This document shows positions 1-64,000 of a stretch of 64,000 nucleotides of DNA, piece by piece. The position numbers were made by a program, and so were the translations under genes. The notes under the pieces are model-generated. The model saw only the letters and a program-made list of their open reading frames with translations, did no database searches and was not told the origin of the DNA. Location: IMG/VR virus record IMGVR_UViG_3300027666_000001. One strand, given 5' to 3'. The first letter of the stretch is position 1; each line of letters opens with the position of its first letter. This DNA comes from a virus.

Positions 1-90
1 ACTCACCTGCTCGGGTTCGGTCTCCTGCTCGGCCTCCGGGAGGGGCACGCTGATCGTGTCCTCGTCGGCGGCCGTCTTGTCCTCGCTCAC
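1..90 (-). CDS. hypothetical protein, N-terminal fragment (gene runs off left edge)
   Basis: GTG at 90 overlaps upstream stop (GTGA) and follows an AAGGAGGAAG SD. High GC3. Acidic N-terminus VSEDKTAADED. Confidence 0.5.
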   Translation of the reverse strand, partial: MSEDKTAADEDTISVPLPEAEQETEPEQVS

Positions 91-338
91 GATTCTTCCT
101 CCTTGCCACGGCGCAGCAGCTCGTTCACGTGGCTGCCGTCGTACCTGACCTTGTCCAGACCGGCCACTGCGAGAAAGGTGACCATCCGATCCACCTCGTG
201 CAGCGCCGCAGCGGCGAGCTGCGGATTCTCGAACTGACCGGTGCGCTGCATCCGCTCGTACTCGTCGATCAGCAAGGCGCTGGCCGCGCGGAGCTGACGC
301 AGACCGATCTCCAGGGCGCGAACGCGTTCGTCACTCAT
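87..338 (-). CDS. hypothetical protein (83 aa)
   Basis: ATG 338 behind GGAGAGGAGG SD, with 8-nt overlap of the upstream stop. The track start at 413 lacks an SD. Confidence 0.6.
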   Translation of the reverse strand: MSDERVRALEIGLRQLRAASALLIDEYERMQRTGQFENPQLAAAALHEVDRMVTFLAVAGLDKVRYDGSHVNELLRRGKEEES

Positions 339-675
339 CGTCCTCCTCTCCGGGCTCCGGGATCCGGTAGCCCTTGCGGCCGAGCTGGAAAGCCAGACGG
401 CCGACAGCCTCACTGTCTGCGGGCTCGCCTTCCGCCCATTCGGCCACCACCTGAAGAACCTCGCGAGCCGCCCGGTCCGTGGGCAGGAAGCGAACCCAGT
501 CGATCTTCCGGCCGTTGTGGTCCTTCATGGTGTCCAGCTCGACCGGGCCGTAGAACCTGCCCTGCATGTTGGCCACGGGCATGAACCACGGCTCGTTGCC
601 CGGATCCCAGAAGGCCATCCGGTAGCCGTCGTCGGAAAGCCGGAACTCCCAGCGGGTGCGTGAAGGGATGATCAT
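331..675 (-). CDS. hypothetical protein (114 aa)
   Basis: ATGA overlap with the upstream gene at 672-675. High-GC3 ORF. Confidence 0.65.
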   Translation of the reverse strand: MIIPSRTRWEFRLSDDGYRMAFWDPGNEPWFMPVANMQGRFYGPVELDTMKDHNGRKIDWVRFLPTDRAAREVLQVVAEWAEGEPADSEAVGRLAFQLGRKGYRIPEPGEEDDE

Positions 676-1367
676 CCGTTCATCCCCCAGTCGGAACGCC
701 TGACCTTGATCAGCCAGCTCTCGACGACCTTGCGGCTGGGCTTTTCTGGCAGCGGGCTTTTCGCCTGGTCGAACCGGGCCCCGGCCAGCCGCATGTACTT
801 CTCTCCCCGGGCGGGATCCTGGGCAATGGCCTGCCCCAGTTCGAAGACGCGCTCAGGGCTGATCTCGCTCGCGTTGCTGCGCAGGTCGACGACCAGCTCG
901 CCCGTGATGTACAGGTGGAAGCCCTGTTCGACGAGCCGAACCAGGTGGCGGGCGTGCTTTTCCGTGCGCTTGCGCGTGTCGGCCGAGAAGGATCCGTCGC
1001 CCCGGTCCTTCAGCCGGGTGAACTGGCTGGTCGCGTATCCCAGATAGGCGTCGCGCACCCGGGCCTTCGAGAGGAAGGAGTGACGCAGGTTCACCAGCAT
1101 CGCCCCCAGGTCGCTCATCTGCTCATACCGGTCCAGCCACAGCAGCTCGGAGACCGAGGGGTTCCCGTTGAGGCAGAGGGTGACGAACTTCTTCGCCTCG
1201 TGGAAGGTGGTATCGGGGTCCTTGGTCACCACCGATTCCTTCACATCGTCCAGCCCGAGAACTTCACTCGTCGGCGCCGCGAAAACCCCCATGTAGTCCA
1301 CATCGGAATTTTCGTGGTTCAAGCCGTAGGCCGTGGAGCCCACGACACCTTTCAGCAGAACATTCAC
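672..1367 (-). CDS. nucleotidyltransferase, Pol-beta superfamily (pfam10127/RlaP-like)
   Basis: GTG 1367 behind GGAAAGAGAG SD. GSTAYGLNHENSDVDYMGVF matches the GS-x(n)-DxD NTase signature. The region upstream of 1367 has poor GC3. Confidence 0.65.
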   Translation of the reverse strand: MNVLLKGVVGSTAYGLNHENSDVDYMGVFAAPTSEVLGLDDVKESVVTKDPDTTFHEAKKFVTLCLNGNPSVSELLWLDRYEQMSDLGAMLVNLRHSFLSKARVRDAYLGYATSQFTRLKDRGDGSFSADTRKRTEKHARHLVRLVEQGFHLYITGELVVDLRSNASEISPERVFELGQAIAQDPARGEKYMRLAGARFDQAKSPLPEKPSRKVVESWLIKVRRSDWGMNG

Positions 1368-1387
1368 GTTCTTCTCTCTTTCCGTTT

Positions 1388-1567
1388 TCAGTGATCGCCC
1401 CAGCAGCGGAGCGTGTGTTTGGCGCAGAAACCGTCTACAGCCATCCACTTCCAACATGGCATGCTCCATCGGTGAGACCGATGACTGCAATACCGCCAGT
1501 TCAGGCCGAACAGGACGATCGTCTTGTGGTGCCGCCAGCCCAGGATCAGCCGGGCCAGAACGCCCAT
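1388..1567 (-). CDS. hypothetical small Trp/Cys/His-rich protein (59 aa)
   Basis: TGATG coupling to the upstream stop at 1567. GC3 drops in the 3' half, so this call is uncertain. Confidence 0.35.
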   Translation of the reverse strand: MGVLARLILGWRHHKTIVLFGLNWRYCSHRSHRWSMPCWKWMAVDGFCAKHTLRCWGDH

Positions 1568-2163
1568 CAGTCCTTTTCCTCGTCCGGATCCGGCGGAGGC
1601 GGGAAGCCGAGCCGTTCCATGATCTGGATCAGGTCGTCGGCGTCGTACCCGGCGCCGTCGTTCACTGCGATGATCCAGCCCCACACCTCGCTCGACAGCT
1701 CCTCGGCCCGCCTTTCGGCCTTCATGCGCGCCTCGTGGGGCGTCATCGTGCCGAACGCGTCGCGCTGCACCGTGATGATGTACTTGTCGGTGGACTCGGC
1801 GACCTTCACGCCCATCTCCACCTTGTCGCCACGGTTGGCCAGATGGTCCACGCGATCAGTGAGAACCGTCTCGGAGTAGTTCGGCCCAGTGCCGATCAGG
1901 CCACGGCATGCCCCGACCCACATCGCAACCATCTCGCGGGCGGGCTCCAGGTCCATCGTCGCGGTGCCATTGCGGTACTCGGCGGCCCGGATGCCGACCT
2001 GCGCCATCTGCTCCGTGATCCAGCGCTGGGCGACCGCGTCCTCCAGCAGAGCCTCAACCACCTGCTGGGCGTCCTGCTCGGGGAGCTTCTTCGCAGTCTT
2101 GGGGCTGACCTGCTTCAGCAGTTCCAGCAGAACGCCGCCCAGACCTTCCGTCGCCTCGCTCAC
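1567..2163 (-). CDS. hypothetical protein (198 aa)
   Basis: GTG start in a GTGA overlap at 2160-2163. High GC3. Confidence 0.7.
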   Translation of the reverse strand: MSEATEGLGGVLLELLKQVSPKTAKKLPEQDAQQVVEALLEDAVAQRWITEQMAQVGIRAAEYRNGTATMDLEPAREMVAMWVGACRGLIGTGPNYSETVLTDRVDHLANRGDKVEMGVKVAESTDKYIITVQRDAFGTMTPHEARMKAERRAEELSSEVWGWIIAVNDGAGYDADDLIQIMERLGFPPPPDPDEEKD

Positions 2164-2471
2164 GTGCCCCTCTTCTCCAGTCGGATCTTGGAATCCTGGA
2201 TGCCGACCCTGACCCGGAATTCGTGCGCGCAGGGATCGACCTTCATGATGACCGCCGCGTTGTCCGTGGCGAACGCGGGCGGCTCGGTACGCATGCCGAT
2301 GTAGCCCGCCTCACCCTTGCAGCCGGGGCAGCGCGGCGCCCTGTTGTCACAGGTGACGATCTCCGGATGCTCGGTGACCAGATCCCCGGAGGGAAGGAGA
2401 AGCGGAAGCGTGCCGCAGCAGACCGCCGGGTTCTCCTTCCCGTCCCCGTCCAGCACTTCGTGGATCTTCAC
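2160..2471 (-). CDS. hypothetical Cys-rich protein (103 aa)
   Basis: GTG 2471. Paired Cys motifs (CC, CPGC). High GC3. Confidence 0.65.
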   Translation of the reverse strand: MKIHEVLDGDGKENPAVCCGTLPLLLPSGDLVTEHPEIVTCDNRAPRCPGCKGEAGYIGMRTEPPAFATDNAAVIMKVDPCAHEFRVRVGIQDSKIRLEKRGT

Positions 2472-2472
2472 G

Positions 2473-2739
2473 TCACCATCCGCCCGGAACCGTCAGGCCG
2501 GTCGCCTTCTTCTCCACCGGGCACTCGTCCTCGGGGCACCGATCCGTGTCGCGGACCATGATGAGGTGCTTCAGGCTGCGCTCCCCGCTGGCGAATGCCA
2601 CGTCGCCGTCGGCATCCCGGGCGACGATCCAGTCCGTACCGGCTGCTTCGATCTTCACGCAGTCGTAGTGGTCACGGCCGAAGCCGCCCTGGGCGAATCC
2701 GTGGATCACGTCGCCCACCTTCAGCGGTTCACTGCTCAT
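2473..2739 (-). CDS. hypothetical protein (88 aa)
   Basis: ATG behind a strong GAAGGAGGGG SD, with 11-nt overlap of the upstream stop. Confidence 0.7.
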   Translation of the reverse strand: MSSEPLKVGDVIHGFAQGGFGRDHYDCVKIEAAGTDWIVARDADGDVAFASGERSLKHLIMVRDTDRCPEDECPVEKKATGLTVPGGW

Positions 2740-3139
2740 TGCTCACCCCTCCTTCCCACTGTTTCACGATCTTCTGCGCCATCCTTCTGGCGTGGATCAC
2801 GAGATGTTCGAAGGCGCCGTACCGGTCGATTTCCTCCAGCGCCGAATTGAACAGATCGATCACCATGCGAGCGAACCGGGGGTCCATGAGCGCGATGAGC
2901 TGCGCGTCGGCCACGGTCACCTCGTTGTTCGGGTCCGACATGCAGTCACCCATGACCATGTCGCCGCGCTCGTTCATCACCCCGACCACGCGCCGGTCAT
3001 CCTCGGCCTTCTCGACCGCGAGCTGCCAGTCCATCCCCGAGTTGTTGCCGGAGACGGTGTACAGCCGCATCAGGATCTTGCGTGCGGCCCGGATGTCACT
3101 CCGGGCCGCTTCGACGTCCGCCATGTCGAGCACGGCCAT
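2729..3139 (-). CDS. hypothetical protein (136 aa)
   Basis: TGATG junction at 3139. High GC3. Confidence 0.65.
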   Translation of the reverse strand: MAVLDMADVEAARSDIRAARKILMRLYTVSGNNSGMDWQLAVEKAEDDRRVVGVMNERGDMVMGDCMSDPNNEVTVADAQLIALMDPRFARMVIDLFNSALEEIDRYGAFEHLVIHARRMAQKIVKQWEGGVSNEQ

Positions 3140-3477
3140 CAGTTGCTCAGATCCGCGATGATCCGGAAGCCGATCGCGTTGACCGGCGGGATCTCCGCCT
3201 GTCGCAGGAAGCGCTGGATCTGGCCGCGCCAGACCGCCATCTGCTCCTCGGTGAAATCGGCCATGTCGACCGGGTGCGGCTCCAGGGGCTCTGCGCTCTC
3301 GCAGTACGTGGTGATGAACAGCTCCTGGTTGGCGTAGCTGCCCGCCTCCAGGTATCCCAGGTCGGCGCCGGTCTCCGCGTTGTACTTCCGCAGGGCGCCC
3401 TTCTCCTCCAGGAGTTCCTTGAAGTGGCTGCCGACCTTCACGCAGAAAGCCAGGTAGCCCCTCGCGTACTGCCTCAC
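3139..3477 (-). CDS. hypothetical protein (112 aa)
   Basis: GTG 3477 behind GAGGAG SD in a GTGA overlap. The track start at 3603 would overlap the upstream gene by 130 nt. Confidence 0.6.
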   Translation of the reverse strand: MRQYARGYLAFCVKVGSHFKELLEEKGALRKYNAETGADLGYLEAGSYANQELFITTYCESAEPLEPHPVDMADFTEEQMAVWRGQIQRFLRQAEIPPVNAIGFRIIADLSN

Positions 3478-3974
3478 GAAATCCACTCCTCTTGGCGGGG
3501 TGCGATGTTCAGGATCTGGGCGCTCGTGCAGGGCCAGGAAACGCGACGGCCCATGCGGTAGAACTCGTCGGACCCGGTGTCCTGGTTGTGGACCTTGACC
3601 CACTTCCAGTCGATGCAGCGGGCGCAGATCTTCCGGCTCACGCTGGCGCGGTTCGCGCCGTATTCCTCGGTGGGCCGGTGGCCGAAGTCGTCGTCGGCGA
3701 CGAGCTGGACCGCGATCTCCTGGAAGCGCGGGTAGCAGACGGCGCAGGGGTCCAGGTCACGGATCGCGGCCTGGTCGATCGAGATCACCTCGGCGGCCGG
3801 GGGCTTGTCGCCCGCGCATCCGCAGTACGGGTCGCCGCACCGGCAGGCGAAGATCATGTGACCCGCTCCACGGGCCCGGCACTCGGGGTCCTCGTGGAAA
3901 CGCCTCGCCCTGCGGGAGACGTAGACCGTGTTGGACCCCTCGGTGAGCGACATCAGCGCGACGGCGAGCTTCAC
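3474..3974 (-). CDS. hypothetical Cys-rich protein (166 aa)
   Basis: GTGA overlap at 3971-3974. Several CxxC-like pairs (CRCGDPYCGC, CAVC, CARC). Confidence 0.65.
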   Translation of the reverse strand: MKLAVALMSLTEGSNTVYVSRRARRFHEDPECRARGAGHMIFACRCGDPYCGCAGDKPPAAEVISIDQAAIRDLDPCAVCYPRFQEIAVQLVADDDFGHRPTEEYGANRASVSRKICARCIDWKWVKVHNQDTGSDEFYRMGRRVSWPCTSAQILNIAPRQEEWIS

Positions 3975-4252
3975 TTCTCGTCACCCTTCGCCAGCTTCTC
4001 CTGGTGGGCCTTCTCCGCGTCGATGTCGGCCTTCAGGTCCAGACGCTCGTAGGTCATCCAGCGGCCGGTGTCCTTCTGCCACTCGTAGACCGTCACGCGG
4101 ATCACCCGGCTGGAGCCCTCACGGATCAGCTCGCGTTCGCCGTTGATGCCCGCGTAGCAGGTCGGTTTCGAGCGGAACTTCTTCTCCGGGAGCGGCGCCG
4201 CCGCCGTGAACGGCACGTACTTCCAGGTGTAGGTCGGCCTCTTCGTCGCCAC
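3971..4252 (-). CDS. hypothetical protein (93 aa)
   Basis: GTG 4252 behind GGAGAGGAGAAGG SD. Confidence 0.7.
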   Translation of the reverse strand: MATKRPTYTWKYVPFTAAAPLPEKKFRSKPTCYAGINGERELIREGSSRVIRVTVYEWQKDTGRWMTYERLDLKADIDAEKAHQEKLAKGDEK

Positions 4253-4279
4253 GTTCCTTCTCCTCTCCGGTGCCGCCCG

Positions 4280-4444
4280 TCAGCCGGGCGGCTCTTCCCT
4301 CACCCGCGCCAGCAGCTCATCCATCGAGCCGACCGGCGGGGTACGGCCGTCCCCGAAGGTGACGACCCTCCACGCTCTGTACTGATCGAGAGCCCACTGT
4401 CCGGGATCAATCCCTTCCGGTGGACCTTCTGCGTCCGTGCACAT
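4280..4444 (-). CDS. hypothetical protein (54 aa)
   Basis: ATG 4444 behind GGAAGGGAGGAAG SD. The longer track start at 4495 lacks an SD. Confidence 0.5.
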   Translation of the reverse strand: MCTDAEGPPEGIDPGQWALDQYRAWRVVTFGDGRTPPVGSMDELLARVREEPPG

Positions 4445-4549
4445 GCGCTTCCTCCCTTCCACCCGGCGAGCCGGGCCGCATGGAGAATAGCGCACTGTTC
4501 GAACGGAACTTGCTTGTGAAACAGGAATGTTCGATATGCAGGTATCCGT

Positions 4550-4906
4550 TTACTGCGAGTTCGCCACCGATGCGACCGAAAGGGGCTTCTCTCCGGGGCT
4601 GACGTGAGGAGCGAAGAGCTTCACGAGCACCGGCATCTTCGGTTCGTTGCGGTGCATGGCAGCCCGGGTGTCCAGGAGACCGGCCCCGCGCAGTGCGGCG
4701 ATCTGCTTGATGATCGTGGTGGCCCCGGCGTTGCGCCCGGCGATACCCGGGTGGAGCCGCATCAGGCCCTCCAGCGTCACCGGGAAGTACTCGTCCACGG
4801 CGTCGGCCTCACGGGAGGCGGCATCGAGGATCGCGTAGAGCCGGAAGGCGCCGTGCGGAAGATTCGAGGTCAGAGCTGCCGCAAGGACGCGGTCGGTCGG
4901 CTGCAT
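4550..4906 (-). CDS. winged-helix/HTH DNA-binding protein (118 aa)
   Basis: ATG 4906 behind GGAAAGGAGAAG SD. The segment TTIIKQIAALRGAGLLD resembles a wHTH recognition region. First gene of the leftward operon. Confidence 0.5.
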   Translation of the reverse strand: MQPTDRVLAAALTSNLPHGAFRLYAILDAASREADAVDEYFPVTLEGLMRLHPGIAGRNAGATTIIKQIAALRGAGLLDTRAAMHRNEPKMPVLVKLFAPHVSPGEKPLSVASVANSQ

Positions 4907-5786
4907 GTGCTTCTCCTTTCCGAGAACCACAGTACACCTTTTTCCACCGTCGAGCGCAAGGGTTAGCGAGAAGCACCTTTCAGGCCCATAGGCATCACGT
5001 ACCTCCTCCGCCACGAAGCCACCTGAGCCCGCCTGACGGCCCCAGCCACCCACCGACCGCCGCAGGGCCGCACCAACCCCTGCGCGCGCCCTAGAGCGCC
5101 GCCCAGCCCCCTTCCGGCCCGCACCCTGCCCACCGCCTCAGCCCCCAGATCTTTTTGGAGCGAAGCGATTCCTCCGTCCTCCCGCCGCCAGGCCGGGCGC
5201 CAGCCCGGATGGCGGGCCCTTGCCTACAGGTACAGACAGGAGAGAGGAGGATGTTTCTGTTCTTAAAGAGTGGGTGGTTCCGCAGGTCAGGGCGCAAGTA
5301 GGGGTTCAATACTCTCGTTTTTCCGAGAACTGGCAGCCAAAGAAAATCACCATGAATCGGTACGAATCGGGCACTGCATACCCCTCCCTGTTACCTGGCT
5401 GCCAGGGTTCAATGTTGACATCGCAACCCCTGCTTGCCCTGCGCCCGTCACACCCTTTGACCTGCGCATACATCGACACATAAGTGCGCACCCCCTGGCA
5501 GATTCGGGTGACCCTCCAACTTCCAAGTTCGATTCGGTCCCCGAACCAAATAGAACCGCAGGTCAGGCGAGCCATACCCACTGAGGGTATTAATTCGGAC
5601 TTATTGGTAATAAACCCTGCAACTCGGGCTGCTCTTGTTGGTGGCATGTCAAGTTGACCGCACAGACCACCAGTCAAACTGGGACATCGTGGGAGAACCT
5701 TCGTACCTTCGAAGGCTGTCGACAGCGGGCTGACCATGAGGATCGCGACCCGTACGATCAGGGACAACAGACCCGGGAGGTGGCTG
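4907..5786. promoter_or_regulatory. 880-bp lower-GC non-coding island between divergent operons (island A)
   Basis: No ORF with an acceptable GC3 or SD pattern. Holds GAWTCGRG-type repeats, the CTAG-centred GCGCCCTAGAGCGC (5086-5099) and TTGACA/TTGACC hexamers. Confidence 0.6.
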
Positions 5787-6275
5787 ATGGCAGCCGTAGG
5801 AACGACCGCTTCACAGGACGTGTATCCCGTCGACTTCGGCTCCGTGATCGGACAGATCCGGGCGCTCATTCCGGATGTCGAGCAGGTCGACTACTCGGAC
5901 TCCGGGATCGCCGAGTACATGTTCAGCGACGCCCACCTGCGCGGGCTGTACACGATCGCCATCGGTGAGGGTTCGGCACGCATCTACCGGGCGGCGGCCT
6001 CGGCCCTGCGGGCGCTCGCCGTTTCCGAAGGTCTGATCCAGAAGGTCATCCGCACCGAAGATCTTCAGACCGACGGTGCGAAGCTGGCCGGTGCCCTGCT
6101 CGCCGGAGCGAAGCAGCTCGAAGACCGGGCGGATGCGGCCGACGAGGACTCCGAGATCATGGTGATCGTGGACTTCCAGCCGGTGCCGCAGGACGGCTTC
6201 CCCTACAGCCTGCACGGTTTTCCCCAGGGGTGGACTGCCGGAATCGGCGGCCCTACCTTCGCGCGCTGGCTCTGA
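5787..6275 (+). CDS. head-to-tail adaptor-like protein (162 aa)
   Basis: ATG behind GGGAGGTGG SD. First gene of the rightward structural operon. Function assigned from position and size only. Confidence 0.4.
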   Translation: MAAVGTTASQDVYPVDFGSVIGQIRALIPDVEQVDYSDSGIAEYMFSDAHLRGLYTIAIGEGSARIYRAAASALRALAVSEGLIQKVIRTEDLQTDGAKLAGALLAGAKQLEDRADAADEDSEIMVIVDFQPVPQDGFPYSLHGFPQGWTAGIGGPTFARWL

Positions 6276-6281
6276 CAAGGA

Positions 6282-6321
6282 GGATCCGGGATTCGGGTGA
6301 AGATTCCCCGAACCTGGATCC
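6282..6321 (+). other. imperfect 40-nt hairpin bounded by GGATCC arms
   Basis: GGATCCGGGATTCGGG-tgaagatt-CCCCGAACCTGGATCC lies just after the stop at 6275. Contains GATTCGGGTGA, which is also found at 5501-5511. Confidence 0.4.
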
Positions 6322-6377
6322 TACTGGTGCGTAGGCGGGTAGCTTCCGTGGATCCAGCTTCCAAGAGGGCAGGGACC

Positions 6378-6566
6378 ATGGAAAAGAAGGAATACGAGCC
6401 GCCGATCACTGTCACCGAGGGAGGCGGAAAGATCACCATCTCCTACGACCAGACCGAGGTCTCCATCCCTGAGAACGGACCGGTGCCCAGCGGCACCCCG
6501 CCCCTCGCCTGCCGCATCTTCAACGCGCTGAAGTGCGATCTTCCGGGGCGTCTGCGTGCAGAATAG
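6378..6566 (+). CDS. hypothetical protein (62 aa)
   Basis: ATG 6378 after AAGAGGGCAGGG. High GC3 throughout. Confidence 0.5.
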   Translation: MEKKEYEPPITVTEGGGKITISYDQTEVSIPENGPVPSGTPPLACRIFNALKCDLPGRLRAE

Positions 6567-6571
6567 GCCCC

Positions 6572-7141
6572 ATGGCCTCACTCAACAGGCGCAGCGCTCT
6601 GGATCCCCGCTGGCAACTGCACCAGCGGTCGGTTCCTCGCGGCCACATGAACGCGGCGGTGGAGATCTTCCGCAGGCCGTCGCAGGGCGGTGAGTACGGC
6701 TTCGACCCCATCTCCGGCGGCCTGACGATTCCCGACGGCCAGGGCGGCGAGAAATTCCCCGAACTGATCCTGCTGTACCGGGGGCCGGGCCGCATCGCCA
6801 ACAACAAGGACTGGCGCGCGAGGGTCCGCACCCAGCGGGGCGATATGGGTACCGACCACGCGATCCGCGTACAGGTGCCGATCCGCACATGCCCGCCAGT
6901 GCATGCCAACGATCTGGTACGTGCACTTGAGCCCGACCCGAACGATCCGGAACTCGGCCATCTGATCCTCGGAGATCCGGAGCTGGTCCATTACCTTTTC
7001 CACGTACGCAACCCGCTCATGTCCTCGAATGCATGGCTGAGGAATGTCCTCTGTGACGTGGACGCGGCGCACCCGCAGACGCTGCCGCCGCCGTTCTCGA
7101 TGGAGCCCGTCGCCATGAACAACGGCGTGATGGGTCCTTGA
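6572..7141 (+). CDS. head-tail connector protein (stopper/head-closure-like, 189 aa)
   Basis: Sits between the adaptor-like and gp10-like genes. ATG 6572 lies 5 nt after the previous stop. Confidence 0.4.
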   Translation: MASLNRRSALDPRWQLHQRSVPRGHMNAAVEIFRRPSQGGEYGFDPISGGLTIPDGQGGEKFPELILLYRGPGRIANNKDWRARVRTQRGDMGTDHAIRVQVPIRTCPPVHANDLVRALEPDPNDPELGHLILGDPELVHYLFHVRNPLMSSNAWLRNVLCDVDAAHPQTLPPPFSMEPVAMNNGVMGP

Positions 7142-7160
7142 CCAGGGGAGAGGGAACCAC

Positions 7161-8075
7161 GTGGGCCTGAAGATTGCGCTGCTCAGCCGGGACAATGGCG
7201 TGGGTCTGTCGCTGGATGCCGCACTGCTCACCGAGCTTTTCGAGTCGGCTGGGCATGAAGTGGAATTCCATGACTGGCAGGCGAAGGAGATGCCCCGGAC
7301 GGACGTCGCTTTTCATCTCGAACTGGTCAGCCGGAACCTCGCCCAGTTCGCCGACAAGAACATCGCCATTCTGAACCTGGAATGGTATCCACGAGAGTGG
7401 ATGAAATACCTTGCGGCGTTTGATCAGATCTGGGCCAAGAGCAACTACGCACTGCGGTTCTGCCGCAATCGTGGCGGCAAGAACGTGCAGCTCACCGGGT
7501 TTCTGGGAACAGATCTCCATGATCCGGACGTAAAGCGTGAGCTGAAGTGCATGCATCTGCGCGGCCGGTCAGGGATGAAGGGCACGGAACAGGTCATCGG
7601 CGCCTGGCAGAAGGACTCAACCCTGCCGCCCCTGACGATCATCTCGAAGGATGAGGTGCACATTCCGGCAGGGCTCGAAGACCGCATCACCGTCGTCCTC
7701 TCACCTTCCGACGAGGAGCGCAATCGCCTGATGAACGAGGCGCAGATCCACGTCTGCCCCTCCATTGCCGAGGGGTGGGGCCACTACATCACTGAGGCCA
7801 TGTCGGTGGGCGCCATCGTGGTGACGACCGACGCCTCACCGATGAACGAGCACATCAGGCCGGAGTGGGGCTACCTGGTCGGAGTGACCAGCACGCGCAA
7901 CCACCACCAGGCGATCCTCACGTACACCTCTCCGACGCTCGTTGCCGAGGCGGTACGCCGGGCCGCAGCCCTCACCCCGGAACGACGTGAGCAGATCGGT
8001 AAAGCGGTTCGCGCCCGCTTCCTGAAGCGCAATGCCGAGTTCAAGGAAATCGCACTGAGGCTGGTGGAGCGGTGA
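7161..8075 (+). CDS. glycosyltransferase, GT-B fold (GT1/GT4-like, 304 aa)
   Basis: C-terminal EGWGHYITEAMSVGAIVVTTDASPMNE matches the E-x7-E retaining-GT motif. GTG start. Confidence 0.7.
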   Translation: MGLKIALLSRDNGVGLSLDAALLTELFESAGHEVEFHDWQAKEMPRTDVAFHLELVSRNLAQFADKNIAILNLEWYPREWMKYLAAFDQIWAKSNYALRFCRNRGGKNVQLTGFLGTDLHDPDVKRELKCMHLRGRSGMKGTEQVIGAWQKDSTLPPLTIISKDEVHIPAGLEDRITVVLSPSDEERNRLMNEAQIHVCPSIAEGWGHYITEAMSVGAIVVTTDASPMNEHIRPEWGYLVGVTSTRNHHQAILTYTSPTLVAEAVRRAAALTPERREQIGKAVRARFLKRNAEFKEIALRLVER

Positions 8076-8902
8076 AGCACACGGTTCTGGTTCCTGCGTG
8101 GCGCAGGCCCGACATGCTGCATGCCTGCCTCACCCGGCTGGCCAAGGCGGCGGCGGGTTATGACGTGCGAGTGGTGGTGACGCTGGACCGGAAGGGTACC
8201 CTGGAATGCCGTCAGGTGGCCGAATCCTTTTCCAGCTCGTTCTCCGAGATTTTTCTGCGCGTGATGCACCATCACCAGTTCCACGGGAATTCCTACAACA
8301 TCCTGTCTGGACTGAAGGATGCATTGTCCATCGAAGCCGACCTGATTCACGTGGTCGAGGACGACATCATGGTCTCGCTCGGTTACTTCGCGTATCACGA
8401 AGCAGCCCACTCGGCGGCTCCGGACGCTTTCTCGGTGAGTGCCTGCCGGAACCAGAACCTGACCGGAGAACCCCCAGCGGCGGCCTACCGGCACCCTTCC
8501 TACCAGTCGCTCGGAGTGTCTTTCCGGCCCGAGGTGGCCCGCCGCGTGGTTGCCCACAACAAGCCGGTGTACTACGGCGACATGGTCGGTTACTGCCGCC
8601 GCACCTTCCCCGGCAGTCAGATCCCGCCGGGGCATGCGGAGCAGGACGGGCTGTTCAACCGGATCCGGGAGAGCGGCCGGGGGGTGACGGTGTACCCCGC
8701 GCAGCCCCGGGCTTTCCATGCGGGGTTCTACGGGTACAACCGGACGGGCCGGAAACTCTCGGGCTCGATCGAGCGCCGGTCGGAGAGGATCCTCTCGATG
8801 ACCTCGGAAGAGATGAATGCGATGGCGGGTCTGATGAAGGACCATGAGGTCATCGACCTGGACGAGAACCTTCCGGTCGACGAGGTGAGGGAGGCCCTGT
8901 AA
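8072..8902 (+). CDS. glycosyltransferase, GT-A fold (GT2-like, 276 aa)
   Basis: N-terminal VLVPAWRRPDML plus a VVEDD DxD-type motif. GTGA overlap with the previous GT gene. Confidence 0.6.
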   Translation: MKHTVLVPAWRRPDMLHACLTRLAKAAAGYDVRVVVTLDRKGTLECRQVAESFSSSFSEIFLRVMHHHQFHGNSYNILSGLKDALSIEADLIHVVEDDIMVSLGYFAYHEAAHSAAPDAFSVSACRNQNLTGEPPAAAYRHPSYQSLGVSFRPEVARRVVAHNKPVYYGDMVGYCRRTFPGSQIPPGHAEQDGLFNRIRESGRGVTVYPAQPRAFHAGFYGYNRTGRKLSGSIERRSERILSMTSEEMNAMAGLMKDHEVIDLDENLPVDEVREAL

Positions 8903-9315
8903 TGGCGTATATCGGGATCAAGTACAACTACCGGTTCGGCGGTGCCCAGCGGTACTACGGCGGCGGCACTCCGAACGGCGCCTTCGACATCGGCCTCTCT
9001 GCGTTCGTCATCGACCACTTGAACAAGTCCCGTCAGCGACTGGTTCTGGACATGTCGAACGCCCGGCGCCGGGGCGAGGGTCTGGTGCGGGCGAAGTCCC
9101 GCGTGGACACGGGACGGATGAAGTCCTCCGTCACCGGCACGGGCGACTTCGGTACCGACATCCTGAAGATCTCCTTCGGCTGGGAGTCCAACAACCCGTA
9201 CTACGCACCCTTCCAGGAGTTCGGTACGCGTACCGGCATCACCCCGATGATGGCCGTGCTCGACGCCTTCAACCAGGTGACCACCGAGCTTCAGGCGCGA
9301 GTGGGTGGTCGCTGA
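8902..9315 (+). CDS. HK97 gp10-family head-tail connector protein (137 aa)
   Basis: VDTGRMKSSV and YYAPFQEFGT motifs are typical of the gp10 family. TAATG junction. Confidence 0.6.
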   Translation: MAYIGIKYNYRFGGAQRYYGGGTPNGAFDIGLSAFVIDHLNKSRQRLVLDMSNARRRGEGLVRAKSRVDTGRMKSSVTGTGDFGTDILKISFGWESNNPYYAPFQEFGTRTGITPMMAVLDAFNQVTTELQARVGGR

Positions 9316-9800
9316 TGGCCTCTCTGCTGGACTGGCAGCTCGACATCTACAGCCGACTGGATACGGGACTGCCCAACACGCCGGTTTTCCTGGAAGGCGT
9401 ACCCGAGAACACCGACGTCATCAAGGACCCCTCGGGCTTCTACAAGCCAAGCGTCATCCTCTGGTTCGGCCAGGCATTCGACATCTCCGGATTCGGTGGC
9501 CGCCTGTCTGTGGCGGACCTCTGCGGTGTTTCCGGAGAGGACAAGGGCGTCACGAAGAAGGCGGGATTCATTGTCGAATCCGTGGCGCCATCCGGACTTT
9601 CGCTTCTTCAGCTCGCCCAGGCATGCCGGGATCTGCTCGTCGGATACACGCCCGCCGACCAGGGCGAGATCAGCGAAGCCGGATCGGGAACAGTCCGCGA
9701 TCCCTACCCGGTTGGTGTCGGCGACACGCTGCGTTTCTACCTGGCGATCGGGTTCCAGGGTGTCGTGAATGTGGGTCAGCACACCGGAACGGGTTCGTGA
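9315..9800 (+). CDS. tail terminator-like protein (161 aa)
   Basis: TGATG junction. Lies directly upstream of the major tail protein gene. Confidence 0.45.
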   Translation: MASLLDWQLDIYSRLDTGLPNTPVFLEGVPENTDVIKDPSGFYKPSVILWFGQAFDISGFGGRLSVADLCGVSGEDKGVTKKAGFIVESVAPSGLSLLQLAQACRDLLVGYTPADQGEISEAGSGTVRDPYPVGVGDTLRFYLAIGFQGVVNVGQHTGTGS

Positions 9801-9892
9801 AGAATTCGCTTCGGGCGCCCAGCGTCCCAGGCAGGGGCTTTCGCGGTTAGACTCCGGTCAGGCACGATCATGCCTTCCGGCCGGAGGTACGA

Positions 9893-10459
9893 ATGGCAGC
9901 AGTGAAGAGCCTCCCCCCGTCGCTCACCATCTGGTGGGTCGACGAATCGGACCAGACGTCCGAGGGGTACGAGGGCACGTACGGCGAGGGTTTCGCGGAC
10001 ATCGACCACCCGACCGCCGCAGAGATCAACGCGGGTCTGAACATCTCGTGCGCACTGACCACCGACATCACGCTCGGCTGGACGGACCGTGACACGGACG
10101 ACACGCGTGGCCTCTGCGACGACTCGAACGTGGCGACCCCGACCGCGAAGAACTACGAAGGCCAGCTCAACGTCTTCCTGGACCGCGACCCGAACAAGCT
10201 CGACCCGTCGATCTACAACGACGTGATGCGCCTGTTCAAGAAGCCCCTGCGCTCGGGGTTCCTGGTCCAGCGGATCTCGAAGCACCCCGTTCGGGATCCG
10301 AACGCGGTGGACGACGACTGGGTCACGGTCTACAAGTTCCTCTCCGGCGACCCCAACGTCATCAACGACGCGACCGCCCCCCTTCAGCTTCAGCCGACCA
10401 TGTATGCCCAGGGCCAGTCCTCGGACGGCCTTGTGCAGGTCGGCAGCACCGCGAGCTGA
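9893..10459 (+). CDS. major tail protein (188 aa)
   Basis: GGAGGTACGA SD. Lies before the chaperone/tape-measure genes. The AEINAGLNIS motif resembles actinophage tail tube subunits. Confidence 0.6.
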   Translation: MAAVKSLPPSLTIWWVDESDQTSEGYEGTYGEGFADIDHPTAAEINAGLNISCALTTDITLGWTDRDTDDTRGLCDDSNVATPTAKNYEGQLNVFLDRDPNKLDPSIYNDVMRLFKKPLRSGFLVQRISKHPVRDPNAVDDDWVTVYKFLSGDPNVINDATAPLQLQPTMYAQGQSSDGLVQVGSTAS

Positions 10460-10485
10460 CAACCCGTACGACCGAAGGAACGGAC

Positions 10486-11286
10486 ATGGCGCAGGACATT
10501 GCGGAGCCGGGCAACCCGGAGCCCGGCCCCGACAACTTCAGCTTCGAGGACTACCTGGAGGGGAACTCCACGTTCCCCGTGTTCGAGCACACGGCGTACC
10601 TGGACCAGCGGAGCGGTGCCGAACTCGGCGGCGTGCTCGAAGAGCTGGAGGCTCTGGTCGAGAGCCTGGAGCGCGTGGAGAAGGACATCCGCAAGCGCAC
10701 CGAGACCTCCGCGAACTCCTTCGTGGACTCGGTGCTGGACGCTCTCCAGGAAGAGCGCACCGAGCTGGAGGAGAAGATCGACGCTCTCTCCGGCCGGGTC
10801 GAGGATCTGAAGGCGAAGATCGTGAAGTCGGGCATCACGCTCGTCTTTCAGGTCAAGACGCCGGAGGAGCTGGGAACGGTCACCCGCGAGGCGACGCGCA
10901 CGTTCCACAAGGAGAACCCGCAGTACAAGGACGCCAGCGAGAACGACCTCGACTACATCACCGCCCGCAGCCGGTACACGCTCACCGCGCAGATCTCGCA
11001 CTTCTGCATCGAGTTGAAGCTGCCCGACGGGCGCACGGTTCCGCCGCCGAGCCGCAGCGGCGCCGACCTCCTTCTGAAGAAGCTCATCTCCTCCGAGACG
11101 ATGCGCCTGATGGAGTCCGTGGGGACCGGCCTGTCGGCTTCCCGTGACTGGGCCGACAAGCTCGATGCCGGGTTTCCTGGCGGAAGCTCTCACCTGGAAG
11201 AAATCGGCATGGGTGCGACCGCTGTTGAAAACGGCGAGATCGTGGTCCGTGCCCCCGCTGACAATGCTGACGGGACGGCCCTCTGA
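10486..11286 (+). CDS. tail assembly chaperone (G-like, 266 aa)
   Basis: Lies directly upstream of the tape measure gene. Acidic coiled-coil protein. Overlaps a second open frame. Confidence 0.65.
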   Translation: MAQDIAEPGNPEPGPDNFSFEDYLEGNSTFPVFEHTAYLDQRSGAELGGVLEELEALVESLERVEKDIRKRTETSANSFVDSVLDALQEERTELEEKIDALSGRVEDLKAKIVKSGITLVFQVKTPEELGTVTREATRTFHKENPQYKDASENDLDYITARSRYTLTAQISHFCIELKLPDGRTVPPPSRSGADLLLKKLISSETMRLMESVGTGLSASRDWADKLDAGFPGGSSHLEEIGMGATAVENGEIVVRAPADNADGTAL

Positions 11287-11599
11287 CTGGGCCGACGAAC
11301 GCAACCGCAAGCTGGCCATGGCCCTGACGATCCTGGAGGAGGAGACGTGCAAGCAGTGCGGCACTCCTGCCTGGATCGGCATGTCGACGAACAACGAGAT
11401 CGTTTTCGATCTGAAGGGCGCCGTCTGCTACGGCTGCGCGGAGATCGAGAAGGATCGCGAGGACAGCGAGAAGCGGCGCGGGAAGATCCGTCAGAAGGGA
11501 GAGACCCGGTACGTGTCTGCACGTAACGTATGGGGCGCGGGCACTCCGCTCCCTTCCCGGGCGCACTCCTACCAGCACGACATGCCGGACGGCGACTGA
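10486..11599 (+). CDS. tail assembly chaperone G-T fusion via programmed frameshift into the +1 frame
   Basis: The frame of 11144-11599 is open from 11111, has no SD-preceded start, and has higher GC3 than the zero frame after about 11177. Candidate slip site GGG-TTT-CCT at 11170-11178. Confidence 0.5.
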
Positions 11600-11612
11600 A
11601 GCGGAGGTCTAG

Positions 11613-14600
11613 GTGGCAACGGGCTTCGATGCGACAGCTCGCATCAACCTGGACATCCGCTCTTTCGCGCAGGGCGCTCAGGCCGTCACCAAGTCTGGCG
11701 GCCAGATGGAGAAGGTCTTCTCCAATCTGAACACCGTTCTGAGCAAGGTAGCTCTGGTCGAAAGCGGCCTTGCCGCCAAGCTCCGCACATCGCTGACCGT
11801 CTACAACCAGATCACCTCGGCGACGAAGAACTACGCCTCCGCCGTTCAGGCGCTCCAGAAAAACGAGTCGGCGTCGGCCAATGGCGCCAAGCTGATGACG
11901 CAGGCTTTCCAGCAGCTCCGCTCTGCTCTGGCATCCGTTCAGGGCCTGAGCGAGAAGGAATACCAGCGGCTGAACCGCACGGTCACGCTGTATCAGAAGC
12001 TGGCCGCAGTGATCAATCAGCTCGCCAGTGCGCAGAAGTCGATGTCGTCGATCACCCAGAACGCCATCGCTGCGCAGCAGAAGGAAGAGCAGGCCAAGAG
12101 GAAGGCCGCCGAGACCTCCCAGCGGCTCGCACTCGAAGAGCAGAAGCTGGCCATCCAGCGGGAGAAGCTGGCCCAGTCGGCTCAGCGCATCGCTCAGCAG
12201 GAGCAGGCCCTGGCCGCCGCCCGCGCCCGTACCGCCCAGGCGACCCAGAGTGCCCACCAGTCGACGGTCTCCTACTCGGGCTCCACGTTCGCCCTGCGCA
12301 ACACCGTCGGTGAACTGGAGAGCGCCTTCCAGTCGCTGTTCAACGTCCTGTCGAAGGTGCCCACCGCGCTCGCCGGGGCAGCCATCTCGCAGGAGGCGGC
12401 ATTCGCGCAGGTGGCCCGAGTAGTCGGCGAGGCGGAAGCCGCTTCGGTCGGCCTGCTCGCGAGGTTCCAGGAGATCGCCCAGCAGGCGCCGATCTCCTTC
12501 GAGGAAGTCGCCCGCATCGGTCAGCTCGGTGCGGCCATCGGCATCTCAGAACAGAACCTCGGTGACTTCACCGACACGATCGTGAAGTTCTCGCTGACCA
12601 CGGGCGTGGCGGCCGACGAGGCAACGCTGCTCCTCGGCCGTATCGCCCAGATGCAGGATGTGCCGATCTCCGAGATCGACCAGCTCGGTTCCGCGATCCT
12701 GGCTCTCGGTACCGCGTCGGCCGCGACCGACCAGGAGATCCTGCGCGTCAACGCCTCGATCGCCACCGTGTCGAACCTGTTCGGCCTCACGGCCCAGCAG
12801 ACGGCCGGTCTCTCCGCCGCCCTTGCCACCCTCCAGGTCCGGCCCGAGCTGTCGCGTGGTGCCCTAACCCGTGTGTTCAACGAGCTGTCCACGGCGGTCT
12901 CCGACGGTGGCACCGAGCTGAGCAAGCTGGCCAAGGTCATGGGGATGACCGACTCCGAGGTCTCGAAGCTCTACAACAACCCGGCGACGCGCGGCGACTT
13001 CCTGCTGGCCTTCATCCAGGGCCTCAGCCGGGCGGCCGGAGCCGGTGGCGACGTTCAGGGCGTGCTCCGCGAGCTGGGCGTCAACGCGGTCCGCGACATC
13101 GACGTGTTCTCCCGACTGGCCAACAACGCCGACATCGTCAGCGAGTCCTTCGACCGGGCCAACCAGGAGTTTGCCAAGGGCACCGAGCTGAACCGCCAGT
13201 CCAAGGGCATCTATGAGACCACGGCGGCCGAGCTTCAGAACCTCGGGGACGCCTTCAGTACGCTGCTCGCCACCCTCGGCGGTCCGCTGGCCACGGCCAT
13301 CGGTTCCGTCGCGGGCAACCTGGCCAACGTCATCGGCTTCCTCGCCCACCTCGGACCGGTCGTTCCGATCGTCGGTACCCTTGGCGCCCTGGCGGTCACG
13401 GCAGCAGCCGGATGGGCTTTGTACCAGGTGGCACTGTCGAAGACGATCCAGTCTCTGATCGCGGCCCGGGAACTCCAGGAGCGCCTGAAGGTCAGCACGC
13501 TGAGCGCCCGCGTCGCGCTCGACATCTACCGCAACGGCTTCCAGGGCACGACGGCGGCGCAGGCAGCGGCGGCGAACTCGCAGCGTCAGCTCACGGTCAG
13601 CACGGAGGCACTGTCGACGGCGCTCGCCGCGTCCTCGACGACCATCCGGGGTTACTCCCTGGCGGCGGCCCAGTCGGCGACGGGCCTGAATGCGATGAGC
13701 ACGGCCAGCCTGAATGCGGTGCGCGGTCAGGACGCCCTGTTCGCCTCGACGCTGGCCACACAGACTTCCATGCGCCAGCTCAGCGCCCAGGCGACCGCTT
13801 CTGCCCTGGCCATGGCCAACGTCTCGAACGTCAATCGGAACCTGGCGCTCACGCAGACGCAGATCGCGAACTCTTCTCGCGTATTCGCCGGTCAGACAGC
13901 TATTTCGGCGGCGGCCGTGGCGGGCCTGAACACCACGACGGCACGCGCGGTGCCGACGACGAACCTGATGTCGGCCTCCATGCGCAACGCGGCGGCGGCA
14001 GGTGCCCAGATGGGCGCCGGTATGGGAACGGCCGCTGCGGCGAGCACCGTCGCGGCGGGCGCCTTTACCCGGGCGACCACCGGCATCACGGCCTCGGGTC
14101 TGGCGGCCCGAGCGGCAGCCTTCGCGTTCGGCCCCTGGGGTATCGCCATCGCCACGGCGGGTATCCTGCTCGGCCCGCTCATCGGCAAGATGTTCGACTT
14201 CCGTTCGGAGTCCGAGAAGATCGCCGATGCCGCGTTCGAGGCGAGTGGTGGCACGCAGGCCCTGGCCAACGCAATCAAGGCCGACACCGACGCGGCGGTC
14301 CTGGCGGCCGGTGGCGTGAAGCAGTACAACGCGGCGATCCGGGACGGCTCGAAGGAGGCCCTGGGCGCGATCGGCGTGTACCGCACGATCACCACCACGA
14401 AGGGTGACCTGGCGGACGCCGACCAGCGTTCGGCCGAAGCGGCGCGCACCGAGGCCAAGGAGCGGCTGCGGGCGATCGAGGCCACCAAGGGCTCGAAGGA
14501 GGCTCTGGAGGAGCAGGCCAAGGGGCACGGCACCGGAGCCCAGGCGGCCCAGCGCTACCTTCGCGAGATAGCGAAGGAAGAGGGCGTCATCAACAAGACG

Positions 14601-16832
14601 ACCGAGGCGCTGGGCGAGAACACGGCGGCCATCGGTGAGAACACCAAGCAGTGGCTGCTCGACACCGCGCAGGCGGCCATCGAGACGTCGAAGCTCGCCG
14701 ACGGAAGCAAGATCAGCGCCGACGCCCTTGACCAGCTCGCCACCGCTGGCGTGAACGTGGGCGATGTCCTGGAGCTGTCTCTCCAGGACCCGGGGAAGGC
14801 GCTCAAGCAGCTCGACGCGGCGATCAAGGAAGTCGGCAAGACGGCCGACAACTACGCGCCCGCCGGTTCCGGCAAGCTCGGCGAACAGATCAACAGCGAA
14901 GCGGCAGCGGCCATCCGCCTGAAGAACTTCCTGGAGGCCCTGCGCACGACGATCTCCGCCGAGGACAGCGCCTCGACGAAGCTCTCGATCACGAAGGGCC
15001 TGCTGGCCGACGCGCTCGACGAGACGGGAACCTCGGCCAGCTCGGCGAGCGGCAAGATCAAGCTGACGAAGTCCGCCCTGGAAGACCTGGACACCACGGG
15101 CGAAGAGGCACAGCAGGCGATCGACCAGCTCGCGACCTCGTTCGAGAAGTTCGGCACTCCGCTCGACGCCTTCAAGACGGCGGCCGAGTCGGCGTTCGGC
15201 AAGGCCGAGGATGCGATCGACAAGTTCTCGCTGAAGACCAAGGGCGGCCTGGACGCCTATATCAAGGAACTGGAGAAGATCGCCAAGGCGCAGCGCGACT
15301 GGTCGGCGAACCTGATCAAGATCTCCGCGACTCTCGGCCCGGAGGTCGCAGAGCAGTTCCGCAAGATGGGCCCGGAGGCGGCGCCCGCTGTTGCCGAACT
15401 GGCCGATCTCTCCGCGAAGGAGCTGGAGAAGCTGGGCCCACGCCTGGCTGAGATCGGTGGCGACGCCACCAGCAACCTCGCGGCGGCCATCATCCAGAAC
15501 TCCGGAAAGATCGAGAACGCCACCCTCCAGACCCGGACGATCATCGCCGACGTCTTCGGCAACCTGATCGACAAGGCGAAGACCAGCGAAGACTTCGCCG
15601 ATGTATCGAACCAGTACGCCAAGCTGGTGACGCAGCTCAGCCAGGTCAAGGGCGTGAAGATCGATATCTCCGCCGACGACGCGAAGGCATTCAAGTCGCT
15701 CAGCGACCTGAGCCTGTACATCGACCTCGTCGGAAAGAAGAAGGTCAAGCCCGAGGTCGCCATCGACATCATCAAGGCCCAGGGTGACATCGCCAAGCTC
15801 CAGGAGCTGCTGAAGAACGCGAACCTGAACAAGGAGGGCAAGGCCACCCTCAACACCCTGATCTTCCAGTCGCAGCTCCTTCAGCTCACCACGTTCGTGG
15901 ACGGCCTGGAGGCCGAAGGCAAGCTGGACGCGAAGGGCAAGGGAAAGCTGAGCGACGCCGAGTACCGGGCGAAGGTGCTCGCGATGACTGAGTTCCTGGC
16001 ATCTACGGAAGGCCAGGGCCTGCTGAACCCGAAGGGCAAGGCGCAGCTCAACGACAAGGAGTACCGGGCCCAGATGACGGCCCTTGCCCAGCTCATCCTG
16101 GGCAAGGAGGCGGCCGGTGAGTTCGACGTCAATGGTGACGGCAAGCTCGACGACGACGAATTCAAGGCGCTGCTGGAGGCCCTGAAGCGCGCGGTCGCCG
16201 ACGCGAACAAGGGCAAGCTGAACCCGAAGGGAACCGTCACCCTGGCCGGTGTCGGCAACTTCAACCGGCAGCTCGGCGGCATCGTCCAGGCCGCATACAC
16301 GGCCGGTGGCCGGATCACCAACGCGCTGACCAGGTCGGCCACGGTCTCGGTGGGCTACTACTACTACCAGAAGAACACTCCGCCGAAGAGCTACGCGGCG
16401 GCGAACGGCGGCTGGATCAACGGGCCTGGCGGCCCGAAGTCCGACGTGATTCCGGCGATGCTCTCCAACGGCGAGTTCGTCGTGAACGCCGCTTCGGCCA
16501 AGCGCTTCGGCGCCCTGCTGGAGATCATCAACCGATCGGGCGGCCGGGGCTTCGGCGGTGTGGCCAAGCGCCTGCTGGACTCCGGCGTGACGGGCGGCTC
16601 GAAGCAGGTCCGGGCGCGGCAGGGCGGCGCCGGAACGACGATGCTCGGCGGCAGTAGCGCGGTGCAGCAGGTACCGCCGGAGAGCGTGTCGGTGTTCACC
16701 GCCCGGCTGGTGCCGCAGAACACCGGTCCGACGAACGTATTTAACATCAATAACCAGTACCCGCAGGCCGAGCCCACGTCGACTACGATCAACAGGTCGC
16801 TGGCCTACGCAGCGACGATCAGCGGGGTGTGA
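11613..16832 (+). CDS. tape measure protein (1739 aa)
   Basis: Largest ORF, Ala/Gln-rich coiled coil with hydrophobic central segments. Standard position after the chaperones. Confidence 0.9.
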   Translation: MATGFDATARINLDIRSFAQGAQAVTKSGGQMEKVFSNLNTVLSKVALVESGLAAKLRTSLTVYNQITSATKNYASAVQALQKNESASANGAKLMTQAFQQLRSALASVQGLSEKEYQRLNRTVTLYQKLAAVINQLASAQKSMSSITQNAIAAQQKEEQAKRKAAETSQRLALEEQKLAIQREKLAQSAQRIAQQEQALAAARARTAQATQSAHQSTVSYSGSTFALRNTVGELESAFQSLFNVLSKVPTALAGAAISQEAAFAQVARVVGEAEAASVGLLARFQEIAQQAPISFEEVARIGQLGAAIGISEQNLGDFTDTIVKFSLTTGVAADEATLLLGRIAQMQDVPISEIDQLGSAILALGTASAATDQEILRVNASIATVSNLFGLTAQQTAGLSAALATLQVRPELSRGALTRVFNELSTAVSDGGTELSKLAKVMGMTDSEVSKLYNNPATRGDFLLAFIQGLSRAAGAGGDVQGVLRELGVNAVRDIDVFSRLANNADIVSESFDRANQEFAKGTELNRQSKGIYETTAAELQNLGDAFSTLLATLGGPLATAIGSVAGNLANVIGFLAHLGPVVPIVGTLGALAVTAAAGWALYQVALSKTIQSLIAARELQERLKVSTLSARVALDIYRNGFQGTTAAQAAAANSQRQLTVSTEALSTALAASSTTIRGYSLAAAQSATGLNAMSTASLNAVRGQDALFASTLATQTSMRQLSAQATASALAMANVSNVNRNLALTQTQIANSSRVFAGQTAISAAAVAGLNTTTARAVPTTNLMSASMRNAAAAGAQMGAGMGTAAAASTVAAGAFTRATTGITASGLAARAAAFAFGPWGIAIATAGILLGPLIGKMFDFRSESEKIADAAFEASGGTQALANAIKADTDAAVLAAGGVKQYNAAIRDGSKEALGAIGVYRTITTTKGDLADADQRSAEAARTEAKERLRAIEATKGSKEALEEQAKGHGTGAQAAQRYLREIAKEEGVINKTTEALGENTAAIGENTKQWLLDTAQAAIETSKLADGSKISADALDQLATAGVNVGDVLELSLQDPGKALKQLDAAIKEVGKTADNYAPAGSGKLGEQINSEAAAAIRLKNFLEALRTTISAEDSASTKLSITKGLLADALDETGTSASSASGKIKLTKSALEDLDTTGEEAQQAIDQLATSFEKFGTPLDAFKTAAESAFGKAEDAIDKFSLKTKGGLDAYIKELEKIAKAQRDWSANLIKISATLGPEVAEQFRKMGPEAAPAVAELADLSAKELEKLGPRLAEIGGDATSNLAAAIIQNSGKIENATLQTRTIIADVFGNLIDKAKTSEDFADVSNQYAKLVTQLSQVKGVKIDISADDAKAFKSLSDLSLYIDLVGKKKVKPEVAIDIIKAQGDIAKLQELLKNANLNKEGKATLNTLIFQSQLLQLTTFVDGLEAEGKLDAKGKGKLSDAEYRAKVLAMTEFLASTEGQGLLNPKGKAQLNDKEYRAQMTALAQLILGKEAAGEFDVNGDGKLDDDEFKALLEALKRAVADANKGKLNPKGTVTLAGVGNFNRQLGGIVQAAYTAGGRITNALTRSATVSVGYYYYQKNTPPKSYAAANGGWINGPGGPKSDVIPAMLSNGEFVVNAASAKRFGALLEIINRSGGRGFGGVAKRLLDSGVTGGSKQVRARQGGAGTTMLGGSSAVQQVPPESVSVFTARLVPQNTGPTNVFNINNQYPQAEPTSTTINRSLAYAATISGV

Positions 16833-16835
16833 GCG

Positions 16836-17678
16836 ATGGCGACGGCATACAAGATCAACGGGTTCACGATCGGCGGCAAGGCCATCACCTCGGGCATGTA
16901 CCTCTTGGAGGGCACCGAGTACGCCCCGGCCCTGGCGCCGCGCCGTGCCGTCATCGAGGTGCCGAACACACACTTCTCGATCCCCCAGTGGGACGATCCG
17001 CTGTCGCAGATCACGGTCTCCCTGAAGATCCGCATCGTTGACCTCACGCCGGAGGCGCTGGCCTCGCGGTGGAACACCCTGATGGGCCTGCTCGGGATGG
17101 GCACCAACCAGCCCATCACCCTTACGCGGGTCCGGGGAACGATTGAGGAGACGGCCGACGCCCAGCTCGTCTCGATGAACACCCCGGACTTCTCCTGCCC
17201 GAGCAACCGGGCCGATGCGACGATCATCTTCAATGTCCCCGGCGGCTCCTGGCGTGGCACCGAGACGACGGTGACCTTCTTCAACAGCTCCTCGAACACC
17301 CTGGCCAACGCGCTCGCTTCGACGGTGCCCATCGCCGACTCGCTCCTGCTGCTGAAGGGCCCGGCCACCTCCCTCACGGTCACCGACAACACCTCAACGA
17401 CGTCGGTTTTCTGGGGTGACGGATCATCCTCGGTCAGTTCGGCGCAGTGGCTGCTCATCGACCCCCGCTACATGAGGGCCCGTCTTCAGTCCTCGGAAGT
17501 CTGGACTTTCACCACGGGAACGAACGTGACGGGCGCCCTGGAATTCCGTGGAAACGGGCCGCTGACTTTTACGTCTCGCGGCTCCGGTTCTTTCGGGAAC
17601 AGGACCGGTACATTCACCGTTACAACTGCTGGCGGAAACAACGGAGTGCAGGTGCGATCCAGGTACGCGGTGGTGTGA
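16836..17678 (+). CDS. distal tail protein (Dit-like minor tail protein, 280 aa)
   Basis: Immediately follows the tape measure gene. Size and position are typical of siphovirus Dit. Confidence 0.6.
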   Translation: MATAYKINGFTIGGKAITSGMYLLEGTEYAPALAPRRAVIEVPNTHFSIPQWDDPLSQITVSLKIRIVDLTPEALASRWNTLMGLLGMGTNQPITLTRVRGTIEETADAQLVSMNTPDFSCPSNRADATIIFNVPGGSWRGTETTVTFFNSSSNTLANALASTVPIADSLLLLKGPATSLTVTDNTSTTSVFWGDGSSSVSSAQWLLIDPRYMRARLQSSEVWTFTTGTNVTGALEFRGNGPLTFTSRGSGSFGNRTGTFTVTTAGGNNGVQVRSRYAVV

Positions 17679-17681
17679 CAT

Positions 17682-20600
17682 ATGGCGCTGGTCAATACGC
17701 TGGTCGTTCGCTTCCGGGCGTACGCAGCAAACGGTGCAGCAATCGGGATTCTGCCTCATCCGCTTTCCTGGGAAGCGGGCATCCCGCTCAACGACATGCC
17801 CTCGCTGACGATGACCTACCCGGACGGGTCGGATGCGGCCAACCTGCTGAAGTCACCCTGCGAAGTGGCGCTTGAGCTGCGCGATCCCAACACGGGTACC
17901 TTCACCGAGCACCCCGGATGCCGGTTCATGAACGTCCGCCGGTCGTTCGATCTCGCTGCCCGGCCGCGCATCCTCTCCTTCACGATGCCGTCGTACGGAT
18001 GGCAGCTCAAGAAGGTCCGCTGGATGGACCCGGACAATCCGCGCCTGAACAAGGACGGGCAGATTGCTTACAAGACGGCCGTGTCCCCGGCGCTTCCCGT
18101 CAAGGACATCATCGACCTCGCCAGGAACCGGGGGAACATCCCTGGTCTGACGTACGACTTCACCGGCAGTGTGGACTCCGCAGGAACCGCCTGGGGCGTC
18201 ACGATGAAGGGCAACTTCGACTACGGCCAGGACGCCTGGTCGATGATCGACGCCCTCTCCCGCCAGGGCTTCTTCGACTGGCGCATGAACAAGCGTGTCC
18301 TTCAGATGTACAAGGCGGACACGACGCTGCGCCGCCAGCTCGACAGCGATACGGGCGTGCACGTCCACAGCATGGTCGGCACCACCGAGGAGCCGGTCGA
18401 GCGTACCTGGGAAGACCTGGCCGGATTCATCGTGGCCGTCGGCGACCAGCAGCTCATCTCCGGCATGGTCGAGGCGCCGGACTCCGTTGAGTACCCCTGG
18501 GGGAAGTGGGACGAGTCGATCTCGGCGTCGGGTGTTACCGACGTGCAGACGCTCGCCCAGATCACCGACAACCTGCTGCTCACGAAGTACAAGAGCCGCA
18601 CTCAGTACACGAAGAAGTTCGTCTGGACCGAAGGTGCTCCGGTGCCGCTCGTGGACTACCGGCCGGGTGACTTCATCCGGGCCATGAGCGACGCGACGAC
18701 CGGCGCCCAGAAGGCGTCGATGCGCGTCTACCAGATCACCCTGTCGGGGACGGATCCGTACGGCGTCGGCGTCGCGCTCACCCTCAACGACCGGTTCACC
18801 GACCGGGCCCTCCAGACGGAGCGCTGGGTTTCCCGCGTGTCGGGCGCAGGAGGCCCCACGGGCGGCGGAGGCACGGGCGCCGGTACGAAGCCCCAGAAGC
18901 CTGCCCCGATCGACTCCACGCCCCCCAAGGCGCCGATCCTCAACTCGGTCACCAACGAGCCGTACTTCTCGACGCTGGGCGATCCGGTTTCGATGGCCGA
19001 CGTCGCCTTCCAGGTCGCCACCAAGGACGTTGAGAACCGCACGATCGACATCCTGCGGTACAACGTGGCTGCGCGCCGGTCGGACTTCAACTGGCAGCAG
19101 GCGTTCACCGTCCAGGTGACGCAGCCCGATTCGCCGTCCACCGGGCAGGTGATCCACGCCAAGGTGCCGCTGCTGGATTCGGGCTACAGCTATGAGTTCC
19201 GGGTGCAGGCGATCCGCGACTCCGGCTACGCCTCGGACTGGTCGAATGCCATCGTGCAGACAATGGGTTACCCAACGACGGCACCCGAAATCCCTTCGGC
19301 GCCGATTCTGTCGTCGAAGCTCAGCACGGTGAAGGCCGAGTGGGACGGCAAGGACGAGGACGGGAACGCCTACCCGCCGGAATTCCGTGAGGTGCAGGTC
19401 GAGGTCTCGACCAACAACTCCACATGGTTCCACGCGGGCGAAGTCTTCTCGGGTGGCGCCGGACTCATCATGAGCGGCAAGGGCGGCATACCGACCTGGA
19501 ACGTCGGCAACACGGTCTACGTCCGCTTCAAGGCGATGAACAGCGCCTCGGTCATTTCCGCCACCTCGGCCGTCACCTCCATCGTGGTGCTCGGTGTGAC
19601 CGGACCCGACATCGCCGCCAACACCATCACGGCAAACAACATCCTGGCCGGTACGATCACGGCCGAACAGATCAAAGCGCACAGCCTCTCGGTGGAAACC
19701 CTCTCCGTCGGCGACCCGGCGAACCTGGTGGTCGACCCGGCCTTCAGCTCCGCCACCCTGAACGCGGCCCGCCTCACCCAGGCCGCTGCATCGTCCGCTG
19801 GGGGTGTCGCCTGGACCATCACGGCCGACGGAAACCCGAGGATCGACAACAACACCACGGCGAGCAGCTTCAACCGGTTCGGTTTCACCAACAACACGCT
19901 GGTGAACTACCCGCTTCAGACCCATCCCGGCCCTGGCCTGACTTCCCCCGAGCTGGCCATTCCGGTGACCCGGCCGCAGAACTCCAGTGGCCCGACGGGT
20001 AACTTCAAGGCCAGGTTCGTGGTGACCGCCACTGGAATCCCGGCCAGCCCTGGCGCCGCGACCATCAACGTGGCCGTACTGGCGCGCAACTTCCAGCGAT
20101 CCGGCGCGGGCACGGCAACCTCCGGCGTGCTGATCTCTGACTTCACGATCTCGGCGAACGGCACGTACACCGTCACGTCGACCACCGGGTACAACGTTCC
20201 CGCAGGAATCGTTGGCCTCATTCCGTACTTCTACGTGAAGTTCGAGAACGGCGTTTCCGTCGATGTGGCCCTGGAGTTCAGCCAGATCGAAATCTGGCAG
20301 GAGGGTTCGGTCTTCATCGGTGACGGCCGGATCACGGCTCCGCTGGTGGCAGCGAATGCCATCACCACCGACAAGCTGGATGCGGATGCCATCACGGCCA
20401 AGCACTCGATTCGCTCGGCGTACTACGAGATGACGAGTCAGTCCGGCGGCGCCGTCATCAAGATCACAGAGAACGCCAACTTCAACGGCCAGTCCGGAAT
20501 CCGCTGGGACGGCCTGACGAACTACGGTCCCCGCATCTTCCAGGCCGACGCCTCCGGCACTGGAGGCTGGGACCCGCGCGGCTTCGTCATCACGGGCCCT

Positions 20601-20999
20601 GAGCAGACGGTGAACTCCTCCGGCCGAGTCGACATGCAGTTCGCCTACGGAGTTGCGAACTCGAAAATCACCCGGCAGTACGGCACGGAAACAATTTCCG
20701 TTCAGGGAATCTACTGGGATTCCTCGGTTGCTCGATTCCGTATTGGTGGAATGTTCAATACGGGTCACTTCCAGAACGACATGTTCCGCATGGACCGTGT
20801 CGGATTCCAAAACGGAACATATTCGTACGGATCGGTCACAACCCGTCGGTATTACCCGATTCTCTGCCCCAACGGTGGGTCCACGGCAACAACCAGTTCG
20901 ATCTATCAGTTCCCAAGCGGAACCGAGGGCGGATTCCAGTACGTTTCCAGCTCGGGCGTGACCGAAGTATTCTTCATCTGCATGTGCGGAACCCCGTGA
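17682..20999 (+). CDS. minor tail protein, Tal-like with FN3-like repeats (1105 aa)
   Basis: Second gene after the tape measure. Central segments (PSAPILSS...VKAEWDG) look fibronectin-III-like. Confidence 0.6.
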   Translation: MALVNTLVVRFRAYAANGAAIGILPHPLSWEAGIPLNDMPSLTMTYPDGSDAANLLKSPCEVALELRDPNTGTFTEHPGCRFMNVRRSFDLAARPRILSFTMPSYGWQLKKVRWMDPDNPRLNKDGQIAYKTAVSPALPVKDIIDLARNRGNIPGLTYDFTGSVDSAGTAWGVTMKGNFDYGQDAWSMIDALSRQGFFDWRMNKRVLQMYKADTTLRRQLDSDTGVHVHSMVGTTEEPVERTWEDLAGFIVAVGDQQLISGMVEAPDSVEYPWGKWDESISASGVTDVQTLAQITDNLLLTKYKSRTQYTKKFVWTEGAPVPLVDYRPGDFIRAMSDATTGAQKASMRVYQITLSGTDPYGVGVALTLNDRFTDRALQTERWVSRVSGAGGPTGGGGTGAGTKPQKPAPIDSTPPKAPILNSVTNEPYFSTLGDPVSMADVAFQVATKDVENRTIDILRYNVAARRSDFNWQQAFTVQVTQPDSPSTGQVIHAKVPLLDSGYSYEFRVQAIRDSGYASDWSNAIVQTMGYPTTAPEIPSAPILSSKLSTVKAEWDGKDEDGNAYPPEFREVQVEVSTNNSTWFHAGEVFSGGAGLIMSGKGGIPTWNVGNTVYVRFKAMNSASVISATSAVTSIVVLGVTGPDIAANTITANNILAGTITAEQIKAHSLSVETLSVGDPANLVVDPAFSSATLNAARLTQAAASSAGGVAWTITADGNPRIDNNTTASSFNRFGFTNNTLVNYPLQTHPGPGLTSPELAIPVTRPQNSSGPTGNFKARFVVTATGIPASPGAATINVAVLARNFQRSGAGTATSGVLISDFTISANGTYTVTSTTGYNVPAGIVGLIPYFYVKFENGVSVDVALEFSQIEIWQEGSVFIGDGRITAPLVAANAITTDKLDADAITAKHSIRSAYYEMTSQSGGAVIKITENANFNGQSGIRWDGLTNYGPRIFQADASGTGGWDPRGFVITGPEQTVNSSGRVDMQFAYGVANSKITRQYGTETISVQGIYWDSSVARFRIGGMFNTGHFQNDMFRMDRVGFQNGTYSYGSVTTRRYYPILCPNGGSTATTSSIYQFPSGTEGGFQYVSSSGVTEVFFICMCGTP

Positions 21000-21005
21000 G
21001 GAACG

Positions 21006-21776
21006 ATGGCTGAAATCGACGTGATCCGGCACGTAATCCGGCCGCATCAGCCCGCCAAGGGTGAGGAGTACGACCCGACGCAGGACATGCTGATCGTTGT
21101 CCACAAGAACCCCAACGACCCTGACGATCCAGTCGAGTTCGGCCATCACATCCGCATGAGCGTGGTGGCGTATCGCAAGGAGATGTGGGGGCTGGGGGAC
21201 TACGCCAGCACCATCGACATGGAGCTGAAGGATCTGGAGCGGTACTACGCCCGGGAGTCCGACGACGAGGACTACGGCGTGCATCCGCTTGCGACCATCA
21301 CGGAGCACTACTTCGACGTGCCTCCGGTCCGCATGAGGTCTTTCGGCCCGGACTACGTCCTGGACCGCGTCGAATCCCGGCTCACTGCGCTGCCCGGAAC
21401 GACGGACGGCGTGGTGAAGATGTGCCTGGACACGGTGCTGTCGGGACTCGATGACGTGAAGGGCTGCCTGGCGTCGGACCAGCAGCAGACGTTCCCCTGC
21501 AAGGGGATGACCGGACTGTCGACCGATACGGTCGGCGCCCGGAGCGACACGATGACGCGCATGGAGGAGCAGACCCAGCGCCTCACCCTGGTCCCCTCGG
21601 CGCCGCTCGACGAAGTGCGCCAGCTCCTGACGGACCGGGAGGGTGAGCTGGAGACGGCTCGGGACGGGTTCGTGAACCACGCCCTGATGACGAGCAGCGT
21701 GCCCGAGATCATGCGCAAGCGGGTGGTGGCCGCCGCCGTCAGGCGCGGCATTCTGGAGGAGAACACGTGGATGTAG
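21006..21776 (+). CDS. hypothetical protein, tail-module associated (256 aa)
   Basis: High-GC3 ORF 6 nt after the previous stop. Confidence 0.6.
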   Translation: MAEIDVIRHVIRPHQPAKGEEYDPTQDMLIVVHKNPNDPDDPVEFGHHIRMSVVAYRKEMWGLGDYASTIDMELKDLERYYARESDDEDYGVHPLATITEHYFDVPPVRMRSFGPDYVLDRVESRLTALPGTTDGVVKMCLDTVLSGLDDVKGCLASDQQQTFPCKGMTGLSTDTVGARSDTMTRMEEQTQRLTLVPSAPLDEVRQLLTDREGELETARDGFVNHALMTSSVPEIMRKRVVAAAVRRGILEENTWM

Positions 21777-21946
21777 GAACGGTGTCCTCGGAGGACGTCA
21801 TGGCGTCGTACGAGCGCCAGCTCAGCGAGGCACACAGGAAGATCGCGATGCTGGAAGCAGCCCTGGAGCGCGAGCAGCGCGCTGCATCGCGCACTCGTAT
21901 CGCCAGCCAGCAGGGCGTCCAGGAAGAACCGCAGGAGGCGGCATGA
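21767..21946 (+). CDS. hypothetical coiled-coil protein (59 aa, below ORF-track cutoff)
   Basis: GTG behind GGAGGAGAAC SD. Ends in an ATGA overlap with the next gene. High GC3. Confidence 0.5.
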   Translation: MDVGTVSSEDVMASYERQLSEAHRKIAMLEAALEREQRAASRTRIASQQGVQEEPQEAA

Positions 21947-22416
21947 CCGACGTCCAGATTCCGCCGGACGGCGTGATCGCGAAGCTGCCGTTCGAGGTTC
22001 CCCAGCCGGGCGACTTTCCCACCATCGGCGGGGTGCGTGTCTACTTCGTCTTCGGCCAGGACAACCCGAGCCCGTTCTATCCGAAGCTGCTGATCGGCGG
22101 CCAGAGTGTGGCGTTCAGCGAGAGTGCCAGCGGTCCGATGAGCCGGACGTTCGTGGCTCAGTTCCAGGAGGCTCTGAACGCACCGCAGCAGGCCGAGGTC
22201 TGGGTGAACGATGGCATCACGCTTCAGCCCGGCTGCACGATCACCGCGTACGCCTGGGGCGCCCAGACCGAGTCCGGCACGGGCGCCCTGAACCCGGACG
22301 AGGGCGGTCAGCCCAGCACGATGACCGAGACCATCGAGCTGGGGACCGTCACGGTGCTGACGTGGCCCGAGTGGAACCGCCTGACCGGCGCGAACGAGGG
22401 GCTGGAGGGGTCGTAG
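21943..22416 (+). CDS. hypothetical protein (157 aa), last gene of rightward module
   Basis: ATGA coupling. High GC3. Confidence 0.6.
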   Translation: MTDVQIPPDGVIAKLPFEVPQPGDFPTIGGVRVYFVFGQDNPSPFYPKLLIGGQSVAFSESASGPMSRTFVAQFQEALNAPQQAEVWVNDGITLQPGCTITAYAWGAQTESGTGALNPDEGGQPSTMTETIELGTVTVLTWPEWNRLTGANEGLEGS

Positions 22417-22930
22417 CCCGGCCACCCCTCGGGTAGGCGACCTGGCACACCGGCAGGTACCGCATGCGGGTCAGGTGGGACACGGCATGCCGCAGGGAGT
22501 CCCTGACATGCCGCTGGGCGTGCTCGTGACCCATGTGGAGACCCAGCGCCTCCAGCACCTCGTCGGGAACCATGTGCTTGGCCTCGACGGGCTCCTGGGG
22601 GTGCACGGCCTCGAACAGGTCCCGCTCGAACATCACCTGCTCCACGGAACCGATGACCCGCAGTGCCGTGACGTCCTTCTGGGCGTCGTTGTTGCGCAGG
22701 TGGAAGTTCTCGTAGAGCAGGTGATGCCTGCCGGGGTACCTGGCGTTCCACTCGATGAGCTGCATCGACGGCATGGCACCCAGACTCCCCAGTCGGGGGT
22801 CGTAGGGAATCGTGGTCCAGTCGATCAGCTCGAATTCTTGCGGCCGGATGTGCAGCAGGCTCATGCCCGTCTCGCCGCCGGGGTCCATGCAGTCGAGGAA
22901 GTAGCCCCGCTCCATCGTCTCGATATCCAT
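22349..22930 (-). CDS. RuvC-like Holliday junction resolvase (193 aa)
   Basis: N-terminal LDCMDPGGETG (RuvC DPG..TG motif), ENFHLR, and C-terminal QRHVRDSLRHA. GGAAAGGGAAGGG SD. Confidence 0.55.
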   Translation of the reverse strand: MDIETMERGYFLDCMDPGGETGMSLLHIRPQEFELIDWTTIPYDPRLGSLGAMPSMQLIEWNARYPGRHHLLYENFHLRNNDAQKDVTALRVIGSVEQVMFERDLFEAVHPQEPVEAKHMVPDEVLEALGLHMGHEHAQRHVRDSLRHAVSHLTRMRYLPVCQVAYPRGGRATTPPAPRSRRSGGSTRATSAP

Positions 22931-23069
22931 CTGAACATCCCTTCCCTTTCCGATAATTGGTGCCTAATGGACGAAAATGCCTGGCGGTACGTGCATGCGT
23001 GGCCCGTACCCATGACCGACACGGCCGGGAACCGGCACCAGGTGCAGTACCAGGAGAACGCGGAAACCA

Positions 23070-23094
23070 GGCAGGTGCGCTACGTTCACCTGCC
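23070..23094 (-). terminator. hairpin downstream of the polymerase gene
   Basis: GGCAGGTG-9 nt-CACCTGCC lies 18 nt after the polymerase stop. No U-tract. Confidence 0.4.
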
Positions 23095-23111
23095 GACCTG
23101 CTGGTGCCGGA

Positions 23112-25079
23112 CTATGCGGCCTTCTCGTAGCAGCCGATCCACGACCGCGACGCCGGACTCGACCCGCACGTGATCGGGACGGTCTCGAAGAAGGTCGTCA
23201 GCGCCTTCATGGCCTTCGCCGCGATCTCCTCCACGCGCTCCTGCGGAACCTCCAGCACGATCTCGTCGTGGATCACGAGGACCAGCATCTCCAGCACCTC
23301 GCGGTCCATCCTCAGCAGGCCGTCGCAGAGCAGGTCCCTCGTTGTCGACTGACCGACCTGGGCGGGCGCCTGCGTGTACTCCTGGCCCGGAATGACGCGC
23401 AGCACGCGGCCCCACTTGCTGGGCACCAGGCCCGTCTGCTCGGCCCGGCGCCGGATACGGTCGCGCCAGCGGCACAGGACCGGGAAGGCCCGCTTCATCC
23501 CGTCGTCGAACTTCCTGGTGACCTCCAGCGGCAGCCCGGTGTGGGCAGAGGCACCCTTCGGGCCCTGGCCATAGTTCCAGGCGTGGGTGATCGCCTTGGC
23601 CCGGCCGCGCGCGTCGTCGTCGCGGCTGCCGAAGACGCGGAACGCGACCTCCCGGTGCATGTCCATTCCCGGCCGGGCGAGCTTCATGTACTCGGGGTCC
23701 TGGCACCATCCGGCCACGGCGCGGGCGTCGACCTGGTCGAGGTCGATGGCGATGAAGACGTGCCCCCGCTTCGCCTTGAACATCCGGCGCTGGAGCAGCG
23801 CGGCGCCGCGCTTGCCGATGTTCGTGACCGAGGGCTTGATGTGGGCCCAGCGGCCGGAAGCCTGGATGTCGCCGATCTGCGGGTGCACACGCCCGTCGGG
23901 ACAGACGTTCTCCAGCACCTCCTCCGCCTTGGCGCTGGCCGATCCGACCATGATGGCCGCCTCGCACAACTCCAGCACGTCGGGGTTGTCGGCGTACTTC
24001 CGGCTCAGGCCGGGTATCGACTCCTGGCCACGCAGCCAGGACTCCTTGCCGAGCGCGTCCTTCGAGAGGGCGAGCTTGCCACCGTTCAGGGTGTACGGAA
24101 CGTCCTGATCGCGGACCCCGGCCCGGCGCAGTGCCCGCTCGAAAGCGTCGCGCCCTTCGGTCGTCGTGAGCGGGGAGGCGCCGATCGTCTTGGTGCGCCA
24201 CTTCCATCCCATACGGAGGTCGGGGCACGGCCGGTTGAACAGCGACTCGTACAGGGAGCGCACGCGCTTGCCGTGCTTGGTGGTTCGGGGGATACGTACC
24301 TCGACGCGCTCCTGCCAGTGGACCTCGGAGTGGGGGAGCGGGACCCCGGCCTTCTCGTGCAGCAGCTCGTACGCTTGCGCCCGCTGCTGCTCGGCCATCT
24401 TGATCTGCCGGTGGACCTCGTCCATGTCCACGCCGAGACCCTTGAGGTACATGCCGTTCTGGATCGCCGAGATCAGCATCTCGCGCTTGACCACGGGAAT
24501 CAGGTTCTTGCGGTAGGCCCGCTGGCCCATCTCGCGGTAGACCTGGCGGGAGGCGATGAGGTCGCCGCGCAGGTAGTCCCAGTACTCGGCCAGCTTCAGA
24601 GGGATCTTGTCGTAGCCGCCGTACTGCGCGGCCAGCCGGGGCAGGTGGTCTGTCTTCCCCTCGAATCCGTAGCGCACGGCCACGTCGTTGAGGCGGTAGC
24701 TGATGCGCAGGTCGGAGGGGGTGAGGCCACGCTTCGCGAGAGCCTTGAAGTTGAGCTTCACGCCGGGCCGGAGCTTCGGGTACGGCGGGTTGATGGTGCG
24801 CTCGCCCACGAGGGTGTCGATCGCCTTCTCTGCCAGCTCGTGGTAGTCCGCACCGCAGTGGACGGCCAGGGCCACGAGGTCAAATCCGAGAATGTTGTGC
24901 CCGTAGATCACGCTGGCGTCGCGCAGGACGTCGAGCAGATCCTGGGGATCCGTGGATATCTGCGGCTCGCCGTCGTCGATCACCCAGCCGACGAGCCGGA
25001 CGAACGGGCCTTCGTAGCCCCCCTTGAAGAGCAGGTCGGCGCTGGCGGTCTCGATGTCGAAGCCGACTACACCGGCCAT
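23112..25079 (-). CDS. DNA polymerase I-like (family A) with 3'-5' exonuclease domain
   Basis: Exo motifs FDIET and HNILGFDL. Pol motifs IDLDQVDARA, RGRAKAITHAWNYG and VIHDEIVLEV. ATG 25079 behind GAGGGGGAAGAG SD. Confidence 0.9.
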   Translation of the reverse strand: MAGVVGFDIETASADLLFKGGYEGPFVRLVGWVIDDGEPQISTDPQDLLDVLRDASVIYGHNILGFDLVALAVHCGADYHELAEKAIDTLVGERTINPPYPKLRPGVKLNFKALAKRGLTPSDLRISYRLNDVAVRYGFEGKTDHLPRLAAQYGGYDKIPLKLAEYWDYLRGDLIASRQVYREMGQRAYRKNLIPVVKREMLISAIQNGMYLKGLGVDMDEVHRQIKMAEQQRAQAYELLHEKAGVPLPHSEVHWQERVEVRIPRTTKHGKRVRSLYESLFNRPCPDLRMGWKWRTKTIGASPLTTTEGRDAFERALRRAGVRDQDVPYTLNGGKLALSKDALGKESWLRGQESIPGLSRKYADNPDVLELCEAAIMVGSASAKAEEVLENVCPDGRVHPQIGDIQASGRWAHIKPSVTNIGKRGAALLQRRMFKAKRGHVFIAIDLDQVDARAVAGWCQDPEYMKLARPGMDMHREVAFRVFGSRDDDARGRAKAITHAWNYGQGPKGASAHTGLPLEVTRKFDDGMKRAFPVLCRWRDRIRRRAEQTGLVPSKWGRVLRVIPGQEYTQAPAQVGQSTTRDLLCDGLLRMDREVLEMLVLVIHDEIVLEVPQERVEEIAAKAMKALTTFFETVPITCGSSPASRSWIGCYEKAA

Positions 25080-25093
25080 CTCTTCCCCCTCCG

Positions 25094-26041
25094 TCACGCG
25101 ATTCCCGTGGTCGCGGGCAGGAGGTACTTCTCCTCCCACGAGTAGAGCAGGTCGTAGTACCTGCTTCCGAGGTGCCGGGCGCGATGTGGCCTAGGCAGCT
25201 CGGGGATACACAAATGGTAGCAGTCCTCACCGTTTCTAGGGACGGGAGTCGCAGTGAAGATGTTCTCCTTCAGGAGCATTTCCGGGAACAGATCGCGGAC
25301 CCACTCCTGGCCGTAGACGTACGGCGCCAGCTCCACGTCCCGCTCGCTCGCCATGCCCTGCCAGAACATCTGGTCCTCACGCGAACGCACCGACAGGGTG
25401 TCCAGGTCGGGGCCGACCGGCGTGAACTGCACGCCGCGCGAGGGCTCCAGGAGAACCACCTTCGGGACGCCCGTGAGCCGCGAGGCCATGGCCTCGGGCA
25501 CGCCCTTGTCCCGGACGATGTCGGCCGCGAACAGCCGGAAGGCGGTGTCGCCGCGCGTCGCCGCCTCCAGGGCCAGGTGCACCACCCGCATGTCGCACGA
25601 GCCGAGCACTCGCGTGGCCTGCATTCCCTCAGGCCGGACCATCCACTTCTGGCAGGTCGCCGATGACAGCTCGGTCATCTCCTCGAAGAAGGAGGAGCTG
25701 AAGAGCATCAGTGGGCTGAGCAGGGTCACCGCCGCCAGCCGACGCCGCCTGCTCCACCTGCGGCGGTTCACGTGGGCCCACCAGGTGAAGGAGAGGATCT
25801 GCCCTCTCTCCGCCGGGCTGTACACGTGGAGCAGGTCGACGTCGGCCGGGTTGGTGTTGTACGGGCTGCGGAAGACGGTCCGGTTGGGGGCGTCCATGAC
25901 GCGCTCCACGGCCCTCACGAGGTGTGGGAAGCGGTGCAGTGAGGGAACGAGCATCCTGGCCCGGGAGACGCGCTCCTGGGGCGTTCCGTAGCGGTCCCCG
26001 GGCGGCCTCCCCGGCGGGCGCCCGGTCGGCTTTCGGGCCAC
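25094..26041 (-). CDS. hypothetical protein (315 aa)
   Basis: GTG 26041 behind CCGGAGGAAGC SD. High GC3 except the last 40 or so codons. Confidence 0.65.
   Translation of the reverse strand: MARKPTGRPPGRPPGDRYGTPQERVSRARMLVPSLHRFPHLVRAVERVMDAPNRTVFRSPYNTNPADVDLLHVYSPAERGQILSFTWWAHVNRRRWSRRRRLAAVTLLSPLMLFSSSFFEEMTELSSATCQKWMVRPEGMQATRVLGSCDMRVVHLALEAATRGDTAFRLFAADIVRDKGVPEAMASRLTGVPKVVLLEPSRGVQFTPVGPDLDTLSVRSREDQMFWQGMASERDVELAPYVYGQEWVRDLFPEMLLKENIFTATPVPRNGEDCYHLCIPELPRPHRARHLGSRYYDLLYSWEEKYLLPATTGIA
25188..25197. promoter_or_regulatory. GGCCTAGGCa operator-like palindrome (site S1)
   Basis: 9/10 match to GGCCTAGGCC, 109 nt upstream of the polymerase start. Embedded in the rare-codon 3' end of the upstream ORF. 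A second CTAG site lies at 25232-25240. Confidence 0.45.
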
Positions 26042-26053
26042 GCTTCCTCCGGG

Positions 26054-28339
26054 TCAGCTTCGCGCGATCGGTACGTACCGCACCCTTCCGCGTTCCATCG
26101 TCTTGTGAATCAGGCCCGCCTTGGCGAGCACGTGCAGGTCCGACTCGATGTCCCTCTCCTGGATCTTAGAGCGGAATCGCGAGTAGATGTCCTGCTCCGT
26201 AACACCCTCCTTCCGTGCCTGGATCGCGGTGAGGATTTCGTTCTGCCGGGCCGCCCATTCCGAGTGGAGAATCTTGCCCGCGACGCGCGCCGTCGAGCGG
26301 TACCACTCCTCGGTCAGGTGCATCGCCTTCAGCAGGTGCGGCATCCGCACGATCTTCTCCCGCTCGGACATCGCGATGAGGACGGCCATCTTCATCATCG
26401 AGTCGCCCATGCGCGAGGTCGTGGGCAGCAGCACTTCGGCCAGCTCGTGCTTGTCGGCCGCCGCGTACAGCTCCCACTTGGCCTTCTGGAGGCGGCGCCA
26501 GGTCGGGTCGTCGAAGGGGATCATCACCGTGTCGCCCGGCTTGGTCTCCTCCATCCAGAAGGCCCGCGCCGCGAACATGTCGTTGAGCAGCCCCTGGCGC
26601 ATCACGTCGTCGGCCGGGGTCTGGCCGTCGAACTGCTCGGTGAACATGCCCTCCTCGGTCATCGGCGGCGGGTCGGCCTCCGCGATGAGGAAGCGGGCCA
26701 AGTGGCCGGACTGGTAGTCGCCGATCGTCAGGTGCTCGGTGACCTGCTGGAGCGTGCCGCACAGGAACATCAGGAAGTTCGTGCGGATGACCGACAGGTC
26801 GCGGTCCTCGTGCTCCTTCAGGTTGCCGACGCGCAGAGCGATCCGGACGCGGCCGGTGAACAGCTCCGTCATGTGCTCGCGCACGCCCGCCAGGTACCGC
26901 TTCGCCGCCTGCTCGTACAGCAGACCGTGGGCCTCATCCCGGTAGAACACCGAGGACCGGCCGTTGCGGTCGGGGAGGATGACGCTCAGGGCTTCCGACG
27001 TGACATCGGAGCCGAGCAGGTACGGGAAGGTGTCGTTGGACAGCTCGTCCAGGAAGTCGACCCACATCATCATCGCGGTCGTCTTCCGGGCCCGGGTGGT
27101 CGGGCCGAGGATGAAGAACCACAGGGTCAGGTTCGTGTCGAACTTCGTCGGGCACTTTCCGAACTCGCCCAGCACGGTGGACAGGACCGTCGCGGCGCCC
27201 GCCCGGTGATAGCAGGACGGGGCGTCGGTGCGCGTCTCGGCCCACTGCTGATACCGGTCGACGAAGGTGTCCATCGGGACACGGTCGCGCTCCTCCGGAA
27301 GAAGGATCGAGACGGCCTCGGCGAAGTCGGCGAGCTTCTTCTCGGGGTTCTCCTCGCTCTCGTCGGCCTCCTTGCGGAAGCCGATGTCGGAGAAGCTGTT
27401 GCGCTTGGGCTGGTTGTCGGGGTGGTCGTACGCCTTGCAGAGCTGCTGCCACAGCTCTTCCTCGGGACGGCCGTCGATCTTGTACTTGTTGCACTTCGCC
27501 GACCAGCCGATATGCATGGCCGTGATGCGGGAGACGTTCAACCGCGACAGCAGACTGAGCAGCTTCCACAGGGTCTTCGAGCGGTCCTGGTCCGGCTTCA
27601 GGTCGGCCGCGTACAGGTCGTGGACTTCCGGGCTGGAGCGGAAGACCTCGGCGGACTCGCGGATCGACTGCTGCGAGAAGTACCAGTCGGACTTCGGCGG
27701 CATGTCGCTGGCGACGCTCGGCCGGTCCTGCGTACTGTAGGGAGGATAGGCGCTGACCAGCGCCTTCATCGTGTACGTGGCGCCCATCTTCGGCTGCGGA
27801 ACCTGCCAGCGCGGACGCCCGTGCCGGGAGTACTTGTTGTTCGCCGTGCCCGGCACGCGCAGGAGCTGGCCCGCATCCCAGCCGCTCGGGTCGCATCCGT
27901 CGCGGGTGTGTTCGGCGGCGATGGCCCGGGAGATGTCGATGAGCTGCTGCGGATCGTCGGTCTCGGTCACCCAGTACAGGTGATGGCGCCCCTCGGACGT
28001 CTCGACGACCATGGTCGGCTCGACCTTGAGGCGGTCCAGCGGAAGCGTGTCGGCGTCGGCGTACGCGGCCCACTGGTGGGCGATGTTGTTGCCCTTGCGG
28101 CTGCTCCTGGTGCGGAACAGGGCAGGGACGGTGTAGACGTCCTTGTCGCTGCTTCCCAGGCAGAAGGCAACGAGGTCATCGCGCTGCGACGGCCACGCGA
28201 AGAAGGTGGTCTGCGTCGGTCCCGTCTTTTCGTCCGGGTCGTATATGCCGCCCGGGAACAACGAGATCGCGACGAAGCCCAGATCCTTTCCGTCGTCATT
28301 GATCTTCGGAAAGAGGGTGTCGAAGAAGACGAAGCTCAC
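26054..28339 (-). CDS. bifunctional DNA primase/polymerase with C-terminal DUF3987-like P-loop helicase domain (761 aa)
   Basis: Prim-pol motifs ADADT, SEGRHHLYW and LRVPGTANNKY. P-loop-like LGPTTRARKTT. GTG behind GAAAGGGAGGG SD. Confidence 0.75.
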   Translation of the reverse strand: MSFVFFDTLFPKINDDGKDLGFVAISLFPGGIYDPDEKTGPTQTTFFAWPSQRDDLVAFCLGSSDKDVYTVPALFRTRSSRKGNNIAHQWAAYADADTLPLDRLKVEPTMVVETSEGRHHLYWVTETDDPQQLIDISRAIAAEHTRDGCDPSGWDAGQLLRVPGTANNKYSRHGRPRWQVPQPKMGATYTMKALVSAYPPYSTQDRPSVASDMPPKSDWYFSQQSIRESAEVFRSSPEVHDLYAADLKPDQDRSKTLWKLLSLLSRLNVSRITAMHIGWSAKCNKYKIDGRPEEELWQQLCKAYDHPDNQPKRNSFSDIGFRKEADESEENPEKKLADFAEAVSILLPEERDRVPMDTFVDRYQQWAETRTDAPSCYHRAGAATVLSTVLGEFGKCPTKFDTNLTLWFFILGPTTRARKTTAMMMWVDFLDELSNDTFPYLLGSDVTSEALSVILPDRNGRSSVFYRDEAHGLLYEQAAKRYLAGVREHMTELFTGRVRIALRVGNLKEHEDRDLSVIRTNFLMFLCGTLQQVTEHLTIGDYQSGHLARFLIAEADPPPMTEEGMFTEQFDGQTPADDVMRQGLLNDMFAARAFWMEETKPGDTVMIPFDDPTWRRLQKAKWELYAAADKHELAEVLLPTTSRMGDSMMKMAVLIAMSEREKIVRMPHLLKAMHLTEEWYRSTARVAGKILHSEWAARQNEILTAIQARKEGVTEQDIYSRFRSKIQERDIESDLHVLAKAGLIHKTMERGRVRYVPIARS

Positions 28340-28379
28340 CCGCGTCCCTCCCTTTCTCGTGCGACTTTCCGGACGCAGA

Positions 28380-28443
28380 ACGGGCGGGACCCCGGAAGGC
28401 CCCGCCCGTCATGAACCGGGCGGATAACCGATCGTATCCGCCC
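28380..28443 (-). terminator. two tandem hairpins between the 411-aa gene and the primase gene
   Basis: 28380-28409 has a 12-bp stem with one mismatch. 28418-28443 is GGGCGGATA-8 nt-TATCCGCCC. Confidence 0.5.
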
Positions 28444-28460
28444 AGCTCATCTTGTTGCGA

Positions 28461-29696
28461 TCAGAGGTTCTTGGCGCCCGCGAACTCGTCGAGCCCGCCA
28501 CCCTCGCCCTCGTTGTCCTTGGCGACCTCCGTCCACTGGGTGCCCAGCCAGACGGCGGTGATCGTCTTGCCGGTCATGTCGCCCGCGCCCGCGCCGAGCA
28601 TGACGTCCACGAACACGCCCGGCGTCTTGTCCTGCGCGATGGCGCCGACCGTGCCCCAGGTGATCTCGCCCTTGACGGTGTTGCCGTTGCGCAGCTCGAC
28701 CTCGACCTTGCGCTCCGGCACCGGCAGGAACTTGGTCTTCAGGTAGTCGGTGGTCTGCGCGTAGTCCTCCATCAGCGGCGCGGAGTTCTCGCCCCGGTCC
28801 GCGATGGCGAAGACCCGGTCGTCGACCTTGACCAGCAGCTTCTCGTTGCCCTCCCACACCTGGCCGGAGCCGTCGTTGAGGATGTAGCCGGTGCCGTCCT
28901 GCGGGGAGAAGACGGTGACCGGGGCACCGGTCTCCGGGTCCACCAGCACGTTGATCGGCTGGTTGTTGCCGTCGAGACGCGGGCGGCTCTTCGTCTTCGT
29001 GGACAGCGAAATGCACGCCATCACGATCTTGCCCTCGATGCGCTTGGCGATCTCCGGCATGGTCTTCAGGCTGACCTTCTCACCGGGCTGCGTGGCGCTG
29101 GCGGCGACGCGCAGGGTGCGGCCGTCCTCGTTCTTGTAGCCCTTGCGGCCGGAGCGCTGCTCCTTGAAGAAGGCCGTCTTGATCGTGAGCGCGGGGCTCT
29201 CGATCTCGTACGGGTACCGGCGCTGGCCGAACTCGGGGGCGACGTGGTTGGCCTCGCAGATGAAGTAGGGCAGCTCCATCTCGGTGACGACCTCGGTGGC
29301 GCCGGTCTGAAGCGCGGCCTCGACCTGGTCGAACGGCACGTAGACGCGCTTCTTGCCGTCGTCGCCGACCTTCACCGCGACGCAGACCTTGGAGGAGAGG
29401 CGGGGGGTGTGCTTCTCCTTGAACTCGGCGACGGAGATCCGGATCGGGACCCACATCTTGTCCTTCAGGCCGACGTCGAGCGGGTTGACGTAGGTGTTGC
29501 CCGCCTCGTAGACGCGCACCTCCTCGTCGGACTCCTCCTCCTCCAGCTCCATCTCGGCGCCCGCGAAGAGGTCGTCCAGCTCGGCGTCCAGGTCGACGTT
29601 CGCGAGGACGTCGTCGGCCGGGGCCGCGTCGTTCACGTCGGCACCCTGGGCACCCTCGGGCTGGTTGAACGGGTCGAACTCGGCGTTGTCGCTCAT
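28461..29696 (-). CDS. hypothetical protein with acidic N-terminus (411 aa)
   Basis: High-GC3 ORF between the RecT-like and primase genes. Function unknown. Confidence 0.7.
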   Translation of the reverse strand: MSDNAEFDPFNQPEGAQGADVNDAAPADDVLANVDLDAELDDLFAGAEMELEEEESDEEVRVYEAGNTYVNPLDVGLKDKMWVPIRISVAEFKEKHTPRLSSKVCVAVKVGDDGKKRVYVPFDQVEAALQTGATEVVTEMELPYFICEANHVAPEFGQRRYPYEIESPALTIKTAFFKEQRSGRKGYKNEDGRTLRVAASATQPGEKVSLKTMPEIAKRIEGKIVMACISLSTKTKSRPRLDGNNQPINVLVDPETGAPVTVFSPQDGTGYILNDGSGQVWEGNEKLLVKVDDRVFAIADRGENSAPLMEDYAQTTDYLKTKFLPVPERKVEVELRNGNTVKGEITWGTVGAIAQDKTPGVFVDVMLGAGAGDMTGKTITAVWLGTQWTEVAKDNEGEGGGLDEFAGAKNL

Positions 29697-29727
29697 GGTG
29701 TTCTTGTCCTTGTCCTTGTGGTCCGCG

Positions 29728-30885
29728 TCAGTTGCGGAGGGAGTTGACGATGGATTCCAGGTGGAGGCTCAGCGGTGCCGAGGCATCGCCCTGGACCACC
29801 ACCTCGTCCCCCTTGCCCGCCTCTCGCGCCGCTTCCTGAATGGCGTAGATGCGGGAGATCTTGTCGTCGACAGACGCGCTGTCGTCGCCGGTCATGCGGG
29901 TGGCCCAGTCGGCGAGCTGCTGCGGGGTCCCCTTGTCGACGGCCTTGCGGGCTGCGTCGAGCATGACCTTCTGCTTCTTGCTGCCGCCCTTGGTGACGTC
30001 GATGACCTCACCCTGGATCGGCACGCCTTCCTCGTTCACCTCGGCCCCCAGCTCTTCGGGGGTGTAGGCGGCGGAGGCCATGGCCAGATGGTCGTGATCG
30101 TCCTCGGAGAGGGACAGGCCCATCTCGCCGAGGATGTTCTTGACGCCGAGGATGACGTCGATCGCACCGTCTCGCACCACACCCGACTTGGCCCGGCTCT
30201 TCAGCATCTCGGGGCCGTAGTTCTGCCAGGTGCTCTTGGAGTTGAGGCCGATCTGGTTGGCTCGCGCCATCGACCACACGGACTCGAACCGGACCAGCTT
30301 GGACAGGTCGAAGTTCGTGGTGGAGATGGATTCGCGCAGCTCGTCGAAGTTGTACTGCCCGTGCAGGGCCGCGATCTGCTTGCGCAGGGCCGCGATCTCC
30401 TCGGGGGACGCATTCTCGTCGAACTCGGCAAGGGCTCGGATGTCTTCGATGCGCTCCAGGATCTGGCCGCGCTGCATCCTGTACAGCCGGTCCATGTCCT
30501 CCAGTCGGGCCAGCTTCTGGCGCCGCTCCTCCTCGCGCATCCGCTGGAAGCGCTGGAGGTCTTCGTCCGACGTCTTGCGCACCAGGACGGCGGTCGCCTT
30601 CACGGCGTTGCCCTCGATGTGCACGGTGTGACCGGCAGCGACGGCGAGCGCCTGCATCAGGTGGGCGCTCATGCCCGCCTTCAGGCGGCCCTTGCCGTCG
30701 GGGAAGACGAAGATGTGCTGGAAGGAGGACATCGGGTCGATGCCCAGGGCGGCGCCGAAGCGCATCATGTACTCGGCGGAGGCTGCATCACCTGCGATGT
30801 GCTCCGGCATCAGCTTCGACTTCGACAGCCGCGCTGCTTCGGCGGGATCCACCTCGCCGGTTGTACGACGGACAAGCTCAGTCAT
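29728..30885 (-). CDS. RecT-like single-strand annealing protein with coiled-coil insertion
   Basis: FGAALGIDPMSSFQHIFVF and WQNYGPEMLKSRAKSG resemble RecT family blocks. Paired with an upstream exonuclease. ATG 30885. Confidence 0.55.
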   Translation of the reverse strand: MTELVRRTTGEVDPAEAARLSKSKLMPEHIAGDAASAEYMMRFGAALGIDPMSSFQHIFVFPDGKGRLKAGMSAHLMQALAVAAGHTVHIEGNAVKATAVLVRKTSDEDLQRFQRMREEERRQKLARLEDMDRLYRMQRGQILERIEDIRALAEFDENASPEEIAALRKQIAALHGQYNFDELRESISTTNFDLSKLVRFESVWSMARANQIGLNSKSTWQNYGPEMLKSRAKSGVVRDGAIDVILGVKNILGEMGLSLSEDDHDHLAMASAAYTPEELGAEVNEEGVPIQGEVIDVTKGGSKKQKVMLDAARKAVDKGTPQQLADWATRMTGDDSASVDDKISRIYAIQEAAREAGKGDEVVVQGDASAPLSLHLESIVNSLRN

Positions 30886-30955
30886 GCGTGCCTCGTTTTC
30901 AGTGCTTGTTCTTGTGTCGTTTTTGGTTCGCGTGGTGTCGTGTTCTTGTGTCTCC

Positions 30956-30988
30956 ACTCTACCACTATTTAGCCGCGCAGCCTAGGCC
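30956..30988 (-). promoter_or_regulatory. promoter-like TAGAGT -10 with aGCCTAGGCC palindrome at the -35 position (site S2)
   Basis: On the minus strand, GGCCTAGGCT is followed 17 nt later by TAGAGTGGAG, 71 nt upstream of the RecT-like start. Confidence 0.45.
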
Positions 30989-31811
30989 GAATCGAGCACG
31001 GGAAGCACTCGGGGTGGGCCGTCAACTCACCGATCTTGCCGGTGCGCACGAGAGAGGCCAGGTGGGCGGCCCTGTTGATGACGCCCTGGGCCACGTCGGG
31101 CCGGTAGGCACAGGAAGCCACCCAGATGTCGCTCACGTTGTTCGAGTCCCGAGGGATGAACGCGAGGACAGCGTAGTCCGCTTCGCGCCCCATCGCCCGC
31201 AGTCCGTACAGGTACAGCATCGTCTGGCCCATGTACTCCGACGGCACGCCGCCCGAGTGCTCCTCGGAGCGCGACATCAGCATGACCATCCGGCCCAGGT
31301 CCGCCTCGGTGAGCAGCCCGGCCCGGTCCATCGCCTTGAGCTTGGTCAGATCCTCGCGCTCCGGCGCGGTCAGCCCGTGCACGTAGGCGCCGGGGCCAGC
31401 CTGGGTCTGGTACTTCTTCAGCTTCTTCAGGTCGGTCGTCTTCCAGTCGACCAGGGTCTTCTTGCGTGGCAGGAACACGTCCACGTGGCCACGCACCAGG
31501 CCGATGCCAGGAATCTGCGCCACGTCCACAGTGATCTCCTGCTCGGCGTGGGCGTACACGCTGGGCAGGTCGCGCTCCAGCTTCTCGTGCACCGCAGTGC
31601 CGAGCCACGCCTTCAGGCTGAACCCCCGCTCGGTGTGGGAGCCCATACCCAGTGAGGCGGCGATCTTCCGCGCCACGCAGAGATCGCACTTGTCGGCGAG
31701 ATCGCTTGGACCGGGAGCCCGTTGCTTGTCGCGGGTCGATGGCCGGGTGATGGTGGCCACCGCGATTCCTTCGACGAAAGTGCGAATATTTTCCTGATCT
31801 TCTGCTGTCAT
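30969..31811 (-). CDS. PD-(D/E)XK exonuclease, RecB/Cas4-like with Cys cluster (280 aa)
   Basis: GHVDVF...LVDWKT matches the D..(D/E)xK core. N-terminal CDLC and C-terminal CFPC cysteines. Confidence 0.65.
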   Translation of the reverse strand: MTAEDQENIRTFVEGIAVATITRPSTRDKQRAPGPSDLADKCDLCVARKIAASLGMGSHTERGFSLKAWLGTAVHEKLERDLPSVYAHAEQEITVDVAQIPGIGLVRGHVDVFLPRKKTLVDWKTTDLKKLKKYQTQAGPGAYVHGLTAPEREDLTKLKAMDRAGLLTEADLGRMVMLMSRSEEHSGGVPSEYMGQTMLYLYGLRAMGREADYAVLAFIPRDSNNVSDIWVASCAYRPDVAQGVINRAAHLASLVRTGKIGELTAHPECFPCSIRPRLRG

Positions 31812-31820
31812 GTCGCAACC

Positions 31821-32528
31821 CTACACCGGGGCACTGACAGTGGAGGTCAGGTCGCGACCGGCGGCCAGCAGCGTGTCCCACGACCCTCCGGCCGCCGTCT
31901 CCTTGTAGAGCTTCAGCCTGGCCAGCGACTCGGCCGACCCTGCGTACCGGGTGATCCGCGCTGGCTTCTCGTGCCAGAGGTGATAGAGCGGAGCCCGGCC
32001 GCGCCACGACGGACCGTAGAGGCCGTTCAGGGCCAGCGCCCACGCCTCGTCCTCCTGCCCCCATCCGGCGAACCCGGGATCCAGCGGGCAGTCCAGGTAG
32101 ACCTCGCGTCGCAGCACCGTAATGCCGCCGCCCTCGAATCCCTTGTAGGGCCTCTGGTCGAGCCACCTGAGCTGCCCGGTGAAGGAGCCCGGGTTGGCGC
32201 CCTCGAAGATGTGCTTCGTGGCCACCTGGCCCATCCGGTACACCTTCAGGTGCGGAACCGCCCAGGCCGCCCCCTGCCGTACCGCACGCACGGCCTGCTT
32301 CAGGCCCGGTGTGATCGAGTCTGCGTCGGCCACGATCACGATCGGTTCGGGGCAGGATGCCAGCGCGGTGGCCACGGCCTTCGCCTTGCACCACGGCTGC
32401 TCACTGAACCCGACCTGAATCCTGGGACTTTCCAGCTCGCTGGTGTACCAGGACTTCACGTGCTCCAGCGCTTGCTTGCGCCAGGGCGTTTCGTTCCCGT
32501 AAGGGATCAGGACGGCGATGTCGTTCAT
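31821..32528 (-). CDS. glycosyltransferase, GT-A fold (GT2 / galactosyltransferase-C-like, 235 aa)
   Basis: Has IVIVADADS (DxD) and GWGQEDEAW motifs. Confidence 0.6.
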   Translation of the reverse strand: MNDIAVLIPYGNETPWRKQALEHVKSWYTSELESPRIQVGFSEQPWCKAKAVATALASCPEPIVIVADADSITPGLKQAVRAVRQGAAWAVPHLKVYRMGQVATKHIFEGANPGSFTGQLRWLDQRPYKGFEGGGITVLRREVYLDCPLDPGFAGWGQEDEAWALALNGLYGPSWRGRAPLYHLWHEKPARITRYAGSAESLARLKLYKETAAGGSWDTLLAAGRDLTSTVSAPV

Positions 32529-32544
32529 GGCCGTATCCTGACAT

Positions 32545-32585
32545 GGAAACGGGCCACCGCTCAGGGGACAGCGGGGCCCGTTTCC
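32545..32585 (-). terminator. strong hairpin (16 bp with 1-nt bulge)
   Basis: GGAAACGGGCC-A-CCGCT loop AGCGG-GGCCCGTTTCC lies between the stop at 32599 and the GT start at 32528. Confidence 0.6.
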
Positions 32586-32598
32586 TGCGGCCGGAGGA

Positions 32599-33306
32599 TC
32601 AGCCCTCGAAGCTGAAGTCCTCGTCGTCCTCGCCGGAGGGACGGGAGGCCAGGTACTTCTCCTTGTCCTCGTCGGTCGCCCGGCGGACCGTCAGCGTCGG
32701 CCCGTTGTCCTTCAGGCACGCGTCCAGCTTGTCCTGCTCGTGCTCGAAGAGCTTGCGCGCCATCGTGGCGTCGGGCTTCGGCAGGAGGATCCGCTTGTAG
32801 TCGTCGGGCGACAGGTTCCGCTTGGCGGTCGCGGCGTCGAACTTCGTGCCGGACGTGTAGACCAGGGCCACGCCGTCCTGGATGTCGATCCCCAGGTTGC
32901 CGCCCCGGCGGTACTTCGCGACGGCCTTGGCGCGGTCGACCAGGTCGGCCGCCTCCTTCTTGATGCGCTCCTGCTCCAGGATGAACACGGCCAGCGCCGC
33001 GTTGTCGAGGTTGTCGATGTCGTCGGGGTTCATGCCGCTCCAGTTGTTCTCCGGCGCCTTGACGGCGTGGGGGTGGTCCTCCGGGAGGGCCGTCAGCGGC
33101 ACGTAGCCGTTGTCCTGCGGCTGCCCGTCGGAGGCCAGGTACTCCGAGTGGATGAGCGAGGCCCGCACGGTGCGGCGGCGGCCCAGGCTGCCGTCGTTGA
33201 CCGTCGCGATGTTCGCCTCGCGGTCGTCCTTGTCGAGTACGGCAACGATCTTCTTCGTGCGGACGTTGAAGTAGATCTGCTTGCCGACGATGCTGTCCAG
33301 GCTCAC
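32599..33306 (-). CDS. hypothetical protein (235 aa)
   Basis: GTG 33306 behind GGAAGGGGAAC SD. High GC3. Confidence 0.7.
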   Translation of the reverse strand: MSLDSIVGKQIYFNVRTKKIVAVLDKDDREANIATVNDGSLGRRRTVRASLIHSEYLASDGQPQDNGYVPLTALPEDHPHAVKAPENNWSGMNPDDIDNLDNAALAVFILEQERIKKEAADLVDRAKAVAKYRRGGNLGIDIQDGVALVYTSGTKFDAATAKRNLSPDDYKRILLPKPDATMARKLFEHEQDKLDACLKDNGPTLTVRRATDEDKEKYLASRPSGEDDEDFSFEG

Positions 33307-33322
33307 GTTCGTTCCCCTTCCG

Positions 33323-33358
33323 AAGCCCCGGCTTCCGGGGCTTGTGAGTACTACTCTA
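33323..33358 (-). promoter_or_regulatory. 9-bp hairpin (33323-33343) preceded by a TAGAGT -10-like hexamer (33353-33358)
   Basis: AAGCCCCGG-ctt-CCGGGGCTT. TGGTAGAGTAGT on the minus strand lies upstream of the gene starting at 33306. Confidence 0.4.
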
Positions 33359-33406
33359 CCAGAGATCTGCGAGATTTTCGCGAATCATCGTTCTCAGAAT
33401 CGACGA

Positions 33407-33904
33407 TCAGGCGTTCTCGTCGCTTTCCTGCATGACGAGTTCGAAGGAAACCTTCCAACCCAGGATCCGCATGGCCGCCTGGATCGTCGAGACCGGGTGG
33501 TCCGCGATGTGCCGGGCGAGCGCGTCGGCCGAGGGGTTGTCGGGCTCCTCCGCGTTCAACTCGAACCTACGCCACGCCTCTGACATCGCCCGCTGGGCGC
33601 CGTACTGCTCGGACTTCTCCAGACCGTCGGCGTAGTGCATGTACGCGGCGTTCAGGGCGGCCGTCAGGCGTCGTCGCGCCTCGCCTTCGGTCATACCGCC
33701 CGGGAGGCCAGGAAAGGCGGCGTCGTACGCAGCGTCGAGCGCCCCGGGAACCGCCGTGGACTTCATGCCGACCGGAACGACAGCGGCCATGGGGTGGCCG
33801 TCACGGGTCAGGTAGAAGATCTCCCCGTTCTCGTGCGCCCTCTCGGCCAGCTCCTCGGTGCGGTCGCAGCACCCGCGCACCGGTACGTCCTGCTCCTGCT
33901 TCAC
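33407..33904 (-). CDS. hypothetical protein (165 aa)
   Basis: GTG 33904 behind GGAGAGGGG SD. N-terminal EIFYLTRDGHPMAAVVP weakly resembles the Phd/YefM antitoxin fold. Confidence 0.55.
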   Translation of the reverse strand: MKQEQDVPVRGCCDRTEELAERAHENGEIFYLTRDGHPMAAVVPVGMKSTAVPGALDAAYDAAFPGLPGGMTEGEARRRLTAALNAAYMHYADGLEKSEQYGAQRAMSEAWRRFELNAEEPDNPSADALARHIADHPVSTIQAAMRILGWKVSFELVMQESDENA

Positions 33905-33918
33905 GATCTTCCCCTCTC

Positions 33919-34464
33919 CTACAGCCCGACGGCCCACGCCGCGAGCGTCTTGAAGTCCTCGTCGAGCAGCCCGGTTCTCGGGCTGACGTAGTGCAGCAGT
34001 GCGTGACCCAGATGGCCGGATGTCACGAACTCGCGGTCACCGGTCTGGATCTCGTCGTCGATCCAGGCGAACGGACGCCCGTCGGCCCACGTCACGATGT
34101 GCGGCGTCTTCCAGAAGACGCCGTCGGTCCGGCCGCTCTTCTCCGGGTGCGGGTCGTTGGCCCAGAAGTCCACGTACTCCAGCTCGGGCAGGCCGATGAG
34201 CGGGCCGATCCACTCGTTCGCCTCGGGGCCCCACATGCTGGCCCATACCAGCTCGAAGTGCTCGGTCAGCTTCAGCAGCTCGACGCCGTGCGACTCGTTG
34301 AGCCAGACGCGCAACGGCTTGCCGTAGACGTTCGTCCAGTGCTCGCCGTTCTGGTCGGTGGGGTTCAGACGGTGCGTGCTGTACCCCTCGGGGCGGCGGT
34401 GCGGCTTCGCGGCGTGCGGGTTCAGCGGCCCGTCCACGTCGATCAGCAGCAAGGGCTTGGACAT
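33919..34464 (-). CDS. HAD-superfamily phosphatase-like protein (181 aa)
   Basis: ATG 34464 behind GGAGAAGAG SD. LLIDVDGPLNP is HAD motif I (DxD). The long track ORF upstream is out-of-frame noise. Confidence 0.55.
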   Translation of the reverse strand: MSKPLLLIDVDGPLNPHAAKPHRRPEGYSTHRLNPTDQNGEHWTNVYGKPLRVWLNESHGVELLKLTEHFELVWASMWGPEANEWIGPLIGLPELEYVDFWANDPHPEKSGRTDGVFWKTPHIVTWADGRPFAWIDDEIQTGDREFVTSGHLGHALLHYVSPRTGLLDEDFKTLAAWAVGL

Positions 34465-34486
34465 CTCTTCTCCAGTCCGGGCGGAC

Positions 34487-34508
34487 GGGCCCCGCTTCAG
34501 CGGGGCCC
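34487..34508 (-). terminator. hairpin GGGCCCCGC-ttca-GCGGGGCCC
   Basis: 9-bp perfect stem between the stop at 34551 and the HAD gene SD. Confidence 0.45.
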
Positions 34509-34550
34509 GGGAACGCCACCTTCTTGTATGACGCGCCAGCGGCGCGAATC

Positions 34551-34895
34551 TCACTGCGGGGGCTCGATGCCCAGTTCTGCGCAGACCTCCGAGATCGGCC
34601 TGGCCAGCCTCAGCTCGGGCCACTCCAGACGTTCGCCGCCCTCGTGCTCGAACGGAGGCGGGTCGCCCAGGTCGATCCGCGCCATGAAGTGCTTGCCCTC
34701 CAGCGACATCACGTCCGTCGTGTCGGCGGCCTCCAGGAACGGTGCGGCGTGGGTGAGTACGGCCCGACGCAGGGACCACAGGGCAACCACCCACACCTTG
34801 CGCGGGTCGTCGTCCTCGCAGTCCATCCGGTCGTGGTCGATCTCGGCCTTCAGGATGTACACCGGGCTCGGTAGATATCGGTGCCCCTCGGCCAT
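34551..34895 (-). CDS. hypothetical protein (114 aa)
   Basis: ATG 34895 in a TGATG junction with the upstream exonuclease gene. Confidence 0.6.
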   Translation of the reverse strand: MAEGHRYLPSPVYILKAEIDHDRMDCEDDDPRKVWVVALWSLRRAVLTHAAPFLEAADTTDVMSLEGKHFMARIDLGDPPPFEHEGGERLEWPELRLARPISEVCAELGIEPPQ

Positions 34896-35521
34896 CAGTC
34901 CTCCAGGTGTTCGACGCCGGAAGCCACCCGTACGGCCCTGGAGTGGGCCAGCAGGAACTCGTGGACCTCCTTGTCCCACCGGGCGTCGTAGAGGGCGTGG
35001 TGGGCACGCTCGGCGTACTTCTCGGGCAGCCGCAGCCCGCTCGGCAGATGGTCGTCCTCGACTCCGGCCAGCATCTCCAGGGAGGCCAGGTCCACGAACG
35101 GGTGCTTCGGGACGGACTGGGGCATCTCGCCGAACCAGTCGTTGTGGAAGAGGTTGTGGATCCGCTGCATGTCCTGGGTGCAGTGATCTGCGACGAAGCC
35201 GATCCGGTTCTTGTACTTCTGCTTGTCGGTGAGGCCGTCGAAGTACGAGCCGACTGCCGAGCGGATGGCCGTGTAGGGCACCACGTAGGGACTGCTGCGA
35301 TCGAGGGAGCCGTCGGCCCGCAGCGGCAGCTTCGACCAGATGTGGTCGCGTCGGAACGGGTCGGAGCAGAAGTCCTCACGGTCGGCGTCGGCGTTCACCA
35401 GGTACAGCCAGTCGTGGTCCGCCTGGAGGGCCGTGGACACCAGGCCCGCCGGGGTGTGGTTGTCGGGGGTGAACTCGGAGTCGGCGTAGACGAACTCGAA
35501 GCCGGGGTAGGTGGCCTTCAT
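34895..35521 (-). CDS. DEDDh 3'-5' exonuclease (Rv2179c-like, 208 aa)
   Basis: Has VYADSEF (exo I) and HHALYDARW (H-x4-D exo III) motifs. Confidence 0.6.
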   Translation of the reverse strand: MKATYPGFEFVYADSEFTPDNHTPAGLVSTALQADHDWLYLVNADADREDFCSDPFRRDHIWSKLPLRADGSLDRSSPYVVPYTAIRSAVGSYFDGLTDKQKYKNRIGFVADHCTQDMQRIHNLFHNDWFGEMPQSVPKHPFVDLASLEMLAGVEDDHLPSGLRLPEKYAERAHHALYDARWDKEVHEFLLAHSRAVRVASGVEHLED

Positions 35522-35535
35522 CTTCTCTCTTTCCG

Positions 35536-35817
35536 CTATCGGTTGATCTTGCCGCCGCAGAACATGCAGCCTGGATCCTCAATGCTCATGACCACCTCGA
35601 ACACGCAGTGCTCGATGGGGGACTCGGGACAGATGTGATGGGAGTCCATGAGGGCCGCGTCTGGACAACCCAGCAGCACGGCCAGCTCATCCAGGAACTC
35701 ACGCTCGATCTGGCGGCGCTGATTGGAGAGGCGGAACATCTGCCTGTTGATCCGGCCGATCTCCCGCCTCTTGGCCAGCAGGGAGTCCAGGGACTTCCCC
35801 TGCCACTCGCGCTTCAC
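35536..35817 (-). CDS. hypothetical Cys-rich protein (93 aa)
   Basis: GTG 35817 in a GTGA overlap. CPESPIEHC...CMFCGG suggests a zinc ribbon. Confidence 0.55.
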   Translation of the reverse strand: MKREWQGKSLDSLLAKRREIGRINRQMFRLSNQRRQIEREFLDELAVLLGCPDAALMDSHHICPESPIEHCVFEVVMSIEDPGCMFCGGKINR

Positions 35818-36188
35818 GTGAAGCTCGGATCCTGTACGTAGGCGCGGGCCGCCACAAGGACGTCCCTGCCGTACCCCAGTCCGATCTCCGTGGTGGGGCA
35901 GCCGTCGGGGTAGTTGCCGCCGTCGTGGTTCTCCAGGTGCGGGTTCATGCCGATCATCCAGGCGCGGGCGATGTCGACACCCTCCGCCTTGCGGAGAATC
36001 TGAAACACCTCGTACCCGGTGCGCAGCTTCGCCTCGATCCCGATGTCGGGCGGCTGCACCAGCCAGCGCTTCAGCGGCGCCGCCCCCGGGAGGCCGCACA
36101 GCTCACCGATCAGCGAGGGCCCGAGCCAGTCGGTCAGCGACCGGATCACCTGGTGGGTCTCGGGGACCCTCTCCTGCTCCTGCGTCAT
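35814..36188 (-). CDS. hypothetical protein (124 aa)
   Basis: ATG 36188 behind GAGGAGAGAG SD. Confidence 0.6.
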   Translation of the reverse strand: MTQEQERVPETHQVIRSLTDWLGPSLIGELCGLPGAAPLKRWLVQPPDIGIEAKLRTGYEVFQILRKAEGVDIARAWMIGMNPHLENHDGGNYPDGCPTTEIGLGYGRDVLVAARAYVQDPSFT

Positions 36189-36196
36189 CTCTCTCC

Positions 36197-36409
36197 TCAC
36201 GGAACGAAACTCTCGGGGTGCTGCTCCATCCAGGCCGTCATGACGGCCACCCGGCGGGCGGCCCGGCTGGGCTTCGGGCTCACCCAGGGCATCCCGGGCG
36301 AGTTTCGCCCGGGACAGTGAACGGTCTGGTCGCCGCGCCGGTAGGCGTGGCCGACATGGTTGAACGGCTGCCAGAGGTGGCAGGCGATGCGGGGTGTCGG
36401 CTGGCCCAT
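36197..36409 (-). CDS. hypothetical protein (70 aa)
   Basis: TGATG junction at 36409. High GC3. Confidence 0.5.
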   Translation of the reverse strand: MGQPTPRIACHLWQPFNHVGHAYRRGDQTVHCPGRNSPGMPWVSPKPSRAARRVAVMTAWMEQHPESFVP

Positions 36410-36828
36410 CACTCCTCCTCGTTGCGTTCGACGACGATGTGCCGCCGGATGGTGCCGGTGGTGCGCACCATCGTGTGGTTGTCGCTGACCACCTTCCAGC
36501 CGAAGCTGACGCCCTGGCCGTGGCTCTTGCCGAGGCAGGAGCAGGTGCACTCACGGCTCCGGGCGTTCCGGCACCGGGTGTCGCACCGTTCGGTCTGGCG
36601 GAAGTCCATGTAGACGTCGACCTTGCCGTACCGCTGCGCGAGCGCCTGCACCAGCGGACCGAAGTGATCCCGGGCGATCTCCCAGCGCTTCGTCTCGCCG
36701 TTCCAGTCGGGCCGGATCCGGCTTCCGAGCACGCTCTTGAACCAGGCCCGGTTCGTCTTCGCGAAGGGCATCTTGATGACCAGGCGCCCCTCCACGGGGC
36801 GCCACAGGGCCGGTGTTTCGTGCTTCAC
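36409..36828 (-). CDS. hypothetical protein with C-terminal Cys cluster (139 aa)
   Basis: GTG 36828 in a GTGA overlap. ERCDTRCRNARSRECTCSC cluster. Confidence 0.55.
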   Translation of the reverse strand: MKHETPALWRPVEGRLVIKMPFAKTNRAWFKSVLGSRIRPDWNGETKRWEIARDHFGPLVQALAQRYGKVDVYMDFRQTERCDTRCRNARSRECTCSCLGKSHGQGVSFGWKVVSDNHTMVRTTGTIRRHIVVERNEEE

Positions 36829-37367
36829 GAGTTCCACCCTTCGGCCAGCACCACGTAGGCGCCGGGGATCGGCTCGCCGAGCGTGCCGCGCTTCTTGCTG
36901 GAGAGGTGCACGGCCCGCGCGTTCCAGTCGCACCGGTAGGCGCGCTGGAGGCCGTCGCTGCCAGCCTCCTGGGCTACCCGCCGGGCGAACGCCTCGCCCC
37001 GCAGTGCAGAGCGGTGGCGCTTCTTGTCACACGGGCAGTACGTGGGCCGGGTGAAGTGCGAGCCCTTGTCGAGTCCGGCCTCACCCTCGGCGAGAAAGCC
37101 CAGGAAGGCCGCCTCGTCGCACTCGACCCACTCGGTGATGCCGCGCGGGAGTGCATACCTCTTCAGCTCCAGCCGCCCGTCGTCGGTGAAACGGGCGGTG
37201 ACCAGAGACTCGTCCATCCCGAAGGGGTTCCGGTGCCGCCCGTGGGCGAACTCCTGGAACGTCTTCTTCGTGTAACCGGTCTCCACGCTCCAGCCGAACT
37301 GGCGGAATCCTTCGAGGGACCCCGCCAGTTCGGCCTTCAACCAGTCGCGGTCACTTCCGGAGGGCAT
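36825..37367 (-). CDS. hypothetical protein (180 aa)
   Basis: ATG 37367 overlaps the helicase gene end by 17 nt. High GC3. Confidence 0.65.
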   Translation of the reverse strand: MPSGSDRDWLKAELAGSLEGFRQFGWSVETGYTKKTFQEFAHGRHRNPFGMDESLVTARFTDDGRLELKRYALPRGITEWVECDEAAFLGFLAEGEAGLDKGSHFTRPTYCPCDKKRHRSALRGEAFARRVAQEAGSDGLQRAYRCDWNARAVHLSSKKRGTLGEPIPGAYVVLAEGWNS

Positions 37368-38865
37368 GGCCGCCGACCGGCGCCGGGTAGTTGTCGATCC
37401 ACTTCAGGCCACCACGGTCCAGGTGCTCCTGGGCCCGCGTGACGGCCACGTAGTGAATCATGGCCTCGTGCCGGTCGATGACGCCCGGTTCCATCTGCTG
37501 GGTGAGCGGGTTCTCGAACGGCTCCGGCTCGAAAAAGTCGTCGCCGATCTGGACCTTCTTCCACTCCAGGCCCTTGATCGAGTGGCACGTCGTGACCGCC
37601 ACGTCGTGCGGCTCGTTGTACCTGGCCATGCGGTTGCACGCGGCGATCAGGTCGCTGATGCCGTACACGTTGATCAGCTTCACGATCGCCTTGAGGTGAC
37701 CGCCACCCGGCTCCTTCGTGTACTCGACCAGCTCGGCCCAGTTGTCGAAGGCGCTCAGCTCCAGGCTCCGCGCCTTCTTGCCCGCCATCAGGTCGCGGGC
37801 CGCGTAGGCGATGTCCAGGATCTGCTTGGTGCCCTTGACCATGGCGACCCGCTTGCCTGCCTTCAGGTAGCTGATCGCGTAGGTCATGGCGCCCGCGTTG
37901 GTCCGGGTCAGGACGACGTTCGGTTCCTCCATGTCGTCCTCGGTGACCATGTCGGCGATCGAGGACAGGCCCTTAATCGTCACGCCGGTCTCGGTGTGGG
38001 GAAGGTGCTTCATCGCCTCCTCGGCGACGCCGTCACCGAAGCGGAACGACTGGGTGAGGTACAGGCGCGGGGCGTCGTACCGCATGATCTGGTCGGAGGC
38101 GCCGCGCCAGGCGTACAGGGACTGCGCCGGGTCGCCGATGAGGATGCCCTGCGCGTGCTTCTGGTTGAGCAGGAACTTCATCGTGGCGTCGTTGCTGTCC
38201 TGGGCCTCGTCGATCAGGACGACGCCGTAGCCGTAGTCCTTGCCGCTCTCGGCGACCAGCTTGAAGGCGTGGTTCATCGTGAAGCGGAGACGGGAGTTCG
38301 GCATGATGGACTGCTTCCACAGGGCCCACGCGAGCTTCGCGATGAACCCACGGGCCGCCGTCATGGCCGCCTCGCCGGGACCGGCGATCGGAATGTAGAC
38401 GTCCTTCTCGGTGATCTGGACGTGGTCGGAGTTGCAGAAGCGCTCGATCGTGTCGGAGGCGAGCCGCGCCTGGGTGAACCCGTCGAGGATCAGCTTGTCG
38501 CCGAAGTCCTTCGGGGTCAGGTCCAGCGCCTTCGCGACCTCCTTGGCGGGGACCGCCGGGGCGTCGATCGCCATGCGCTCCTTGTGCGTGTTGGCGTACG
38601 CGCGCCAGGCGAGCTGGCTCGTGGTGCGGACGTCGAACCAGGTGATACCCGCCCGCTTGAACTTCGCCTCCGCTTCCTTCCGTGCCTGCGTGTTGTAGAC
38701 CAAGTAGAGACCCTTGAGGCCCTGGCTGACCAGCGTGGACTTCATCGCGACGGCGATGCCGAGCGCCGTGGCGCTCTTGCCCGAACCGGCCGGGGCCACG
38801 AGGGAGAAGTTCTCACCCTTGAGGGCGAGGTCGATCGCGGCCTGCTGTTCGTCCGTGAACTTCAC
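37351..38865 (-). CDS. UvrD/Rep-family SF1 DNA helicase (504 aa)
   Basis: Walker A APAGSGKSAT, motif II VLIDEAQD, and C-terminal TCHSIKGLEW. Confidence 0.8.
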   Translation of the reverse strand: MKFTDEQQAAIDLALKGENFSLVAPAGSGKSATALGIAVAMKSTLVSQGLKGLYLVYNTQARKEAEAKFKRAGITWFDVRTTSQLAWRAYANTHKERMAIDAPAVPAKEVAKALDLTPKDFGDKLILDGFTQARLASDTIERFCNSDHVQITEKDVYIPIAGPGEAAMTAARGFIAKLAWALWKQSIMPNSRLRFTMNHAFKLVAESGKDYGYGVVLIDEAQDSNDATMKFLLNQKHAQGILIGDPAQSLYAWRGASDQIMRYDAPRLYLTQSFRFGDGVAEEAMKHLPHTETGVTIKGLSSIADMVTEDDMEEPNVVLTRTNAGAMTYAISYLKAGKRVAMVKGTKQILDIAYAARDLMAGKKARSLELSAFDNWAELVEYTKEPGGGHLKAIVKLINVYGISDLIAACNRMARYNEPHDVAVTTCHSIKGLEWKKVQIGDDFFEPEPFENPLTQQMEPGVIDRHEAMIHYVAVTRAQEHLDRGGLKWIDNYPAPVGGHALRK

Positions 38866-39152
38866 GCCTTCTCCGTTTCCGTTTTCTCATCTTCTGGGCC
38901 CGGAACGAAATCGCCGGGCCACATCTCGAAGAACTCGGCGAGTTGATCGAGTTCCTTCGCATCCCATGTACCTGCCTGGATCTTCCTCGGCAGGTACGCT
39001 TCAGAGACTCCGAGGTGCGTTGCCAGCGCCTTCAGTTTCTCCGAGTACACCTTGCGGACCGTGCTTCCAGCCAGTCGATCTCGGTCTTCACTGACCATGA
39101 TGGCCAGCAGATTCTCGACGGTCCGGCTGATGGTCGCGCCTGTGCTGAGCAT
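38862..39152 (-). CDS. HTH DNA-binding protein (XRE-like, 96 aa)
   Basis: ATG 39152 behind ACGAGGAGG SD. LKALATHLGVSEAYLPRKIQ resembles an HTH. Confidence 0.5.
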   Translation of the reverse strand: MLSTGATISRTVENLLAIMVSEDRDRLAGSTVRKVYSEKLKALATHLGVSEAYLPRKIQAGTWDAKELDQLAEFFEMWPGDFVPGPEDEKTETEKA

Positions 39153-39229
39153 TCGGTACCTCCTCGTGAACTGGTCACTCAAAGATACCGGCGTTTTCCC
39201 TTCTTCTGCGATTCTATCACCAGAAGAGG

Positions 39230-39769
39230 TCAACTTCCAAGCAGGGAACCGAGATACGTTCCCAGGGTCATCGTCGAACCCTTGATGATGACGGGGTAGT
39301 CCGCCAGTCCGGCGCCCTCGGCGTCGTCGAGGAGGCGCTGCTTGTGCGCCTTGACCTTGGCAACGGACGCTTCGGCCACGATCGAATCGACGCGCTCCTT
39401 CTTCTTGCGCTCGATGATGCTCCGGGCCTCCTGCTGCTTCGGGGAAGCGACACGGCCCACCATCTGGATCACCTGGGCCTCCGGCTCGGGCGCAGGACTG
39501 GGCTCATCCGGGGGCGTCGCGTCCTGGACGGGAGGGACGTCCTCGACCGGAACCTGGCTCACCTGGGCAGGCGGCTCGGGATCGGGGGCCGGGAGCTGAA
39601 CCGGGGCGTCCACAGGAACCGTGAGAGCGAAGGCCGCCTCCTTGCCGTCTCGGATGAACGCCTCAACGACCTCGGCGACGGCGACGAAGTCGGCGGGCAT
39701 GGGCTGCATGGGAGCCATGAGCGTGGCCGCAGCCTGGGCGGCGACAGCACGGATTTCCTGATCGTTCAC
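39230..39769 (-). CDS. hypothetical Pro/Ala-rich protein (179 aa)
   Basis: GTG 39769 behind GGAATGGAGAAG SD. Confidence 0.6.
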   Translation of the reverse strand: MNDQEIRAVAAQAAATLMAPMQPMPADFVAVAEVVEAFIRDGKEAAFALTVPVDAPVQLPAPDPEPPAQVSQVPVEDVPPVQDATPPDEPSPAPEPEAQVIQMVGRVASPKQQEARSIIERKKKERVDSIVAEASVAKVKAHKQRLLDDAEGAGLADYPVIIKGSTMTLGTYLGSLLGS

Positions 39770-39791
39770 TTCTTCTCCATTCCAGGCCCCG

Positions 39792-39917
39792 CTACCTCCA
39801 GCGGGGCCACTCCTGGTAGATCACGAGATGACCCAGGATGAACAGGGCCGAGAAGATGGCCGCTGCCACGACGGCAAACGTCAGCTCCTTCACGGCCTGC
39901 CTGAGAAACGCCTTCAC
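39792..39917 (-). CDS. small membrane protein (41 aa, below ORF-track cutoff)
   Basis: GTG in a GTGA overlap with the upstream stop. One hydrophobic helix, FAVVAAAIFSALFILGHLVIY. Confidence 0.45.
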   Translation of the reverse strand: MKAFLRQAVKELTFAVVAAAIFSALFILGHLVIYQEWPRWR

Positions 39918-40108
39918 TGCTGGTACATCCGCTTCACGTCGCGGATGTCGTCGAGCCGATAGCGGATTCCCTGGGCGGTCCGGACCGGCTGGATGAGGTT
40001 CTGGGCGAGGATCCGGCGCGCGCGGCGTTCCTTCACGCCCATGCGCGCGGCAGCCTCGGTGATGTCGACCAGGGGATCCGAGGAGATGCTGTTCGTCATG
40101 GCGATCAC
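39914..40108 (-). CDS. MerR/excisionase-type HTH DNA-binding protein (64 aa)
   Basis: DITEAAARMGVKERRARRIL...GIRYRLDDI matches the small Xis-like HTH pattern. GTGA overlap. Confidence 0.55.
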   Translation of the reverse strand: MIAMTNSISSDPLVDITEAAARMGVKERRARRILAQNLIQPVRTAQGIRYRLDDIRDVKRMYQQ

Positions 40109-40308
40109 TCTGCCACGTTTTCCGGCTCCTTGCCCAGCAGGGAATCGAGACCCCGAAGGGTCAGAATCCGCACCACATCCACGTCGTACTGGACGCCCAT
40201 GTTCTTCTTGGCCTCGGCGAGCCGCTTCTTCTCGCTGCTCGTCCAGCGCACGACGGTCCGCTCTTCGCGCTTTTCCGGTCCCTGTTCGGACTTCTTCCGC
40301 CCGGCCAT
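40105..40308 (-). CDS. hypothetical basic protein (67 aa)
   Basis: TGATG junction. Lys/Arg/Glu-rich, possibly ribbon-helix-helix. Confidence 0.5.
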   Translation of the reverse strand: MAGRKKSEQGPEKREERTVVRWTSSEKKRLAEAKKNMGVQYDVDVVRILTLRGLDSLLGKEPENVAE

Positions 40309-40529
40309 CAGGTGTAGTCGATTCCGGAGACGGACCGACTGCCGGGACCGGATGCGGTCGCCGGACCGGTGTTCTTCACCGTGACGCTTCCGCCGGACTT
40401 CGGCGGCGGCCCGCTGTATCCGGTGACCGCCGCCCCGCCGTTCGAACTGGTGGCCGGACCGGTGTTCTCGATGACGACCGTGGCGCCGTCTCGCGTCAAG
40501 AAGTGCTTGACGCGGCTGAGGACTCCCAT
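40308..40529 (-). CDS. hypothetical Gly/Ser/Thr-rich protein with internal NTGPAT repeat (73 aa)
   Basis: ATG behind GGAAGGGAAG SD. VVIENTGPATSS and VTVKNTGPATAS repeat. Confidence 0.55.
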   Translation of the reverse strand: MGVLSRVKHFLTRDGATVVIENTGPATSSNGGAAVTGYSGPPPKSGGSVTVKNTGPATASGPGSRSVSGIDYT

Positions 40530-40556
40530 GAACTTCCCTTCCGTTCGGGTAAGTTC

Positions 40557-40586
40557 AGTTTATGGCAGCCATGCAGCCCGCGTCAA
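40557..40586 (-). promoter_or_regulatory. sigma-70-type promoter candidate TTGACG-18-TAAACT
   Basis: -35 at 40586-40581 and -10 at 40562-40557 on the minus strand, 28 nt upstream of ATG 40529. Confidence 0.45.
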
Positions 40587-41077
40587 TCCACGTCTCGGTA
40601 CTGCTGCCCGGGGGAGGACATCAGGGCGAAGACGACCGCGACACCGGCTATGGCCAGGTGCACCAGGTCGAACGTGAGGAAGGCCGTGACGGCACTCAGA
40701 CCGGCCACGATCCACATGCCGATGTAGAGCCGGTAGTCGTGGATCTTGTGCTCGACGACCTCCTGCGCCACGTACGGCGACTCCTGCTGGATGCGCGTCG
40801 TCAGCTCGTAGTCCATCTCGCGGGCGCGGACGACCGCCTCCGGTCCGTACGGGCTGGTCTCCTCGGGCGGCAGCGGGGCCATGCGTTCCTGTGGCTGAAC
40901 GGGTACGGGTACCGCGCGGGGCCGGAAGTCCGCCGTGGGCAGCTCGTCCTGGGTACGCGTGTACGCCAGAGTCCGGCGCGTCGTCGTGCCGTAGACCTCG
41001 TCCTTCTCGTGCGTCACCGGAATCGCATCACCTTTCCCTCCACTTCCGTCTTCAATTGTGCGCCAGATGTAGGTCAT
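40583..41077 (-). CDS. membrane protein (164 aa)
   Basis: C-terminal TM helices (IGMWIVAGLSAVTAFLTF, LAIAGVAVVFALM). No SD before ATG 41077, so the start is uncertain. Confidence 0.5.
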   Translation of the reverse strand: MTYIWRTIEDGSGGKGDAIPVTHEKDEVYGTTTRRTLAYTRTQDELPTADFRPRAVPVPVQPQERMAPLPPEETSPYGPEAVVRAREMDYELTTRIQQESPYVAQEVVEHKIHDYRLYIGMWIVAGLSAVTAFLTFDLVHLAIAGVAVVFALMSSPGQQYRDVD

Positions 41078-41092
41078 TCGCCAAGAGCAGAA

Positions 41093-41116
41093 AAGCCCGG
41101 CCAGAGGCCGGGCTTC
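41093..41116 (-). terminator. rho-independent terminator
   Basis: AAGCCCGGCC-4 nt-GGCCGGGCTT followed on the minus strand by TTTCTGCTCTT. Begins 2 nt after the stop at 41118. Confidence 0.7.
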
Positions 41117-41117
41117 C

Positions 41118-41831
41118 CTACATGCTGAGCAGGACCAGAAGTGCGTTGGAGGCCATCGCCACCCCGATCGCCGGTCCCTTCTCTGCGGCCGACCCGGAGG
41201 AGACGGATCCCCCCAAGAGCCGGATGTTCCACCAGCGCTTGCCCTGGATGGTCATCGGCCAGAACGCCGGAACACCGGCAGTCGTGCAGCCGTCGGCCAC
41301 CACGTGACTTGCATATCCGCCGGTCACGGCCAGCGCCATCAGCCAAGGGTCCAGGTAGATCACCGATCCGACGGCCGCCACGGCGGCGCCGAGGACGACC
41401 AAGCCGATGGTCTTCCGGTACAGCGGCCAGAGCATGAAGACTCCGAACGCAGCCAGCGCCCCACAGGCGATGGGGGAGACTATCGCCAGAACGTAGGCCA
41501 GGGCTCCCGTCGCCACCGAGGCGAGCAGGGTATGCGTCAGGGTCCGGTGGTACGGGTCCTGACCCCGGGCCTTCCGGAAAGTCAGGTAGCTCCGGTCGCG
41601 ACCGAGCGCCGTCCCCTTCACGGCCGCCTTGCACAGGCTGTGGACAACCTTGTGGACAGGCTTGCCGAGAGCCTTCGTGGCGCAGGCGTTGGGGTGATCC
41701 AGGTCGGGCATCAGGGAGAAGCCCGCTGAGACCGCCGCCATCACCGCGCCCTGAAGGACGCTGACGTGCTGAGTGAGCACGAGACCTGCCGGTGCCGAGG
41801 CTCCGATCGCCGCGTGCACCGACCCCTTCAC
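41118..41831 (-). CDS. membrane-bound metal-dependent hydrolase (YdjM/DUF457-like, 237 aa)
   Basis: Multi-TM with PDLDHP, HRTLTHT and HVVADG His/Asp motifs. GTG 41831 in a GTGA overlap. Confidence 0.5.
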   Translation of the reverse strand: MKGSVHAAIGASAPAGLVLTQHVSVLQGAVMAAVSAGFSLMPDLDHPNACATKALGKPVHKVVHSLCKAAVKGTALGRDRSYLTFRKARGQDPYHRTLTHTLLASVATGALAYVLAIVSPIACGALAAFGVFMLWPLYRKTIGLVVLGAAVAAVGSVIYLDPWLMALAVTGGYASHVVADGCTTAGVPAFWPMTIQGKRWWNIRLLGGSVSSGSAAEKGPAIGVAMASNALLVLLSM

Positions 41832-42157
41832 CGAATCGCCTTGGCGTTCAGCACTCGACGGTCGTGCCGGGCGTTGGCGATGAAGGTCTCGGCGGCCACC
41901 CATTCGCCGCTGTCGTAGGTTCCCTGCCAGGTGAAGTCCTGGAGCGAGTTCGGCGCGTCGAGGATCGTCTCGTCGTCGGCCGGGCCGAGCGTCAGGGCGA
42001 TCTCCATGCGGTCGATCTGGAGCTTGTCGGTCGACAGGGGGAGGTCCAGCATGTCCTCCCAGGCCAGCTCCAGGACCACCTTCCGCATACGGCTGAGCGG
42101 CTTCAGCAGTTCGACCTCGATCGTGATGACGCCAGCCCGCTTGGTGTTCTTCGTCAT
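41828..42157 (-). CDS. hypothetical protein (109 aa)
   Basis: ATG behind GGAAAGGAAGAAGGG SD. Confidence 0.6.
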   Translation of the reverse strand: MTKNTKRAGVITIEVELLKPLSRMRKVVLELAWEDMLDLPLSTDKLQIDRMEIALTLGPADDETILDAPNSLQDFTWQGTYDSGEWVAAETFIANARHDRRVLNAKAIR

Positions 42158-42183
42158 GCCCTTCTTCCTTTCCGGGGTGTGGC

Positions 42184-42214
42184 GACGGGCGGCCGTTCGC
42201 GTCGGCCGCCCGTC
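42184..42214 (-). terminator. 12-bp perfect hairpin
   Basis: GACGGGCGGCCG-7 nt-CGGCCGCCCGTC, 12 nt after the stop at 42226. Confidence 0.6.
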
Positions 42215-42225
42215 GGGGTCCTTCG

Positions 42226-42717
42226 TCAGCCCATCTGTCGCGCGAGGAGCAGGTACATCTCGCTGTCGGGGCGCTTGTCGTCGAAGGCGAAGGCCGCCTC
42301 GGTGATCTCCTCGATCGACTTGCCCTGCTTGGCGAGTTTCACCAGCTCGACGCGCTCCTGCGCCATCTCCATGATCACGCTCTCGGTGATGGACATCTTC
42401 GTCGCCGGGTCCTGGCCGCGCTCCACCGCGTCGTCGTGCAGCTTCTCCCAGGCGGGGAGGTTCTTGCGGTAGTGCGCCTGCATCAGGGCCACGAACCAGG
42501 GGGACCGGTTGCGGCTCTCGGCGACGAAGAGTTCGGCCAGCTTGCGGTCGACCTTCTCCTCGGTCACCTCACCTTCGATTCGAAGGGCCGCTTCGAAGCC
42601 CTTCACGGCCAGAGAGATGGCCGTCTCGCGGTCGATGCCGAACTGCTTCATCGACTGACGCAGCATGTCGTCCGGCGTGCCGAGACTGGGTTCCACGTGC
42701 TTCTCCGTTTCCGTCAC
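42226..42717 (-). CDS. hypothetical protein (163 aa)
   Basis: GTGA overlap at 42714-42717. High GC3. Confidence 0.65.
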   Translation of the reverse strand: MTETEKHVEPSLGTPDDMLRQSMKQFGIDRETAISLAVKGFEAALRIEGEVTEEKVDRKLAELFVAESRNRSPWFVALMQAHYRKNLPAWEKLHDDAVERGQDPATKMSITESVIMEMAQERVELVKLAKQGKSIEEITEAAFAFDDKRPDSEMYLLLARQMG

Positions 42718-43010
42718 TTCTCGATGTCGCCGGACTGTTCGGCCCGGCGTTTCTCGTCCTCGGCGAAGGCCAGTTCACAGAGGGTGTAATCGCCGATCCC
42801 GAGGTGACCGCCCTCGGGCCGCTCGATCTGGGCATACACCCGGAGCCGATTGCCGCCCTCCTTGTATTCGGCGTCGACCACCTGCTCCAGGGCCGACTTC
42901 AGGCTCGGCGCCTCCAGGGTGATCTCATCCCGCTCCAGGCCGACGACCCGGGTCGGGTCGCCCGCGACGGGCCTTGTCCTGCGCCATACGCGCACCGTGT
43001 GTTCAGCCAT
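42714..43010 (-). CDS. hypothetical protein (98 aa)
   Basis: TGATG junction at 43010. Confidence 0.6.
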   Translation of the reverse strand: MAEHTVRVWRRTRPVAGDPTRVVGLERDEITLEAPSLKSALEQVVDAEYKEGGNRLRVYAQIERPEGGHLGIGDYTLCELAFAEDEKRRAEQSGDIEK

Positions 43011-43609
43011 CAGGCCACCCTCGTCGCTCCGAAGTAGTCGTTCATGTAGTGCACGTTGTTGACGCGAATCTTCGTTCCGGTCCGTGGCGCATGCAGCATC
43101 TTGCCGCCGCCGATGTAGATGCCGACGTGATGGATCGAGCGCGAGTTCCCTTTCTGGCCGAAGAAGACCAGGTCGCCCGGCTTCAGATCATCCCAGGAGG
43201 GGTGGTTGCTGGTCGTGTTGTACTGGTCGTTCGCGACTCGGGGGATCTTGATTCCCGCCTTCGCGTATGCCGCCTGGGTCAGGCCGGAGCAGTCGAACCG
43301 ACCGCCCTCGGCGGCCGTTCCGGTACCTCCCCACAGGTAGGGAACTCCGATCTTCGTACGGGCGTATGCGATGGCCACCGCCGCCGCGTCGCCGGACCTG
43401 GAGCTGGAGACCTTGGTGTCCTGCTCCTGCCGCTTCGCCTCCTTGGCGCGCTGCTCCGGCGAGTACCAGTTGATCTTCTCGATCTCCGGGTTGGGGTTCG
43501 CCGTGGCGTTCGAGATCGGGGCTGCCTTGAGGGCGGCACAGGATGACGTGACTGGCACGAGCAGCGCCACGGAGGCGACCGCCAGGGCCGCTCGCTGGGT
43601 CCGGTTCAC
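43010..43609 (-). CDS. secreted NlpC/P60 peptidoglycan endopeptidase (199 aa)
   Basis: GTG 43609 in a GTGA overlap. Signal peptide ending VTSSC (possible lipobox). Catalytic DCSGL and HHVGIY motifs. Confidence 0.75.
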   Translation of the reverse strand: MNRTQRAALAVASVALLVPVTSSCAALKAAPISNATANPNPEIEKINWYSPEQRAKEAKRQEQDTKVSSSRSGDAAAVAIAYARTKIGVPYLWGGTGTAAEGGRFDCSGLTQAAYAKAGIKIPRVANDQYNTTSNHPSWDDLKPGDLVFFGQKGNSRSIHHVGIYIGGGKMLHAPRTGTKIRVNNVHYMNDYFGATRVA

Positions 43610-44241
43610 TGCTCGTACTTCCTCGTCTTCTGCTCGATGATCTTCACATAGTTGTACGTCTCGCAGCGGGCGAACGAACACGGCGGAACGCCGTTGTACT
43701 GCTGCACCCGGAAGCCGCCCGCGTTGTACCCGGCGAGCATGTTCTTCCAGGTGGGTCCCGGAATGTCCTTGAGTCCCTTCGCGAGCTTGCAGTCCAGGCT
43801 CGCGGCCGACGGGATCGCGTCCTCGGGGTCGTACTTGTTCCGCTTGCCGTCCCCGTTGGCGTCGATCCCCTCGGTCGCCCAGGTTCCGTCGATGAACTGA
43901 GCCATCCCCTTCGCGGAGGCCGGAGAGTCCAGGCGCCCGTCGATGACCTCGGGCTTGAAGCCCATGCTTTCCTGGTCGAGCTGGGCCGCGAGAAGGGCCG
44001 GGGTCAACGTCTTGCACTTGTTGCCCCACTTGTTGATCAGCTCCTCCCAGCGCTTCTTCGGAACCGAGCCGGGCTTGATCGGTGCGGAGGTGCCGGTGAA
44101 CTTGTAGTCCTGGCTGGCCTCCTGCTTCGGGGGTGCCGCGACGGACGCAGCAGACGGGACCGCCGGAATGAAACCGGTGACGGCCTGAACTGCTCCAACC
44201 GCGAAAAACACACCGACGAATGCTCCGCCCGCTCTGCGCAT
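43606..44241 (-). CDS. secreted lytic transglycosylase (SLT domain, 211 aa)
   Basis: ATG 44241 behind GGAGAAGGGAGGAAC SD. N-terminal TM/signal. Motifs QESMGF, AKGMAQF and AGYNAG. Confidence 0.7.
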   Translation of the reverse strand: MRRAGGAFVGVFFAVGAVQAVTGFIPAVPSAASVAAPPKQEASQDYKFTGTSAPIKPGSVPKKRWEELINKWGNKCKTLTPALLAAQLDQESMGFKPEVIDGRLDSPASAKGMAQFIDGTWATEGIDANGDGKRNKYDPEDAIPSAASLDCKLAKGLKDIPGPTWKNMLAGYNAGGFRVQQYNGVPPCSFARCETYNYVKIIEQKTRKYEQ

Positions 44242-44266
44242 CACGTTCCTCCCTTCTCCGGGCTCC

Positions 44267-44304
44267 ACTCTAACATTGACCTAGGCCAGCCAACAAGGCG
44301 AACC
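44267..44304 (-). promoter_or_regulatory. promoter candidate TTGTTG-18-TAGAGT with GGCCTAGGtC palindrome in the spacer (site S3)
   Basis: The minus strand reads GGTTCGCCTTGTTGGCTGGCCTAGGTCAATGTTAGAGTGGAG, 26 nt upstream of ATG 44241. Confidence 0.5.
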
Positions 44305-44324
44305 TGCAACGGAGTTGAAACGCA

Positions 44325-44358
44325 GAACGGCCGGACCCCGTGAAGGGCCCGGCCGTTC
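44325..44358 (-). terminator. hairpin after membrane-protein gene
   Basis: GAACGGCCGG...CCGGCCGTTC (10-bp arms with an inner 3-bp extension), 13 nt after the stop at 44371. Confidence 0.5.
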
Positions 44359-44370
44359 GAACCGCCCACC

Positions 44371-44949
44371 TCAGTGGAACGGGCTCTGCATGAGCTGCGG
44401 GATCCAGTTGCCGATCTGGAGCGTGATCTCGGCCCAGGTGCCACCGCCGAGCGGGAAGAAGAACCCGCAGACGGCGCCGTACATCAGATCCTGCTTGTCG
44501 TCGTCCTTGTTCCGCATCGCGAGGAATCCGAGGAAGAGGCAGATGCCCCCGGCTCCGATGTCGGACAGGACCGGCCAGTCGGACAGCGCCATGACGAGAC
44601 CCTGGAACCAGTCGACCAGGTCGACGACGAACCCACCGGTCGAGCTGACGATCGACGTCATGGCCCACATTCCTACGAGGAATGTCATTGCGGACCGCCA
44701 GTCGAACCCTTCGCTCGGACCTCCGTGAACCTTCGTCATCATGCGGCTGGTCGGCTGCTGCACAGCCTTGGTCATCAGCGCCTTGGTCAGCCCGCCCCAG
44801 AGGAACATCTGCTGACCCTTCTTGTTCCCCTTGATGCAGAGGAACGAGAGCACCAGCAGGATGATTCCGAAGCCCGCCATCGTGGTGTGACCGATCCACG
44901 AGTTCTCCGGAACCTCGATCTGCTGCTGCTGCGTAAGTGCCAGAATCAC
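44371..44949 (-). CDS. polytopic membrane protein (192 aa)
   Basis: GTG 44949 behind GGAAGGTGAGGG SD. At least four hydrophobic helices. Confidence 0.65.
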   Translation of the reverse strand: MILALTQQQQIEVPENSWIGHTTMAGFGIILLVLSFLCIKGNKKGQQMFLWGGLTKALMTKAVQQPTSRMMTKVHGGPSEGFDWRSAMTFLVGMWAMTSIVSSTGGFVVDLVDWFQGLVMALSDWPVLSDIGAGGICLFLGFLAMRNKDDDKQDLMYGAVCGFFFPLGGGTWAEITLQIGNWIPQLMQSPFH

Positions 44950-44965
44950 TTTTCCCTCACCTTCC

Positions 44966-44995
44966 CTGTGGGGCCACCCTCCAGCGGCCCCACAG
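44966..44995 (-). terminator. perfect 10-bp hairpin CTGTGGGGCC-10 nt-GGCCCCACAG
   Basis: Begins 3 nt after an in-frame second stop (44998) of the upstream gene frame and ends 17 nt before GTG 44949. Confidence 0.55.
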
Positions 44996-45174
44996 ATTCA
45001 CCGGCCGGGACCGGCGGGCCGAAGTACCGGCAGCCCGTCGAGGTCGTCGTCCTTCTGGAACACGACTCGTCCCCTTTCCAAGCGGCTCGTTCGTCCGCTT
45101 CGTACCTCCGGCCGGATGCGAACCGGCTTCCAGCGGTAGCTGGGCTGCCACTCGGCAGCGAAGGCCCTCGTGCA

Positions 45175-46137
45175 TCACCAGGCGGCGCCCGGTGCGTAGA
45201 GCAGGATCCCCGTGACGATCGACGCCAGTGGGATCATGAGCACGGCGTGGAAGATGCCCGGCCCCATGCTCTGGGACTTCTCGCGCTCCTCCTCCGACAT
45301 GGCCGACCGCTCGTGGTTGAGCCGTTCGATCCGGTCGAAGACCCACATGGTCATGTAGAACGCCATGCAGAACAGACCGGCGACCCAGAACTGCCACATC
45401 TGGAAGGTCCACGGTGACCCGAAGACCGCCGTCACCTCGTCGGGATACGAGACCCCCACGAAGAACAGGATCGGGACCAGCCACGCCGAGCGCGTCAGCC
45501 ACCTGATGCTGAAGGTGACCATTCGTCCCCGGTACGTGCTCTGGGCCAGGTATCCGGCGACCTGGTTCCGGGTGAACATGAGGAACATGGGGGCGAGCCC
45601 CATGACCGCCGCCCAGATCAGGCTGCCGAGCCGGTCCGACTCGTACGCCATGCCGATCGTGTCCCTGAACCACCTGCCAGGACCGTTCAGGATTCCCCAT
45701 CCGGTGGTCGAGGTGCCGAAGCGGATTCGCTCGTACAGAGCGGTCAGAATCTGCGGTCCGACAGCCCACGACATCACCGAGGAGATCATGAACGAAGTGA
45801 CGTACGGCCGGGTCTTTCCGTTGGCCGGGTCCAGCCCGTTCTTGATGGCGGCGGCAGCCGCCTGAACCGGCTTCATCACTTCGGCCGCGAGCTTCTTCTC
45901 CTCTGCGGCCTTTTCCTTGACAGGGGCCAGGATCTTTTCGGCCTCCTGGCGTACCTTTTCCTTCTTCTCTTCCGCCTTGCCCTGACTCTCAGTCCACCGA
46001 GTGGTGGCCGAGCCTAGCTTCCCCTTCAATGCCTTGAGGTCGCCCTTCAGGGTCCGTGGCGGCTTCCGCTTCCGGCCCTTGAGGTGCACGGTGGGGGCCG
46101 TCTTCGGCTTCGGCGGAATGGCTGCCTTCGTCGCCAC
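45175..46137 (-). CDS. polytopic membrane protein with Lys-rich N-terminus (320 aa)
   Basis: GTG 46137 behind GGAAGGAGAGAC SD. Five to six TM helices. See the finding on the in-frame extension past TGA 45175. Confidence 0.7.
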   Translation of the reverse strand: MATKAAIPPKPKTAPTVHLKGRKRKPPRTLKGDLKALKGKLGSATTRWTESQGKAEEKKEKVRQEAEKILAPVKEKAAEEKKLAAEVMKPVQAAAAAIKNGLDPANGKTRPYVTSFMISSVMSWAVGPQILTALYERIRFGTSTTGWGILNGPGRWFRDTIGMAYESDRLGSLIWAAVMGLAPMFLMFTRNQVAGYLAQSTYRGRMVTFSIRWLTRSAWLVPILFFVGVSYPDEVTAVFGSPWTFQMWQFWVAGLFCMAFYMTMWVFDRIERLNHERSAMSEEEREKSQSMGPGIFHAVLMIPLASIVTGILLYAPGAAW

Positions 46138-46152
46138 GTCTCTCCTTCCGTG

Positions 46153-46317
46153 TTACGGCTTTCCATCGGAAGCGAGTCCGATGTTGGCCTCTACGGTTGC
46201 CTCCAATCGGGCGATATCCTGGTTGGCAGCGAAGTCAGAAAGCTGCCCGAGAGTCGCTTCCGGCACGGGCCGATCATGCGACGCAACCGGCTCCTGAACC
46301 TCCCCGTTACCTTCCAT
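46153..46317 (-). CDS. hypothetical acidic protein (54 aa)
   Basis: ATG 46317 behind GAAGAGAGGGTGGC SD. First gene divergent from the GntR-type regulator. Confidence 0.5.
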   Translation of the reverse strand: MEGNGEVQEPVASHDRPVPEATLGQLSDFAANQDIARLEATVEANIGLASDGKP

Positions 46318-46371
46318 GCCACCCTCTCTTCGGTCTCTGCTGGCGTTGTGGAGTCCAGCATGACACAATAC

Positions 46372-46381
46372 GGCCTAGGCC
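46372..46381. promoter_or_regulatory. perfect GGCCTAGGCC palindrome in divergent promoter region (site S4)
   Basis: Lies 24 nt upstream of the regulator start (46405) and 55 nt upstream of the leftward start (46317). Confidence 0.55.
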
Positions 46382-46404
46382 ACAAGCGAACGCGAGGAGA
46401 AAAA

Positions 46405-47139
46405 GTGAGCGAGCAGATTCCCAAGTACCGTGCCATTGCGGCACATTACCGATCCAGGATCACCTCTGGTGAGCTGGCGCCGGGTACTCCGCTGGAGTCG
46501 CGCCGCAGGCTCGCCAAGACCCACAAGACGTCGCGCGTCACCATCGACAAGGTCGTGGAACTGCTGACGGCTGAAGGGGTCCTGGAGCCGTCCAGCGGCA
46601 ACCGGCCGCCCGTCGTGGCGGACATCTCGGGCCGCACGGCCACGGTTCAGGACCGGGTCGGGAACTACGCGGCAAGCGGCCGGGCGCTCGGCGCCCGGGA
46701 GACCTCGGAGATCCTTCGGGTCGAGACGGTTCCATGCCCTGCCGAGATCGCCACCGCGCTGGGGGTCGAACCGGGTGAGGGCGTCGTCTACCGGGAGCGC
46801 CTGAACCGGATCGACGGCAAGCCGGTCGCCACCGGGCACTCGTACTACCCGCCCGAGGTGACGGCCGTGACCCCCGAGCTGGCGATGGCGGAGGCCACGC
46901 CGCGCGGTTCGCGCGAGCTGGCCGCCGAGCGCATGGGATCCCGACAGAAGGACCTGATCCCCGTCATCACGTCGCGACTGGCGACCGACCGGGAGCGGGA
47001 GCTTCTGGAACTCAAGGGCGCGTACGCGATCGTCACGCAGACGGCACGCCGGGTCCTGCTGGCCAATGGCAAGGTCGTCGAAGTCGCGGTGAAGGTCTGC
47101 GAGGGCAACCGGCCGGTCTCGTTCCACGTGCCCCTGTGA
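46405..47139 (+). CDS. GntR-family transcriptional regulator (HutC-like, UTRA-type C-terminal domain, 244 aa)
   Basis: GTG behind AGGAGAAAAA SD. N-terminal IPKYRAIAAHYRSRITSGELAPGTPLESRRRLAKTHKTSRVTIDKVVELLTAEGVL matches the GntR wHTH pattern. Confidence 0.75.
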   Translation: MSEQIPKYRAIAAHYRSRITSGELAPGTPLESRRRLAKTHKTSRVTIDKVVELLTAEGVLEPSSGNRPPVVADISGRTATVQDRVGNYAASGRALGARETSEILRVETVPCPAEIATALGVEPGEGVVYRERLNRIDGKPVATGHSYYPPEVTAVTPELAMAEATPRGSRELAAERMGSRQKDLIPVITSRLATDRERELLELKGAYAIVTQTARRVLLANGKVVEVAVKVCEGNRPVSFHVPL

Positions 47140-47160
47140 GGACCCCATGCGGATGTGCAG

Positions 47161-47190
47161 AGCCCCCGTTGCAACGGTGCGACGGGGGCT
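47161..47190. terminator. bidirectional hairpin between convergent genes
   Basis: AGCCCCCGT-12 nt-ACGGGGGCT followed by TTTCG on the plus strand. Confidence 0.55.
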
Positions 47191-47199
47191 TTCGCATGC

Positions 47200-47925
47200 T
47201 CAGGGCTCGATCAGTTTGAAGGCGTCCTCGCCTCTGGCCAGCTCCTCTTTCATCGACTCGTAGTCCTCGTGCCTGCGTTGCGGATACAGCCAGATCAGGT
47301 GCGCCCGCATGTCGTCGTTCCAGCCTCGTTCGGTCTCGTCGTCGACCTTGATGCACTCGGCCGGACTGACTCCGTACAGCCAGGTGAGCGCACCGAAGCC
47401 GATCCAGTGCCGCTGGCCGTCGTTGACAGAGGTGATCCACCCGGGGACGACGGCGTACTTCTTGCCCGTCAGGCCGCGAGGATAGAGCGGGTAGTCACTG
47501 GGCTCCTGCTCTTGCCCTTCCGTCCGCCGCGCCACCTGATGCGCCCGTGAACCCGTCTCGCCGAACGGCCTGAAGGGCACACGGCGCTTCGCCTCCAGTC
47601 GCCCGTCATCAGGAAGCCAGCCCTCGGGGATCGGCTTCCAGTCCTTGTCGGTCTTCCTCCTCTCGGGGTCCCACAGCTTCGCCCCTCCGGCCTTCAGCCA
47701 GCTCCGGATGTCGGAGAGGTACGTGGAGGAGAAGACGATCTGGCGGCGGTGCCGGTCGAGTGCGGAGAATCTGGTGTCGATCACCCACCAGCAGCCGAAC
47801 TCCGGCTTGCCGTCTTCGGCGTCCGAGTAGTACGCCTCGACGATCAGATGGTCGTGACCGTGCACCTGGTACTTCTTGTCGTACTTCCCGGTCGACGGGA
47901 GGCGGTGCAGCAGCGGTTCAGCCAC
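47200..47925 (-). CDS. hypothetical protein (241 aa)
   Basis: GTG 47925 overlaps the upstream stop by 8 nt (GTGGCTGA). High GC3. Confidence 0.6.
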   Translation of the reverse strand: MAEPLLHRLPSTGKYDKKYQVHGHDHLIVEAYYSDAEDGKPEFGCWWVIDTRFSALDRHRRQIVFSSTYLSDIRSWLKAGGAKLWDPERRKTDKDWKPIPEGWLPDDGRLEAKRRVPFRPFGETGSRAHQVARRTEGQEQEPSDYPLYPRGLTGKKYAVVPGWITSVNDGQRHWIGFGALTWLYGVSPAECIKVDDETERGWNDDMRAHLIWLYPQRRHEDYESMKEELARGEDAFKLIEP

Positions 47926-48577
47926 TGGCCGCCACCACGTTCCCGCTGAGATCCACGAGAGCCACCTGAGCGGGGGCCTTCTTCGCGGCGAACTCGACGG
48001 TTCCGGTCGCCGTCTCGCCGGGCTCGACCCGGCGAGAGCCGGGGGCCAGCGTTCCCTCACCGATGACGGCCGGGCGACCGTCGCCCTTCACCATCGACGA
48101 CATGACCACCACGGTCTCGTCGGTGTCGTTCACGACCGTCACCTTCACGATGGCGCCGACCGTGCCGGAGCCGTCGGGTACGGCAGTGAGGGTGACCACC
48201 TTCGGCTTCTGCGGAGCGGGCGTCTGAGATGCCTCGGCCCGGTCCTGCGCACCTTCGGAGGGACCTCCACCGGCAGCAGGGGGGAACTGCTCAGCGGAAG
48301 ACGACGAGGATCCGCCAGGGGTTTCGGCCGGATTCGAGCCGTCGTGCGGCATGACAGTGAAGACCAGAACCCCTACGGCAGCAGCACCGGCCGCTCCGAG
48401 AAGAAGGCTCTTACGCCGATCCGGCTTCTGCGGATTCGGCTCTTCCTGCCGAACTGGAGGATCGGGCGGAGGGGCGGGCATCGACGGTGCGGGTTCCGGA
48501 TCCCACCCGATGGCCGGTTCCACGCGAACCGGCTCACCCTCCTGTTGCGGTGCAGACGTGTTCCACCAGTCGGTCAC
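47918..48577 (-). CDS. membrane-anchored protein with extracytoplasmic beta-rich domain (219 aa)
   Basis: GTG 48577 in a GTGA overlap. Single TM LLLGAAGAAAVGVLVFTV, then a Pro/Ser linker and a V/T-rich domain. Confidence 0.6.
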   Translation of the reverse strand: MTDWWNTSAPQQEGEPVRVEPAIGWDPEPAPSMPAPPPDPPVRQEEPNPQKPDRRKSLLLGAAGAAAVGVLVFTVMPHDGSNPAETPGGSSSSSAEQFPPAAGGGPSEGAQDRAEASQTPAPQKPKVVTLTAVPDGSGTVGAIVKVTVVNDTDETVVVMSSMVKGDGRPAVIGEGTLAPGSRRVEPGETATGTVEFAAKKAPAQVALVDLSGNVVAASG

Positions 48578-48783
48578 TCCTTCTCCCCCTTCATCATCTT
48601 CCGAGCCACGTTCAGGCCCACGCCCGTGGCGGCTCCTGCGATTACGGCACCGGTTGCCGGAACGCCGATCGCGGAGAACGTGGCGGTGTCCAGTGCGGCC
48701 CCCAGCAGGGCAGCCGTAGTCACACTGTCGTCGACATCCTCGACCGCCTTGGCGATGGCCCAGGTGACGACCTTCTCCATCAT
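48574..48783 (-). CDS. small Gly/Ala-rich membrane protein (69 aa)
   Basis: ATGA overlap at 48780-48783. Glycine-zipper-like GVPATGAVIAGAATGVG. Confidence 0.5.
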   Translation of the reverse strand: MMEKVVTWAIAKAVEDVDDSVTTAALLGAALDTATFSAIGVPATGAVIAGAATGVGLNVARKMMKGEKE

Positions 48784-49094
48784 GAGACGGGCCGGAGCGG
48801 CAGGGTCGCGCTGTAGGCGACCAGGTACTCGTAACGCCACATGGAGTGTTCGCCGTCGTCGGTTCCGGTCTCGACGATGGTGGCCTCCTGGATGCGGTAC
48901 GCCATGCCGAGCCGGTCGCGGTAGAGGGCACCCGTCGGAAGCATCGGAATCGTCGGGTGCTCGCGACCGCCCTTCGGCGAGATGGTGATCAGCGCATGCC
49001 GGATTTCACTCTCCGGGTCGTCGTCCATCATCGGCTGGATCACAACGTAATTGGCGGATCCGGTTCCTCCGGATGCCTCGATTCGCCACGCCAT
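48780..49094 (-). CDS. hypothetical protein (104 aa)
   Basis: ATG behind AGGAGAGGAGAATGAC SD. Confidence 0.65.
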   Translation of the reverse strand: MAWRIEASGGTGSANYVVIQPMMDDDPESEIRHALITISPKGGREHPTIPMLPTGALYRDRLGMAYRIQEATIVETGTDDGEHSMWRYEYLVAYSATLPLRPVS

Positions 49095-49150
49095 GTCATT
49101 CTCCTCTCCTAGTCAACACAGCCAGAATACAGGCAAGTTGGGGAAAACAG

Positions 49151-49176
49151 GAAGCCCCCGCCGGAGCGGGGGCTTC
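49151..49176 (-). terminator. rho-independent terminator
   Basis: GAAGCCCCCGC-4 nt-GCGGGGGCTTC followed on the minus strand by CTGTTTTCCCC. Lies 18 nt after the stop at 49194. Confidence 0.7.
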
Positions 49177-49193
49177 TCTGCCGTGCGGGCTTG

Positions 49194-50354
49194 TCAGCCC
49201 TGGTTCATCCAGCTCGCGAGACCGTTCTCGACGAACCACTCCAGCGGGAAGGCGGTGGTCGCCTCGGTCACCCGGGGGGCGCCCGTCTGGTTGGCCTTCG
49301 CGAAGGCGGCCTTGGTGATGCCGCCCTCGGCCGCGTCGGCGGCGTAGTAGCGGGCCGCCAGGTTCACCTTCCGGCGCTCGGCGTCGGTCAGGTTCAGGCC
49401 GTCCAGGCTGATGCCCTCCGCGTCGTCCTCCTCCTCGAAGGAAACGCCGCCCTTGGTGAGCTGCGGCCGGGAGACCTGCCCCTGGATGACGTTGAAGCCG
49501 AGGTCCAGCGGAGCCCGCAGACGCAGTTCCTGCTCGGCGTCCATCCGCTCCAGGCTGATGCCCTGCTGGCTGCGCAGGGTCTCGATCTGGAGTCGCGCGT
49601 TGAGCTGCTGACGCATCAGCTTGGTCTCGGCCTCGCCCTCCAGCTTGGCCTTCTCCAGTTCGAACTGGGCCTGCTGCTCCAGCTTCTTGCGCTCGATCTC
49701 GGCCTGGACCTTCTCGTGCTCGATGGCCGCCAGGCGCCGCTGCTCAGCCAGGGCCGCCTCGTGCTCGCGGTTCTTCAGGATCATGTCGGCCTCGTGCTGC
49801 TCGGCGGTCGCCTCGGCGTCGGCCCGGGTGAGGCGGGACTTCCGCTTCTTCGCGGCCATCTGCGCCTTCTCGTCGTCGGTCAGGTCGCTCGGGTCCTTCA
49901 GGCCGTTCAGGGCCATCGTCCACGTGAGCTTCGTGAAGACCGGGAGGACCGCCGCGAACCCCGCCGCGCCGCCGCCGATCGTCGTTCCGTGGTAGCCGAG
50001 CAGACCGGCGACGAACAGGGCCTCGACCCAGCCGATGACCGGCAGGAAGTCGAAGGGCTTCTTCCTCTTGGGCAGCTTGCCCATCAGCTTCTGACCCTGG
50101 TACTGGGCCACCATCGTCGCGCTCCAGACGACGTCCATCGTCGCGGCGGCCGAGAGGGAGATCAGGCTGAGCCCGCCCAGCTTGTCGATGGTGAGCGCGT
50201 CGACCTTGTACAGGTCGATGAAGGACCAGGTGCTCCAGGCGAGGGAGCCGATCGAGAGGATGCTCGCCATCAGAACCAGAACGGAGAAACGCTTCGGACC
50301 GTCCTCGTCGATGTCGACCTTTGCGACCTTCTCGTTGTTTTCCGTCTTGTCCAT
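49194..50354 (-). CDS. membrane protein, 4 TM plus long coiled coil (DUF2637-like topology, 386 aa)
   Basis: Four N-terminal hydrophobic helices, then an EQ/K-rich coiled coil. GGGAGAAACCCAGAC SD. Confidence 0.6.
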   Translation of the reverse strand: MDKTENNEKVAKVDIDEDGPKRFSVLVLMASILSIGSLAWSTWSFIDLYKVDALTIDKLGGLSLISLSAAATMDVVWSATMVAQYQGQKLMGKLPKRKKPFDFLPVIGWVEALFVAGLLGYHGTTIGGGAAGFAAVLPVFTKLTWTMALNGLKDPSDLTDDEKAQMAAKKRKSRLTRADAEATAEQHEADMILKNREHEAALAEQRRLAAIEHEKVQAEIERKKLEQQAQFELEKAKLEGEAETKLMRQQLNARLQIETLRSQQGISLERMDAEQELRLRAPLDLGFNVIQGQVSRPQLTKGGVSFEEEDDAEGISLDGLNLTDAERRKVNLAARYYAADAAEGGITKAAFAKANQTGAPRVTEATTAFPLEWFVENGLASWMNQG

Positions 50355-50419
50355 GTCTGGGTTTCTCCCTTTCCGAAAACCCCCGGTTTTGGAAACCTCG
50401 CTTGGGGGCGTTAGGCATG

Positions 50420-50449
50420 ACTGTGCCAGCGTGGCCTAGGCCGTGTCAA
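50420..50449 (-). promoter_or_regulatory. promoter candidate TTGACA-18-CACAGT with perfect GGCCTAGGCC in the spacer (site S5)
   Basis: The minus strand reads GGTTCGCTTGACACGGCCTAGGCCACGCTGGCACAGT. Palindrome at 50433-50442. Confidence 0.5.
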
Positions 50450-50495
50450 GCGAACCAGGGCCAGATTCGGGAAGTGGTCCGTTCTGTCCGAATTC

Positions 50496-50517
50496 ACCAT
50501 GATTCGAGAATCATGGT
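50496..50517. promoter_or_regulatory. 22-bp palindrome ACCATGATTC-GA-GAATCATGGT
   Basis: Perfect 10-bp arms in non-coding island B. Confidence 0.6.
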
Positions 50518-50617
50518 ACGAAGTGCCGCCCCGTCGTGCCCTCATTCGTCCGATTCGAGTGGAGAACAACCACCCTTTCTTTGGCTTCTTCCGACGGGAC
50601 GGAACCTCTTCCACGCT

Positions 50618-51049
50618 TCAGGAAGAGCGGGACCTCCGGAAGAGGCCGTAAAGGAAGCCCTTCCGTTCGCTGCGATGCCGTCCGGAAGGAGTCGGAATCT
50701 CCTCGGAAACCTGGTGACCAGCGGCGTCGGGATCGTCTGCCTCAATTCGTCCGGTTTCGTCTTCCAGAACCTGCTCGGAAGGGGGGTCGATTGCGGTCAG
50801 GTTCAGTACGTAGACGTTCGCCCCCCGCAGGCCGGTGGCAGAGAAGCCCGGTTCGGTGCGCAGCAGTCCGCTCCGGGTGAGTTCGGCCCTGGCTCGCACC
50901 AGGGCGCCCTGCGTCAGTCCGCTGTCCTTGAGGAGGGTGGTCGTTGCCACCTGGGCCCGCCCCGCCTCGTTCACGTGCTTCAGCAGGGCGTCCAGCAGCT
51001 TTCGTGCCTCATGGCCCAGCGCGTTGCGGTCATAGGGGTTGTCGCTCAT
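50618..51049 (-). CDS. winged-helix DNA-binding protein (143 aa)
   Basis: ATG 51049 behind GGGAAAGGTGA SD. TTTLLKDSGLTQGALVRARAELTRSGLL resembles a wHTH. Confidence 0.5.
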   Translation of the reverse strand: MSDNPYDRNALGHEARKLLDALLKHVNEAGRAQVATTTLLKDSGLTQGALVRARAELTRSGLLRTEPGFSATGLRGANVYVLNLTAIDPPSEQVLEDETGRIEADDPDAAGHQVSEEIPTPSGRHRSERKGFLYGLFRRSRSS

Positions 51050-51093
51050 GCCGTCACCTTTCCCGTGATCTGTGTCGGGCATCAGCGTACGGC

Positions 51094-51127
51094 GAAGGGC
51101 CGCCAGAACATCGTCTGGCGGCCCTTC
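51094..51127 (-). terminator. 14-bp perfect hairpin
   Basis: GAAGGGCCGCCAGA-6 nt-TCTGGCGGCCCTTC, 26 nt after the stop at 51153. Confidence 0.65.
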
Positions 51128-51152
51128 TGGTAGGCCATCTCGTGTGGCCTGG

Positions 51153-52601
51153 TCATCCGGCCCAGGGGTCGTCGTTCAGGTCGCTCAGCCAGCGGCCAAC
51201 CGTGGAGGCGTCCACGCCGAGGACACGGGCGCCTTCGGCGCGGCTCAGGTGTCCCTGCTGGATTTCCCCGTGCAGCCACGCGATGACGGCGGAGCGGGCC
51301 TCCTCCTTCTCCTCGGCCGTGAAGCCGGACTTCGGAGCCTGGGAAGCGTGGTACGTGAGCACGACCATCGGGTGACGGCCGACCGGAACCTGAGACGTCT
51401 CCTGCCCGGCTTCCACGGCCTCCGTGAGAACGGGAACGGACTCGGGCGCGGCATCTTCCTGGACGGGCTCCAGGGCGGCTTCCTCCGCTTCCGGTGCGGG
51501 TTCGATGTCGGGCGCCACCACCCACCAGTCCTCATGCTCCGGCTCCGCCGTGGCCGGGTAGGGACCGGCCAGGGCGAACTGGACCTGCAACTCCCCCTGC
51601 AAGGGTTGCTGCACGGGCCCCTTCTCCAGGCTGACCTGCACGGATTCGCTTGCATCCGGGTTCTCGTGCAAGGCCGTCTGCATAGGGGTCCGCAAGGGCG
51701 TGGTGGGCTCGTCCAGAAGCAGCCCGTCATCACCCTCAGTGACGCCCGAAACATCCAGCTTCGTCCACTGTGAAGTGGCCTGCTGCATGGGCTCTTGCAC
51801 GTCGGGAATAGGCTCCTTGACCAGGGAGTATGCCGGTTCCGGACTGGCCTGCCGCGAGGTCTCATTCCGGAAGTCGTTCGTCACCGAGGCGATGTCGTCG
51901 AACGACTGGCCCGACTTGCCCTGGTCTGCGACATCCGAAGTGGCCTGCTGCACGACCTGCGGCAATACCGTTGTGGGCGCTTCCGGAGCAGTTACCGCAC
52001 GGGTTTCGGCTTCGGGCGAAATGGCCTGCTGCACCGGCTCCTGCAAATCCGGCTGTTCGAATCGCTCAGTTTCGACCGAATCTTCCGAATCGTCCCTCGC
52101 CCGTTCGGCCTCTTCGCCGGAACTCGACTCGTCCACCTGCGGGTTTTCGAGGATCTGCGTGGGGCTCTCCGGCGCAGGGTCGACGAGCGTCTTGTTCTCG
52201 TCATCCTCACTTTCCGTGATCCCCTTCGACTCCTCTCCTTCGGTTACCCACGGCTCCTCGCGGCCCAGCTTCCGCTCACGTGCAGAGAACACCGCCAGCC
52301 CGATCACCGTGAGGAGGACGGCTGCACCGAGCGCCTGCGGAACGCTGGTCGAGTGACCGCCCCGCTCCGGGCCGCCGGTCGCCGCGCTCAGGACCACCCA
52401 GATCGGAATGAGCACGATGAACGCCCGGCCACCCTTGGCCCACACCGAGCGGTGCTCGCCGTTCTCGTCCAGCTCCAGCACCCAGTTCTTGCTTCCGTGC
52501 AGCCCCCTGCGGAACATCCTGCCCAGCCCCTTGGAGCCGTTCTGGACCTCCATCGACTGCCTGATTCCCGCTGCCTGCGGGACCTTCACGCGGATCGCCA
52601 T
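51153..52601 (-). CDS. membrane protein with acidic repeat region and C-terminal HTH (482 aa)
   Basis: ATG 52601 behind GGAGATGAGGAGG SD. Two TM helices. Repeats QEPVQQAIS, VVQQATS, QEPMQQATS and GPVQQPLQ. C-terminal LSRAEGARVLGVDASTVGRWL. Confidence 0.65.
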   Translation of the reverse strand: MAIRVKVPQAAGIRQSMEVQNGSKGLGRMFRRGLHGSKNWVLELDENGEHRSVWAKGGRAFIVLIPIWVVLSAATGGPERGGHSTSVPQALGAAVLLTVIGLAVFSARERKLGREEPWVTEGEESKGITESEDDENKTLVDPAPESPTQILENPQVDESSSGEEAERARDDSEDSVETERFEQPDLQEPVQQAISPEAETRAVTAPEAPTTVLPQVVQQATSDVADQGKSGQSFDDIASVTNDFRNETSRQASPEPAYSLVKEPIPDVQEPMQQATSQWTKLDVSGVTEGDDGLLLDEPTTPLRTPMQTALHENPDASESVQVSLEKGPVQQPLQGELQVQFALAGPYPATAEPEHEDWWVVAPDIEPAPEAEEAALEPVQEDAAPESVPVLTEAVEAGQETSQVPVGRHPMVVLTYHASQAPKSGFTAEEKEEARSAVIAWLHGEIQQGHLSRAEGARVLGVDASTVGRWLSDLNDDPWAG

Positions 52602-52625
52602 GACCTCCTCATCTCCTCTCCGAGT

Positions 52626-52652
52626 GGCCCGCCGGAGCTGTTCCGGCGGGCC
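52626..52652 (-). terminator. 11-bp perfect hairpin
   Basis: GGCCCGCCGGA-5 nt-TCCGGCGGGCC lies between the stop at 52681 and the SD of the next gene. Confidence 0.55.
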
Positions 52653-52680
52653 GTTTCCACTGGTTCTTGCAGGCCACTTT

Positions 52681-52926
52681 TCAGCGGCCCTGGACCCACT
52701 TTCTGGGGTCGTTGTGATTCTCCCAGGAGGGAACCACGATCCGGTCCCCATACCTGGTGTACCCGATGTGCGTGCCCGGCGGGATGAGCCGGTTGCCCGC
52801 CGACAGGCTGCCGCACGAGAGACAGGGGTCCCCCTCCAGGCGGCCGTGCTCGCAGCGGTGCAGGTCCAGCAGCAGCTTGGCCAGACGGCTCGTTTCGACC
52901 TCCTGCGGGGTCGGCAGCTCAGCCAC
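52681..52926 (-). CDS. hypothetical zinc-ribbon-like protein (81 aa)
   Basis: GTG 52926 overlaps the upstream stop by 8 nt (GTGGCTGA). HRCEHG...CLSCG. Confidence 0.5.
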   Translation of the reverse strand: MAELPTPQEVETSRLAKLLLDLHRCEHGRLEGDPCLSCGSLSAGNRLIPPGTHIGYTRYGDRIVVPSWENHNDPRKWVQGR

Positions 52927-53128
52927 GAGCGGCTTCCAGGGTTCGATTCGAATCGGACGAACGGGTTCGAATCTCCCTGAATTCGGTGCAGGCGCAGGTC
53001 CCACGGCCCTGTGCCAGCTTGTGGCGGCAGGCCGTACGGGAGCCCTTCAGGTGCGTTCCAGTGTGTTCGTGCCGGGGGTGCCCGCACCCCGAGGGGCCGG
53101 TACAGAGCATCTTCTCGTGCAGGCTCAT
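52919..53128 (-). CDS. hypothetical Cys/His-rich protein (69 aa)
   Basis: ATG 53128 behind ACGAGGAGAAC SD. CTGPSGCGHPRHEH...CRHK...CACTEF. Confidence 0.5.
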   Translation of the reverse strand: MSLHEKMLCTGPSGCGHPRHEHTGTHLKGSRTACRHKLAQGRGTCACTEFREIRTRSSDSNRTLEAARG

Positions 53129-53151
53129 CGCGTTCTCCTCGTTCTTGCTGG

Positions 53152-53421
53152 TCAGCGCTCGGCGGCCAGCTCGCTCAGCTTCGCCGCCAGCTTCGCATTC
53201 AGGTCCAGCGCCTGCTCGTACGTCAGCTCGGCGAACAAGCCCGGGTCCTCGTCGGCCTGGAGGTCCGTCAGCGGCACCGTCAGGCGCTCGCCGAAACCGG
53301 TCTTCACCGGGCCGAAGCCGCCGATGACGATGTGGCAGCCCGGGGTCATGCTCTTGTCCACGGCCAGCCTGGCGTTCCTGTCGATGTCGCCCAGGCTGTT
53401 CAGGGCACGGATCTCGCTCAC
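53152..53421 (-). CDS. hypothetical protein (89 aa)
   Basis: GTGA overlap at 53418-53421. Confidence 0.6.
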   Translation of the reverse strand: MSEIRALNSLGDIDRNARLAVDKSMTPGCHIVIGGFGPVKTGFGERLTVPLTDLQADEDPGLFAELTYEQALDLNAKLAAKLSELAAER

Positions 53422-53753
53422 TTCTCCTCCTCGGTCCAGGTGCGTCCCAGGTAGTCCTTGTGCGGCTCCTTGTGGCCGCGTGCCAGCCCCTCGCAGGGCT
53501 CGCCGTCGTCGGGGTGCTCCGAGCCGCAGAACAGCAGGATGTCGTGCTCCGCGAAGGCGGCGACGATCGCCGGTTCCTCGTCGTACACACCCACGGTGCC
53601 CTCGGCGTTGTTCCAGCCCATCTCCGTCAGGGCCTTGATCAGCTTGGAGGCGATGCGCTGGACGGCCTCCGCGCCGATCTGCTCCTTGACCAGGAGGATT
53701 TCGTCCATGACCGGTTCGAACACGTCGGTTCCGGCCTCGTACTTGATTCCCAC
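53418..53753 (-). CDS. hypothetical protein (111 aa)
   Basis: GTG 53753 behind GGAATGAGGAGAAT SD. Confidence 0.55.
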   Translation of the reverse strand: MGIKYEAGTDVFEPVMDEILLVKEQIGAEAVQRIASKLIKALTEMGWNNAEGTVGVYDEEPAIVAAFAEHDILLFCGSEHPDDGEPCEGLARGHKEPHKDYLGRTWTEEEK

Positions 53754-53780
53754 ATTCTCCTCATTCCGATGGTTCTTCCA

Positions 53781-53811
53781 GGGGTTCGCCCTGGAATCCA
53801 AGGCGAACCCC
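53781..53811. repeat. inverted repeat GGGGTTCGCC-11 nt-GGCGAACCCC (element E1)
   Basis: Perfect 10-bp arms with loop CTGGAATCCAA. Related to E2 at 54538-54562. Confidence 0.6.
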
Positions 53812-53816
53812 CACCG

Positions 53817-54035
53817 TCACACCGTCTCGATACGGGTCACGCGGTAGAGGCCCGCGTAGATCTCGCGTGCCGCCTCCGCGTCGTCCACATCGTCCAGCTC
53901 GACCAGGAAGGTGTGATGCTCGCCCGTCACGTCGGTGCAGAGCTTGCCGTTGACCGGGCACGGGCCGGTCTTCTTCTCGCGCGGGTTGTGCTCAGGGTTC
54001 TTCGCGAGCCGTACCGTGACCAGGAACTGTGCCAT
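53817..54035 (-). CDS. hypothetical protein (72 aa)
   Basis: TGATG junction at 54035. High GC3. Confidence 0.6.
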   Translation of the reverse strand: MAQFLVTVRLAKNPEHNPREKKTGPCPVNGKLCTDVTGEHHTFLVELDDVDDAEAAREIYAGLYRVTRIETV

Positions 54036-54502
54036 CAGCCGTTCACCCGGCCGATGTAGACCTTCCGGCCGCCGTACTTGTACTCGGAGATCGGGGCGAC
54101 GACGACCTTGTAACCCCGGTAGGAACCGGAGTTGGCGTTCAGGATCTTGTCCCCGCCGACGTAGATGCCCACGTGCTTGATGTTGCCGGACGAGGTGCCG
54201 AAGAACACCAGGTCACCCTTGGCGCGCTTGCTCCACGAGATCTTCGAGGACTTGTTGTACTGGCCCTGGGCGGTGCGCGGCAGCGTCTTGCCGTTCTTCT
54301 TGTACGAGTAGTACGTCAGGCCCGAGCAGTCGTAGGCGTTCGGACCGGCGGCGCCGTCCCTGTAGGGGTCCCCCTTCTGGGCGGTGGCCGTACTCAGGGC
54401 CTTCGTCCGTATCGGAGTGGCCGCACTGGCACTGGGCGCCACGGTCAGCATGATCCCTCCCGCGAGCGCGGTGGACAGGGCGACGGTGGTGAGCTTCTGC
54501 AT
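54035..54502 (-). CDS. secreted NlpC/P60 peptidoglycan endopeptidase, second copy (155 aa)
   Basis: ATG 54502 behind AAGGAGAAGCACC SD. Signal peptide ...APSASA. DCSGL and KHVGIY motifs. Confidence 0.75.
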   Translation of the reverse strand: MQKLTTVALSTALAGGIMLTVAPSASAATPIRTKALSTATAQKGDPYRDGAAGPNAYDCSGLTYYSYKKNGKTLPRTAQGQYNKSSKISWSKRAKGDLVFFGTSSGNIKHVGIYVGGDKILNANSGSYRGYKVVVAPISEYKYGGRKVYIGRVNG

Positions 54503-54537
54503 GGTGCTTCTCCTTGGATTCCGAGATTCTTCTGGAT

Positions 54538-54562
54538 GTTCGCGATGGAATTCCTGGCGAAC
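54538..54562. repeat. inverted repeat GTTCGC-13 nt-GCGAAC with inner GGAATTCC (element E2)
   Basis: Lies in a 59-nt spacer upstream of the NlpC/P60 gene. The loop shares TGGAAT(T/C)C with E1. Confidence 0.45.
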
Positions 54563-55029
54563 TACCAGCTCATTCCTTCGGGACTGAAGAGGACGGGGAT
54601 GCCCGCTTTCCTGGCGCGCTCGACGCAGTCGGCCGTTCCGTGGGAGGGGTGTTCGCCGGGCGGACACCAGGGGCTGTTCTTCCGGCACGGGTTCGCCCAT
54701 GCCATGACGAGCTGGGCTCCGGCGCTGACCATGTCCTGGTTGCGGAGATTGCCCGCGTAGTTGCCATGGGCGTCCCAGTCGGGCAGGTAGGGGACCTCCA
54801 GGACCAGGGAGTCGTCGAAGCGCGCAGCCCAGTCGCTGAGGTACCGGTCGGCGCCGCGCTTGTTCTTGCCGTTGCGCACGAGCAGACGGCCGTGCCGCTT
54901 CAGCAGGCGAGTGACCGGAGTCCAGACCGCACTGCGGTCCGCCCAGTCTCGTGAGCCTGTTCCGATCAGCTCGAAATACGGGACGTTGAGATTCAACGTC
55001 TCTGCCGTTAGCTGCGGTTGGGCGTTCAT
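54562..55029 (-). CDS. DUF2493/SLOG-family protein (155 aa)
   Basis: GTGSRDWADRSAV...LVRNGKNKRGADRYLSDWA...PDWDAHGNYAGNLRNQDMV fits the DUF2493 pattern. GGAGGCAC SD. Confidence 0.55.
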   Translation of the reverse strand: MNAQPQLTAETLNLNVPYFELIGTGSRDWADRSAVWTPVTRLLKRHGRLLVRNGKNKRGADRYLSDWAARFDDSLVLEVPYLPDWDAHGNYAGNLRNQDMVSAGAQLVMAWANPCRKNSPWCPPGEHPSHGTADCVERARKAGIPVLFSPEGMSW

Positions 55030-55045
55030 GTGCCTCCTATCGAAC

Positions 55046-55087
55046 GGCCTAGGCCGATCCTACCCGATGGCCTACTTCTCGGGTAGG
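55046..55087. promoter_or_regulatory. perfect GGCCTAGGCC (site S6, 55046-55055) followed by 9-bp hairpin CCTACCCGA-11 nt-TCGGGTAGG
   Basis: Lies 17 nt upstream of ATG 55029. Additional GGCCTA/TAGGCC half-sites at 55069-55074 and 55084-55089. Confidence 0.5.
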
Positions 55088-55270
55088 CCACTTCATGAGG
55101 AGGCTTGTCCTGATTCGTGGCGATTCTTGGTCACTGCGAATCATCATGAACTCCTGCGAATCGGGCATACCGGACCACTTTTTATGGATCCCCGACACGC
55201 TACAGCAGGACATAAACGGTCAATCTGGACGGTCCGAATCGAGCGATTCACCCGTTGTGTCCATTACCCT

Positions 55271-55341
55271 TCGGTAGCTTCTCTTCCGAGATTCGGGCGC
55301 CTTCCGACCTGATTCTTGTTACTTCTCGGTAGCTTCTCTTC
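55271..55341. repeat. two direct copies of TCGGTAGCTTCTCTTC (55271-55286, 55326-55341)
   Basis: Exact 16-mers 55 bp apart in non-coding island C. Each is followed by a (GA)TTCGGG-type motif. Confidence 0.7.
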
Positions 55342-55392
55342 GGGTTCGGGGTGAAGGAAAGTTACCGAACGGTAGGCAGATGGCACACGAAA

Positions 55393-55416
55393 GGCCCGCC
55401 GGTCTCCCGACGGGCC
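55393..55416 (-). terminator. rho-independent terminator
   Basis: GGCCCGCCGG-tctc-CCGACGGGCC (one mismatch) followed on the minus strand by TTTCGTGTG. Begins 6 nt after the stop at 55422. Confidence 0.65.
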
Positions 55417-55421
55417 TCCGT

Positions 55422-55706
55422 TCAGCCGTACGCGATCCAGTCGGGGATCACCGTGGGCTGGATGACGGACTCCTCGACCATGAACCCGAAGTCGTCTCGA
55501 CGGAGTCGGCCGTCCTCGGTCCGCATGTACCGGTCGATATGGATCCCCTCTTCGTCTCTCCAGATCTCCGGCCACCTCGGAATGTCCACCGGGTCCACCC
55601 CGCAGGAAGCGAGCATGGAGAGTACGTCTTTTCGCCGCTTCTCCAGAAGAGCCCTGACGGACTCTGACACCTCGGTCCGCAGTATCGCCCTCATGTCGTT
55701 TCTCAT
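55422..55706 (-). CDS. hypothetical protein (94 aa)
   Basis: ATG behind GAGGGGAGAACG SD. Confidence 0.65.
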   Translation of the reverse strand: MRNDMRAILRTEVSESVRALLEKRRKDVLSMLASCGVDPVDIPRWPEIWRDEEGIHIDRYMRTEDGRLRRDDFGFMVEESVIQPTVIPDWIAYG

Positions 55707-55726
55707 CGTTCTCCCCTCATGCCGAA

Positions 55727-55755
55727 GAGGGGCACGGCATCACGCCGTGCCCCTC
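55727..55755 (-). terminator. 12-bp perfect hairpin
   Basis: GAGGGGCACGGC-5 nt-GCCGTGCCCCTC, 10 nt after the stop at 55765. Confidence 0.6.
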
Positions 55756-55764
55756 CAGGCGGTC

Positions 55765-56178
55765 TCACTTGAACTGGACCTCGGTTCCGTCGGGCCACAC
55801 GAAGCGCGCGTTCTCCTTGCGCACTCCGTCCTTGTCGGCGACGACGCGCCAGATGTCTCCGGCCCACTCTCCGTCGACCACCATCACGCCTTGAACGGTT
55901 CTGTCGATCTCGGCCATCTCGGCGACCAGCCTCTTCACGTCCTTCTCCAGGTCGCGACAGTCGAAGGACTCCCTCCACGGGATGGCCGCACTCGACGTGA
56001 AGATGGTGGAGATGCCGGTTTCGGTCTCTTCCTCGGAGCGCTCGACCGCGAGGACCACGCCCGGGTCGTCTCGGGAGTCGGGCTTGTTGTCCAGGTAGAA
56101 CCCGCTGCTCTTGATCTCCGACCACTGGAGCGGCGGGTCGATCGTGAATACTCCGCTCACCGATCCGGTGTAGCTCAA
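55765..56178 (-). CDS. hypothetical protein (137 aa)
   Basis: TTG 56178 behind GAAGGAGAGGGGAAGG SD in a TTGA overlap. The longer track start lacks an SD. Confidence 0.5.
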   Translation of the reverse strand: MSYTGSVSGVFTIDPPLQWSEIKSSGFYLDNKPDSRDDPGVVLAVERSEEETETGISTIFTSSAAIPWRESFDCRDLEKDVKRLVAEMAEIDRTVQGVMVVDGEWAGDIWRVVADKDGVRKENARFVWPDGTEVQFK

Positions 56179-56267
56179 CGCCTTCCCCTCTCCTTCAGAA
56201 ACAGGAACACGCGAGCGGCCACCCCGGAACCAGCCAGGGTGGCCACCCACTCGATCGCGTACGACAT
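56175..56267 (-). CDS. small membrane peptide (30 aa, below ORF-track cutoff)
   Basis: Coupled at both ends (TGATG at 56267, TTGA at 56175). MSYAIEWVATLAGSGVAARVFLFLKERGRR. High GC3. Confidence 0.45.
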   Translation of the reverse strand: MSYAIEWVATLAGSGVAARVFLFLKERGRR

Positions 56268-56944
56268 CAGCCCTTGGTGCAGAGCGGGAAGAGCTTGTTC
56301 TTCTTCCCGGCCGGGACCTTGGCCGCCACGCAGTTGTCGTAGTCGACCTTGCGGACGTCCTGCTCGTACAGGTAGCCGTCGTCGGCGAGGACGAAGATCT
56401 CGTACTCCGTCTCGCACCCCTTCGGCTTGAACTGGTACTTCAGCTTGGGGATCTTCTTGCCCTTCAGCCTCTCCGGCTTTTCCGGCTTCTTCTTCAGCTC
56501 GACGCCCTTGTTCTTGACGGTCGGCGTGACCGACGGGCTGGCGCTGCGCTGCGTCGTTCCGGATCCGGTCGACGGCGTCTTTGAGGCGGGGGTCGAAGCA
56601 GCCTTGGACGGCGTCTTGGACGGCGCCTTGGAGGTCGTGGTGCCGGAGACCGCCTTGCCCTGCTTCTGCGTCTTGCTGTCGCTGCTGCTGGAGGCGTCGC
56701 CGTCGGACTCCGAGCTGGACGAGTTTCCGGAGGAGGTCTTGCTTCCCTTGCTGCCGCCCTTGTTGCCACCGGAGACGAAGGCCACCGCGTCCATCGCGAT
56801 GTCCTCGCCGGGGCAGTCGTAGTCGACCTGCTGTCCCTGCACGAGGCCGGAAACCTCGTAGTCGTAGGTGTCGGTACCACATGCGGAGATGGCCAGGATG
56901 ATGCCAGCGGCCCCGGATGCGATCTTCACGGTCTTCTTGTTCAC
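56267..56944 (-). CDS. lipoprotein with Ser/Thr/Lys-rich linker (225 aa)
   Basis: GTG 56944 behind GGAAAGGGG SD. Canonical lipobox LAISAC. Low-complexity central region. Confidence 0.7.
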   Translation of the reverse strand: MNKKTVKIASGAAGIILAISACGTDTYDYEVSGLVQGQQVDYDCPGEDIAMDAVAFVSGGNKGGSKGSKTSSGNSSSSESDGDASSSSDSKTQKQGKAVSGTTTSKAPSKTPSKAASTPASKTPSTGSGTTQRSASPSVTPTVKNKGVELKKKPEKPERLKGKKIPKLKYQFKPKGCETEYEIFVLADDGYLYEQDVRKVDYDNCVAAKVPAGKKNKLFPLCTKG

Positions 56945-57052
56945 GGTCAATCCCCTTTCCTAGAAACAGTATTGCAGGAAAGTGGGAAGTTGTCGAGTCG
57001 CTTCTTCGTAGATTCGTGCGAAGCTATGACCATCACACGGAGGGAGGAACCC

Positions 57053-58153
57053 GTGTCTACACCGATGAGCGCAGCCAGATTTCTGGCCGCTCTGAAGGCG
57101 GAAGGTGTCGAGGTTGTCGAGGTCGGCAACTGGGAGACGCACAACCGCAACAGCAAGGGACCGTGGGGCGCCGTGCACGGTGTGATGATCCATCACACCG
57201 TCACCAGCGGTACCCAGAACACCGTCAATATCGTGAACAACGGCTACTCCGGCCTGCCCGGTCCGCTCTGTCACGGCATGATCGCCAAGAGTGGCAAGGT
57301 CTACCTGGTTGGCTACGGCCGTGCCAACCACGCGGGCCTCGGCGACCCGGACGTGCTCCAGGCGGTCATCGACGAGCGCTCGGCGCCCGCCGACAACGAG
57401 GCCACCGTGGACGGCAACAGGGCCTTCTACGGCTTCGAGTGCGAGAACCTGGGCAACGGTAAGGACCCCTGGCCCGCAGCCCAGCTCGAAGCCATCGAGC
57501 GGGTCTCCGCCGCGATCTGCCGGTACCACGACTGGGGCTCGCTCTCGGTCATCGGCCACAAGGAGTGGCAGCCCGGCAAGGTGGACCCGCTGGGATTCAC
57601 CATGGACTCCATGCGTGCGCGCGTGCGCTCGCGCCTGGGGACCGATCCCAACAAGCCGACCCCGCCGCCGTCCACCGGCACCACGTACACCGTGAAGCCC
57701 GGTGACACGCTGAGCGGGATCGCGAAGGCTCTGGGCGTGACGGTCGACGCCCTGTACGCGGCCAACAAGGACAAGATCAAGAACAAGAACGAGATCTTCC
57801 CCGGTCAGGAGCTGACGATCCCCAAGGGATCCGGTCTGCCGAAGCCGCAGAAGCCGAAGGTGGACCTGTCGCAGCTCATCGCGGCTGCCAAGTCCGACCC
57901 CAAGGCGTCGGGACAGCCGGTCACGTACGCCGGAACGAAGACGGTCGAGGCCGCCCTGGTCGACGAGGGGCTGCTGGCGAAGACCTACCTGGACGGGCAC
58001 TTCGGCACGACGACCGTCGAGGCGTACCGCAAGTGGCAGCTCAAGCTGTATCCGGGCGCCAGTACGGCTCCGGGTGGTGCAGCAGACGGCATACCCGGGA
58101 ACGACAGTCTCACTAGGCTCGGCGAGAAGCACGGTTTCACCGTCGTCGCGTGA
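57053..58153 (+). CDS. endolysin: N-acetylmuramoyl-L-alanine amidase (Amidase_2/PGRP) + LysM + PG-binding-like C-terminus
   Basis: GTG behind GGAGGGAGGAAC SD. Amidase block VMIHHT...GYGRANHAG...GHKEW. LysM YTVKPGDTLSGIAKALGV. C-terminal GHFGTTTVEAYRKWQ. Confidence 0.85.
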   Translation: MSTPMSAARFLAALKAEGVEVVEVGNWETHNRNSKGPWGAVHGVMIHHTVTSGTQNTVNIVNNGYSGLPGPLCHGMIAKSGKVYLVGYGRANHAGLGDPDVLQAVIDERSAPADNEATVDGNRAFYGFECENLGNGKDPWPAAQLEAIERVSAAICRYHDWGSLSVIGHKEWQPGKVDPLGFTMDSMRARVRSRLGTDPNKPTPPPSTGTTYTVKPGDTLSGIAKALGVTVDALYAANKDKIKNKNEIFPGQELTIPKGSGLPKPQKPKVDLSQLIAAAKSDPKASGQPVTYAGTKTVEAALVDEGLLAKTYLDGHFGTTTVEAYRKWQLKLYPGASTAPGGAADGIPGNDSLTRLGEKHGFTVVA

Positions 58154-58548
58154 CCACGAAAGGTGGCCCAATGAAGATCTTCGGCAGAGAGCCGGTGTAC
58201 ATCCTGGCCTTCATCGCCGTCGCGCTGAAGCTGGCGTCGGCGTACGGCCTGGACGTATCCGACGAGATGCAGGGCGCCATCATGGCTTTCCTCAGCCTGG
58301 TGGTCGCGCTCGTCGAGGCGGTCGTCCTGAAGACGGGCGCCGTCGGTGCGGCCGTGATCAACCTGGCACAGGGCGGACTGGCCCTGTTCCTCGCCTTCGG
58401 GCTGGAGATGAGTGCCGAGCAGCAGGCCCTGTGGATGCTGATCGTCGAGAGCGCGGTCGCGCTGTGGCTCCGTGAGAAGGTCACGGCGCCCGTCGTCTCC
58501 GTACCGATCGAGCAGAAGGCGCCCGCAGCCTTCAGCCGGGCGGCCTGA
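58150..58548 (+). CDS. holin-like membrane protein (132 aa; alternative ATG 58171)
   Basis: GTGA overlap with the endolysin stop. Three to four TM helices. Confidence 0.6.
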   Translation: MTTKGGPMKIFGREPVYILAFIAVALKLASAYGLDVSDEMQGAIMAFLSLVVALVEAVVLKTGAVGAAVINLAQGGLALFLAFGLEMSAEQQALWMLIVESAVALWLREKVTAPVVSVPIEQKAPAAFSRAA

Positions 58549-58982
58549 TGGCCACGGCGATCCGGCGGCTGTACAAGAGGCTGGGTCGCCGTGGCACCGC
58601 ACTCGTACTCCTGGGGCTGGGCAAGATCTGCTTCGGCCTGGGGTACGCCCTCGATCCGGGCCCGAGCCCGGTTGGCTTGGGACTCCTCAACAGGCATGGC
58701 GGCGTTCAGTGCTGGTCGTCGGTCTGGATCATCTGCGGATCCATCACCTTCGGGTGCGCGTGGCTCCGCATCGGGAGGGATTGGCTCGGTTTCTTCACCG
58801 CGCTGATCCCTCCCCTGGTGTGGGGTTCCACGTTCCTCTGGAGTGCGGTCTCCGGCGACTATCCCAGGGGGTTCGCCCTCGCCGCGTGGTACGCGATAAG
58901 CCATGTCGGCATCATTCTGTGGGCCGCGTCAGTACCCGAGTACTCCGTGCCCCGCCAGACCCTCCAGAAGGAGCGAAGATGA
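58548..58982 (+). CDS. membrane protein, lysis-cassette associated (144 aa)
   Basis: TGATG junction. Four predicted TM helices. Confidence 0.6.
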   Translation: MATAIRRLYKRLGRRGTALVLLGLGKICFGLGYALDPGPSPVGLGLLNRHGGVQCWSSVWIICGSITFGCAWLRIGRDWLGFFTALIPPLVWGSTFLWSAVSGDYPRGFALAAWYAISHVGIILWAASVPEYSVPRQTLQKERR

Positions 58983-59353
58983 GCGAAGACTGGGGGGCTG
59001 TTCTGCCCGTCGTCGGGGCCGTTCTGGGGGCGCTCGCGCTTCTCGGTTCGGGCCTTTTTGCCGCCCGCGCAACCAAGGCGGCTGCCAAGATGACCGCCGA
59101 AGCCCAGCGGGCGACCGCCGTGGCCAACGCTGAACCGGCCCAGCGACAGCAGGATCTGGCAACCTTCCGGGAGATCCGTGACGGACTGGAGAGGAAGCTG
59201 GACCGGCATGAGAACCGCATCGACAGCCTCACTTCTCTGGTCAGGGCATTCTCCTGGTATGTCTCGGAGCTGACCGGGCAGATGCGCTCACACGGCATCG
59301 AACCTCCGGCGCCTCCGGAGAGGATTGTCGAGTACAACCGCAACGGAACCTGA
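58979..59353 (+). CDS. membrane-anchored coiled-coil protein, lysis-cassette associated (124 aa)
   Basis: ATGA overlap. N-terminal TM AVLPVVGAVLGALALLGSGLF followed by a coiled coil. Confidence 0.55.
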   Translation: MSEDWGAVLPVVGAVLGALALLGSGLFAARATKAAAKMTAEAQRATAVANAEPAQRQQDLATFREIRDGLERKLDRHENRIDSLTSLVRAFSWYVSELTGQMRSHGIEPPAPPERIVEYNRNGT

Positions 59354-59354
59354 C

Positions 59355-59386
59355 GAAGGGCCCGGCCGGGGGAGGCCGGGCCCTTC
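59355..59386. terminator. bidirectional 13-bp perfect hairpin
   Basis: GAAGGGCCCGGCC-6 nt-GGCCGGGCCCTTC lies between convergent stops at 59353 and 59392. Confidence 0.75.
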
Positions 59387-59391
59387 TGAGT

Positions 59392-59700
59392 TCATCGCCT
59401 GCGCAGGGCGCCACCGTTCACGATCGACCCCCGAGGGAGGGCGGATTCGCCGGGCTTGCCGTCGTTCATGCGCAGGTAGCCCTTCACTCCGGATCCGCCG
59501 GACGCCGTGCTCCCTGGGATGGCCTGCCGCTCATCCCAGGGCAGATCCGGAAACTCCCGCCGGGCCTTCATCAGGCGCGTGCTGATGGTCTGCGGCGAAC
59601 AGTCGAACCGGATCGACAGGTCGAGATGGGAAAGGCCCTCGATCCAGGCCAGTGCGATCTCACGGTTGTCCAGGTCGGGCCGCTTTACGCGTCCGTCCAT
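59392..59700 (-). CDS. HTH protein resembling sigma-70 region 4 / LuxR-type (102 aa)
   Basis: ATG 59700 behind GAGGGGGTGCG SD. NREIALAWIEGLSHLDLSIRFDCSPQTISTRLMKARREF. Confidence 0.45.
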   Translation of the reverse strand: MDGRVKRPDLDNREIALAWIEGLSHLDLSIRFDCSPQTISTRLMKARREFPDLPWDERQAIPGSTASGGSGVKGYLRMNDGKPGESALPRGSIVNGGALRRR

Positions 59701-60227
59701 CGCACCCCCTCGTTCCGGCCCGCCTCGTGCTCCCTCAGTTCGGGCGTGAGGGAGGGGTTCACGATTCTCAGGATCTCGTAGATGTCGGCGGGGCGCAGGT
59801 GCGGCCACATCATGCTCCGGGCCTCCTTGTACTTGCGCTCCAGGCGGTCCCTGGTGGCCCCGTCCAGGTGCTTGAGGCGGTCAGGCAGGGAGTTGTGGGC
59901 GTTGTCGCTCGTCTTCACCAGCATGGCCGCGTAGCCGCCCTGGATGACCCGCTCGATCTGCTCGCGCTTCGTCGAACCCGGCACCTTCGTGACCGCGTCG
60001 ATGATCTCCAGGGAAATCTCGGTGACGCCTGCCGACCGCAGCGACTCCAGGGTTTCGTCGGTGTCCTCGACGACGTCGTGCAGCAGTCCGGCCACGCGAA
60101 CCGGCTCGGAGAACGACGCGAGACCGGCGGAAACCGCTCGCGCGTGCTCGATGTACGGCACTCCGTTCTTGTCGAACTGGTCCTTGTGCGCCTTGGCCGC
60201 GATGACGTCGGCCTCCCAGGTGCGCAT
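59685..60227 (-). CDS. HD-domain hydrolase, RelA/SpoT-type (p)ppGpp hydrolase-like (180 aa)
   Basis: AHKDQFDKNGVPYIEHARAV...AGLLHDVVEDT matches the HD_4 alarmone-hydrolase signature. TGATG junction with the SNF2 gene. Confidence 0.65.
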   Translation of the reverse strand: MRTWEADVIAAKAHKDQFDKNGVPYIEHARAVSAGLASFSEPVRVAGLLHDVVEDTDETLESLRSAGVTEISLEIIDAVTKVPGSTKREQIERVIQGGYAAMLVKTSDNAHNSLPDRLKHLDGATRDRLERKYKEARSMMWPHLRPADIYEILRIVNPSLTPELREHEAGRNEGVRWTDA

Positions 60228-61873
60228 CACGCATTCCCCTTTTCCGTGTCGTCCCGGTACAGCGAGCCCATCCGGGAGCGCTTGCCCAGGTTGTTCAGGT
60301 AGACCTCGTCGTCGATCGTGCCGACGCTGGTGAACCGCCACCGCTGAACCGGCGAGGTCTGGCCGGGCCGGTGCAGGCGTCCTTCCGCCTGTTCGTTCAT
60401 CACGTTGTCCTCGGTGTACGAGACGATCGCCTCGCACCGGCAGACGTCCTTCAGCCAGTCGACCCCCTCCGAGAGGGACTGGAGCTGCGCAATCAGGACC
60501 CGCCACTGAGTTCCGAATCCGGATTCGATCTGTTTCCGCTTCGCCGTCGTGGTCTTCATCGTCCATGCCACGGACTGCGAACCGAGCGCCTTCTCCGCCA
60601 TCCGGGCCCAGCGCGCCGAATGCGTCCACACCAGCAGGGGTTCCTCCGGCGGCAGGTCGGCCAGAAGATCGATCAGTGCCGTCAGCTTGGGCTGCGGAGC
60701 GTCCTCCTCGTAGGAGACCTCCAGCTTGTCGACCGCGTAGGACACGTGAATCTTCGTCTGGCCGGTGTCCTCGTCGGTCTTCTCCTCCAGCATCTTGAGG
60801 TCGTACACCCTGGCGTCCATCCGCAGATCGAAGTGCTTCTGCGGGGTGACCCAGCTCTTCTTACGGGTGGTCACCTCATCGGCCCGCAGCGTTCCCAGGG
60901 CCGCCTGCCGGAGCCGGGTGCGCTGCTCCACGGGAAGTGGTGCGGCGACCGGCTGATCGGCCAGCCACGCCAGGGACTGCGCCTCGAAGTCGCGGTACTG
61001 CTCAAGCTGCTCCGCGCCGAGCGGCACAAGGATCTCCCGCTCGATGACCGGCGGAAGCTGGTCGACGACCTCCTCCGTGCGGTACCGGACCACGGCCGGG
61101 ATGTCACGCCAGACGCCGCCAGGAATCAGCTCGTCCCCGGGGACCTCCACCTCGACCTTCTTGCCCGCCTTGTAGTAGCTCTTGTCGTCCATGTGGAAGT
61201 GGGTGCGAGCCCAGTCGTGGAACGCCGGGTACCGGTCGGGCCAGACAAGGTTCAGCGGAGTCCACAGGCCCTCCGGCTTGTTTCCTCCAGGCGTCGCCGA
61301 CAGGAGAAGCCAGCGGTCCGCCTTGATGCACTTCAGGACGTGGCGCGGGACGCCGTGCCGGTTCACCATCCGGTGGGACTCGTCGAGGATGACCAGATCC
61401 CAGGTGCCGGTCCGGGTCCACGGCGGGACGGTGCCCTCCTTCATCGCCTTCAGGGCCGCCGCCTTAGTGGCCTTCGGCTCCTTGGCGAGAGCGTTGCGGC
61501 CGTTGGACGCCCGGCGCCTGATGTCCTCCGGAATGCCGCCGTGCATGGCGTTCCAACCGATGATGAAGACGCCGGGCGGCTTCGTGCGGGACGTCAGCGC
61601 GGACCAGTTCTCGGTGTCCTTGCGGTGCGTTCCGAGAAGCCGGGTGAGGCCCTTCTCGGCGAGCGACGGGAACTGCTCCTCGAAGGTTCGCTGCCACTGG
61701 CCGAGAGTGTTGATCGGGGCCACCACGAGAACGCGCGGCATCCGGCCGAGCTTGAGCAGACGCACCGCCTCGACGCTGGTGACGGTCTTACCGGCACCGA
61801 GGCCGGAAGCGTTGATGCCGCCTCCGGCCAGGATGCGCCGCGTCTCCTCCTGGTAGGGACGCAGGGTCTTCAC
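60227..61873 (-). CDS. SNF2/DEAD-like SF2 helicase (548 aa)
   Basis: Walker A GLGAGKT, DExH ILDESHRM, and C-terminal helicase block QAEGRLHRPGQ. Confidence 0.8.
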   Translation of the reverse strand: MKTLRPYQEETRRILAGGGINASGLGAGKTVTSVEAVRLLKLGRMPRVLVVAPINTLGQWQRTFEEQFPSLAEKGLTRLLGTHRKDTENWSALTSRTKPPGVFIIGWNAMHGGIPEDIRRRASNGRNALAKEPKATKAAALKAMKEGTVPPWTRTGTWDLVILDESHRMVNRHGVPRHVLKCIKADRWLLLSATPGGNKPEGLWTPLNLVWPDRYPAFHDWARTHFHMDDKSYYKAGKKVEVEVPGDELIPGGVWRDIPAVVRYRTEEVVDQLPPVIEREILVPLGAEQLEQYRDFEAQSLAWLADQPVAAPLPVEQRTRLRQAALGTLRADEVTTRKKSWVTPQKHFDLRMDARVYDLKMLEEKTDEDTGQTKIHVSYAVDKLEVSYEEDAPQPKLTALIDLLADLPPEEPLLVWTHSARWARMAEKALGSQSVAWTMKTTTAKRKQIESGFGTQWRVLIAQLQSLSEGVDWLKDVCRCEAIVSYTEDNVMNEQAEGRLHRPGQTSPVQRWRFTSVGTIDDEVYLNNLGKRSRMGSLYRDDTEKGNA

Positions 61874-62148
61874 GCGCGCTTCTCCAGCTCGTTCACGGGC
61901 CGCTGACGCTTCTGCCGCAGATGGTCCTTCATGGTGCGGGCCGCCTGGTGTTCGGTGCCGTACGTGTCACTGGGCACGTCGCCGTCGAGATCGACCCAGG
62001 AGTAACCGTCATGGCTGTACTCCTCGCCCGGGTTCCTCGGCACATGGAAGGTCCAGCCGACGATCGTCTTCCGCAGGCCCGTACTGACGGCACGGAAGTC
62101 ACTCGCCCCTTCGTGGACCTTCCTCGCATCTTCCTCGTGCTTCAGCAC
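61870..62148 (-). CDS. hypothetical protein (92 aa)
   Basis: GTG start. GTGA overlap at its 3' end with the SNF2 start. Confidence 0.6.
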   Translation of the reverse strand: MLKHEEDARKVHEGASDFRAVSTGLRKTIVGWTFHVPRNPGEEYSHDGYSWVDLDGDVPSDTYGTEHQAARTMKDHLRQKRQRPVNELEKRA

Positions 62149-62483
62149 GCCTCTTCCCCTTCCGATTCTGCCGCCCTGCGCTGAGCGACTTCCTTCCGGG
62201 CTTCCCGGAGCATGGCCTTGCCGTTGGTCCAGCGCTCGGGGACCTCGTTGATGAACTGAGTCAGCCGATCGCGTATTTCAATCGCGTCGGCCAGGCTCAG
62301 GTGAGGTTCGCGCGAGTTCATGCCGGGCGCCTCATCCACGAACAGCCACACATGCGGACCGCTGGCCGCCGAGGACTCTTGGACGCGGATCTCGACCGGA
62401 TGACCGTAGCTTGTGCGGACGGCGCTGCCGCCGTAGAGCAGGAAGCCACGGTCGCTCGCGGGGACGGCTGGATTCAGAGGCAT
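62142..62483 (-). CDS. hypothetical protein (113 aa)
   Basis: ATG 62483 overlaps the upstream stop by 10 nt. The upstream part of the track ORF is Arg/Gly noise. Confidence 0.55.
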   Translation of the reverse strand: MPLNPAVPASDRGFLLYGGSAVRTSYGHPVEIRVQESSAASGPHVWLFVDEAPGMNSREPHLSLADAIEIRDRLTQFINEVPERWTNGKAMLREARKEVAQRRAAESEGEEAC

Positions 62484-62719
62484 GCGAACACCGCCGCCGA
62501 CTCCGAGTCCCCAGCCAGCCCCAGCTCGCCCGCCATGTCGGCCAGGTCGTAGGGCCACATCTTGTTGGTGTACGTGATGACGACGGTCGCCCCTTCGCGA
62601 CGGGCATGGTTGTTGCCGCGCCTGGCCTCGGGCACCTCGCGAACGTGTTCCATGACCTTCTCCGCCGCTTCCTCGTCCAGGCATACCAGACGGACTTCCG
62701 GCAGCTTCTCACCCTCCAT
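62474..62719 (-). CDS. hypothetical protein (81 aa)
   Basis: ATG 62719 behind GGAAAGGACG SD. Confidence 0.55.
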   Translation of the reverse strand: MEGEKLPEVRLVCLDEEAAEKVMEHVREVPEARRGNNHARREGATVVITYTNKMWPYDLADMAGELGLAGDSESAAVFACL

Positions 62720-62882
62720 GGGCCTGCGTCCTTTCCGCGTCACGTAGCTTCCAGTTCAGGAATGCCACGGCTCCCTGCCGGGCGACTGCATCCTCCATCG
62801 TGTGGGAGCTTTCACCCTCGGCTTCAGCCAAGAGTTCTCGTATGACCCTGATGCGCTCCGGGTCGCTTTCCGTGTCGGCCAT
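62709..62882 (-). CDS. hypothetical protein (57 aa, below ORF-track cutoff)
   Basis: ATG 62882 behind GAGAAAGGAAC SD, with 11-nt overlap of the next start. High GC3. Confidence 0.5.
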   Translation of the reverse strand: MADTESDPERIRVIRELLAEAEGESSHTMEDAVARQGAVAFLNWKLRDAERTQAHGG

Positions 62883-62916
62883 GGCGTTCCTTTCTCGCTG
62901 AGCGCCCAGCCTATTT

Positions 62917-63126
62917 CTAGCCGATCTGACCCAGCATCCCTACGGTGCCCTTGACTGCGTCAAGAGCGATCTGCCCGGTGTTCGTTCCTGCGATGAGGAG
63001 CCCGAAAACCAGCACCAGAACTGCCGTGACTTGCACACTGCCCGAGCTGCGCGGCTCCTCTGAAGGACGGAGTCGGAAGAACAGGACGATCGCGAGAAGT
63101 ACCGCCAGATCGATGTGGAGATTCAT
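62917..63126 (-). CDS. small two-TM membrane protein (69 aa)
   Basis: ATG behind GAGGAGGGGCC SD. Hydrophobic helices. Confidence 0.65.
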   Translation of the reverse strand: MNLHIDLAVLLAIVLFFRLRPSEEPRSSGSVQVTAVLVLVFGLLIAGTNTGQIALDAVKGTVGMLGQIG

Positions 63127-63142
63127 GGCCCCTCCTCGGGGG

Positions 63143-63370
63143 CTACCGGCTCAGGACCGCCTTCGCCCAGGAAGGCGAGAGGCAGTGGGACGGGTGGTTG
63201 AATCCGATGCCGCAGCAGGTGCACAGGCGGATGCCGATGAACCAGTGCGGCACTTGCGGCAGCCGGGTGTCAGCCGATTCACGGTGCGCCGCCTCGGGCT
63301 GGCCGCAGTTCGGGAAGAGGCAGTGCCGCTCCCCTCGGAACACGTGATCACCGATGAGGGTCAGTGCCAC
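63143..63370 (-). CDS. hypothetical Cys/His-rich protein (75 aa)
   Basis: GTG 63370 overlaps the upstream stop by 10 nt (GTGGCACTGA). HCLFPNCG...CTCCG...HC. High GC3. Confidence 0.5.
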   Translation of the reverse strand: MALTLIGDHVFRGERHCLFPNCGQPEAAHRESADTRLPQVPHWFIGIRLCTCCGIGFNHPSHCLSPSWAKAVLSR

Positions 63371-63858
63371 CTGCGCCGCACCTCCTCGATCAGGTGGAAC
63401 GTCTCGGGCGAGGTCGTCATCTGGTGCGCGTGCGCCACGCAGCGCTCCAGACTCTCGACCTTGTTCCCCTTGGTGACGGCCAGGACGAACGGCGCGGCGA
63501 GCCCGCACGGACCGAGCACCTTGCCGCCGTGCGCCTCGATCAGATCCGCCTTGCAGGTTCCGCCCCGGCTGGACGTGGTGGCGATCCACTCGGTGACGAA
63601 CTTCGGCACCGGCCTGACCTCGACCGCCGGGATCTCCAGGTGGTCGCCCCACGTGTCGACGTGCACCTCGGACGTGTTCGGCTCCAGGTAGGACGCCTTC
63701 CAGTAGCGACCCTCGTCCGTGAAGACGACGGACCACAGGGAGCCGTACTCCTGGTGCTCGACGAACTCGCGGTGCACGACGAGCTTGCTCATGCCTTCGA
63801 CGGCGATGTGGTGGCGCTCCAGCCACTCGACGGGGAAGACGCGAACTTCCGCCTTCAC
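63361..63858 (-). CDS. hypothetical protein (165 aa)
   Basis: GTG 63858 in a GTGA overlap. High GC3. Confidence 0.65.
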   Translation of the reverse strand: MKAEVRVFPVEWLERHHIAVEGMSKLVVHREFVEHQEYGSLWSVVFTDEGRYWKASYLEPNTSEVHVDTWGDHLEIPAVEVRPVPKFVTEWIATTSSRGGTCKADLIEAHGGKVLGPCGLAAPFVLAVTKGNKVESLERCVAHAHQMTTSPETFHLIEEVRRRWH

Positions 63859-64000
63859 TGCTTGCGCTCCGGAACCCTCTTGAGGGGACCGATCTCCGTC
63901 ACTGCCAGGGCGGCACGGTTGACGGTACGGCGCACGGGGCCCACCTTCATGCCCCCGATGCCCGCAGTAGCGATGAGTCCGGCCGCAGCGACGCCCACCT
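63855..64000 (-). CDS. hypothetical Gly/Ala-rich protein, C-terminal fragment (gene starts beyond right edge)
   Basis: Open high-GC3 frame ending TGA at 63855-63857, coupled to the next gene. Confidence 0.45.
   Translation of the reverse strand, partial: VGVAAAGLIATAGIGGMKVGPVRRTVNRAALAVTEIGPLKRVPERKQ

Follow-up and report, generated by a model that had tools for sequence, protein, structure and literature searches.

Helically phased direct repeats resembling BldC operators in three non-coding islands of a cluster-BM Streptomyces phage

The stretch of viral DNA analysed here (64,000 nucleotides, henceforth the window) belongs to a cluster-BM Streptomyces phage, and its three lower-GC non-coding islands carry arrays of a short repeat. 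GAWTCG words that had been noticed earlier are the cores of a 9-10 bp unit with the consensus [AG]A[AT]TCGG[ATG]C, and these units are arranged head-to-tail and helically phased, at a spacing of 9-10 bp, in arrays of two to five copies. As judged from sequence comparison, the phage unit equals the experimentally defined repeat of BldC, a regulator of Streptomyces development. Our preferred reading, to which we assign a probability of about 0.4, is that in three regulatory regions the arrays serve as multimer-binding operators of a BldC-type protein, of either phage or host origin.

The islands are located as follows:
4907-5786, island A: divergent and non-coding, with small leftward genes on one side and the rightward tail/structural operon on the other
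50355-50617, minus strand, island B: non-coding stretch separating two genes of the minus strand, a 143-aa winged-helix gene upstream and a membrane-protein gene downstream
55030-55421, minus strand, island C: non-coding region from a terminator-ended minus-strand gene to an SLOG/'DprA-like' gene

The preliminary description had regarded these islands as the longest non-coding stretches, and in the annotation of the related phage Frankenweenie (86-91% identical to the window) they are indeed the three longest unannotated gaps of the matching stretch. The boundaries that it gave agree with start and stop codons (island A is flanked by start codons at 4906 on the minus strand and 5787 on the plus strand), but island C extends further, to 55421, with a stop codon at 55422. 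An intrinsic-terminator-like hairpin of the minus strand lies at 55392-55417. The gap equivalent to island A measures 837-876 bp in Frankenweenie, JustBecause and Satis, and conserved blocks are present in it.

The following words are shared between locations:
AGATTCGGG at 5500, 50463 and 55289, its sole three copies on both strands of the 64 kb
CGAATCGGGCA at 5363 and 55157
TCACCATGAWTCG at 5347 and 50494
GTCCGAWTCGAG at 50548 and 55232
GATTCGGGTGA at 5501 and 6290

All words quoted previously were found where they had been placed, except that the tandem GAATCGGTACGAATCGG begins at 5354 and not at 5355. Their common orientation, which had also been pointed out, says little, because GAATC is the reverse complement of GATTC and most sites are legible on both strands.

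The GC content of the islands is 56-60%, compared with about 65% in the window, and short AT-containing words could be expected to be commoner there by chance or composition. The motif counts were compared with 2000 dinucleotide-preserving shuffles per island. The three islands contain 17 copies of GAWTC (3.35 +/- 1.72 in the shuffles), 11 of GAWTCG (0.86) and 8 of GAWTCGRG (0.15), an excess that is five-fold for GAWTC and about fifty-fold for GAWTCGRG, and none of the 2000 shuffles attained the observed count for any of the three words. GASTC is absent from the three islands and has nearly the same density in intergenic (1.47 per kb) and coding DNA (1.49 per kb); thus, the enrichment is not due to the lower GC content. 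In addition, the whole genomes of Frankenweenie (200 kb) and JustBecause (184 kb) were scanned for the unit as RAWTCGGDC. The three islands make up about 1.5 kb of each genome and account for 9 of 27 copies and 9 of 14 intergenic copies in Frankenweenie, and for all 9 intergenic copies in JustBecause, while the remaining 22-24 kb of intergenic DNA contain 5 and 0 copies, respectively. Among the intergenic DNA of these two genomes, the motif is almost exclusive to the three islands, and island C is the densest GAWTC cluster of both. The shuffles and these counts effectively refute a compositional origin, against which the phasing and the conservation of the units also speak.

Phasing was evident from the pooled spacings between successive GAWTC copies, 14 of which fall in a peak at 9-10 bp and 10 in another at 18-21 bp. 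Of the 14 spacings in the window, 6 are helical multiples, compared with 1.44 expected (P = 0.0012). The repeat arrays are retained in related genomes, while single units turn over. Across four lineages, 4-9 GAWTC copies are conserved in island C and 2-4 in island B, 6 of the 17 cores are invariant, and 53% of the columns are invariant in cores versus 41% elsewhere. In the more distant relatives L026 and L027, island A lacks any GAWTC. Enrichment, near-exclusivity, helical phasing and retained arrays argue for the earlier proposal of iterated binding sites for one DNA-binding protein.

The units and arrays of the three islands are:
5354-5373, plus strand: two units, GAATCGGTAC GAATCGGGCA, head-to-tail, 10 bp spacing
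5501-5539, plus strand: units GATTCGGGT (5501) and GATTCGGTC (5531), separated by 30 bp
5592-5618, plus strand: AATTCGGAC TTATTGGTA ATAAACCCT, an exact BldC-optimum unit and then AT tracts phased at 9 bp
50477-50512, minus strand: array GATTCTC GAATCATGGTG AATTCGGAC AGAACGGAC, minus-strand reading
50539-50556, minus strand: unit pair GAATCGGAC GAATGAGGG, 9 bp spacing, minus-strand reading
55107-55166, minus strand: Array II, GATTCGCAG-N11-GATTCGCAG-N7-GAATCGCCAC GAATCAGGAC, core spacings of 20, 16 and 10 bp
55232-55249, minus strand: Array I, GAATCGCTC GATTCGGAC, 9 bp units
55289-55297, plus strand: AGATTCGGG, between 22 bp repeats, read as AATCTCGGA on the minus strand

Unit orientation mostly matches the transcription of the downstream genes, although many orientations are ambiguous because the core is nearly palindromic. 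In island A, the second unit of the 5354-5373 pair (GAATCGG) is invariant in four BM lineages, and the pair matches the conserved pair of island C at 19 of 23 nt. The units at 5501-5539 are retained in Frankenweenie and its close relatives and lost at those columns in JustBecause and Satis. The 5592-5618 array falls within the most AT-rich 40-mer of the window; its TAATTCGGACTTAT is retained in BM lineages, and in its place the distant relative L027 has AATT tracts with a period of about 10 bp. In island B, both GAATCGGAC and the three-unit array are present in all eight genomes compared, with both units of the array widened to 10 bp in Satis. The last pair of Array II, GAATC-N5-GAATC(N)GGAC, is found in 7 of 7 genomes, including Satis and L014, and in the latter the neighbouring protein has only 49% identity and yet the pair is retained. 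This array lies upstream of a conserved hairpin and a ribosome-binding site, and on the plus strand positions 55158-55175 read GAATCGGGC ATACCGGAC. GATTCGG at the 55289 site is invariant in four lineages. The orthologues of Array I consist of two or three units phased at 9 bp:
Frankenweenie: GAATCAGGC GAATAGGGT GATTCGGAC
L012: AATTCGGTT GAATCGTGC GATTCGGAC
L013: GAATCGGAT GATTCGGGC
JustBecause: GAATCGGTC-N9-GAATCGGTC

A consensus promoter scan did not find a canonical sigma-70 promoter. TTGACA or TTGACC is present downstream of arrays in all three islands, and one array per island lies 8-60 nt upstream of such a -35-like element. The distance is about 60 nt for the 5592-5618 array (TTGACC at 5654-5659), about 27 nt from the end of the 50477-50512 array (TTGACA at 50449-50444), and 8 nt for Array I (TTGACC at 55223-55218, then TAGCGT at 55202-55197). 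We infer protein binding, the identity of the binder, the promoter positions and the regulatory outcome as follows. A small stand-alone winged-helix protein, of the BldC/Xis type, would bind successive units as monomers that polymerise head-to-tail along one face of the DNA and bend it, and this would switch the adjacent promoters on or off. One of the promoters so controlled would serve the tail operon and two would be internal to the leftward replication block, and the binder may be a phage-encoded 64-aa BldC-like protein, host BldC, or both. Against a BldC-type reading, the motif occurs at three loci, which are few for a general temporal regulator.

The arrays were compared with the BldC operators of the whiI and smeA-ssfA promoters (Schumacher et al. 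2018, PMC5859096). According to this study, every BldC protomer occupies a direct repeat of 9 bp, AATTNNNN(C). The units found in nature are AATTCGGTC and AATCCGAGC, optimisation of the site gave AATTCGGAC AATTCGGAC, and at smeA four units follow each other at intervals of one helical turn. The phage arrays share with these operators a 9 bp direct unit with an AT-rich start of 4 bp, a central CGG and a C at position 9, the head-to-tail succession of two to four units or more, spaced by 9-10 bp, a position over promoter elements or upstream of them, and the host genus, Streptomyces. The optimum AATTCGGAC occurs exactly twice, at 5592 and 50486, and with one mismatch at 55232, so that the 64 kb contain three copies within one mismatch, one per island and no other. 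Unlike the BldC operators, which are at chromosomal developmental promoters, the phage arrays are in a lytic phage genome and known from sequence, and the majority of their units start with GAAT or GATT rather than AATT. At the level of the 18 bp dimer, hits with up to five mismatches are no more frequent than expected (3 versus 2.9), and only the top hit exceeds chance. This hit, AATTCGGAC AGAACGGAC in island B, is the best match to the optimised dimer site in the window, with three mismatches (a match this good would arise once in 64 kb with a probability of 0.023), and also across all of Frankenweenie.

It is possible, if doubtful, that the resemblance to BldC is coincidental and that another direct-repeat-binding transcription factor of phage or host, e.g., a response-regulator-type or other winged-helix protein, exerts the same promoter control at the three loci. 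All evidence for protein-binding arrays fits such a factor equally, the BldC-specific evidence is only moderate, and the genome encodes many helix-turn-helix proteins. However, an independently published 9-mer is present exactly in two islands when about 0.3 copies are expected in 64 kb, and we know of no other described Streptomyces regulator with a 9 bp direct repeat of the AATTCGGAC type.

Two candidate binders of the arrays are encoded in the window:
39914-40108, minus strand: 64-aa stand-alone winged-helix protein of the MerR/Xis type
50618-51049, minus strand: 143-aa protein whose N-terminal part is a winged helix and whose basic tail is disordered; the stop codon of its gene abuts island B

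The 64-aa protein is predicted to have a BldC-like fold: its AlphaFold2 model (pLDDT 85) has BldC (6AMA/6AMK) as top PDB match, with TM 0.55-0.66 and an rmsd of 2.2-2.4 A, followed by RacA and Pukovnik Xis. It matches Pfam HTH_17 (E = 7e-5) and PHROG 66 'excisionase and transcriptional regulator', and is 27% identical to BldC over 48 aa. Yet it is no sequence member of the BldC family, as it was matched neither by the NCBIfam BldC model nor by phmmer with BldC. About half of the key BldC residues are retained (Glu16, Arg30, Gly45, Arg48 and Tyr49 are present; Arg22, Lys36, Gly44 and His46 are not kept). The Xis micro-filament sites in attP of lambda and of the mycobacteriophages L5 and Pukovnik are similar in that a small stand-alone winged-helix protein occupies several adjacent head-to-tail sites and bends the DNA. 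In contrast, the phage arrays are at three loci beside promoter-like elements, and attP is not annotated in Frankenweenie or JustBecause. Nor is an integrase annotated in these two genomes, so that an excisionase role of the 64-aa protein is unlikely.

The 143-aa protein raises the alternative, which we consider unlikely, that the units serve as iterons, recognised by this lambda-O-like or RepA_N-like protein, at one or more origins of replication; unwinding or assembly would then take place at the AT-rich block in island A or at island C's unique triple 22 bp repeat. It matches PHROG 391 'replication initiation O-like' (E = 1.2e-4) and, below the cut-off, Pfam HTH_36 (E = 0.005); its model is confident over residues ~10-90, and the Foldseek matches include the RepA_N plasmid initiators 4pql, 4pt7 and 5kbj. 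Islands B and C are inside the replication-gene block, and the repeats adjoin a winged-helix gene as in the lambda origin and plasmid RepA_N iterons. However, the protein matches these families weakly and has a generic winged-helix fold, the phage units with their 9-10 bp are half as long as usual iterons (17-22 bp), they occupy three separated loci instead of one, the cumulative GC skew has no turning point in the window, and the arrays are co-oriented with transcription beside -35-like elements. For the origin reading of the preliminary description there is the weakly lambda-O-like neighbour of island B, but nothing ties the units to replication. Its partition reading found no support, as ParA, ParB and ParM are not named in the Frankenweenie and JustBecause feature tables read. 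'Iteron' is a loose label, and the best-fitting known model, a BldC-type head-to-tail operator, had not been considered.

Paralogous small RNA loci had also been suggested, and the units could act as RNA, as repeated motifs or stems in 5' leaders or small RNAs from the islands; we regard this as very unlikely. Array II and the 6290 site would fall within transcripts, some units can pair (e.g., TTCGGG/CCCGAA at 6292 and 5533), and a 20 bp stem in island C is retained by six genomes, three of its pairs showing double changes. However, all double changes come from one lineage, no Rfam family was matched, units flank the promoter-like elements on both sides, phasing at 9-10 bp is characteristic of double-stranded DNA, and similarity between islands is confined to stretches of at most 20-29 nt, each itself a unit pair.

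A fourth location had been listed for the shared words:
6290-6300, plus strand: GATTCGGGTGA, in the 6276-6377 spacer

The word is present there, but a small hairpin, TTCGGG-N8-CCCGAA, has it as its 5' arm, so that the site is probably outside the array system; its GAWTC was not found in JustBecause.

Finally, the arrays might be clt-like repeats for the FtsK/TraB-like DNA translocase gp156 of Frankenweenie, which is encoded outside the window; we hold this to be highly improbable. The clt regions of Streptomyces conjugative plasmids are clusters of direct 8 bp repeats recognised by TraB (PMC4447253), which reads them with its C-terminal winged helix. A 433-aa protein of BM phages weakly matches FtsK_SpoIIIE and, at its C-terminus, a winged helix. 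The pSVH1 repeat is reported to be GACCCGGA (Vogelmann 2011), which would share GAnnCGGA with the phage unit. Against clt-like repeats, the Pfam matches of the 433-aa protein are below the cut-off, no spreading (Spd) genes are annotated, and three loci with arrays flanking promoter-like elements are better explained by regulation.

The stoperators and start-associated sequences of mycobacteriophage clusters A and K are likewise short conserved repeats confined to intergenic actinobacteriophage DNA, but they are single copies at 10-35 sites genome-wide, whereas phased arrays at three loci were found here. A palindrome, GGCCTAGGCC, is a closer analogue of them than the arrays are.

The preliminary description had claimed that islands A (4907-5786), B (50355-50617), and C (55030-55392, the true end being 55421) share iterons of the GAWTCGRG type. 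All of the quoted words were confirmed at their positions, the start of the GAATCGG tandem being corrected from 5355 to 5354, and the enrichment was upheld against shuffled controls, as none of 2000 dinucleotide shuffles reached the counts in the islands. GAWTC was found 17 times, compared with 3.35 ± 1.72 times in these shuffles, GAWTCG 11 times (0.86 in dinucleotide shuffles), and GAWTCGRG 8 times (0.15). The lower GC content of the islands is not the cause, because the density of GASTC was equal in coding and non-coding DNA.

BLAST against phage records identified the DNA as that of a cluster-BM Streptomyces phage, a group of large siphoviruses whose genomes measure about 185-200 kb. The relative Frankenweenie shares 91% identity with the window in the region of island A and 86% near islands B and C; for JustBecause/Kela and Satis/Kradal/Quantum the value is 75-82%. 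Proteins that are 98-100% identical to the four window proteins tested are encoded on an IMG/VR contig of 72 kb, whose DNA differs from that of the window in island A. According to the Frankenweenie annotation, island A separates small genes that run leftward from the tail operon, which runs rightward, and islands B and C lie among the minus-strand genes of a long leftward replication block. All three gaps are retained at nearly equal length in Frankenweenie, JustBecause, and Satis. The expected conservation of the words was also found: the orthologous islands keep their GAWTC density (4-9 in island C, 2-4 in island B), with 6 of the 17 cores invariant over four lineages and the others turning over. 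GAWTC is absent from island A of two distant relatives (L026 and L027), and in L027 its place is taken by AATT tracts with a period of about 10 bp. The array system may be specific to the BM clade, or the distant relatives may carry diverged units.

Inclusion of the flanks of the core led to the unit [AG]A[AT]TCGG[ATG]C, a 9-mer that is nearly exclusive to the islands. The window contains 13 copies, of which the three islands account for 8; one more is intergenic according to the gene caller, yet lies inside a small gene annotated in Frankenweenie. In Frankenweenie (200,048 bp), 14 of the 27 copies are intergenic, 9 of these in the three islands, and in JustBecause (184,281 bp), which has 19 copies, all 9 intergenic ones are in the three islands; these genome-wide intergenic counts were obtained with a codon-bias gene caller and compared by eye with the deposited annotations. 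A chance origin of the arrays is excluded, because the islands represent about 6% of the intergenic DNA and yet hold most of the intergenic units. An unbiased ranking of the intergenic k-mers of Frankenweenie had GGCCTAGGCC and TGACCTG on top, not GAWTCG. Because other words lead this ranking and the GAWTCGG unit occurs at three loci only, a general promoter- or start-associated motif was rejected, and the unit is a local speciality of the three islands.

Two further ideas were discarded. GANTC methylation sites were dropped, since the islands contain no GASTC and intergenic DNA shows no excess of it, and for remnants of a tRNA T-arm (GGTTCGAWTCC) no flanking stems fitted and ARAGORN found nothing. 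Clusters of GAWTC also occur within genes, in the window near 52074 and at 39965-40320, and in Frankenweenie at 65.3 and 77.4 kb. The coding cluster GAT TCG GAA GAT TCG GTC, which would encode Asp-Ser-Glu-Asp-Ser-Val if so framed, looks like a codon effect, and the sites at 39965-40320 are devoid of the CGG extension.

The units form head-to-tail arrays that are read in the direction in which the genes downstream are transcribed, with the orientation being ambiguous where the core has CG on both flanks. In reading order, the arrangement is as follows:

Island A, plus strand: GAATCGGTAC GAATCGGGCA, GATTCGGGT, GATTCGGTC, and AATTCGGAC TTATTGGTA ATAAACCCT
Island B, minus strand, first pair: GAATCGGAC GAATGAGGG
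Island B, minus strand, array 26 nt after the first pair: GATTCTC GAATCATGGTG AATTCGGAC AGAACGGAC
Island B, minus strand, invariant block about 27 nt beyond the array: CGCTTGACACGGCCTAGGCCAC..TGGCACAGTCATGC
Island C, minus strand, overall order: terminator, triple 22 bp repeat, array I, array II, conserved hairpin, GGCCTAGGCC, ribosome-binding site
Island C, minus strand, array I: GAATCGCTC GATTCGGAC, 8 nt upstream of TTGACC-N15-TAGCGT
Island C, minus strand, array II: GATTCGCAG-N11-GATTCGCAG-N7-GAATCGCCAC GAATCAGGAC

The layout of island B is retained in 8 genomes, with both central units having 10 bp instead of 9 bp in Satis. Every close lineage has array I as two or three units phased at 9 bp, with differing unit sequences, and the final pair of array II is still present in Satis and in the relative L014, in which the neighbouring protein is just 49% identical. 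The AATTCGGAC TTATTGGTA ATAAACCCT block of island A, which precedes TTGACC by about 60 nt, is part of the 40-mer with the highest AT content in the window, and TTGAC(A/C) elements are located 8-60 nt downstream of three arrays. A consensus scan of the window revealed no canonical sigma-70 promoter and terminator counts at background level.

When the spacings of successive cores were pooled over 7 genomes, with orthologous sites being non-independent observations, two maxima emerged, one of 14 cases at 9-10 bp and one of 10 cases at 18-21 bp. The window by itself has 14 such spacings, of which 6 were helical multiples, compared with 1.44 expected (P = 0.0012). Such helical phasing is the signature of proteins arranged along one face of duplex DNA. 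Summed over the possible binders, the prediction from these sequence features that the arrays are protein-binding sites at regulatory regions is well supported, with a probability of about three in four. The analysis yields three conserved cis-elements with exact positions, along with a few candidate binders; we found no publication on gene regulation in cluster-BM phages, for which the literature consists of genome announcements without motifs.

Paralogous small RNA loci, which had been proposed as an alternative, were not corroborated: no Rfam match reached the gathering score and none was better than E = 0.5, and the best alignments between islands comprised 20-29 nt, each representing a pair of repeat units. 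In searches for tRNAs, tmRNAs, and Rfam families, neither the window nor island A with its spacer gave an RNA family match. A function of the arrays at the RNA level is poorly supported and improbable. The proposal of a partition site also found no backing, as no ParA/ParB, ParM/ParR, or TubZ/TubR product is present among the annotated features of Frankenweenie and JustBecause, a result that refers to the annotation alone.

BldC is a 68-aa Streptomyces regulator that binds as head-to-tail multimers, with a footprint of one 9 bp direct repeat, AATTNNNN(C), per protomer (Schumacher et al., PMC5859096). The unit is AATT-N4-C, the optimum is AATTCGGAC, and the optimised site is TTCAATTCGGACAATTCGGACA; natural units include AATTCGGTC at smeA-ssfA, where the operator contains four units, each one helical turn apart, and AATTCGGAC/AATCCGAGC at whiI (PMC5859096). 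Operators of this type are placed between about -80 and -10 relative to the promoter that they control, and BldC protomers occupy them cooperatively. With this definition, which is independent of the window, exact copies of AATTCGGAC were found at 5592 (plus strand) and 50486 (minus strand), and GATTCGGAC at 55232 (minus strand). Only three sites in the 64 kb are within one mismatch of AATTCGGAC, one per island, and about 0.3 exact copies would be expected in the whole window. At least two head-to-tail units at 9-10 bp are present in AATTCGGAC AGAACGGAC, GAATCGCTC GATTCGGAC, and GAATCGGTAC GAATCGGGCA, and orthologous unit triplets were found in relatives. The best match to the 18 bp BldC dimer site in the window and all of Frankenweenie was AATTCGGAC AGAACGGAC of island B, with 3 mismatches (P = 0.023 for one such match in 64 kb). 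Because weaker dimer matches were at background level, the link between the arrays and BldC is suggestive, not proven. A BLAST search with the triple optimised site against 50,697 phage records returned chance matches in unrelated phages only. Binding of a BldC-type multimer, formed by a phage or a host protein, is our best specific model, which we prefer tentatively; it alone would explain the sequence, length, head-to-tail order, and spacing of the units jointly.

Four candidate binders were considered:

39914-40108, minus strand: 64-aa protein with weak matches to HTH_17/MerR and to the PHROG 'excisionase and transcriptional regulator'
50618-51049, minus strand: 143-aa protein adjoining island B, with an N-terminal winged helix and a disordered basic tail
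46405-47139, plus strand: GntR/HutC regulator
Outside the window: weak FtsK-like protein with a C-terminal winged helix

Homologue searches with the 64-aa and 143-aa proteins returned unnamed phage proteins only. The 64-aa protein has the make-up of a stand-alone MerR-like winged-helix protein (about 60-70 aa, neither coiled coil nor effector domain). A fold search was needed, because a PDB sequence search gave spurious matches to designed proteins only. The model, which is confident (pLDDT 85, topology H-H-E-E-H), is closest to the BldC-DNA complexes 6AMA/6AMK, followed by RacA and the Xis of mycobacteriophage Pukovnik. The identity to BldC is 27%, and phmmer with BldC as query gave no significant match to the window or to Frankenweenie. 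Because the NCBIfam model NF033787 (HTH_BldC), which gives 108 bits for BldC itself, did not match, the protein is placed outside the BldC family, with a predicted BldC-like fold. Also checked were the key residues through which BldC contacts DNA and dimerises head-to-tail (Glu16, Arg22, Lys26, Arg30, Lys36, Leu43, Gly44, His46, and Arg47/48). In the pairwise alignment, the 64-aa protein retains Glu16, Arg30, Gly45, Arg48, Tyr49, and Arg50 of BldC, has Arg instead of Lys26 and Ala instead of Leu43, is still hydrophobic at Phe21 and Trp31, and lacks Arg22, Lys36, Gly44, and His46. The family-model search gave a weak 'excise' domain match below the cut-off (E = 0.009), and an excisionase role is disfavoured because no integrase is annotated in the complete genomes of Frankenweenie and JustBecause.

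If BldC or a BldC-like phage protein binds the arrays, phage expression would be linked to a master regulator of Streptomyces development, and this would be the first case that we found in the literature of head-to-tail operators of the BldC type outside chromosomal developmental promoters. It is conceivable, but unlikely, that the arrays are high-affinity sites for host BldC, at which the phage BldC-like protein competes or cooperates. If so, a lytic phage would make transcription of the tail operon and of some of the replication block depend on how the Streptomyces mycelium is developing, or would titrate BldC off its host targets.

The 143-aa protein has a weak match to the PHROG 'replication initiation O-like' and generic winged-helix folds, including those of RepA_N initiators. 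This initiator-like neighbour and the location within the replication block would fit iterons of a replication origin. Iteron origins have tandem repeats of 17-22 bp at one locus, an adjacent initiator, and an AT-rich unwinding element. The island units, in contrast, have 9-10 bp and occur at three loci, and the GC skew is flat; an AT-rich block is present in island A only. We regard origins as rather improbable; if the arrays did mark them, the sites of replication initiation would be known for a phage group in which we found no reported ones. Clustered direct repeats are also the hallmark of clt, in which 8 bp repeats are read by TraB (PMC4447253), and the arrays could serve as such handles for a phage FtsK/TraB-like translocase. 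Repeats of this kind are present. The gene for the FtsK-like protein lies beyond the window, and the Pfam matches of the protein do not reach the cut-off; this reading is poorly supported and very unlikely.

The GntR/HutC regulator more probably reads the GGCCTAGGCC palindrome than the array units. (T)GGCCTAGGCC(A) is found at 44278, 46372, 50433-50442, and 55046-55055, with coding copies at 25188 and 30979. It is the most over-represented intergenic word of Frankenweenie (CCTAGG 46 versus 9.6 expected), its usual place is just upstream of ribosome-binding sites, and it is present in islands B and C as well as 31 nt upstream of the GntR/HutC gene. Because it resembles the HutC/DasR operator, TGGTCTAGACCA, it is probably the operator of this regulator, its own gene included.

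Island A contains the motif CGCAGGTCA(G/C), at times GTGACGCAGGTCAC, at 5281-5289 (plus), 5458-5466 (minus), and 5557-5565 (plus). Both plus-strand copies persist in distant relatives without GAWTC words, and at least 6 copies are clustered at 198.5-199.1 kb of Frankenweenie, within the non-coding right end of 2.9 kb; the motif represents a second, separate repeat system. The left part of island A has a C-rich stretch of about 240 nt (4990-5230; G-rich on the minus strand), which is conserved in 4 lineages. Directly left of the island, an extra gene is annotated in Frankenweenie and JustBecause that is absent from the window and Satis. The block at 5250-5345, TTGTTCTTA..GGGTGG..CAGGTCA....TCTC.GTTTTT(T)CC, has many columns invariant in 8 diverse relatives and no Rfam family match.

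The 22 bp repeat of island C, TACCnTTCGGTArCTTCTCTTC, is present in two direct copies and one inverted copy (55264-55286, 55319-55341, and 55353-55374) and occurs nowhere else in the 200 kb genome. Its outer copies form a 20 bp stem that is kept in 6 genomes, with double changes at 3 pairs, all in the Satis lineage; the repeat might act as a DNA element or belong to an RNA leader that pairs in alternative ways. The hairpin CCTACCCGA-N11-TCGGGTAGG (55059-55087) adjoins GGCCTAGGCC and is conserved even in L014. On the minus strand, the upstream gene is followed by a GC-rich terminator-like hairpin (55392-55417) and then TTTCGTGT. The minus-strand gene at 54562-55029, annotated in relatives as 'DprA-like DNA processing chain A', matches Pfam YAcAr/SLOG (E = 8e-10) and does not match a DprA model, and the label may be too specific.

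A tRNA-Sec(tca) is annotated in Frankenweenie at 70465-70537, corresponding to 44950-45174 of the window, and ARAGORN found no tRNA anywhere in the window, including this region. Beyond the part covered by the window, BM phages carry a gene for a Ro-like RNA-binding protein (L009 5674-7621, corresponding to Frankenweenie 90673-92620; L041 7670-10106, JustBecause). This gene is neighboured by a 91 nt 'tRNA-Pro' in Frankenweenie and by an RNA ligase in JustBecause, and a Y-RNA-like partner may be present.

Follow-up and report, generated by a model that had tools for sequence, protein, structure and literature searches.

Among the closest described systems are the GntR/HutC regulators DasR of Streptomyces and NagR/YvoA of Bacillus. 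Their dre operators have the core TGGTCTAGACCA and keep T at position -3. Multi-operator repressor systems are also known from temperate actinophages, namely the phiC31 repressor with its conserved inverted repeats and the stoperators of Cluster A mycobacteriophages, which are asymmetric and orientation-dependent; these phages carry integrases, and their repressors come from other protein families and lack a ligand-binding domain. Arg38, Arg48 and Gly69 of NagR read G-5, G-4 and the minor groove. Contacts at positions -3 to -1 are with the backbone only, and the half-sites lie 6 nt apart (PMC4333415). The published HutC consensus is NyGTMTAKACNy (PMC4494728). Kor-type HutC regulators repress the genes of the mobile element that carries them, their own gene included, and the motif published for one of them, SCO3932, is AC[TC]T[AG]TT[GC][TG][GT]ACG (PMC8584621). 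Phages of cluster BM have been reported without an integrase and without a recognised repressor, and a BM-type phage has been described as unlikely to be temperate (PMC10652959).

The window, a stretch of 64,000 nucleotides of viral DNA, is by its sequence that of a large, cluster-BM-like Streptomyces phage. It is 88% identical to Frankenweenie, which in turn shares about 77% genome identity with Satis, and all three were scanned in full for sites. The annotation contains no integrase, and both genome announcements of these phages leave the motif and the regulator gene unmentioned. One relative, on a 185-kb scaffold from a Streptomyces cucumeris isolate, has a ParA-like gene next to its regulator. 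The gene labels given in the initial annotation (polymerase, RecT-like, SLT, SLOG and GntR/HutC regulator) agreed with profile matches: Pfam confirmed DNA_pol_A, SLT, YAcAr/SLOG and GntR+UTRA, and phrog_4171 confirmed the RecT-like label.

Matches to the regulator were found for both of its domains, with Pfam GntR (PF00392) scoring 30.4 bits against a cut-off of 27 over residues 8-65 and UTRA (chorismate-lyase-like) 62.7 bits against 23.8. An AlphaFold2 model (pLDDT 90.8) placed helices of the N-terminal domain at residues 7-21, 33-39 and 44-56. The best PDB matches of this model in Foldseek were DasR, NagR/YvoA, PhnF and YydK (E 1e-16 to 1e-13); against the effector domains of DasR, PhnF, HutC and YurK, its UTRA domain reached target TM-scores of ~0.7-0.86. 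As judged from Pfam, the predicted structure and Foldseek, the protein is a true GntR/HutC member, as had been proposed. In a HMMER alignment its Arg34, Arg44 and Gly65 correspond to NagR Arg38, Arg48 and the wing residue Gly69; of these, Arg34 shows almost no variation across the family, and every member of the motif-bearing clade has Arg44. The NagR pocket is only partly conserved, such that Arg133 is kept (Arg132), and Arg135 and Glu145 are replaced by Asn134 and Gly144. The protein stands closest not to DasR but to Kor-like regulators carried by actinomycete plasmids and plasmid-prophages, and the plasmid and ICE homologues form a clade separate from the window regulator.

A pattern scan of the window found GGCCTAGGCC exactly at 46372, 50433 and 55046, together with one-mismatch copies in which CTAG is intact at 25188 (GGCCTAGGCA), 30979 (AGCCTAGGCC) and 44278 (GACCTAGGCC), precisely the six positions listed originally. 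A further one-mismatch match at 5996 (GGCCTCGGCC) is without CTAG and unrelated. The three exact copies compare with 0.04 expected, and none of 100 dinucleotide-preserving shuffles contained three or more; when up to one mismatch is allowed the excess is marginal (7 found, 2.6 expected; one shuffle in 100 gave at least as many). The earlier count of about 14 CTAG in the window was right (14), but the accompanying expectation of roughly 200 is a mononucleotide figure (~207), and the dinucleotide shuffles give 85. CCTAGG alone is not enriched (6 found, 7.1 expected). Since every one of these six CCTAGG is a member of the family, the signal resides in the flanks and the placement. The palindrome family thus stood, but its length of 10 did not: the predicted operator is a 12-bp palindrome, YGRCCTAGGYCR, with the consensus YG(G/A)CCTAGG(Y)CR.

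Table. Regulator gene and palindrome copies in the window; distances run from the site to the start of the leftward gene.
Feature	Sequence	Coordinates	Strand	Setting	Distance (nt)
Regulator gene		46405..47139	+	244 aa, GTG start; N-terminal GntR wHTH and C-terminal UTRA, HutC subfamily	
Candidate autoregulatory operator	CGGCCTAGGCCA	46371..46382	.	Divergent gap between regulator gene and leftward 54-aa gene	~53
Candidate operator	TGGCCTAGGTCA	44277..44288	-	Spacer of SLT-operon promoter	36 (ATG 44241)
Candidate operator	CGGCCTAGGCCA	50432..50443	-	Abuts -35 of promoter of 386-aa membrane protein (4-TM) gene	78
Candidate operator	CGGCCTAGGCCG	55045..55056	-	Predicted start site of SLOG/YAcAr gene promoter	16
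Candidate operator	CGGCCTAGGCTG	30978..30989	-	Over -35 position of promoter before RecT-like gene	~93
Doubtful copy	CTGCCTAGGCCA	25187..25198	-	Ahead of DNA polymerase start	108

The distribution in the relatives extends well beyond these copies. Frankenweenie has 18, and 15 of them are intergenic in a genome of which intergenic DNA makes up 10.5% (binomial P 1.3e-12); they occupy 15 of its 137 promoter-capable gaps. CTAG in general is mostly intergenic there (45 of 60), the motif flanks being present on 15 of those 45, and an unbiased k-mer count of the intergenic DNA returned the motif as the top non-Shine-Dalgarno word. Scans of the full relative genomes thus show an unequal frequency of the motif, which favours intergenic over coding DNA. 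Seventeen of the 18 Frankenweenie sites recur at orthologous places in Satis, and the copies before the regulator, SLT, 4-TM and SLOG genes are kept in 13-15 genomes, reaching down to ~50% regulator identity and 56-59% GC, so that sites are retained in relatives that keep the regulator. In anchored alignments of these 13-15 genomes, the 12-mer and the promoter hexamers form the most conserved block; orthologous site conservation spans genomes of 56-67% GC, with diverging flanks. A syntenic relative without the regulator was looked for and not found. The structural and lysis modules have no site. The candidate regulon as first drawn was supported in kind but not in its limit of six sites, as there are ~18 CTAG-type sites genome-wide and the relatives also carry a second, CCAG-centred site class.

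Each predicted operator overlaps part of a sigma-70-like promoter, either its -35, its spacer or its start site. These -35/-10 calls are based on conservation and on Streptomyces-style TAnnnT boxes read from anchored alignments; a strict E. coli-type sigma-70 consensus scan of 43.5-56 kb returned zero promoters. The candidate autoregulatory operator lies 22 nt ahead of the regulator GTG, directly 3' of a TGaCACAAT extended -10 (46361-46369, + strand), and overlaps the TTGTGG -35 (46385-46380) of a leftward TTGTGG-17-CATGCT promoter. At the SLT operon the order is TTGTTG (44296-44291), 2 nt, the 12-mer, ATGT and TAGAGT (44272-44267), followed by a Shine-Dalgarno sequence and the ATG, and the -35, the operator and the TGT-TAnnnT -10 are kept in 14 genomes in which the flanks diverge. 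Before the membrane-protein gene we find TTGACA (50449-50444), the 12-mer, 6 nt and CACAGT (50425-50420). Here TTGACA and the operator vary little or not at all across 13 genomes, and the same arrangement exists in the distant locus L050, whose regulator is 44% identical. At the SLOG gene a TAGGAT -10 (55062-55057) immediately adjoins the 12-mer, with the Shine-Dalgarno sequence AGGAGG (55038-55033) and the ATG at 55029 downstream; 13 genomes keep both the TAnnnT box and the operator. The RecT-like site, which overlaps the last codons of the gene upstream, is followed after 16 nt by TAGAGT (30961-30956) and is conserved in Frankenweenie (55361) and Satis (52661). The 25188 copy is doubtful because it lies inside coding DNA, within the 3' end of the upstream region 25094-26041, and is not conserved in Satis, where the aligned sequence is GGGCCTTTGGCA, although it is present in Frankenweenie; it probably does not count in the conserved regulon. 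The original distances to leftward gene starts were correct, with these reservations about the RecT-like and polymerase-proximal copies. Apart from the latter, the other five of the six window sites qualify as conserved candidate operators.

The co-occurrence of site and gene in relatives, raised in the initial annotation, was examined in 76 loci, 18 with Arg at position 44 and 58 with Gln, His, Asn or another residue at this NagR-Arg48 position. The motif was present upstream of the regulator's own gene in 18/18 of the former versus 0/58 of the latter, which lacked even a single copy (Fisher P 8e-18), a comparison that for the most part sets two clades against each other and so does not amount to 76 independent events. 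In all Arg44-clade loci (these 18 together with the window, Frankenweenie and Satis), the site lies ~22-55 nt upstream of the regulator start within an almost invariant ~45-nt island, and it persists to 43-44% protein identity and 56% GC. The sister clade has another CTAG-centred palindrome upstream, CGCTACTAGTAGCG.

These results are consistent with the 12-bp palindrome being the operator of the phage GntR/HutC regulator, a reading to which we assign a probability of roughly 0.78, and they support the earlier interpretation of a candidate regulon of this regulator. In such a model, the regulator dimer would set its two wHTH domains side by side on the palindrome, and Arg34 and Arg44 would read the guanines at -5 and -4 of each half-site (GG-N6-CC), as in NagR/DasR. 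Indeed, the geometry of the phage motif is the same as that of the NagR site, with GG and CC six bases apart. Relative to the HutC consensus, the M-TA-K centre and the 4-nt gap are kept, and GT/AC becomes GC/GC (G-C-C-TA-G-G-C). The operator would overlap the core of promoters used by host RNA polymerase: at the -35 of the RecT-like gene, in the -35/-10 spacer at the SLT operon and the membrane-protein gene, and at the start site of the SLOG gene and of the regulator's own gene. Since core elements are overlapped, binding would be expected to exclude RNA polymerase and so to repress. The regulator would thereby shut down its own synthesis and ~18 promoters genome-wide, which belong to non-structural genes, most of them leftward. 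Because its UTRA domain is intact, a small molecule may be able to release the regulator from DNA.

We considered whether a host HutC-type regulator, DasR for instance, might be the main occupant of the sites, which would tie non-structural phage promoters to the host N-acetylglucosamine signal and leave the phage protein with another target or as a mere competitor. The motif differs from the dre core only at -3/+3, positions that are not side-chain-read in NagR (PMC4333415), and DasR and NagR read the same two guanines (PMC4918961; PMC13191281); because it reads the same GG-N6-CC positions, host DasR might also bind. We nevertheless regard it as unlikely to be the main binder, since the motif and the Arg44-clade regulator go together, the site having a fixed position ahead of the gene at every such locus, and plasmid, plasmid-prophage and integrative-element relatives in the same DasR-containing hosts are without any copy. 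Moreover, the window, Frankenweenie and Satis sites all have C at -3, two near-copies in L050 deviating at this position.

Alternatively, another phage DNA-binding protein, for example a small helix-turn-helix protein, could read the palindrome, with the GntR gene as one of its targets. Frankenweenie annotates at least seven other DNA-binding proteins, helix-turn-helix among them, and co-occurrence in one phage lineage cannot separate linked genes. We think this quite unlikely, as the operator geometry and the Arg/Arg/Gly triad specifically match the HutC binding mode and a site just before the regulator is the classic autoregulatory layout of the family (PMC8584621). In addition, the reading residue and the palindrome change together in the sister clade, and the motif persists in the diverged contigs L013 and L050, where most neighbouring genes differ.

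It is very unlikely that the palindrome instead serves a phage-specific transcription factor or sigma as a promoter element, or acts in the 5' leaders as RNA. Several copies do lie 13-16 nt before a start codon, just 5' of the Shine-Dalgarno sequence, where they could be transcribed. However, the position relative to the conserved -35/-10 boxes varies (-35, spacer, +1), unlike that of a fixed promoter element, and the site, perfectly palindromic as DNA, serves divergent gene pairs as well. An RNA copy would fold into a 4-bp stem only, the SLOG leader fold is unremarkable (z = -1.4), and a phage RNA polymerase or sigma is absent from the annotation. Finally, that the copies are functionless chance survivors of CTAG depletion in G+C-rich flanks, as the marginal one-mismatch count and the general intergenic bias of CTAG might suggest, is scarcely credible in view of the exact copies, the orthologous conservation and the perfect co-occurrence with one protein clade, and the conservation data refute it for five of the six sites, leaving it the likeliest reading for the 25188 copy alone.

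Regulation by the phage GntR/HutC protein through its own dispersed operators would be a system of an ordinary kind that has no earlier description in these phages. With DasR and NagR/YvoA the protein shares the GntR wHTH + UTRA architecture and fold, the two base-reading arginines and the wing glycine, and, as proposed for the phage, repression by promoter overlap; dre operators are likewise palindromic and CTAG-centred, with GG/CC six bases apart. Because identity is only 20-24%, the protein is not an orthologue of these regulators; its operator has C instead of T at -3/+3, and the sugar-phosphate pocket is only partly kept. Membership of this orthologous group of GlcNAc regulators was rejected on that C and on the loss of the pocket residues Arg135 and Glu145. 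Whereas DasR and NagR control amino-sugar metabolism, the regulator here is phage-encoded and proposed to control phage genes.

The nearest non-phage relatives, at 38-46% identity, are the Kor-type HutC regulators (KorSA of pSAM2, SCO3932) and a pZL12-like regulator, found on small plasmids, in ICE-like loci with SpdB/Prim-Pol genes and on 85-93 kb pZL12-like elements. In these, Gln, His or Asn occupies the key helix position and the GGCCTAGGCC site is absent, in contrast to Arg44 and the site in the phage, and the SCO3932 motif is unrelated to that of the phage. Kor-type repressors are encoded beside the transfer and replication genes of a plasmid or ICE and override a kil function. Assignment to this type was also rejected, the window gene being part of a phage genome, with SLT, membrane-protein and replication genes around it. 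Cluster BM phages, reported without an integrase (PMC10652959), differ in this from the temperate phiC31 and Cluster A phages; like the systems of the latter, the phage network has a short site dispersed over many intergenic promoter regions, with 18 copies in Frankenweenie, 15 of them intergenic and one before the regulator's own gene.

The window was found by Megablast to be 88% identical to the 200-kb phage Frankenweenie and about 77-78% identical to JustBecause, Kela, Satis, Kradal, Quantum and EhyElimayoE, large Streptomyces phages of cluster BM (PMC10652959). In line with the GntR/HutC-type label of the initial annotation, the protein encoded at 46405-47139 combines a GntR winged helix-turn-helix with a UTRA domain, both scoring above their Pfam cut-offs, and the labels given to the other genes were likewise confirmed. 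An identical regulator is encoded by the metagenomic viral contig IMGVR_UViG_3300023097_000002, from which the window probably derives. From 76 homologues, AlphaFold2 gave a confident model (pLDDT 90.8), and its best structural matches, DasR, NagR/YvoA, PhnF and YydK (E-values of 1e-16 to 1e-13; 18-25% identity), are all full-length GntR/HutC repressors.

Pattern scanning of the window reproduced the sites on which a regulon of this protein had been proposed, namely three perfect copies of GGCCTAGGCC and three one-mismatch copies that keep the central CTAG (see the table). A seventh match, GGCCTCGGCC, also with one mismatch, lacks CTAG and is unrelated. The earlier count of 14 CTAG was exact, but the expectation of about 200 was a mononucleotide figure, and dinucleotide-preserving shuffles lowered it to 85. 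For the exact 10-mer the count was three (0.04 expected), a number that no shuffle out of 100 reached. Since CCTAGG itself is not enriched (6 found, 7.1 expected), the signal lies in the flanks and the placement of the copies.

For full-genome scans, Frankenweenie and Satis were assembled from database records. Frankenweenie contains 60 CTAG, 18 of them in the context G(G/A)CCTAGG(C/T)(C/A), and these sites with their flanks define the 12-mer YG(G/A)CCTAGG(Y)CR. The deposited annotation places 15 of these 18 copies in intergenic DNA, which makes up 10.5% of the genome (binomial P = 1.3e-12), with 14-129 nt between them and the next start codon. Because CTAG at large is 75% intergenic in this genome, we dropped the enrichment of plain CTAG as evidence. 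The operator flanks are present on one third of all intergenic CTAG, and when words were counted without bias in Frankenweenie, CCTAGGCC ranked first among intergenic 8-mers once Shine-Dalgarno-like words were set aside. Across that genome, sites occupy only 15 of 137 promoter-capable gaps and are absent from the structural and lysis modules, which argues for a sub-regulon of non-structural, mostly leftward genes.

Orthologous copies were present in Satis for 17 of the 18 Frankenweenie sites, the sole exception being the polymerase-proximal copy (window 25188). This copy lies within the upstream coding region and aligns with GGGCCTTTGGCA in Satis; on both grounds we rejected it as a conserved operator and treat it as doubtful. 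A second CTAG (CCCTAGAAA), 45 nt away, is by contrast kept in both Frankenweenie and Satis, within the coding region.

The scans also returned two other recurrent contexts. TGGCC(CA/TG)GGCC(A/G), with a CCAG centre in place of CTAG, appears from its sequence and placement to be a second, operator-like class: Frankenweenie has six intergenic, promoter-embedded copies, and all five whole-genome occurrences of the 10-mer in Satis are orthologues of these. The promoter layouts are the same as in the CTAG class (e.g. CTGACA-TGGCCCAGGCCA-5 nt-TAATCT), and the window contains no copies. The CCAG class may be bound more weakly by the same regulator, or by a different protein. The context (C)CCTAGGG recurs beside a G+C-rich hairpin, with a TAG stop followed by a terminator-like stem on the coding strand, and is unrelated to the operator family.

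For the window sites other than 25188, motif-anchored alignments of 13-15 genomes gave as the most conserved block the 12-mer together with promoter-like hexamers. These alignments were used in place of a strict E. coli-consensus scan, which returned no promoters in window 43.5-56 kb, and we infer the promoters on the basis of conservation and of a TAnnnT -10 box of the Streptomyces type. The operator falls variously at the -35, in the spacer or at +1, a variability that fits an operator and not a promoter element. A conserved box (AAGTGGCCTACC) and an inverted repeat (GTGGCCTAC-N7-GTAGGCCA) precede the SLOG operator by 12 nt and reuse its half-site TGGCCTA at wide spacing; in two of the fetched loci (L011 and L023) the box adjoins the operator directly. 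It could be an auxiliary binding site. An RNA hairpin before the SLOG operator was considered as an attenuator and rejected, its fold being unremarkable (z = -1.4).

Operator copies, putative promoter layouts and associated features, with their coordinates
Feature	Sequence	Coordinates	Layout or description
Regulator gene operator	Window	46372	Perfect; after TGaCACAAT extended -10; almost invariant island of ~45 nt
Leftward promoter at regulator gap	Window		TTGTGG-17-CATGCT; its -35 overlapped by operator
SLT operon operator	Window	44278	One mismatch; TTGTTG, 2 nt, operator, ATGT, TAGAGT (relatives: TAnnnT at last box)
Membrane-protein gene operator	Window	50433	Perfect; invariant TTGACA adjoining operator, then 5-6 nt, nAnAGT
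SLOG gene operator	Window	55046	Perfect; TAGGAT/TAnnnT box adjoining operator; ribosome-binding site and start codon within 13-16 nt
SLOG-upstream box and inverted repeat	Window	55068-55091 (-)
Operator copy	Window	30979	One mismatch
Doubtful copy	Window	25188	One mismatch
Second CTAG	Window	25233-25241 (-)
Match without CTAG	Window	5996	One mismatch
CCAG class	L002, L003 (Frankenweenie pieces)	L002:49533-49542; L003 21478, 24634, 29005, 31206, 39525
CCAG class	Frankenweenie	99533, 121478, 124634, 129005, 131206, 139525
CCAG class	Satis	93257, 114800, 119597, 122257, 130224
(C)CCTAGGG	L004 (Frankenweenie piece)	31246, 32551, 33581
(C)CCTAGGG	Frankenweenie	181294, 182599, 193629	Same sites as in L004
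(C)CCTAGGG	Satis	169533, 170544, 180708
Sister-clade palindromes	L025-L037; L012	L012:3903-3920	~100 nt upstream of regulator gene in L025-L037
Second GntR+UTRA gene	L010; L011; L049	11023-11781; 6036-6770; 10807-11541	Adjoining regulator gene
Lipid/polyketide-type block	L013	10875-15479; 18880-19520	Beside regulator gene
ParA-like and 309-aa genes	L048 (also L052)	L048:10881-12676	Directly after regulator gene

A database search found 235 homologues of the regulator, and DNA around homologues at graded divergence was fetched from a viral collection and from bacterial genome assemblies. In the phage clade, the motif precedes the start codon of every regulator by about 22-55 nt, and the loci usually have 3-5 copies per 20 kb, located at the same orthologous promoters. 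The pairing persists at identities as low as 43-44% and in genomes with 56-59% G+C. Other homologues (32-46% identity) belong to small plasmids, ICE-like loci and 85-93 kb pZL12-like elements, and no operator copies were found at these loci. In the pZL12-like group the CTAG-centred palindrome is another one (CGCTACTAGTAGCG and its variants) and precedes the regulator gene by about 100 nt; at the distant cellular homologue loci L012 and L014 no related palindrome was found.

By HMMER alignment, Arg34, Arg44 and Gly65 of the phage protein occupy the positions of NagR Arg38, Arg48 and Gly69. In the NagR-DNA complex Arg38 reads G-5, Arg48 reads G-4 and the wing reaches the minor groove at Gly69; side chain-base contacts occur at very few positions, and -3 to -1 are contacted through the backbone only (PMC4333415). 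The residue at the Arg48 position is Arg in 18 of 18 motif-bearing loci and Gln, His, Asn or another residue in 58 of 58 motif-free loci (Fisher P = 8e-18, which is essentially a contrast between clades and not 76 independent events). The proteins of L013 and L050, however, are as low in overall identity as motif-free ones and still pair Arg44 with the motif. The idea that Asp48 reads C at -3 arose from its position, that of DasR Arg62 and NagR Arg52, where the sister clade has Asn together with A at -3; it was dropped because Asp48 fails to track the motif, one homologue locus (P0070) having Arg there and a TGGCCTAGGCCA that is still perfect.

In the sister clade, palindromes before the regulator gene (CGCTACTAGTAGCG, GCGCTAGTACTAGCGC and AGCGCTACCAGTAGCGCT) were seen in pZL12-like elements and one ICE-like locus; they consist of GCGCTAC half-sites flanking TA or CA and pair with His or Gln, not Arg, at the key helix position. 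No syntenic relative lacking the regulator emerged when viral contigs were searched with the membrane protein encoded next to it: apart from one contig cut off at its end, all hits were contigs on which the regulator had already been seen. Three more distant relatives have a second GntR+UTRA gene adjoining the regulator gene, whereas the window, Frankenweenie and Satis have one only. The phage-syntenic metagenomic contig L013 carries genes for a KAS III, a short-chain dehydrogenase, an acyl-CoA oxidase, an acyltransferase and a carrier protein, an unusual phage cargo.

The most economical reading of these sequence comparisons would be a repressor that acts as a dimer and blocks RNA polymerase at its own promoter and at about 18 others in the phage, with the UTRA domain providing a route by which a small molecule could lift repression. 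The effector pocket is only partly NagR-like in the alignment, and GlcNAc-6-P is unsupported as the effector, two of the three pocket residues checked differing from NagR. Host DasR, which uses the same arginines as NagR (PMC4918961; PMC13191281), may be an additional binder of the phage sites, in that the base differing between the phage operator and the dre core is not read directly in NagR. However, the motif stands at a fixed autoregulatory position before the phage regulator gene and is absent from related elements in the same hosts, which favours the phage protein as the primary partner.

A bolder reading, which we think improbable, makes the regulator a metabolite-gated master switch, such that these 185-260 kb Streptomyces phages would remain quiescent in the form of plasmid-like episomes, and the dispersed operators would make up an immunity network. 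We retain it because of the syntenic relatives on isolate contigs as large as a phage genome, one of which has a ParA-like gene next to the regulator, the Kor-like ancestry and the many-operator layout, which is typical of temperate actinophages. The relative with the ParA-like gene lies on the 185-kb scaffold 14 (185,382 bp) of the Streptomyces cucumeris NEAU-Y11 isolate assembly and another on a 253-kb contig of a second isolate, and the nearest protein relatives of the regulator are on plasmid-prophages and ICEs. The insertion of this gene, for a ParA-like partition ATPase (phrog_164), may point to a plasmid-prophage state in some of the relatives; nothing ParA-like is encoded in the window, Frankenweenie or Satis. 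If the episomal reading were true, phages called strictly lytic would have a carrier or phage-plasmid state, under the control of a HutC relative of the Kor repressors found in conjugative elements.

Two genome announcements of these phages mention neither the motif, the gene family nor the promoters, the PHROGs entry for the family reads 'unknown function', and literature searches on phage-encoded GntR/HutC regulators found nothing relevant. The repressor reading identifies a probable global transcription regulator of cluster BM phages, with their large genomes and prolate heads, and supplies an exact predicted operator, about 18 candidate target promoters and a specificity-tracking residue, Arg44. 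A ligand-binding repressor in a supposedly lytic phage may mean that a metabolic signal times or gates non-structural genes. The promoter/operator map makes infection-time transcriptomics directly interpretable, and Streptomyces engineering could use the regulator with its 12-bp site as an orthogonal repressor/operator pair.

The phage operator, T-G-G-C-C-T|A-G-G-C-C-A, shows a GG-N6-CC geometry; in the NagR complex six bases separate the half-sites (PMC4333415). Only at -3/+3 does the phage operator depart from the dre core. The centre and spacing of the published HutC consensus NyGTMTAKACNy (PMC4494728) are retained in it, with GC/GC replacing GT/AC. In kind, the closest systems that have been characterised are KorSA and SCO3932, autoregulatory HutC-type repressors from integrative elements of actinomycetes, whose effector is unknown and whose binding motif is unrelated to the phage operator (PMC8584621). 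The system is thus an uncharacterised addition to a well-known kind, and not a new kind.
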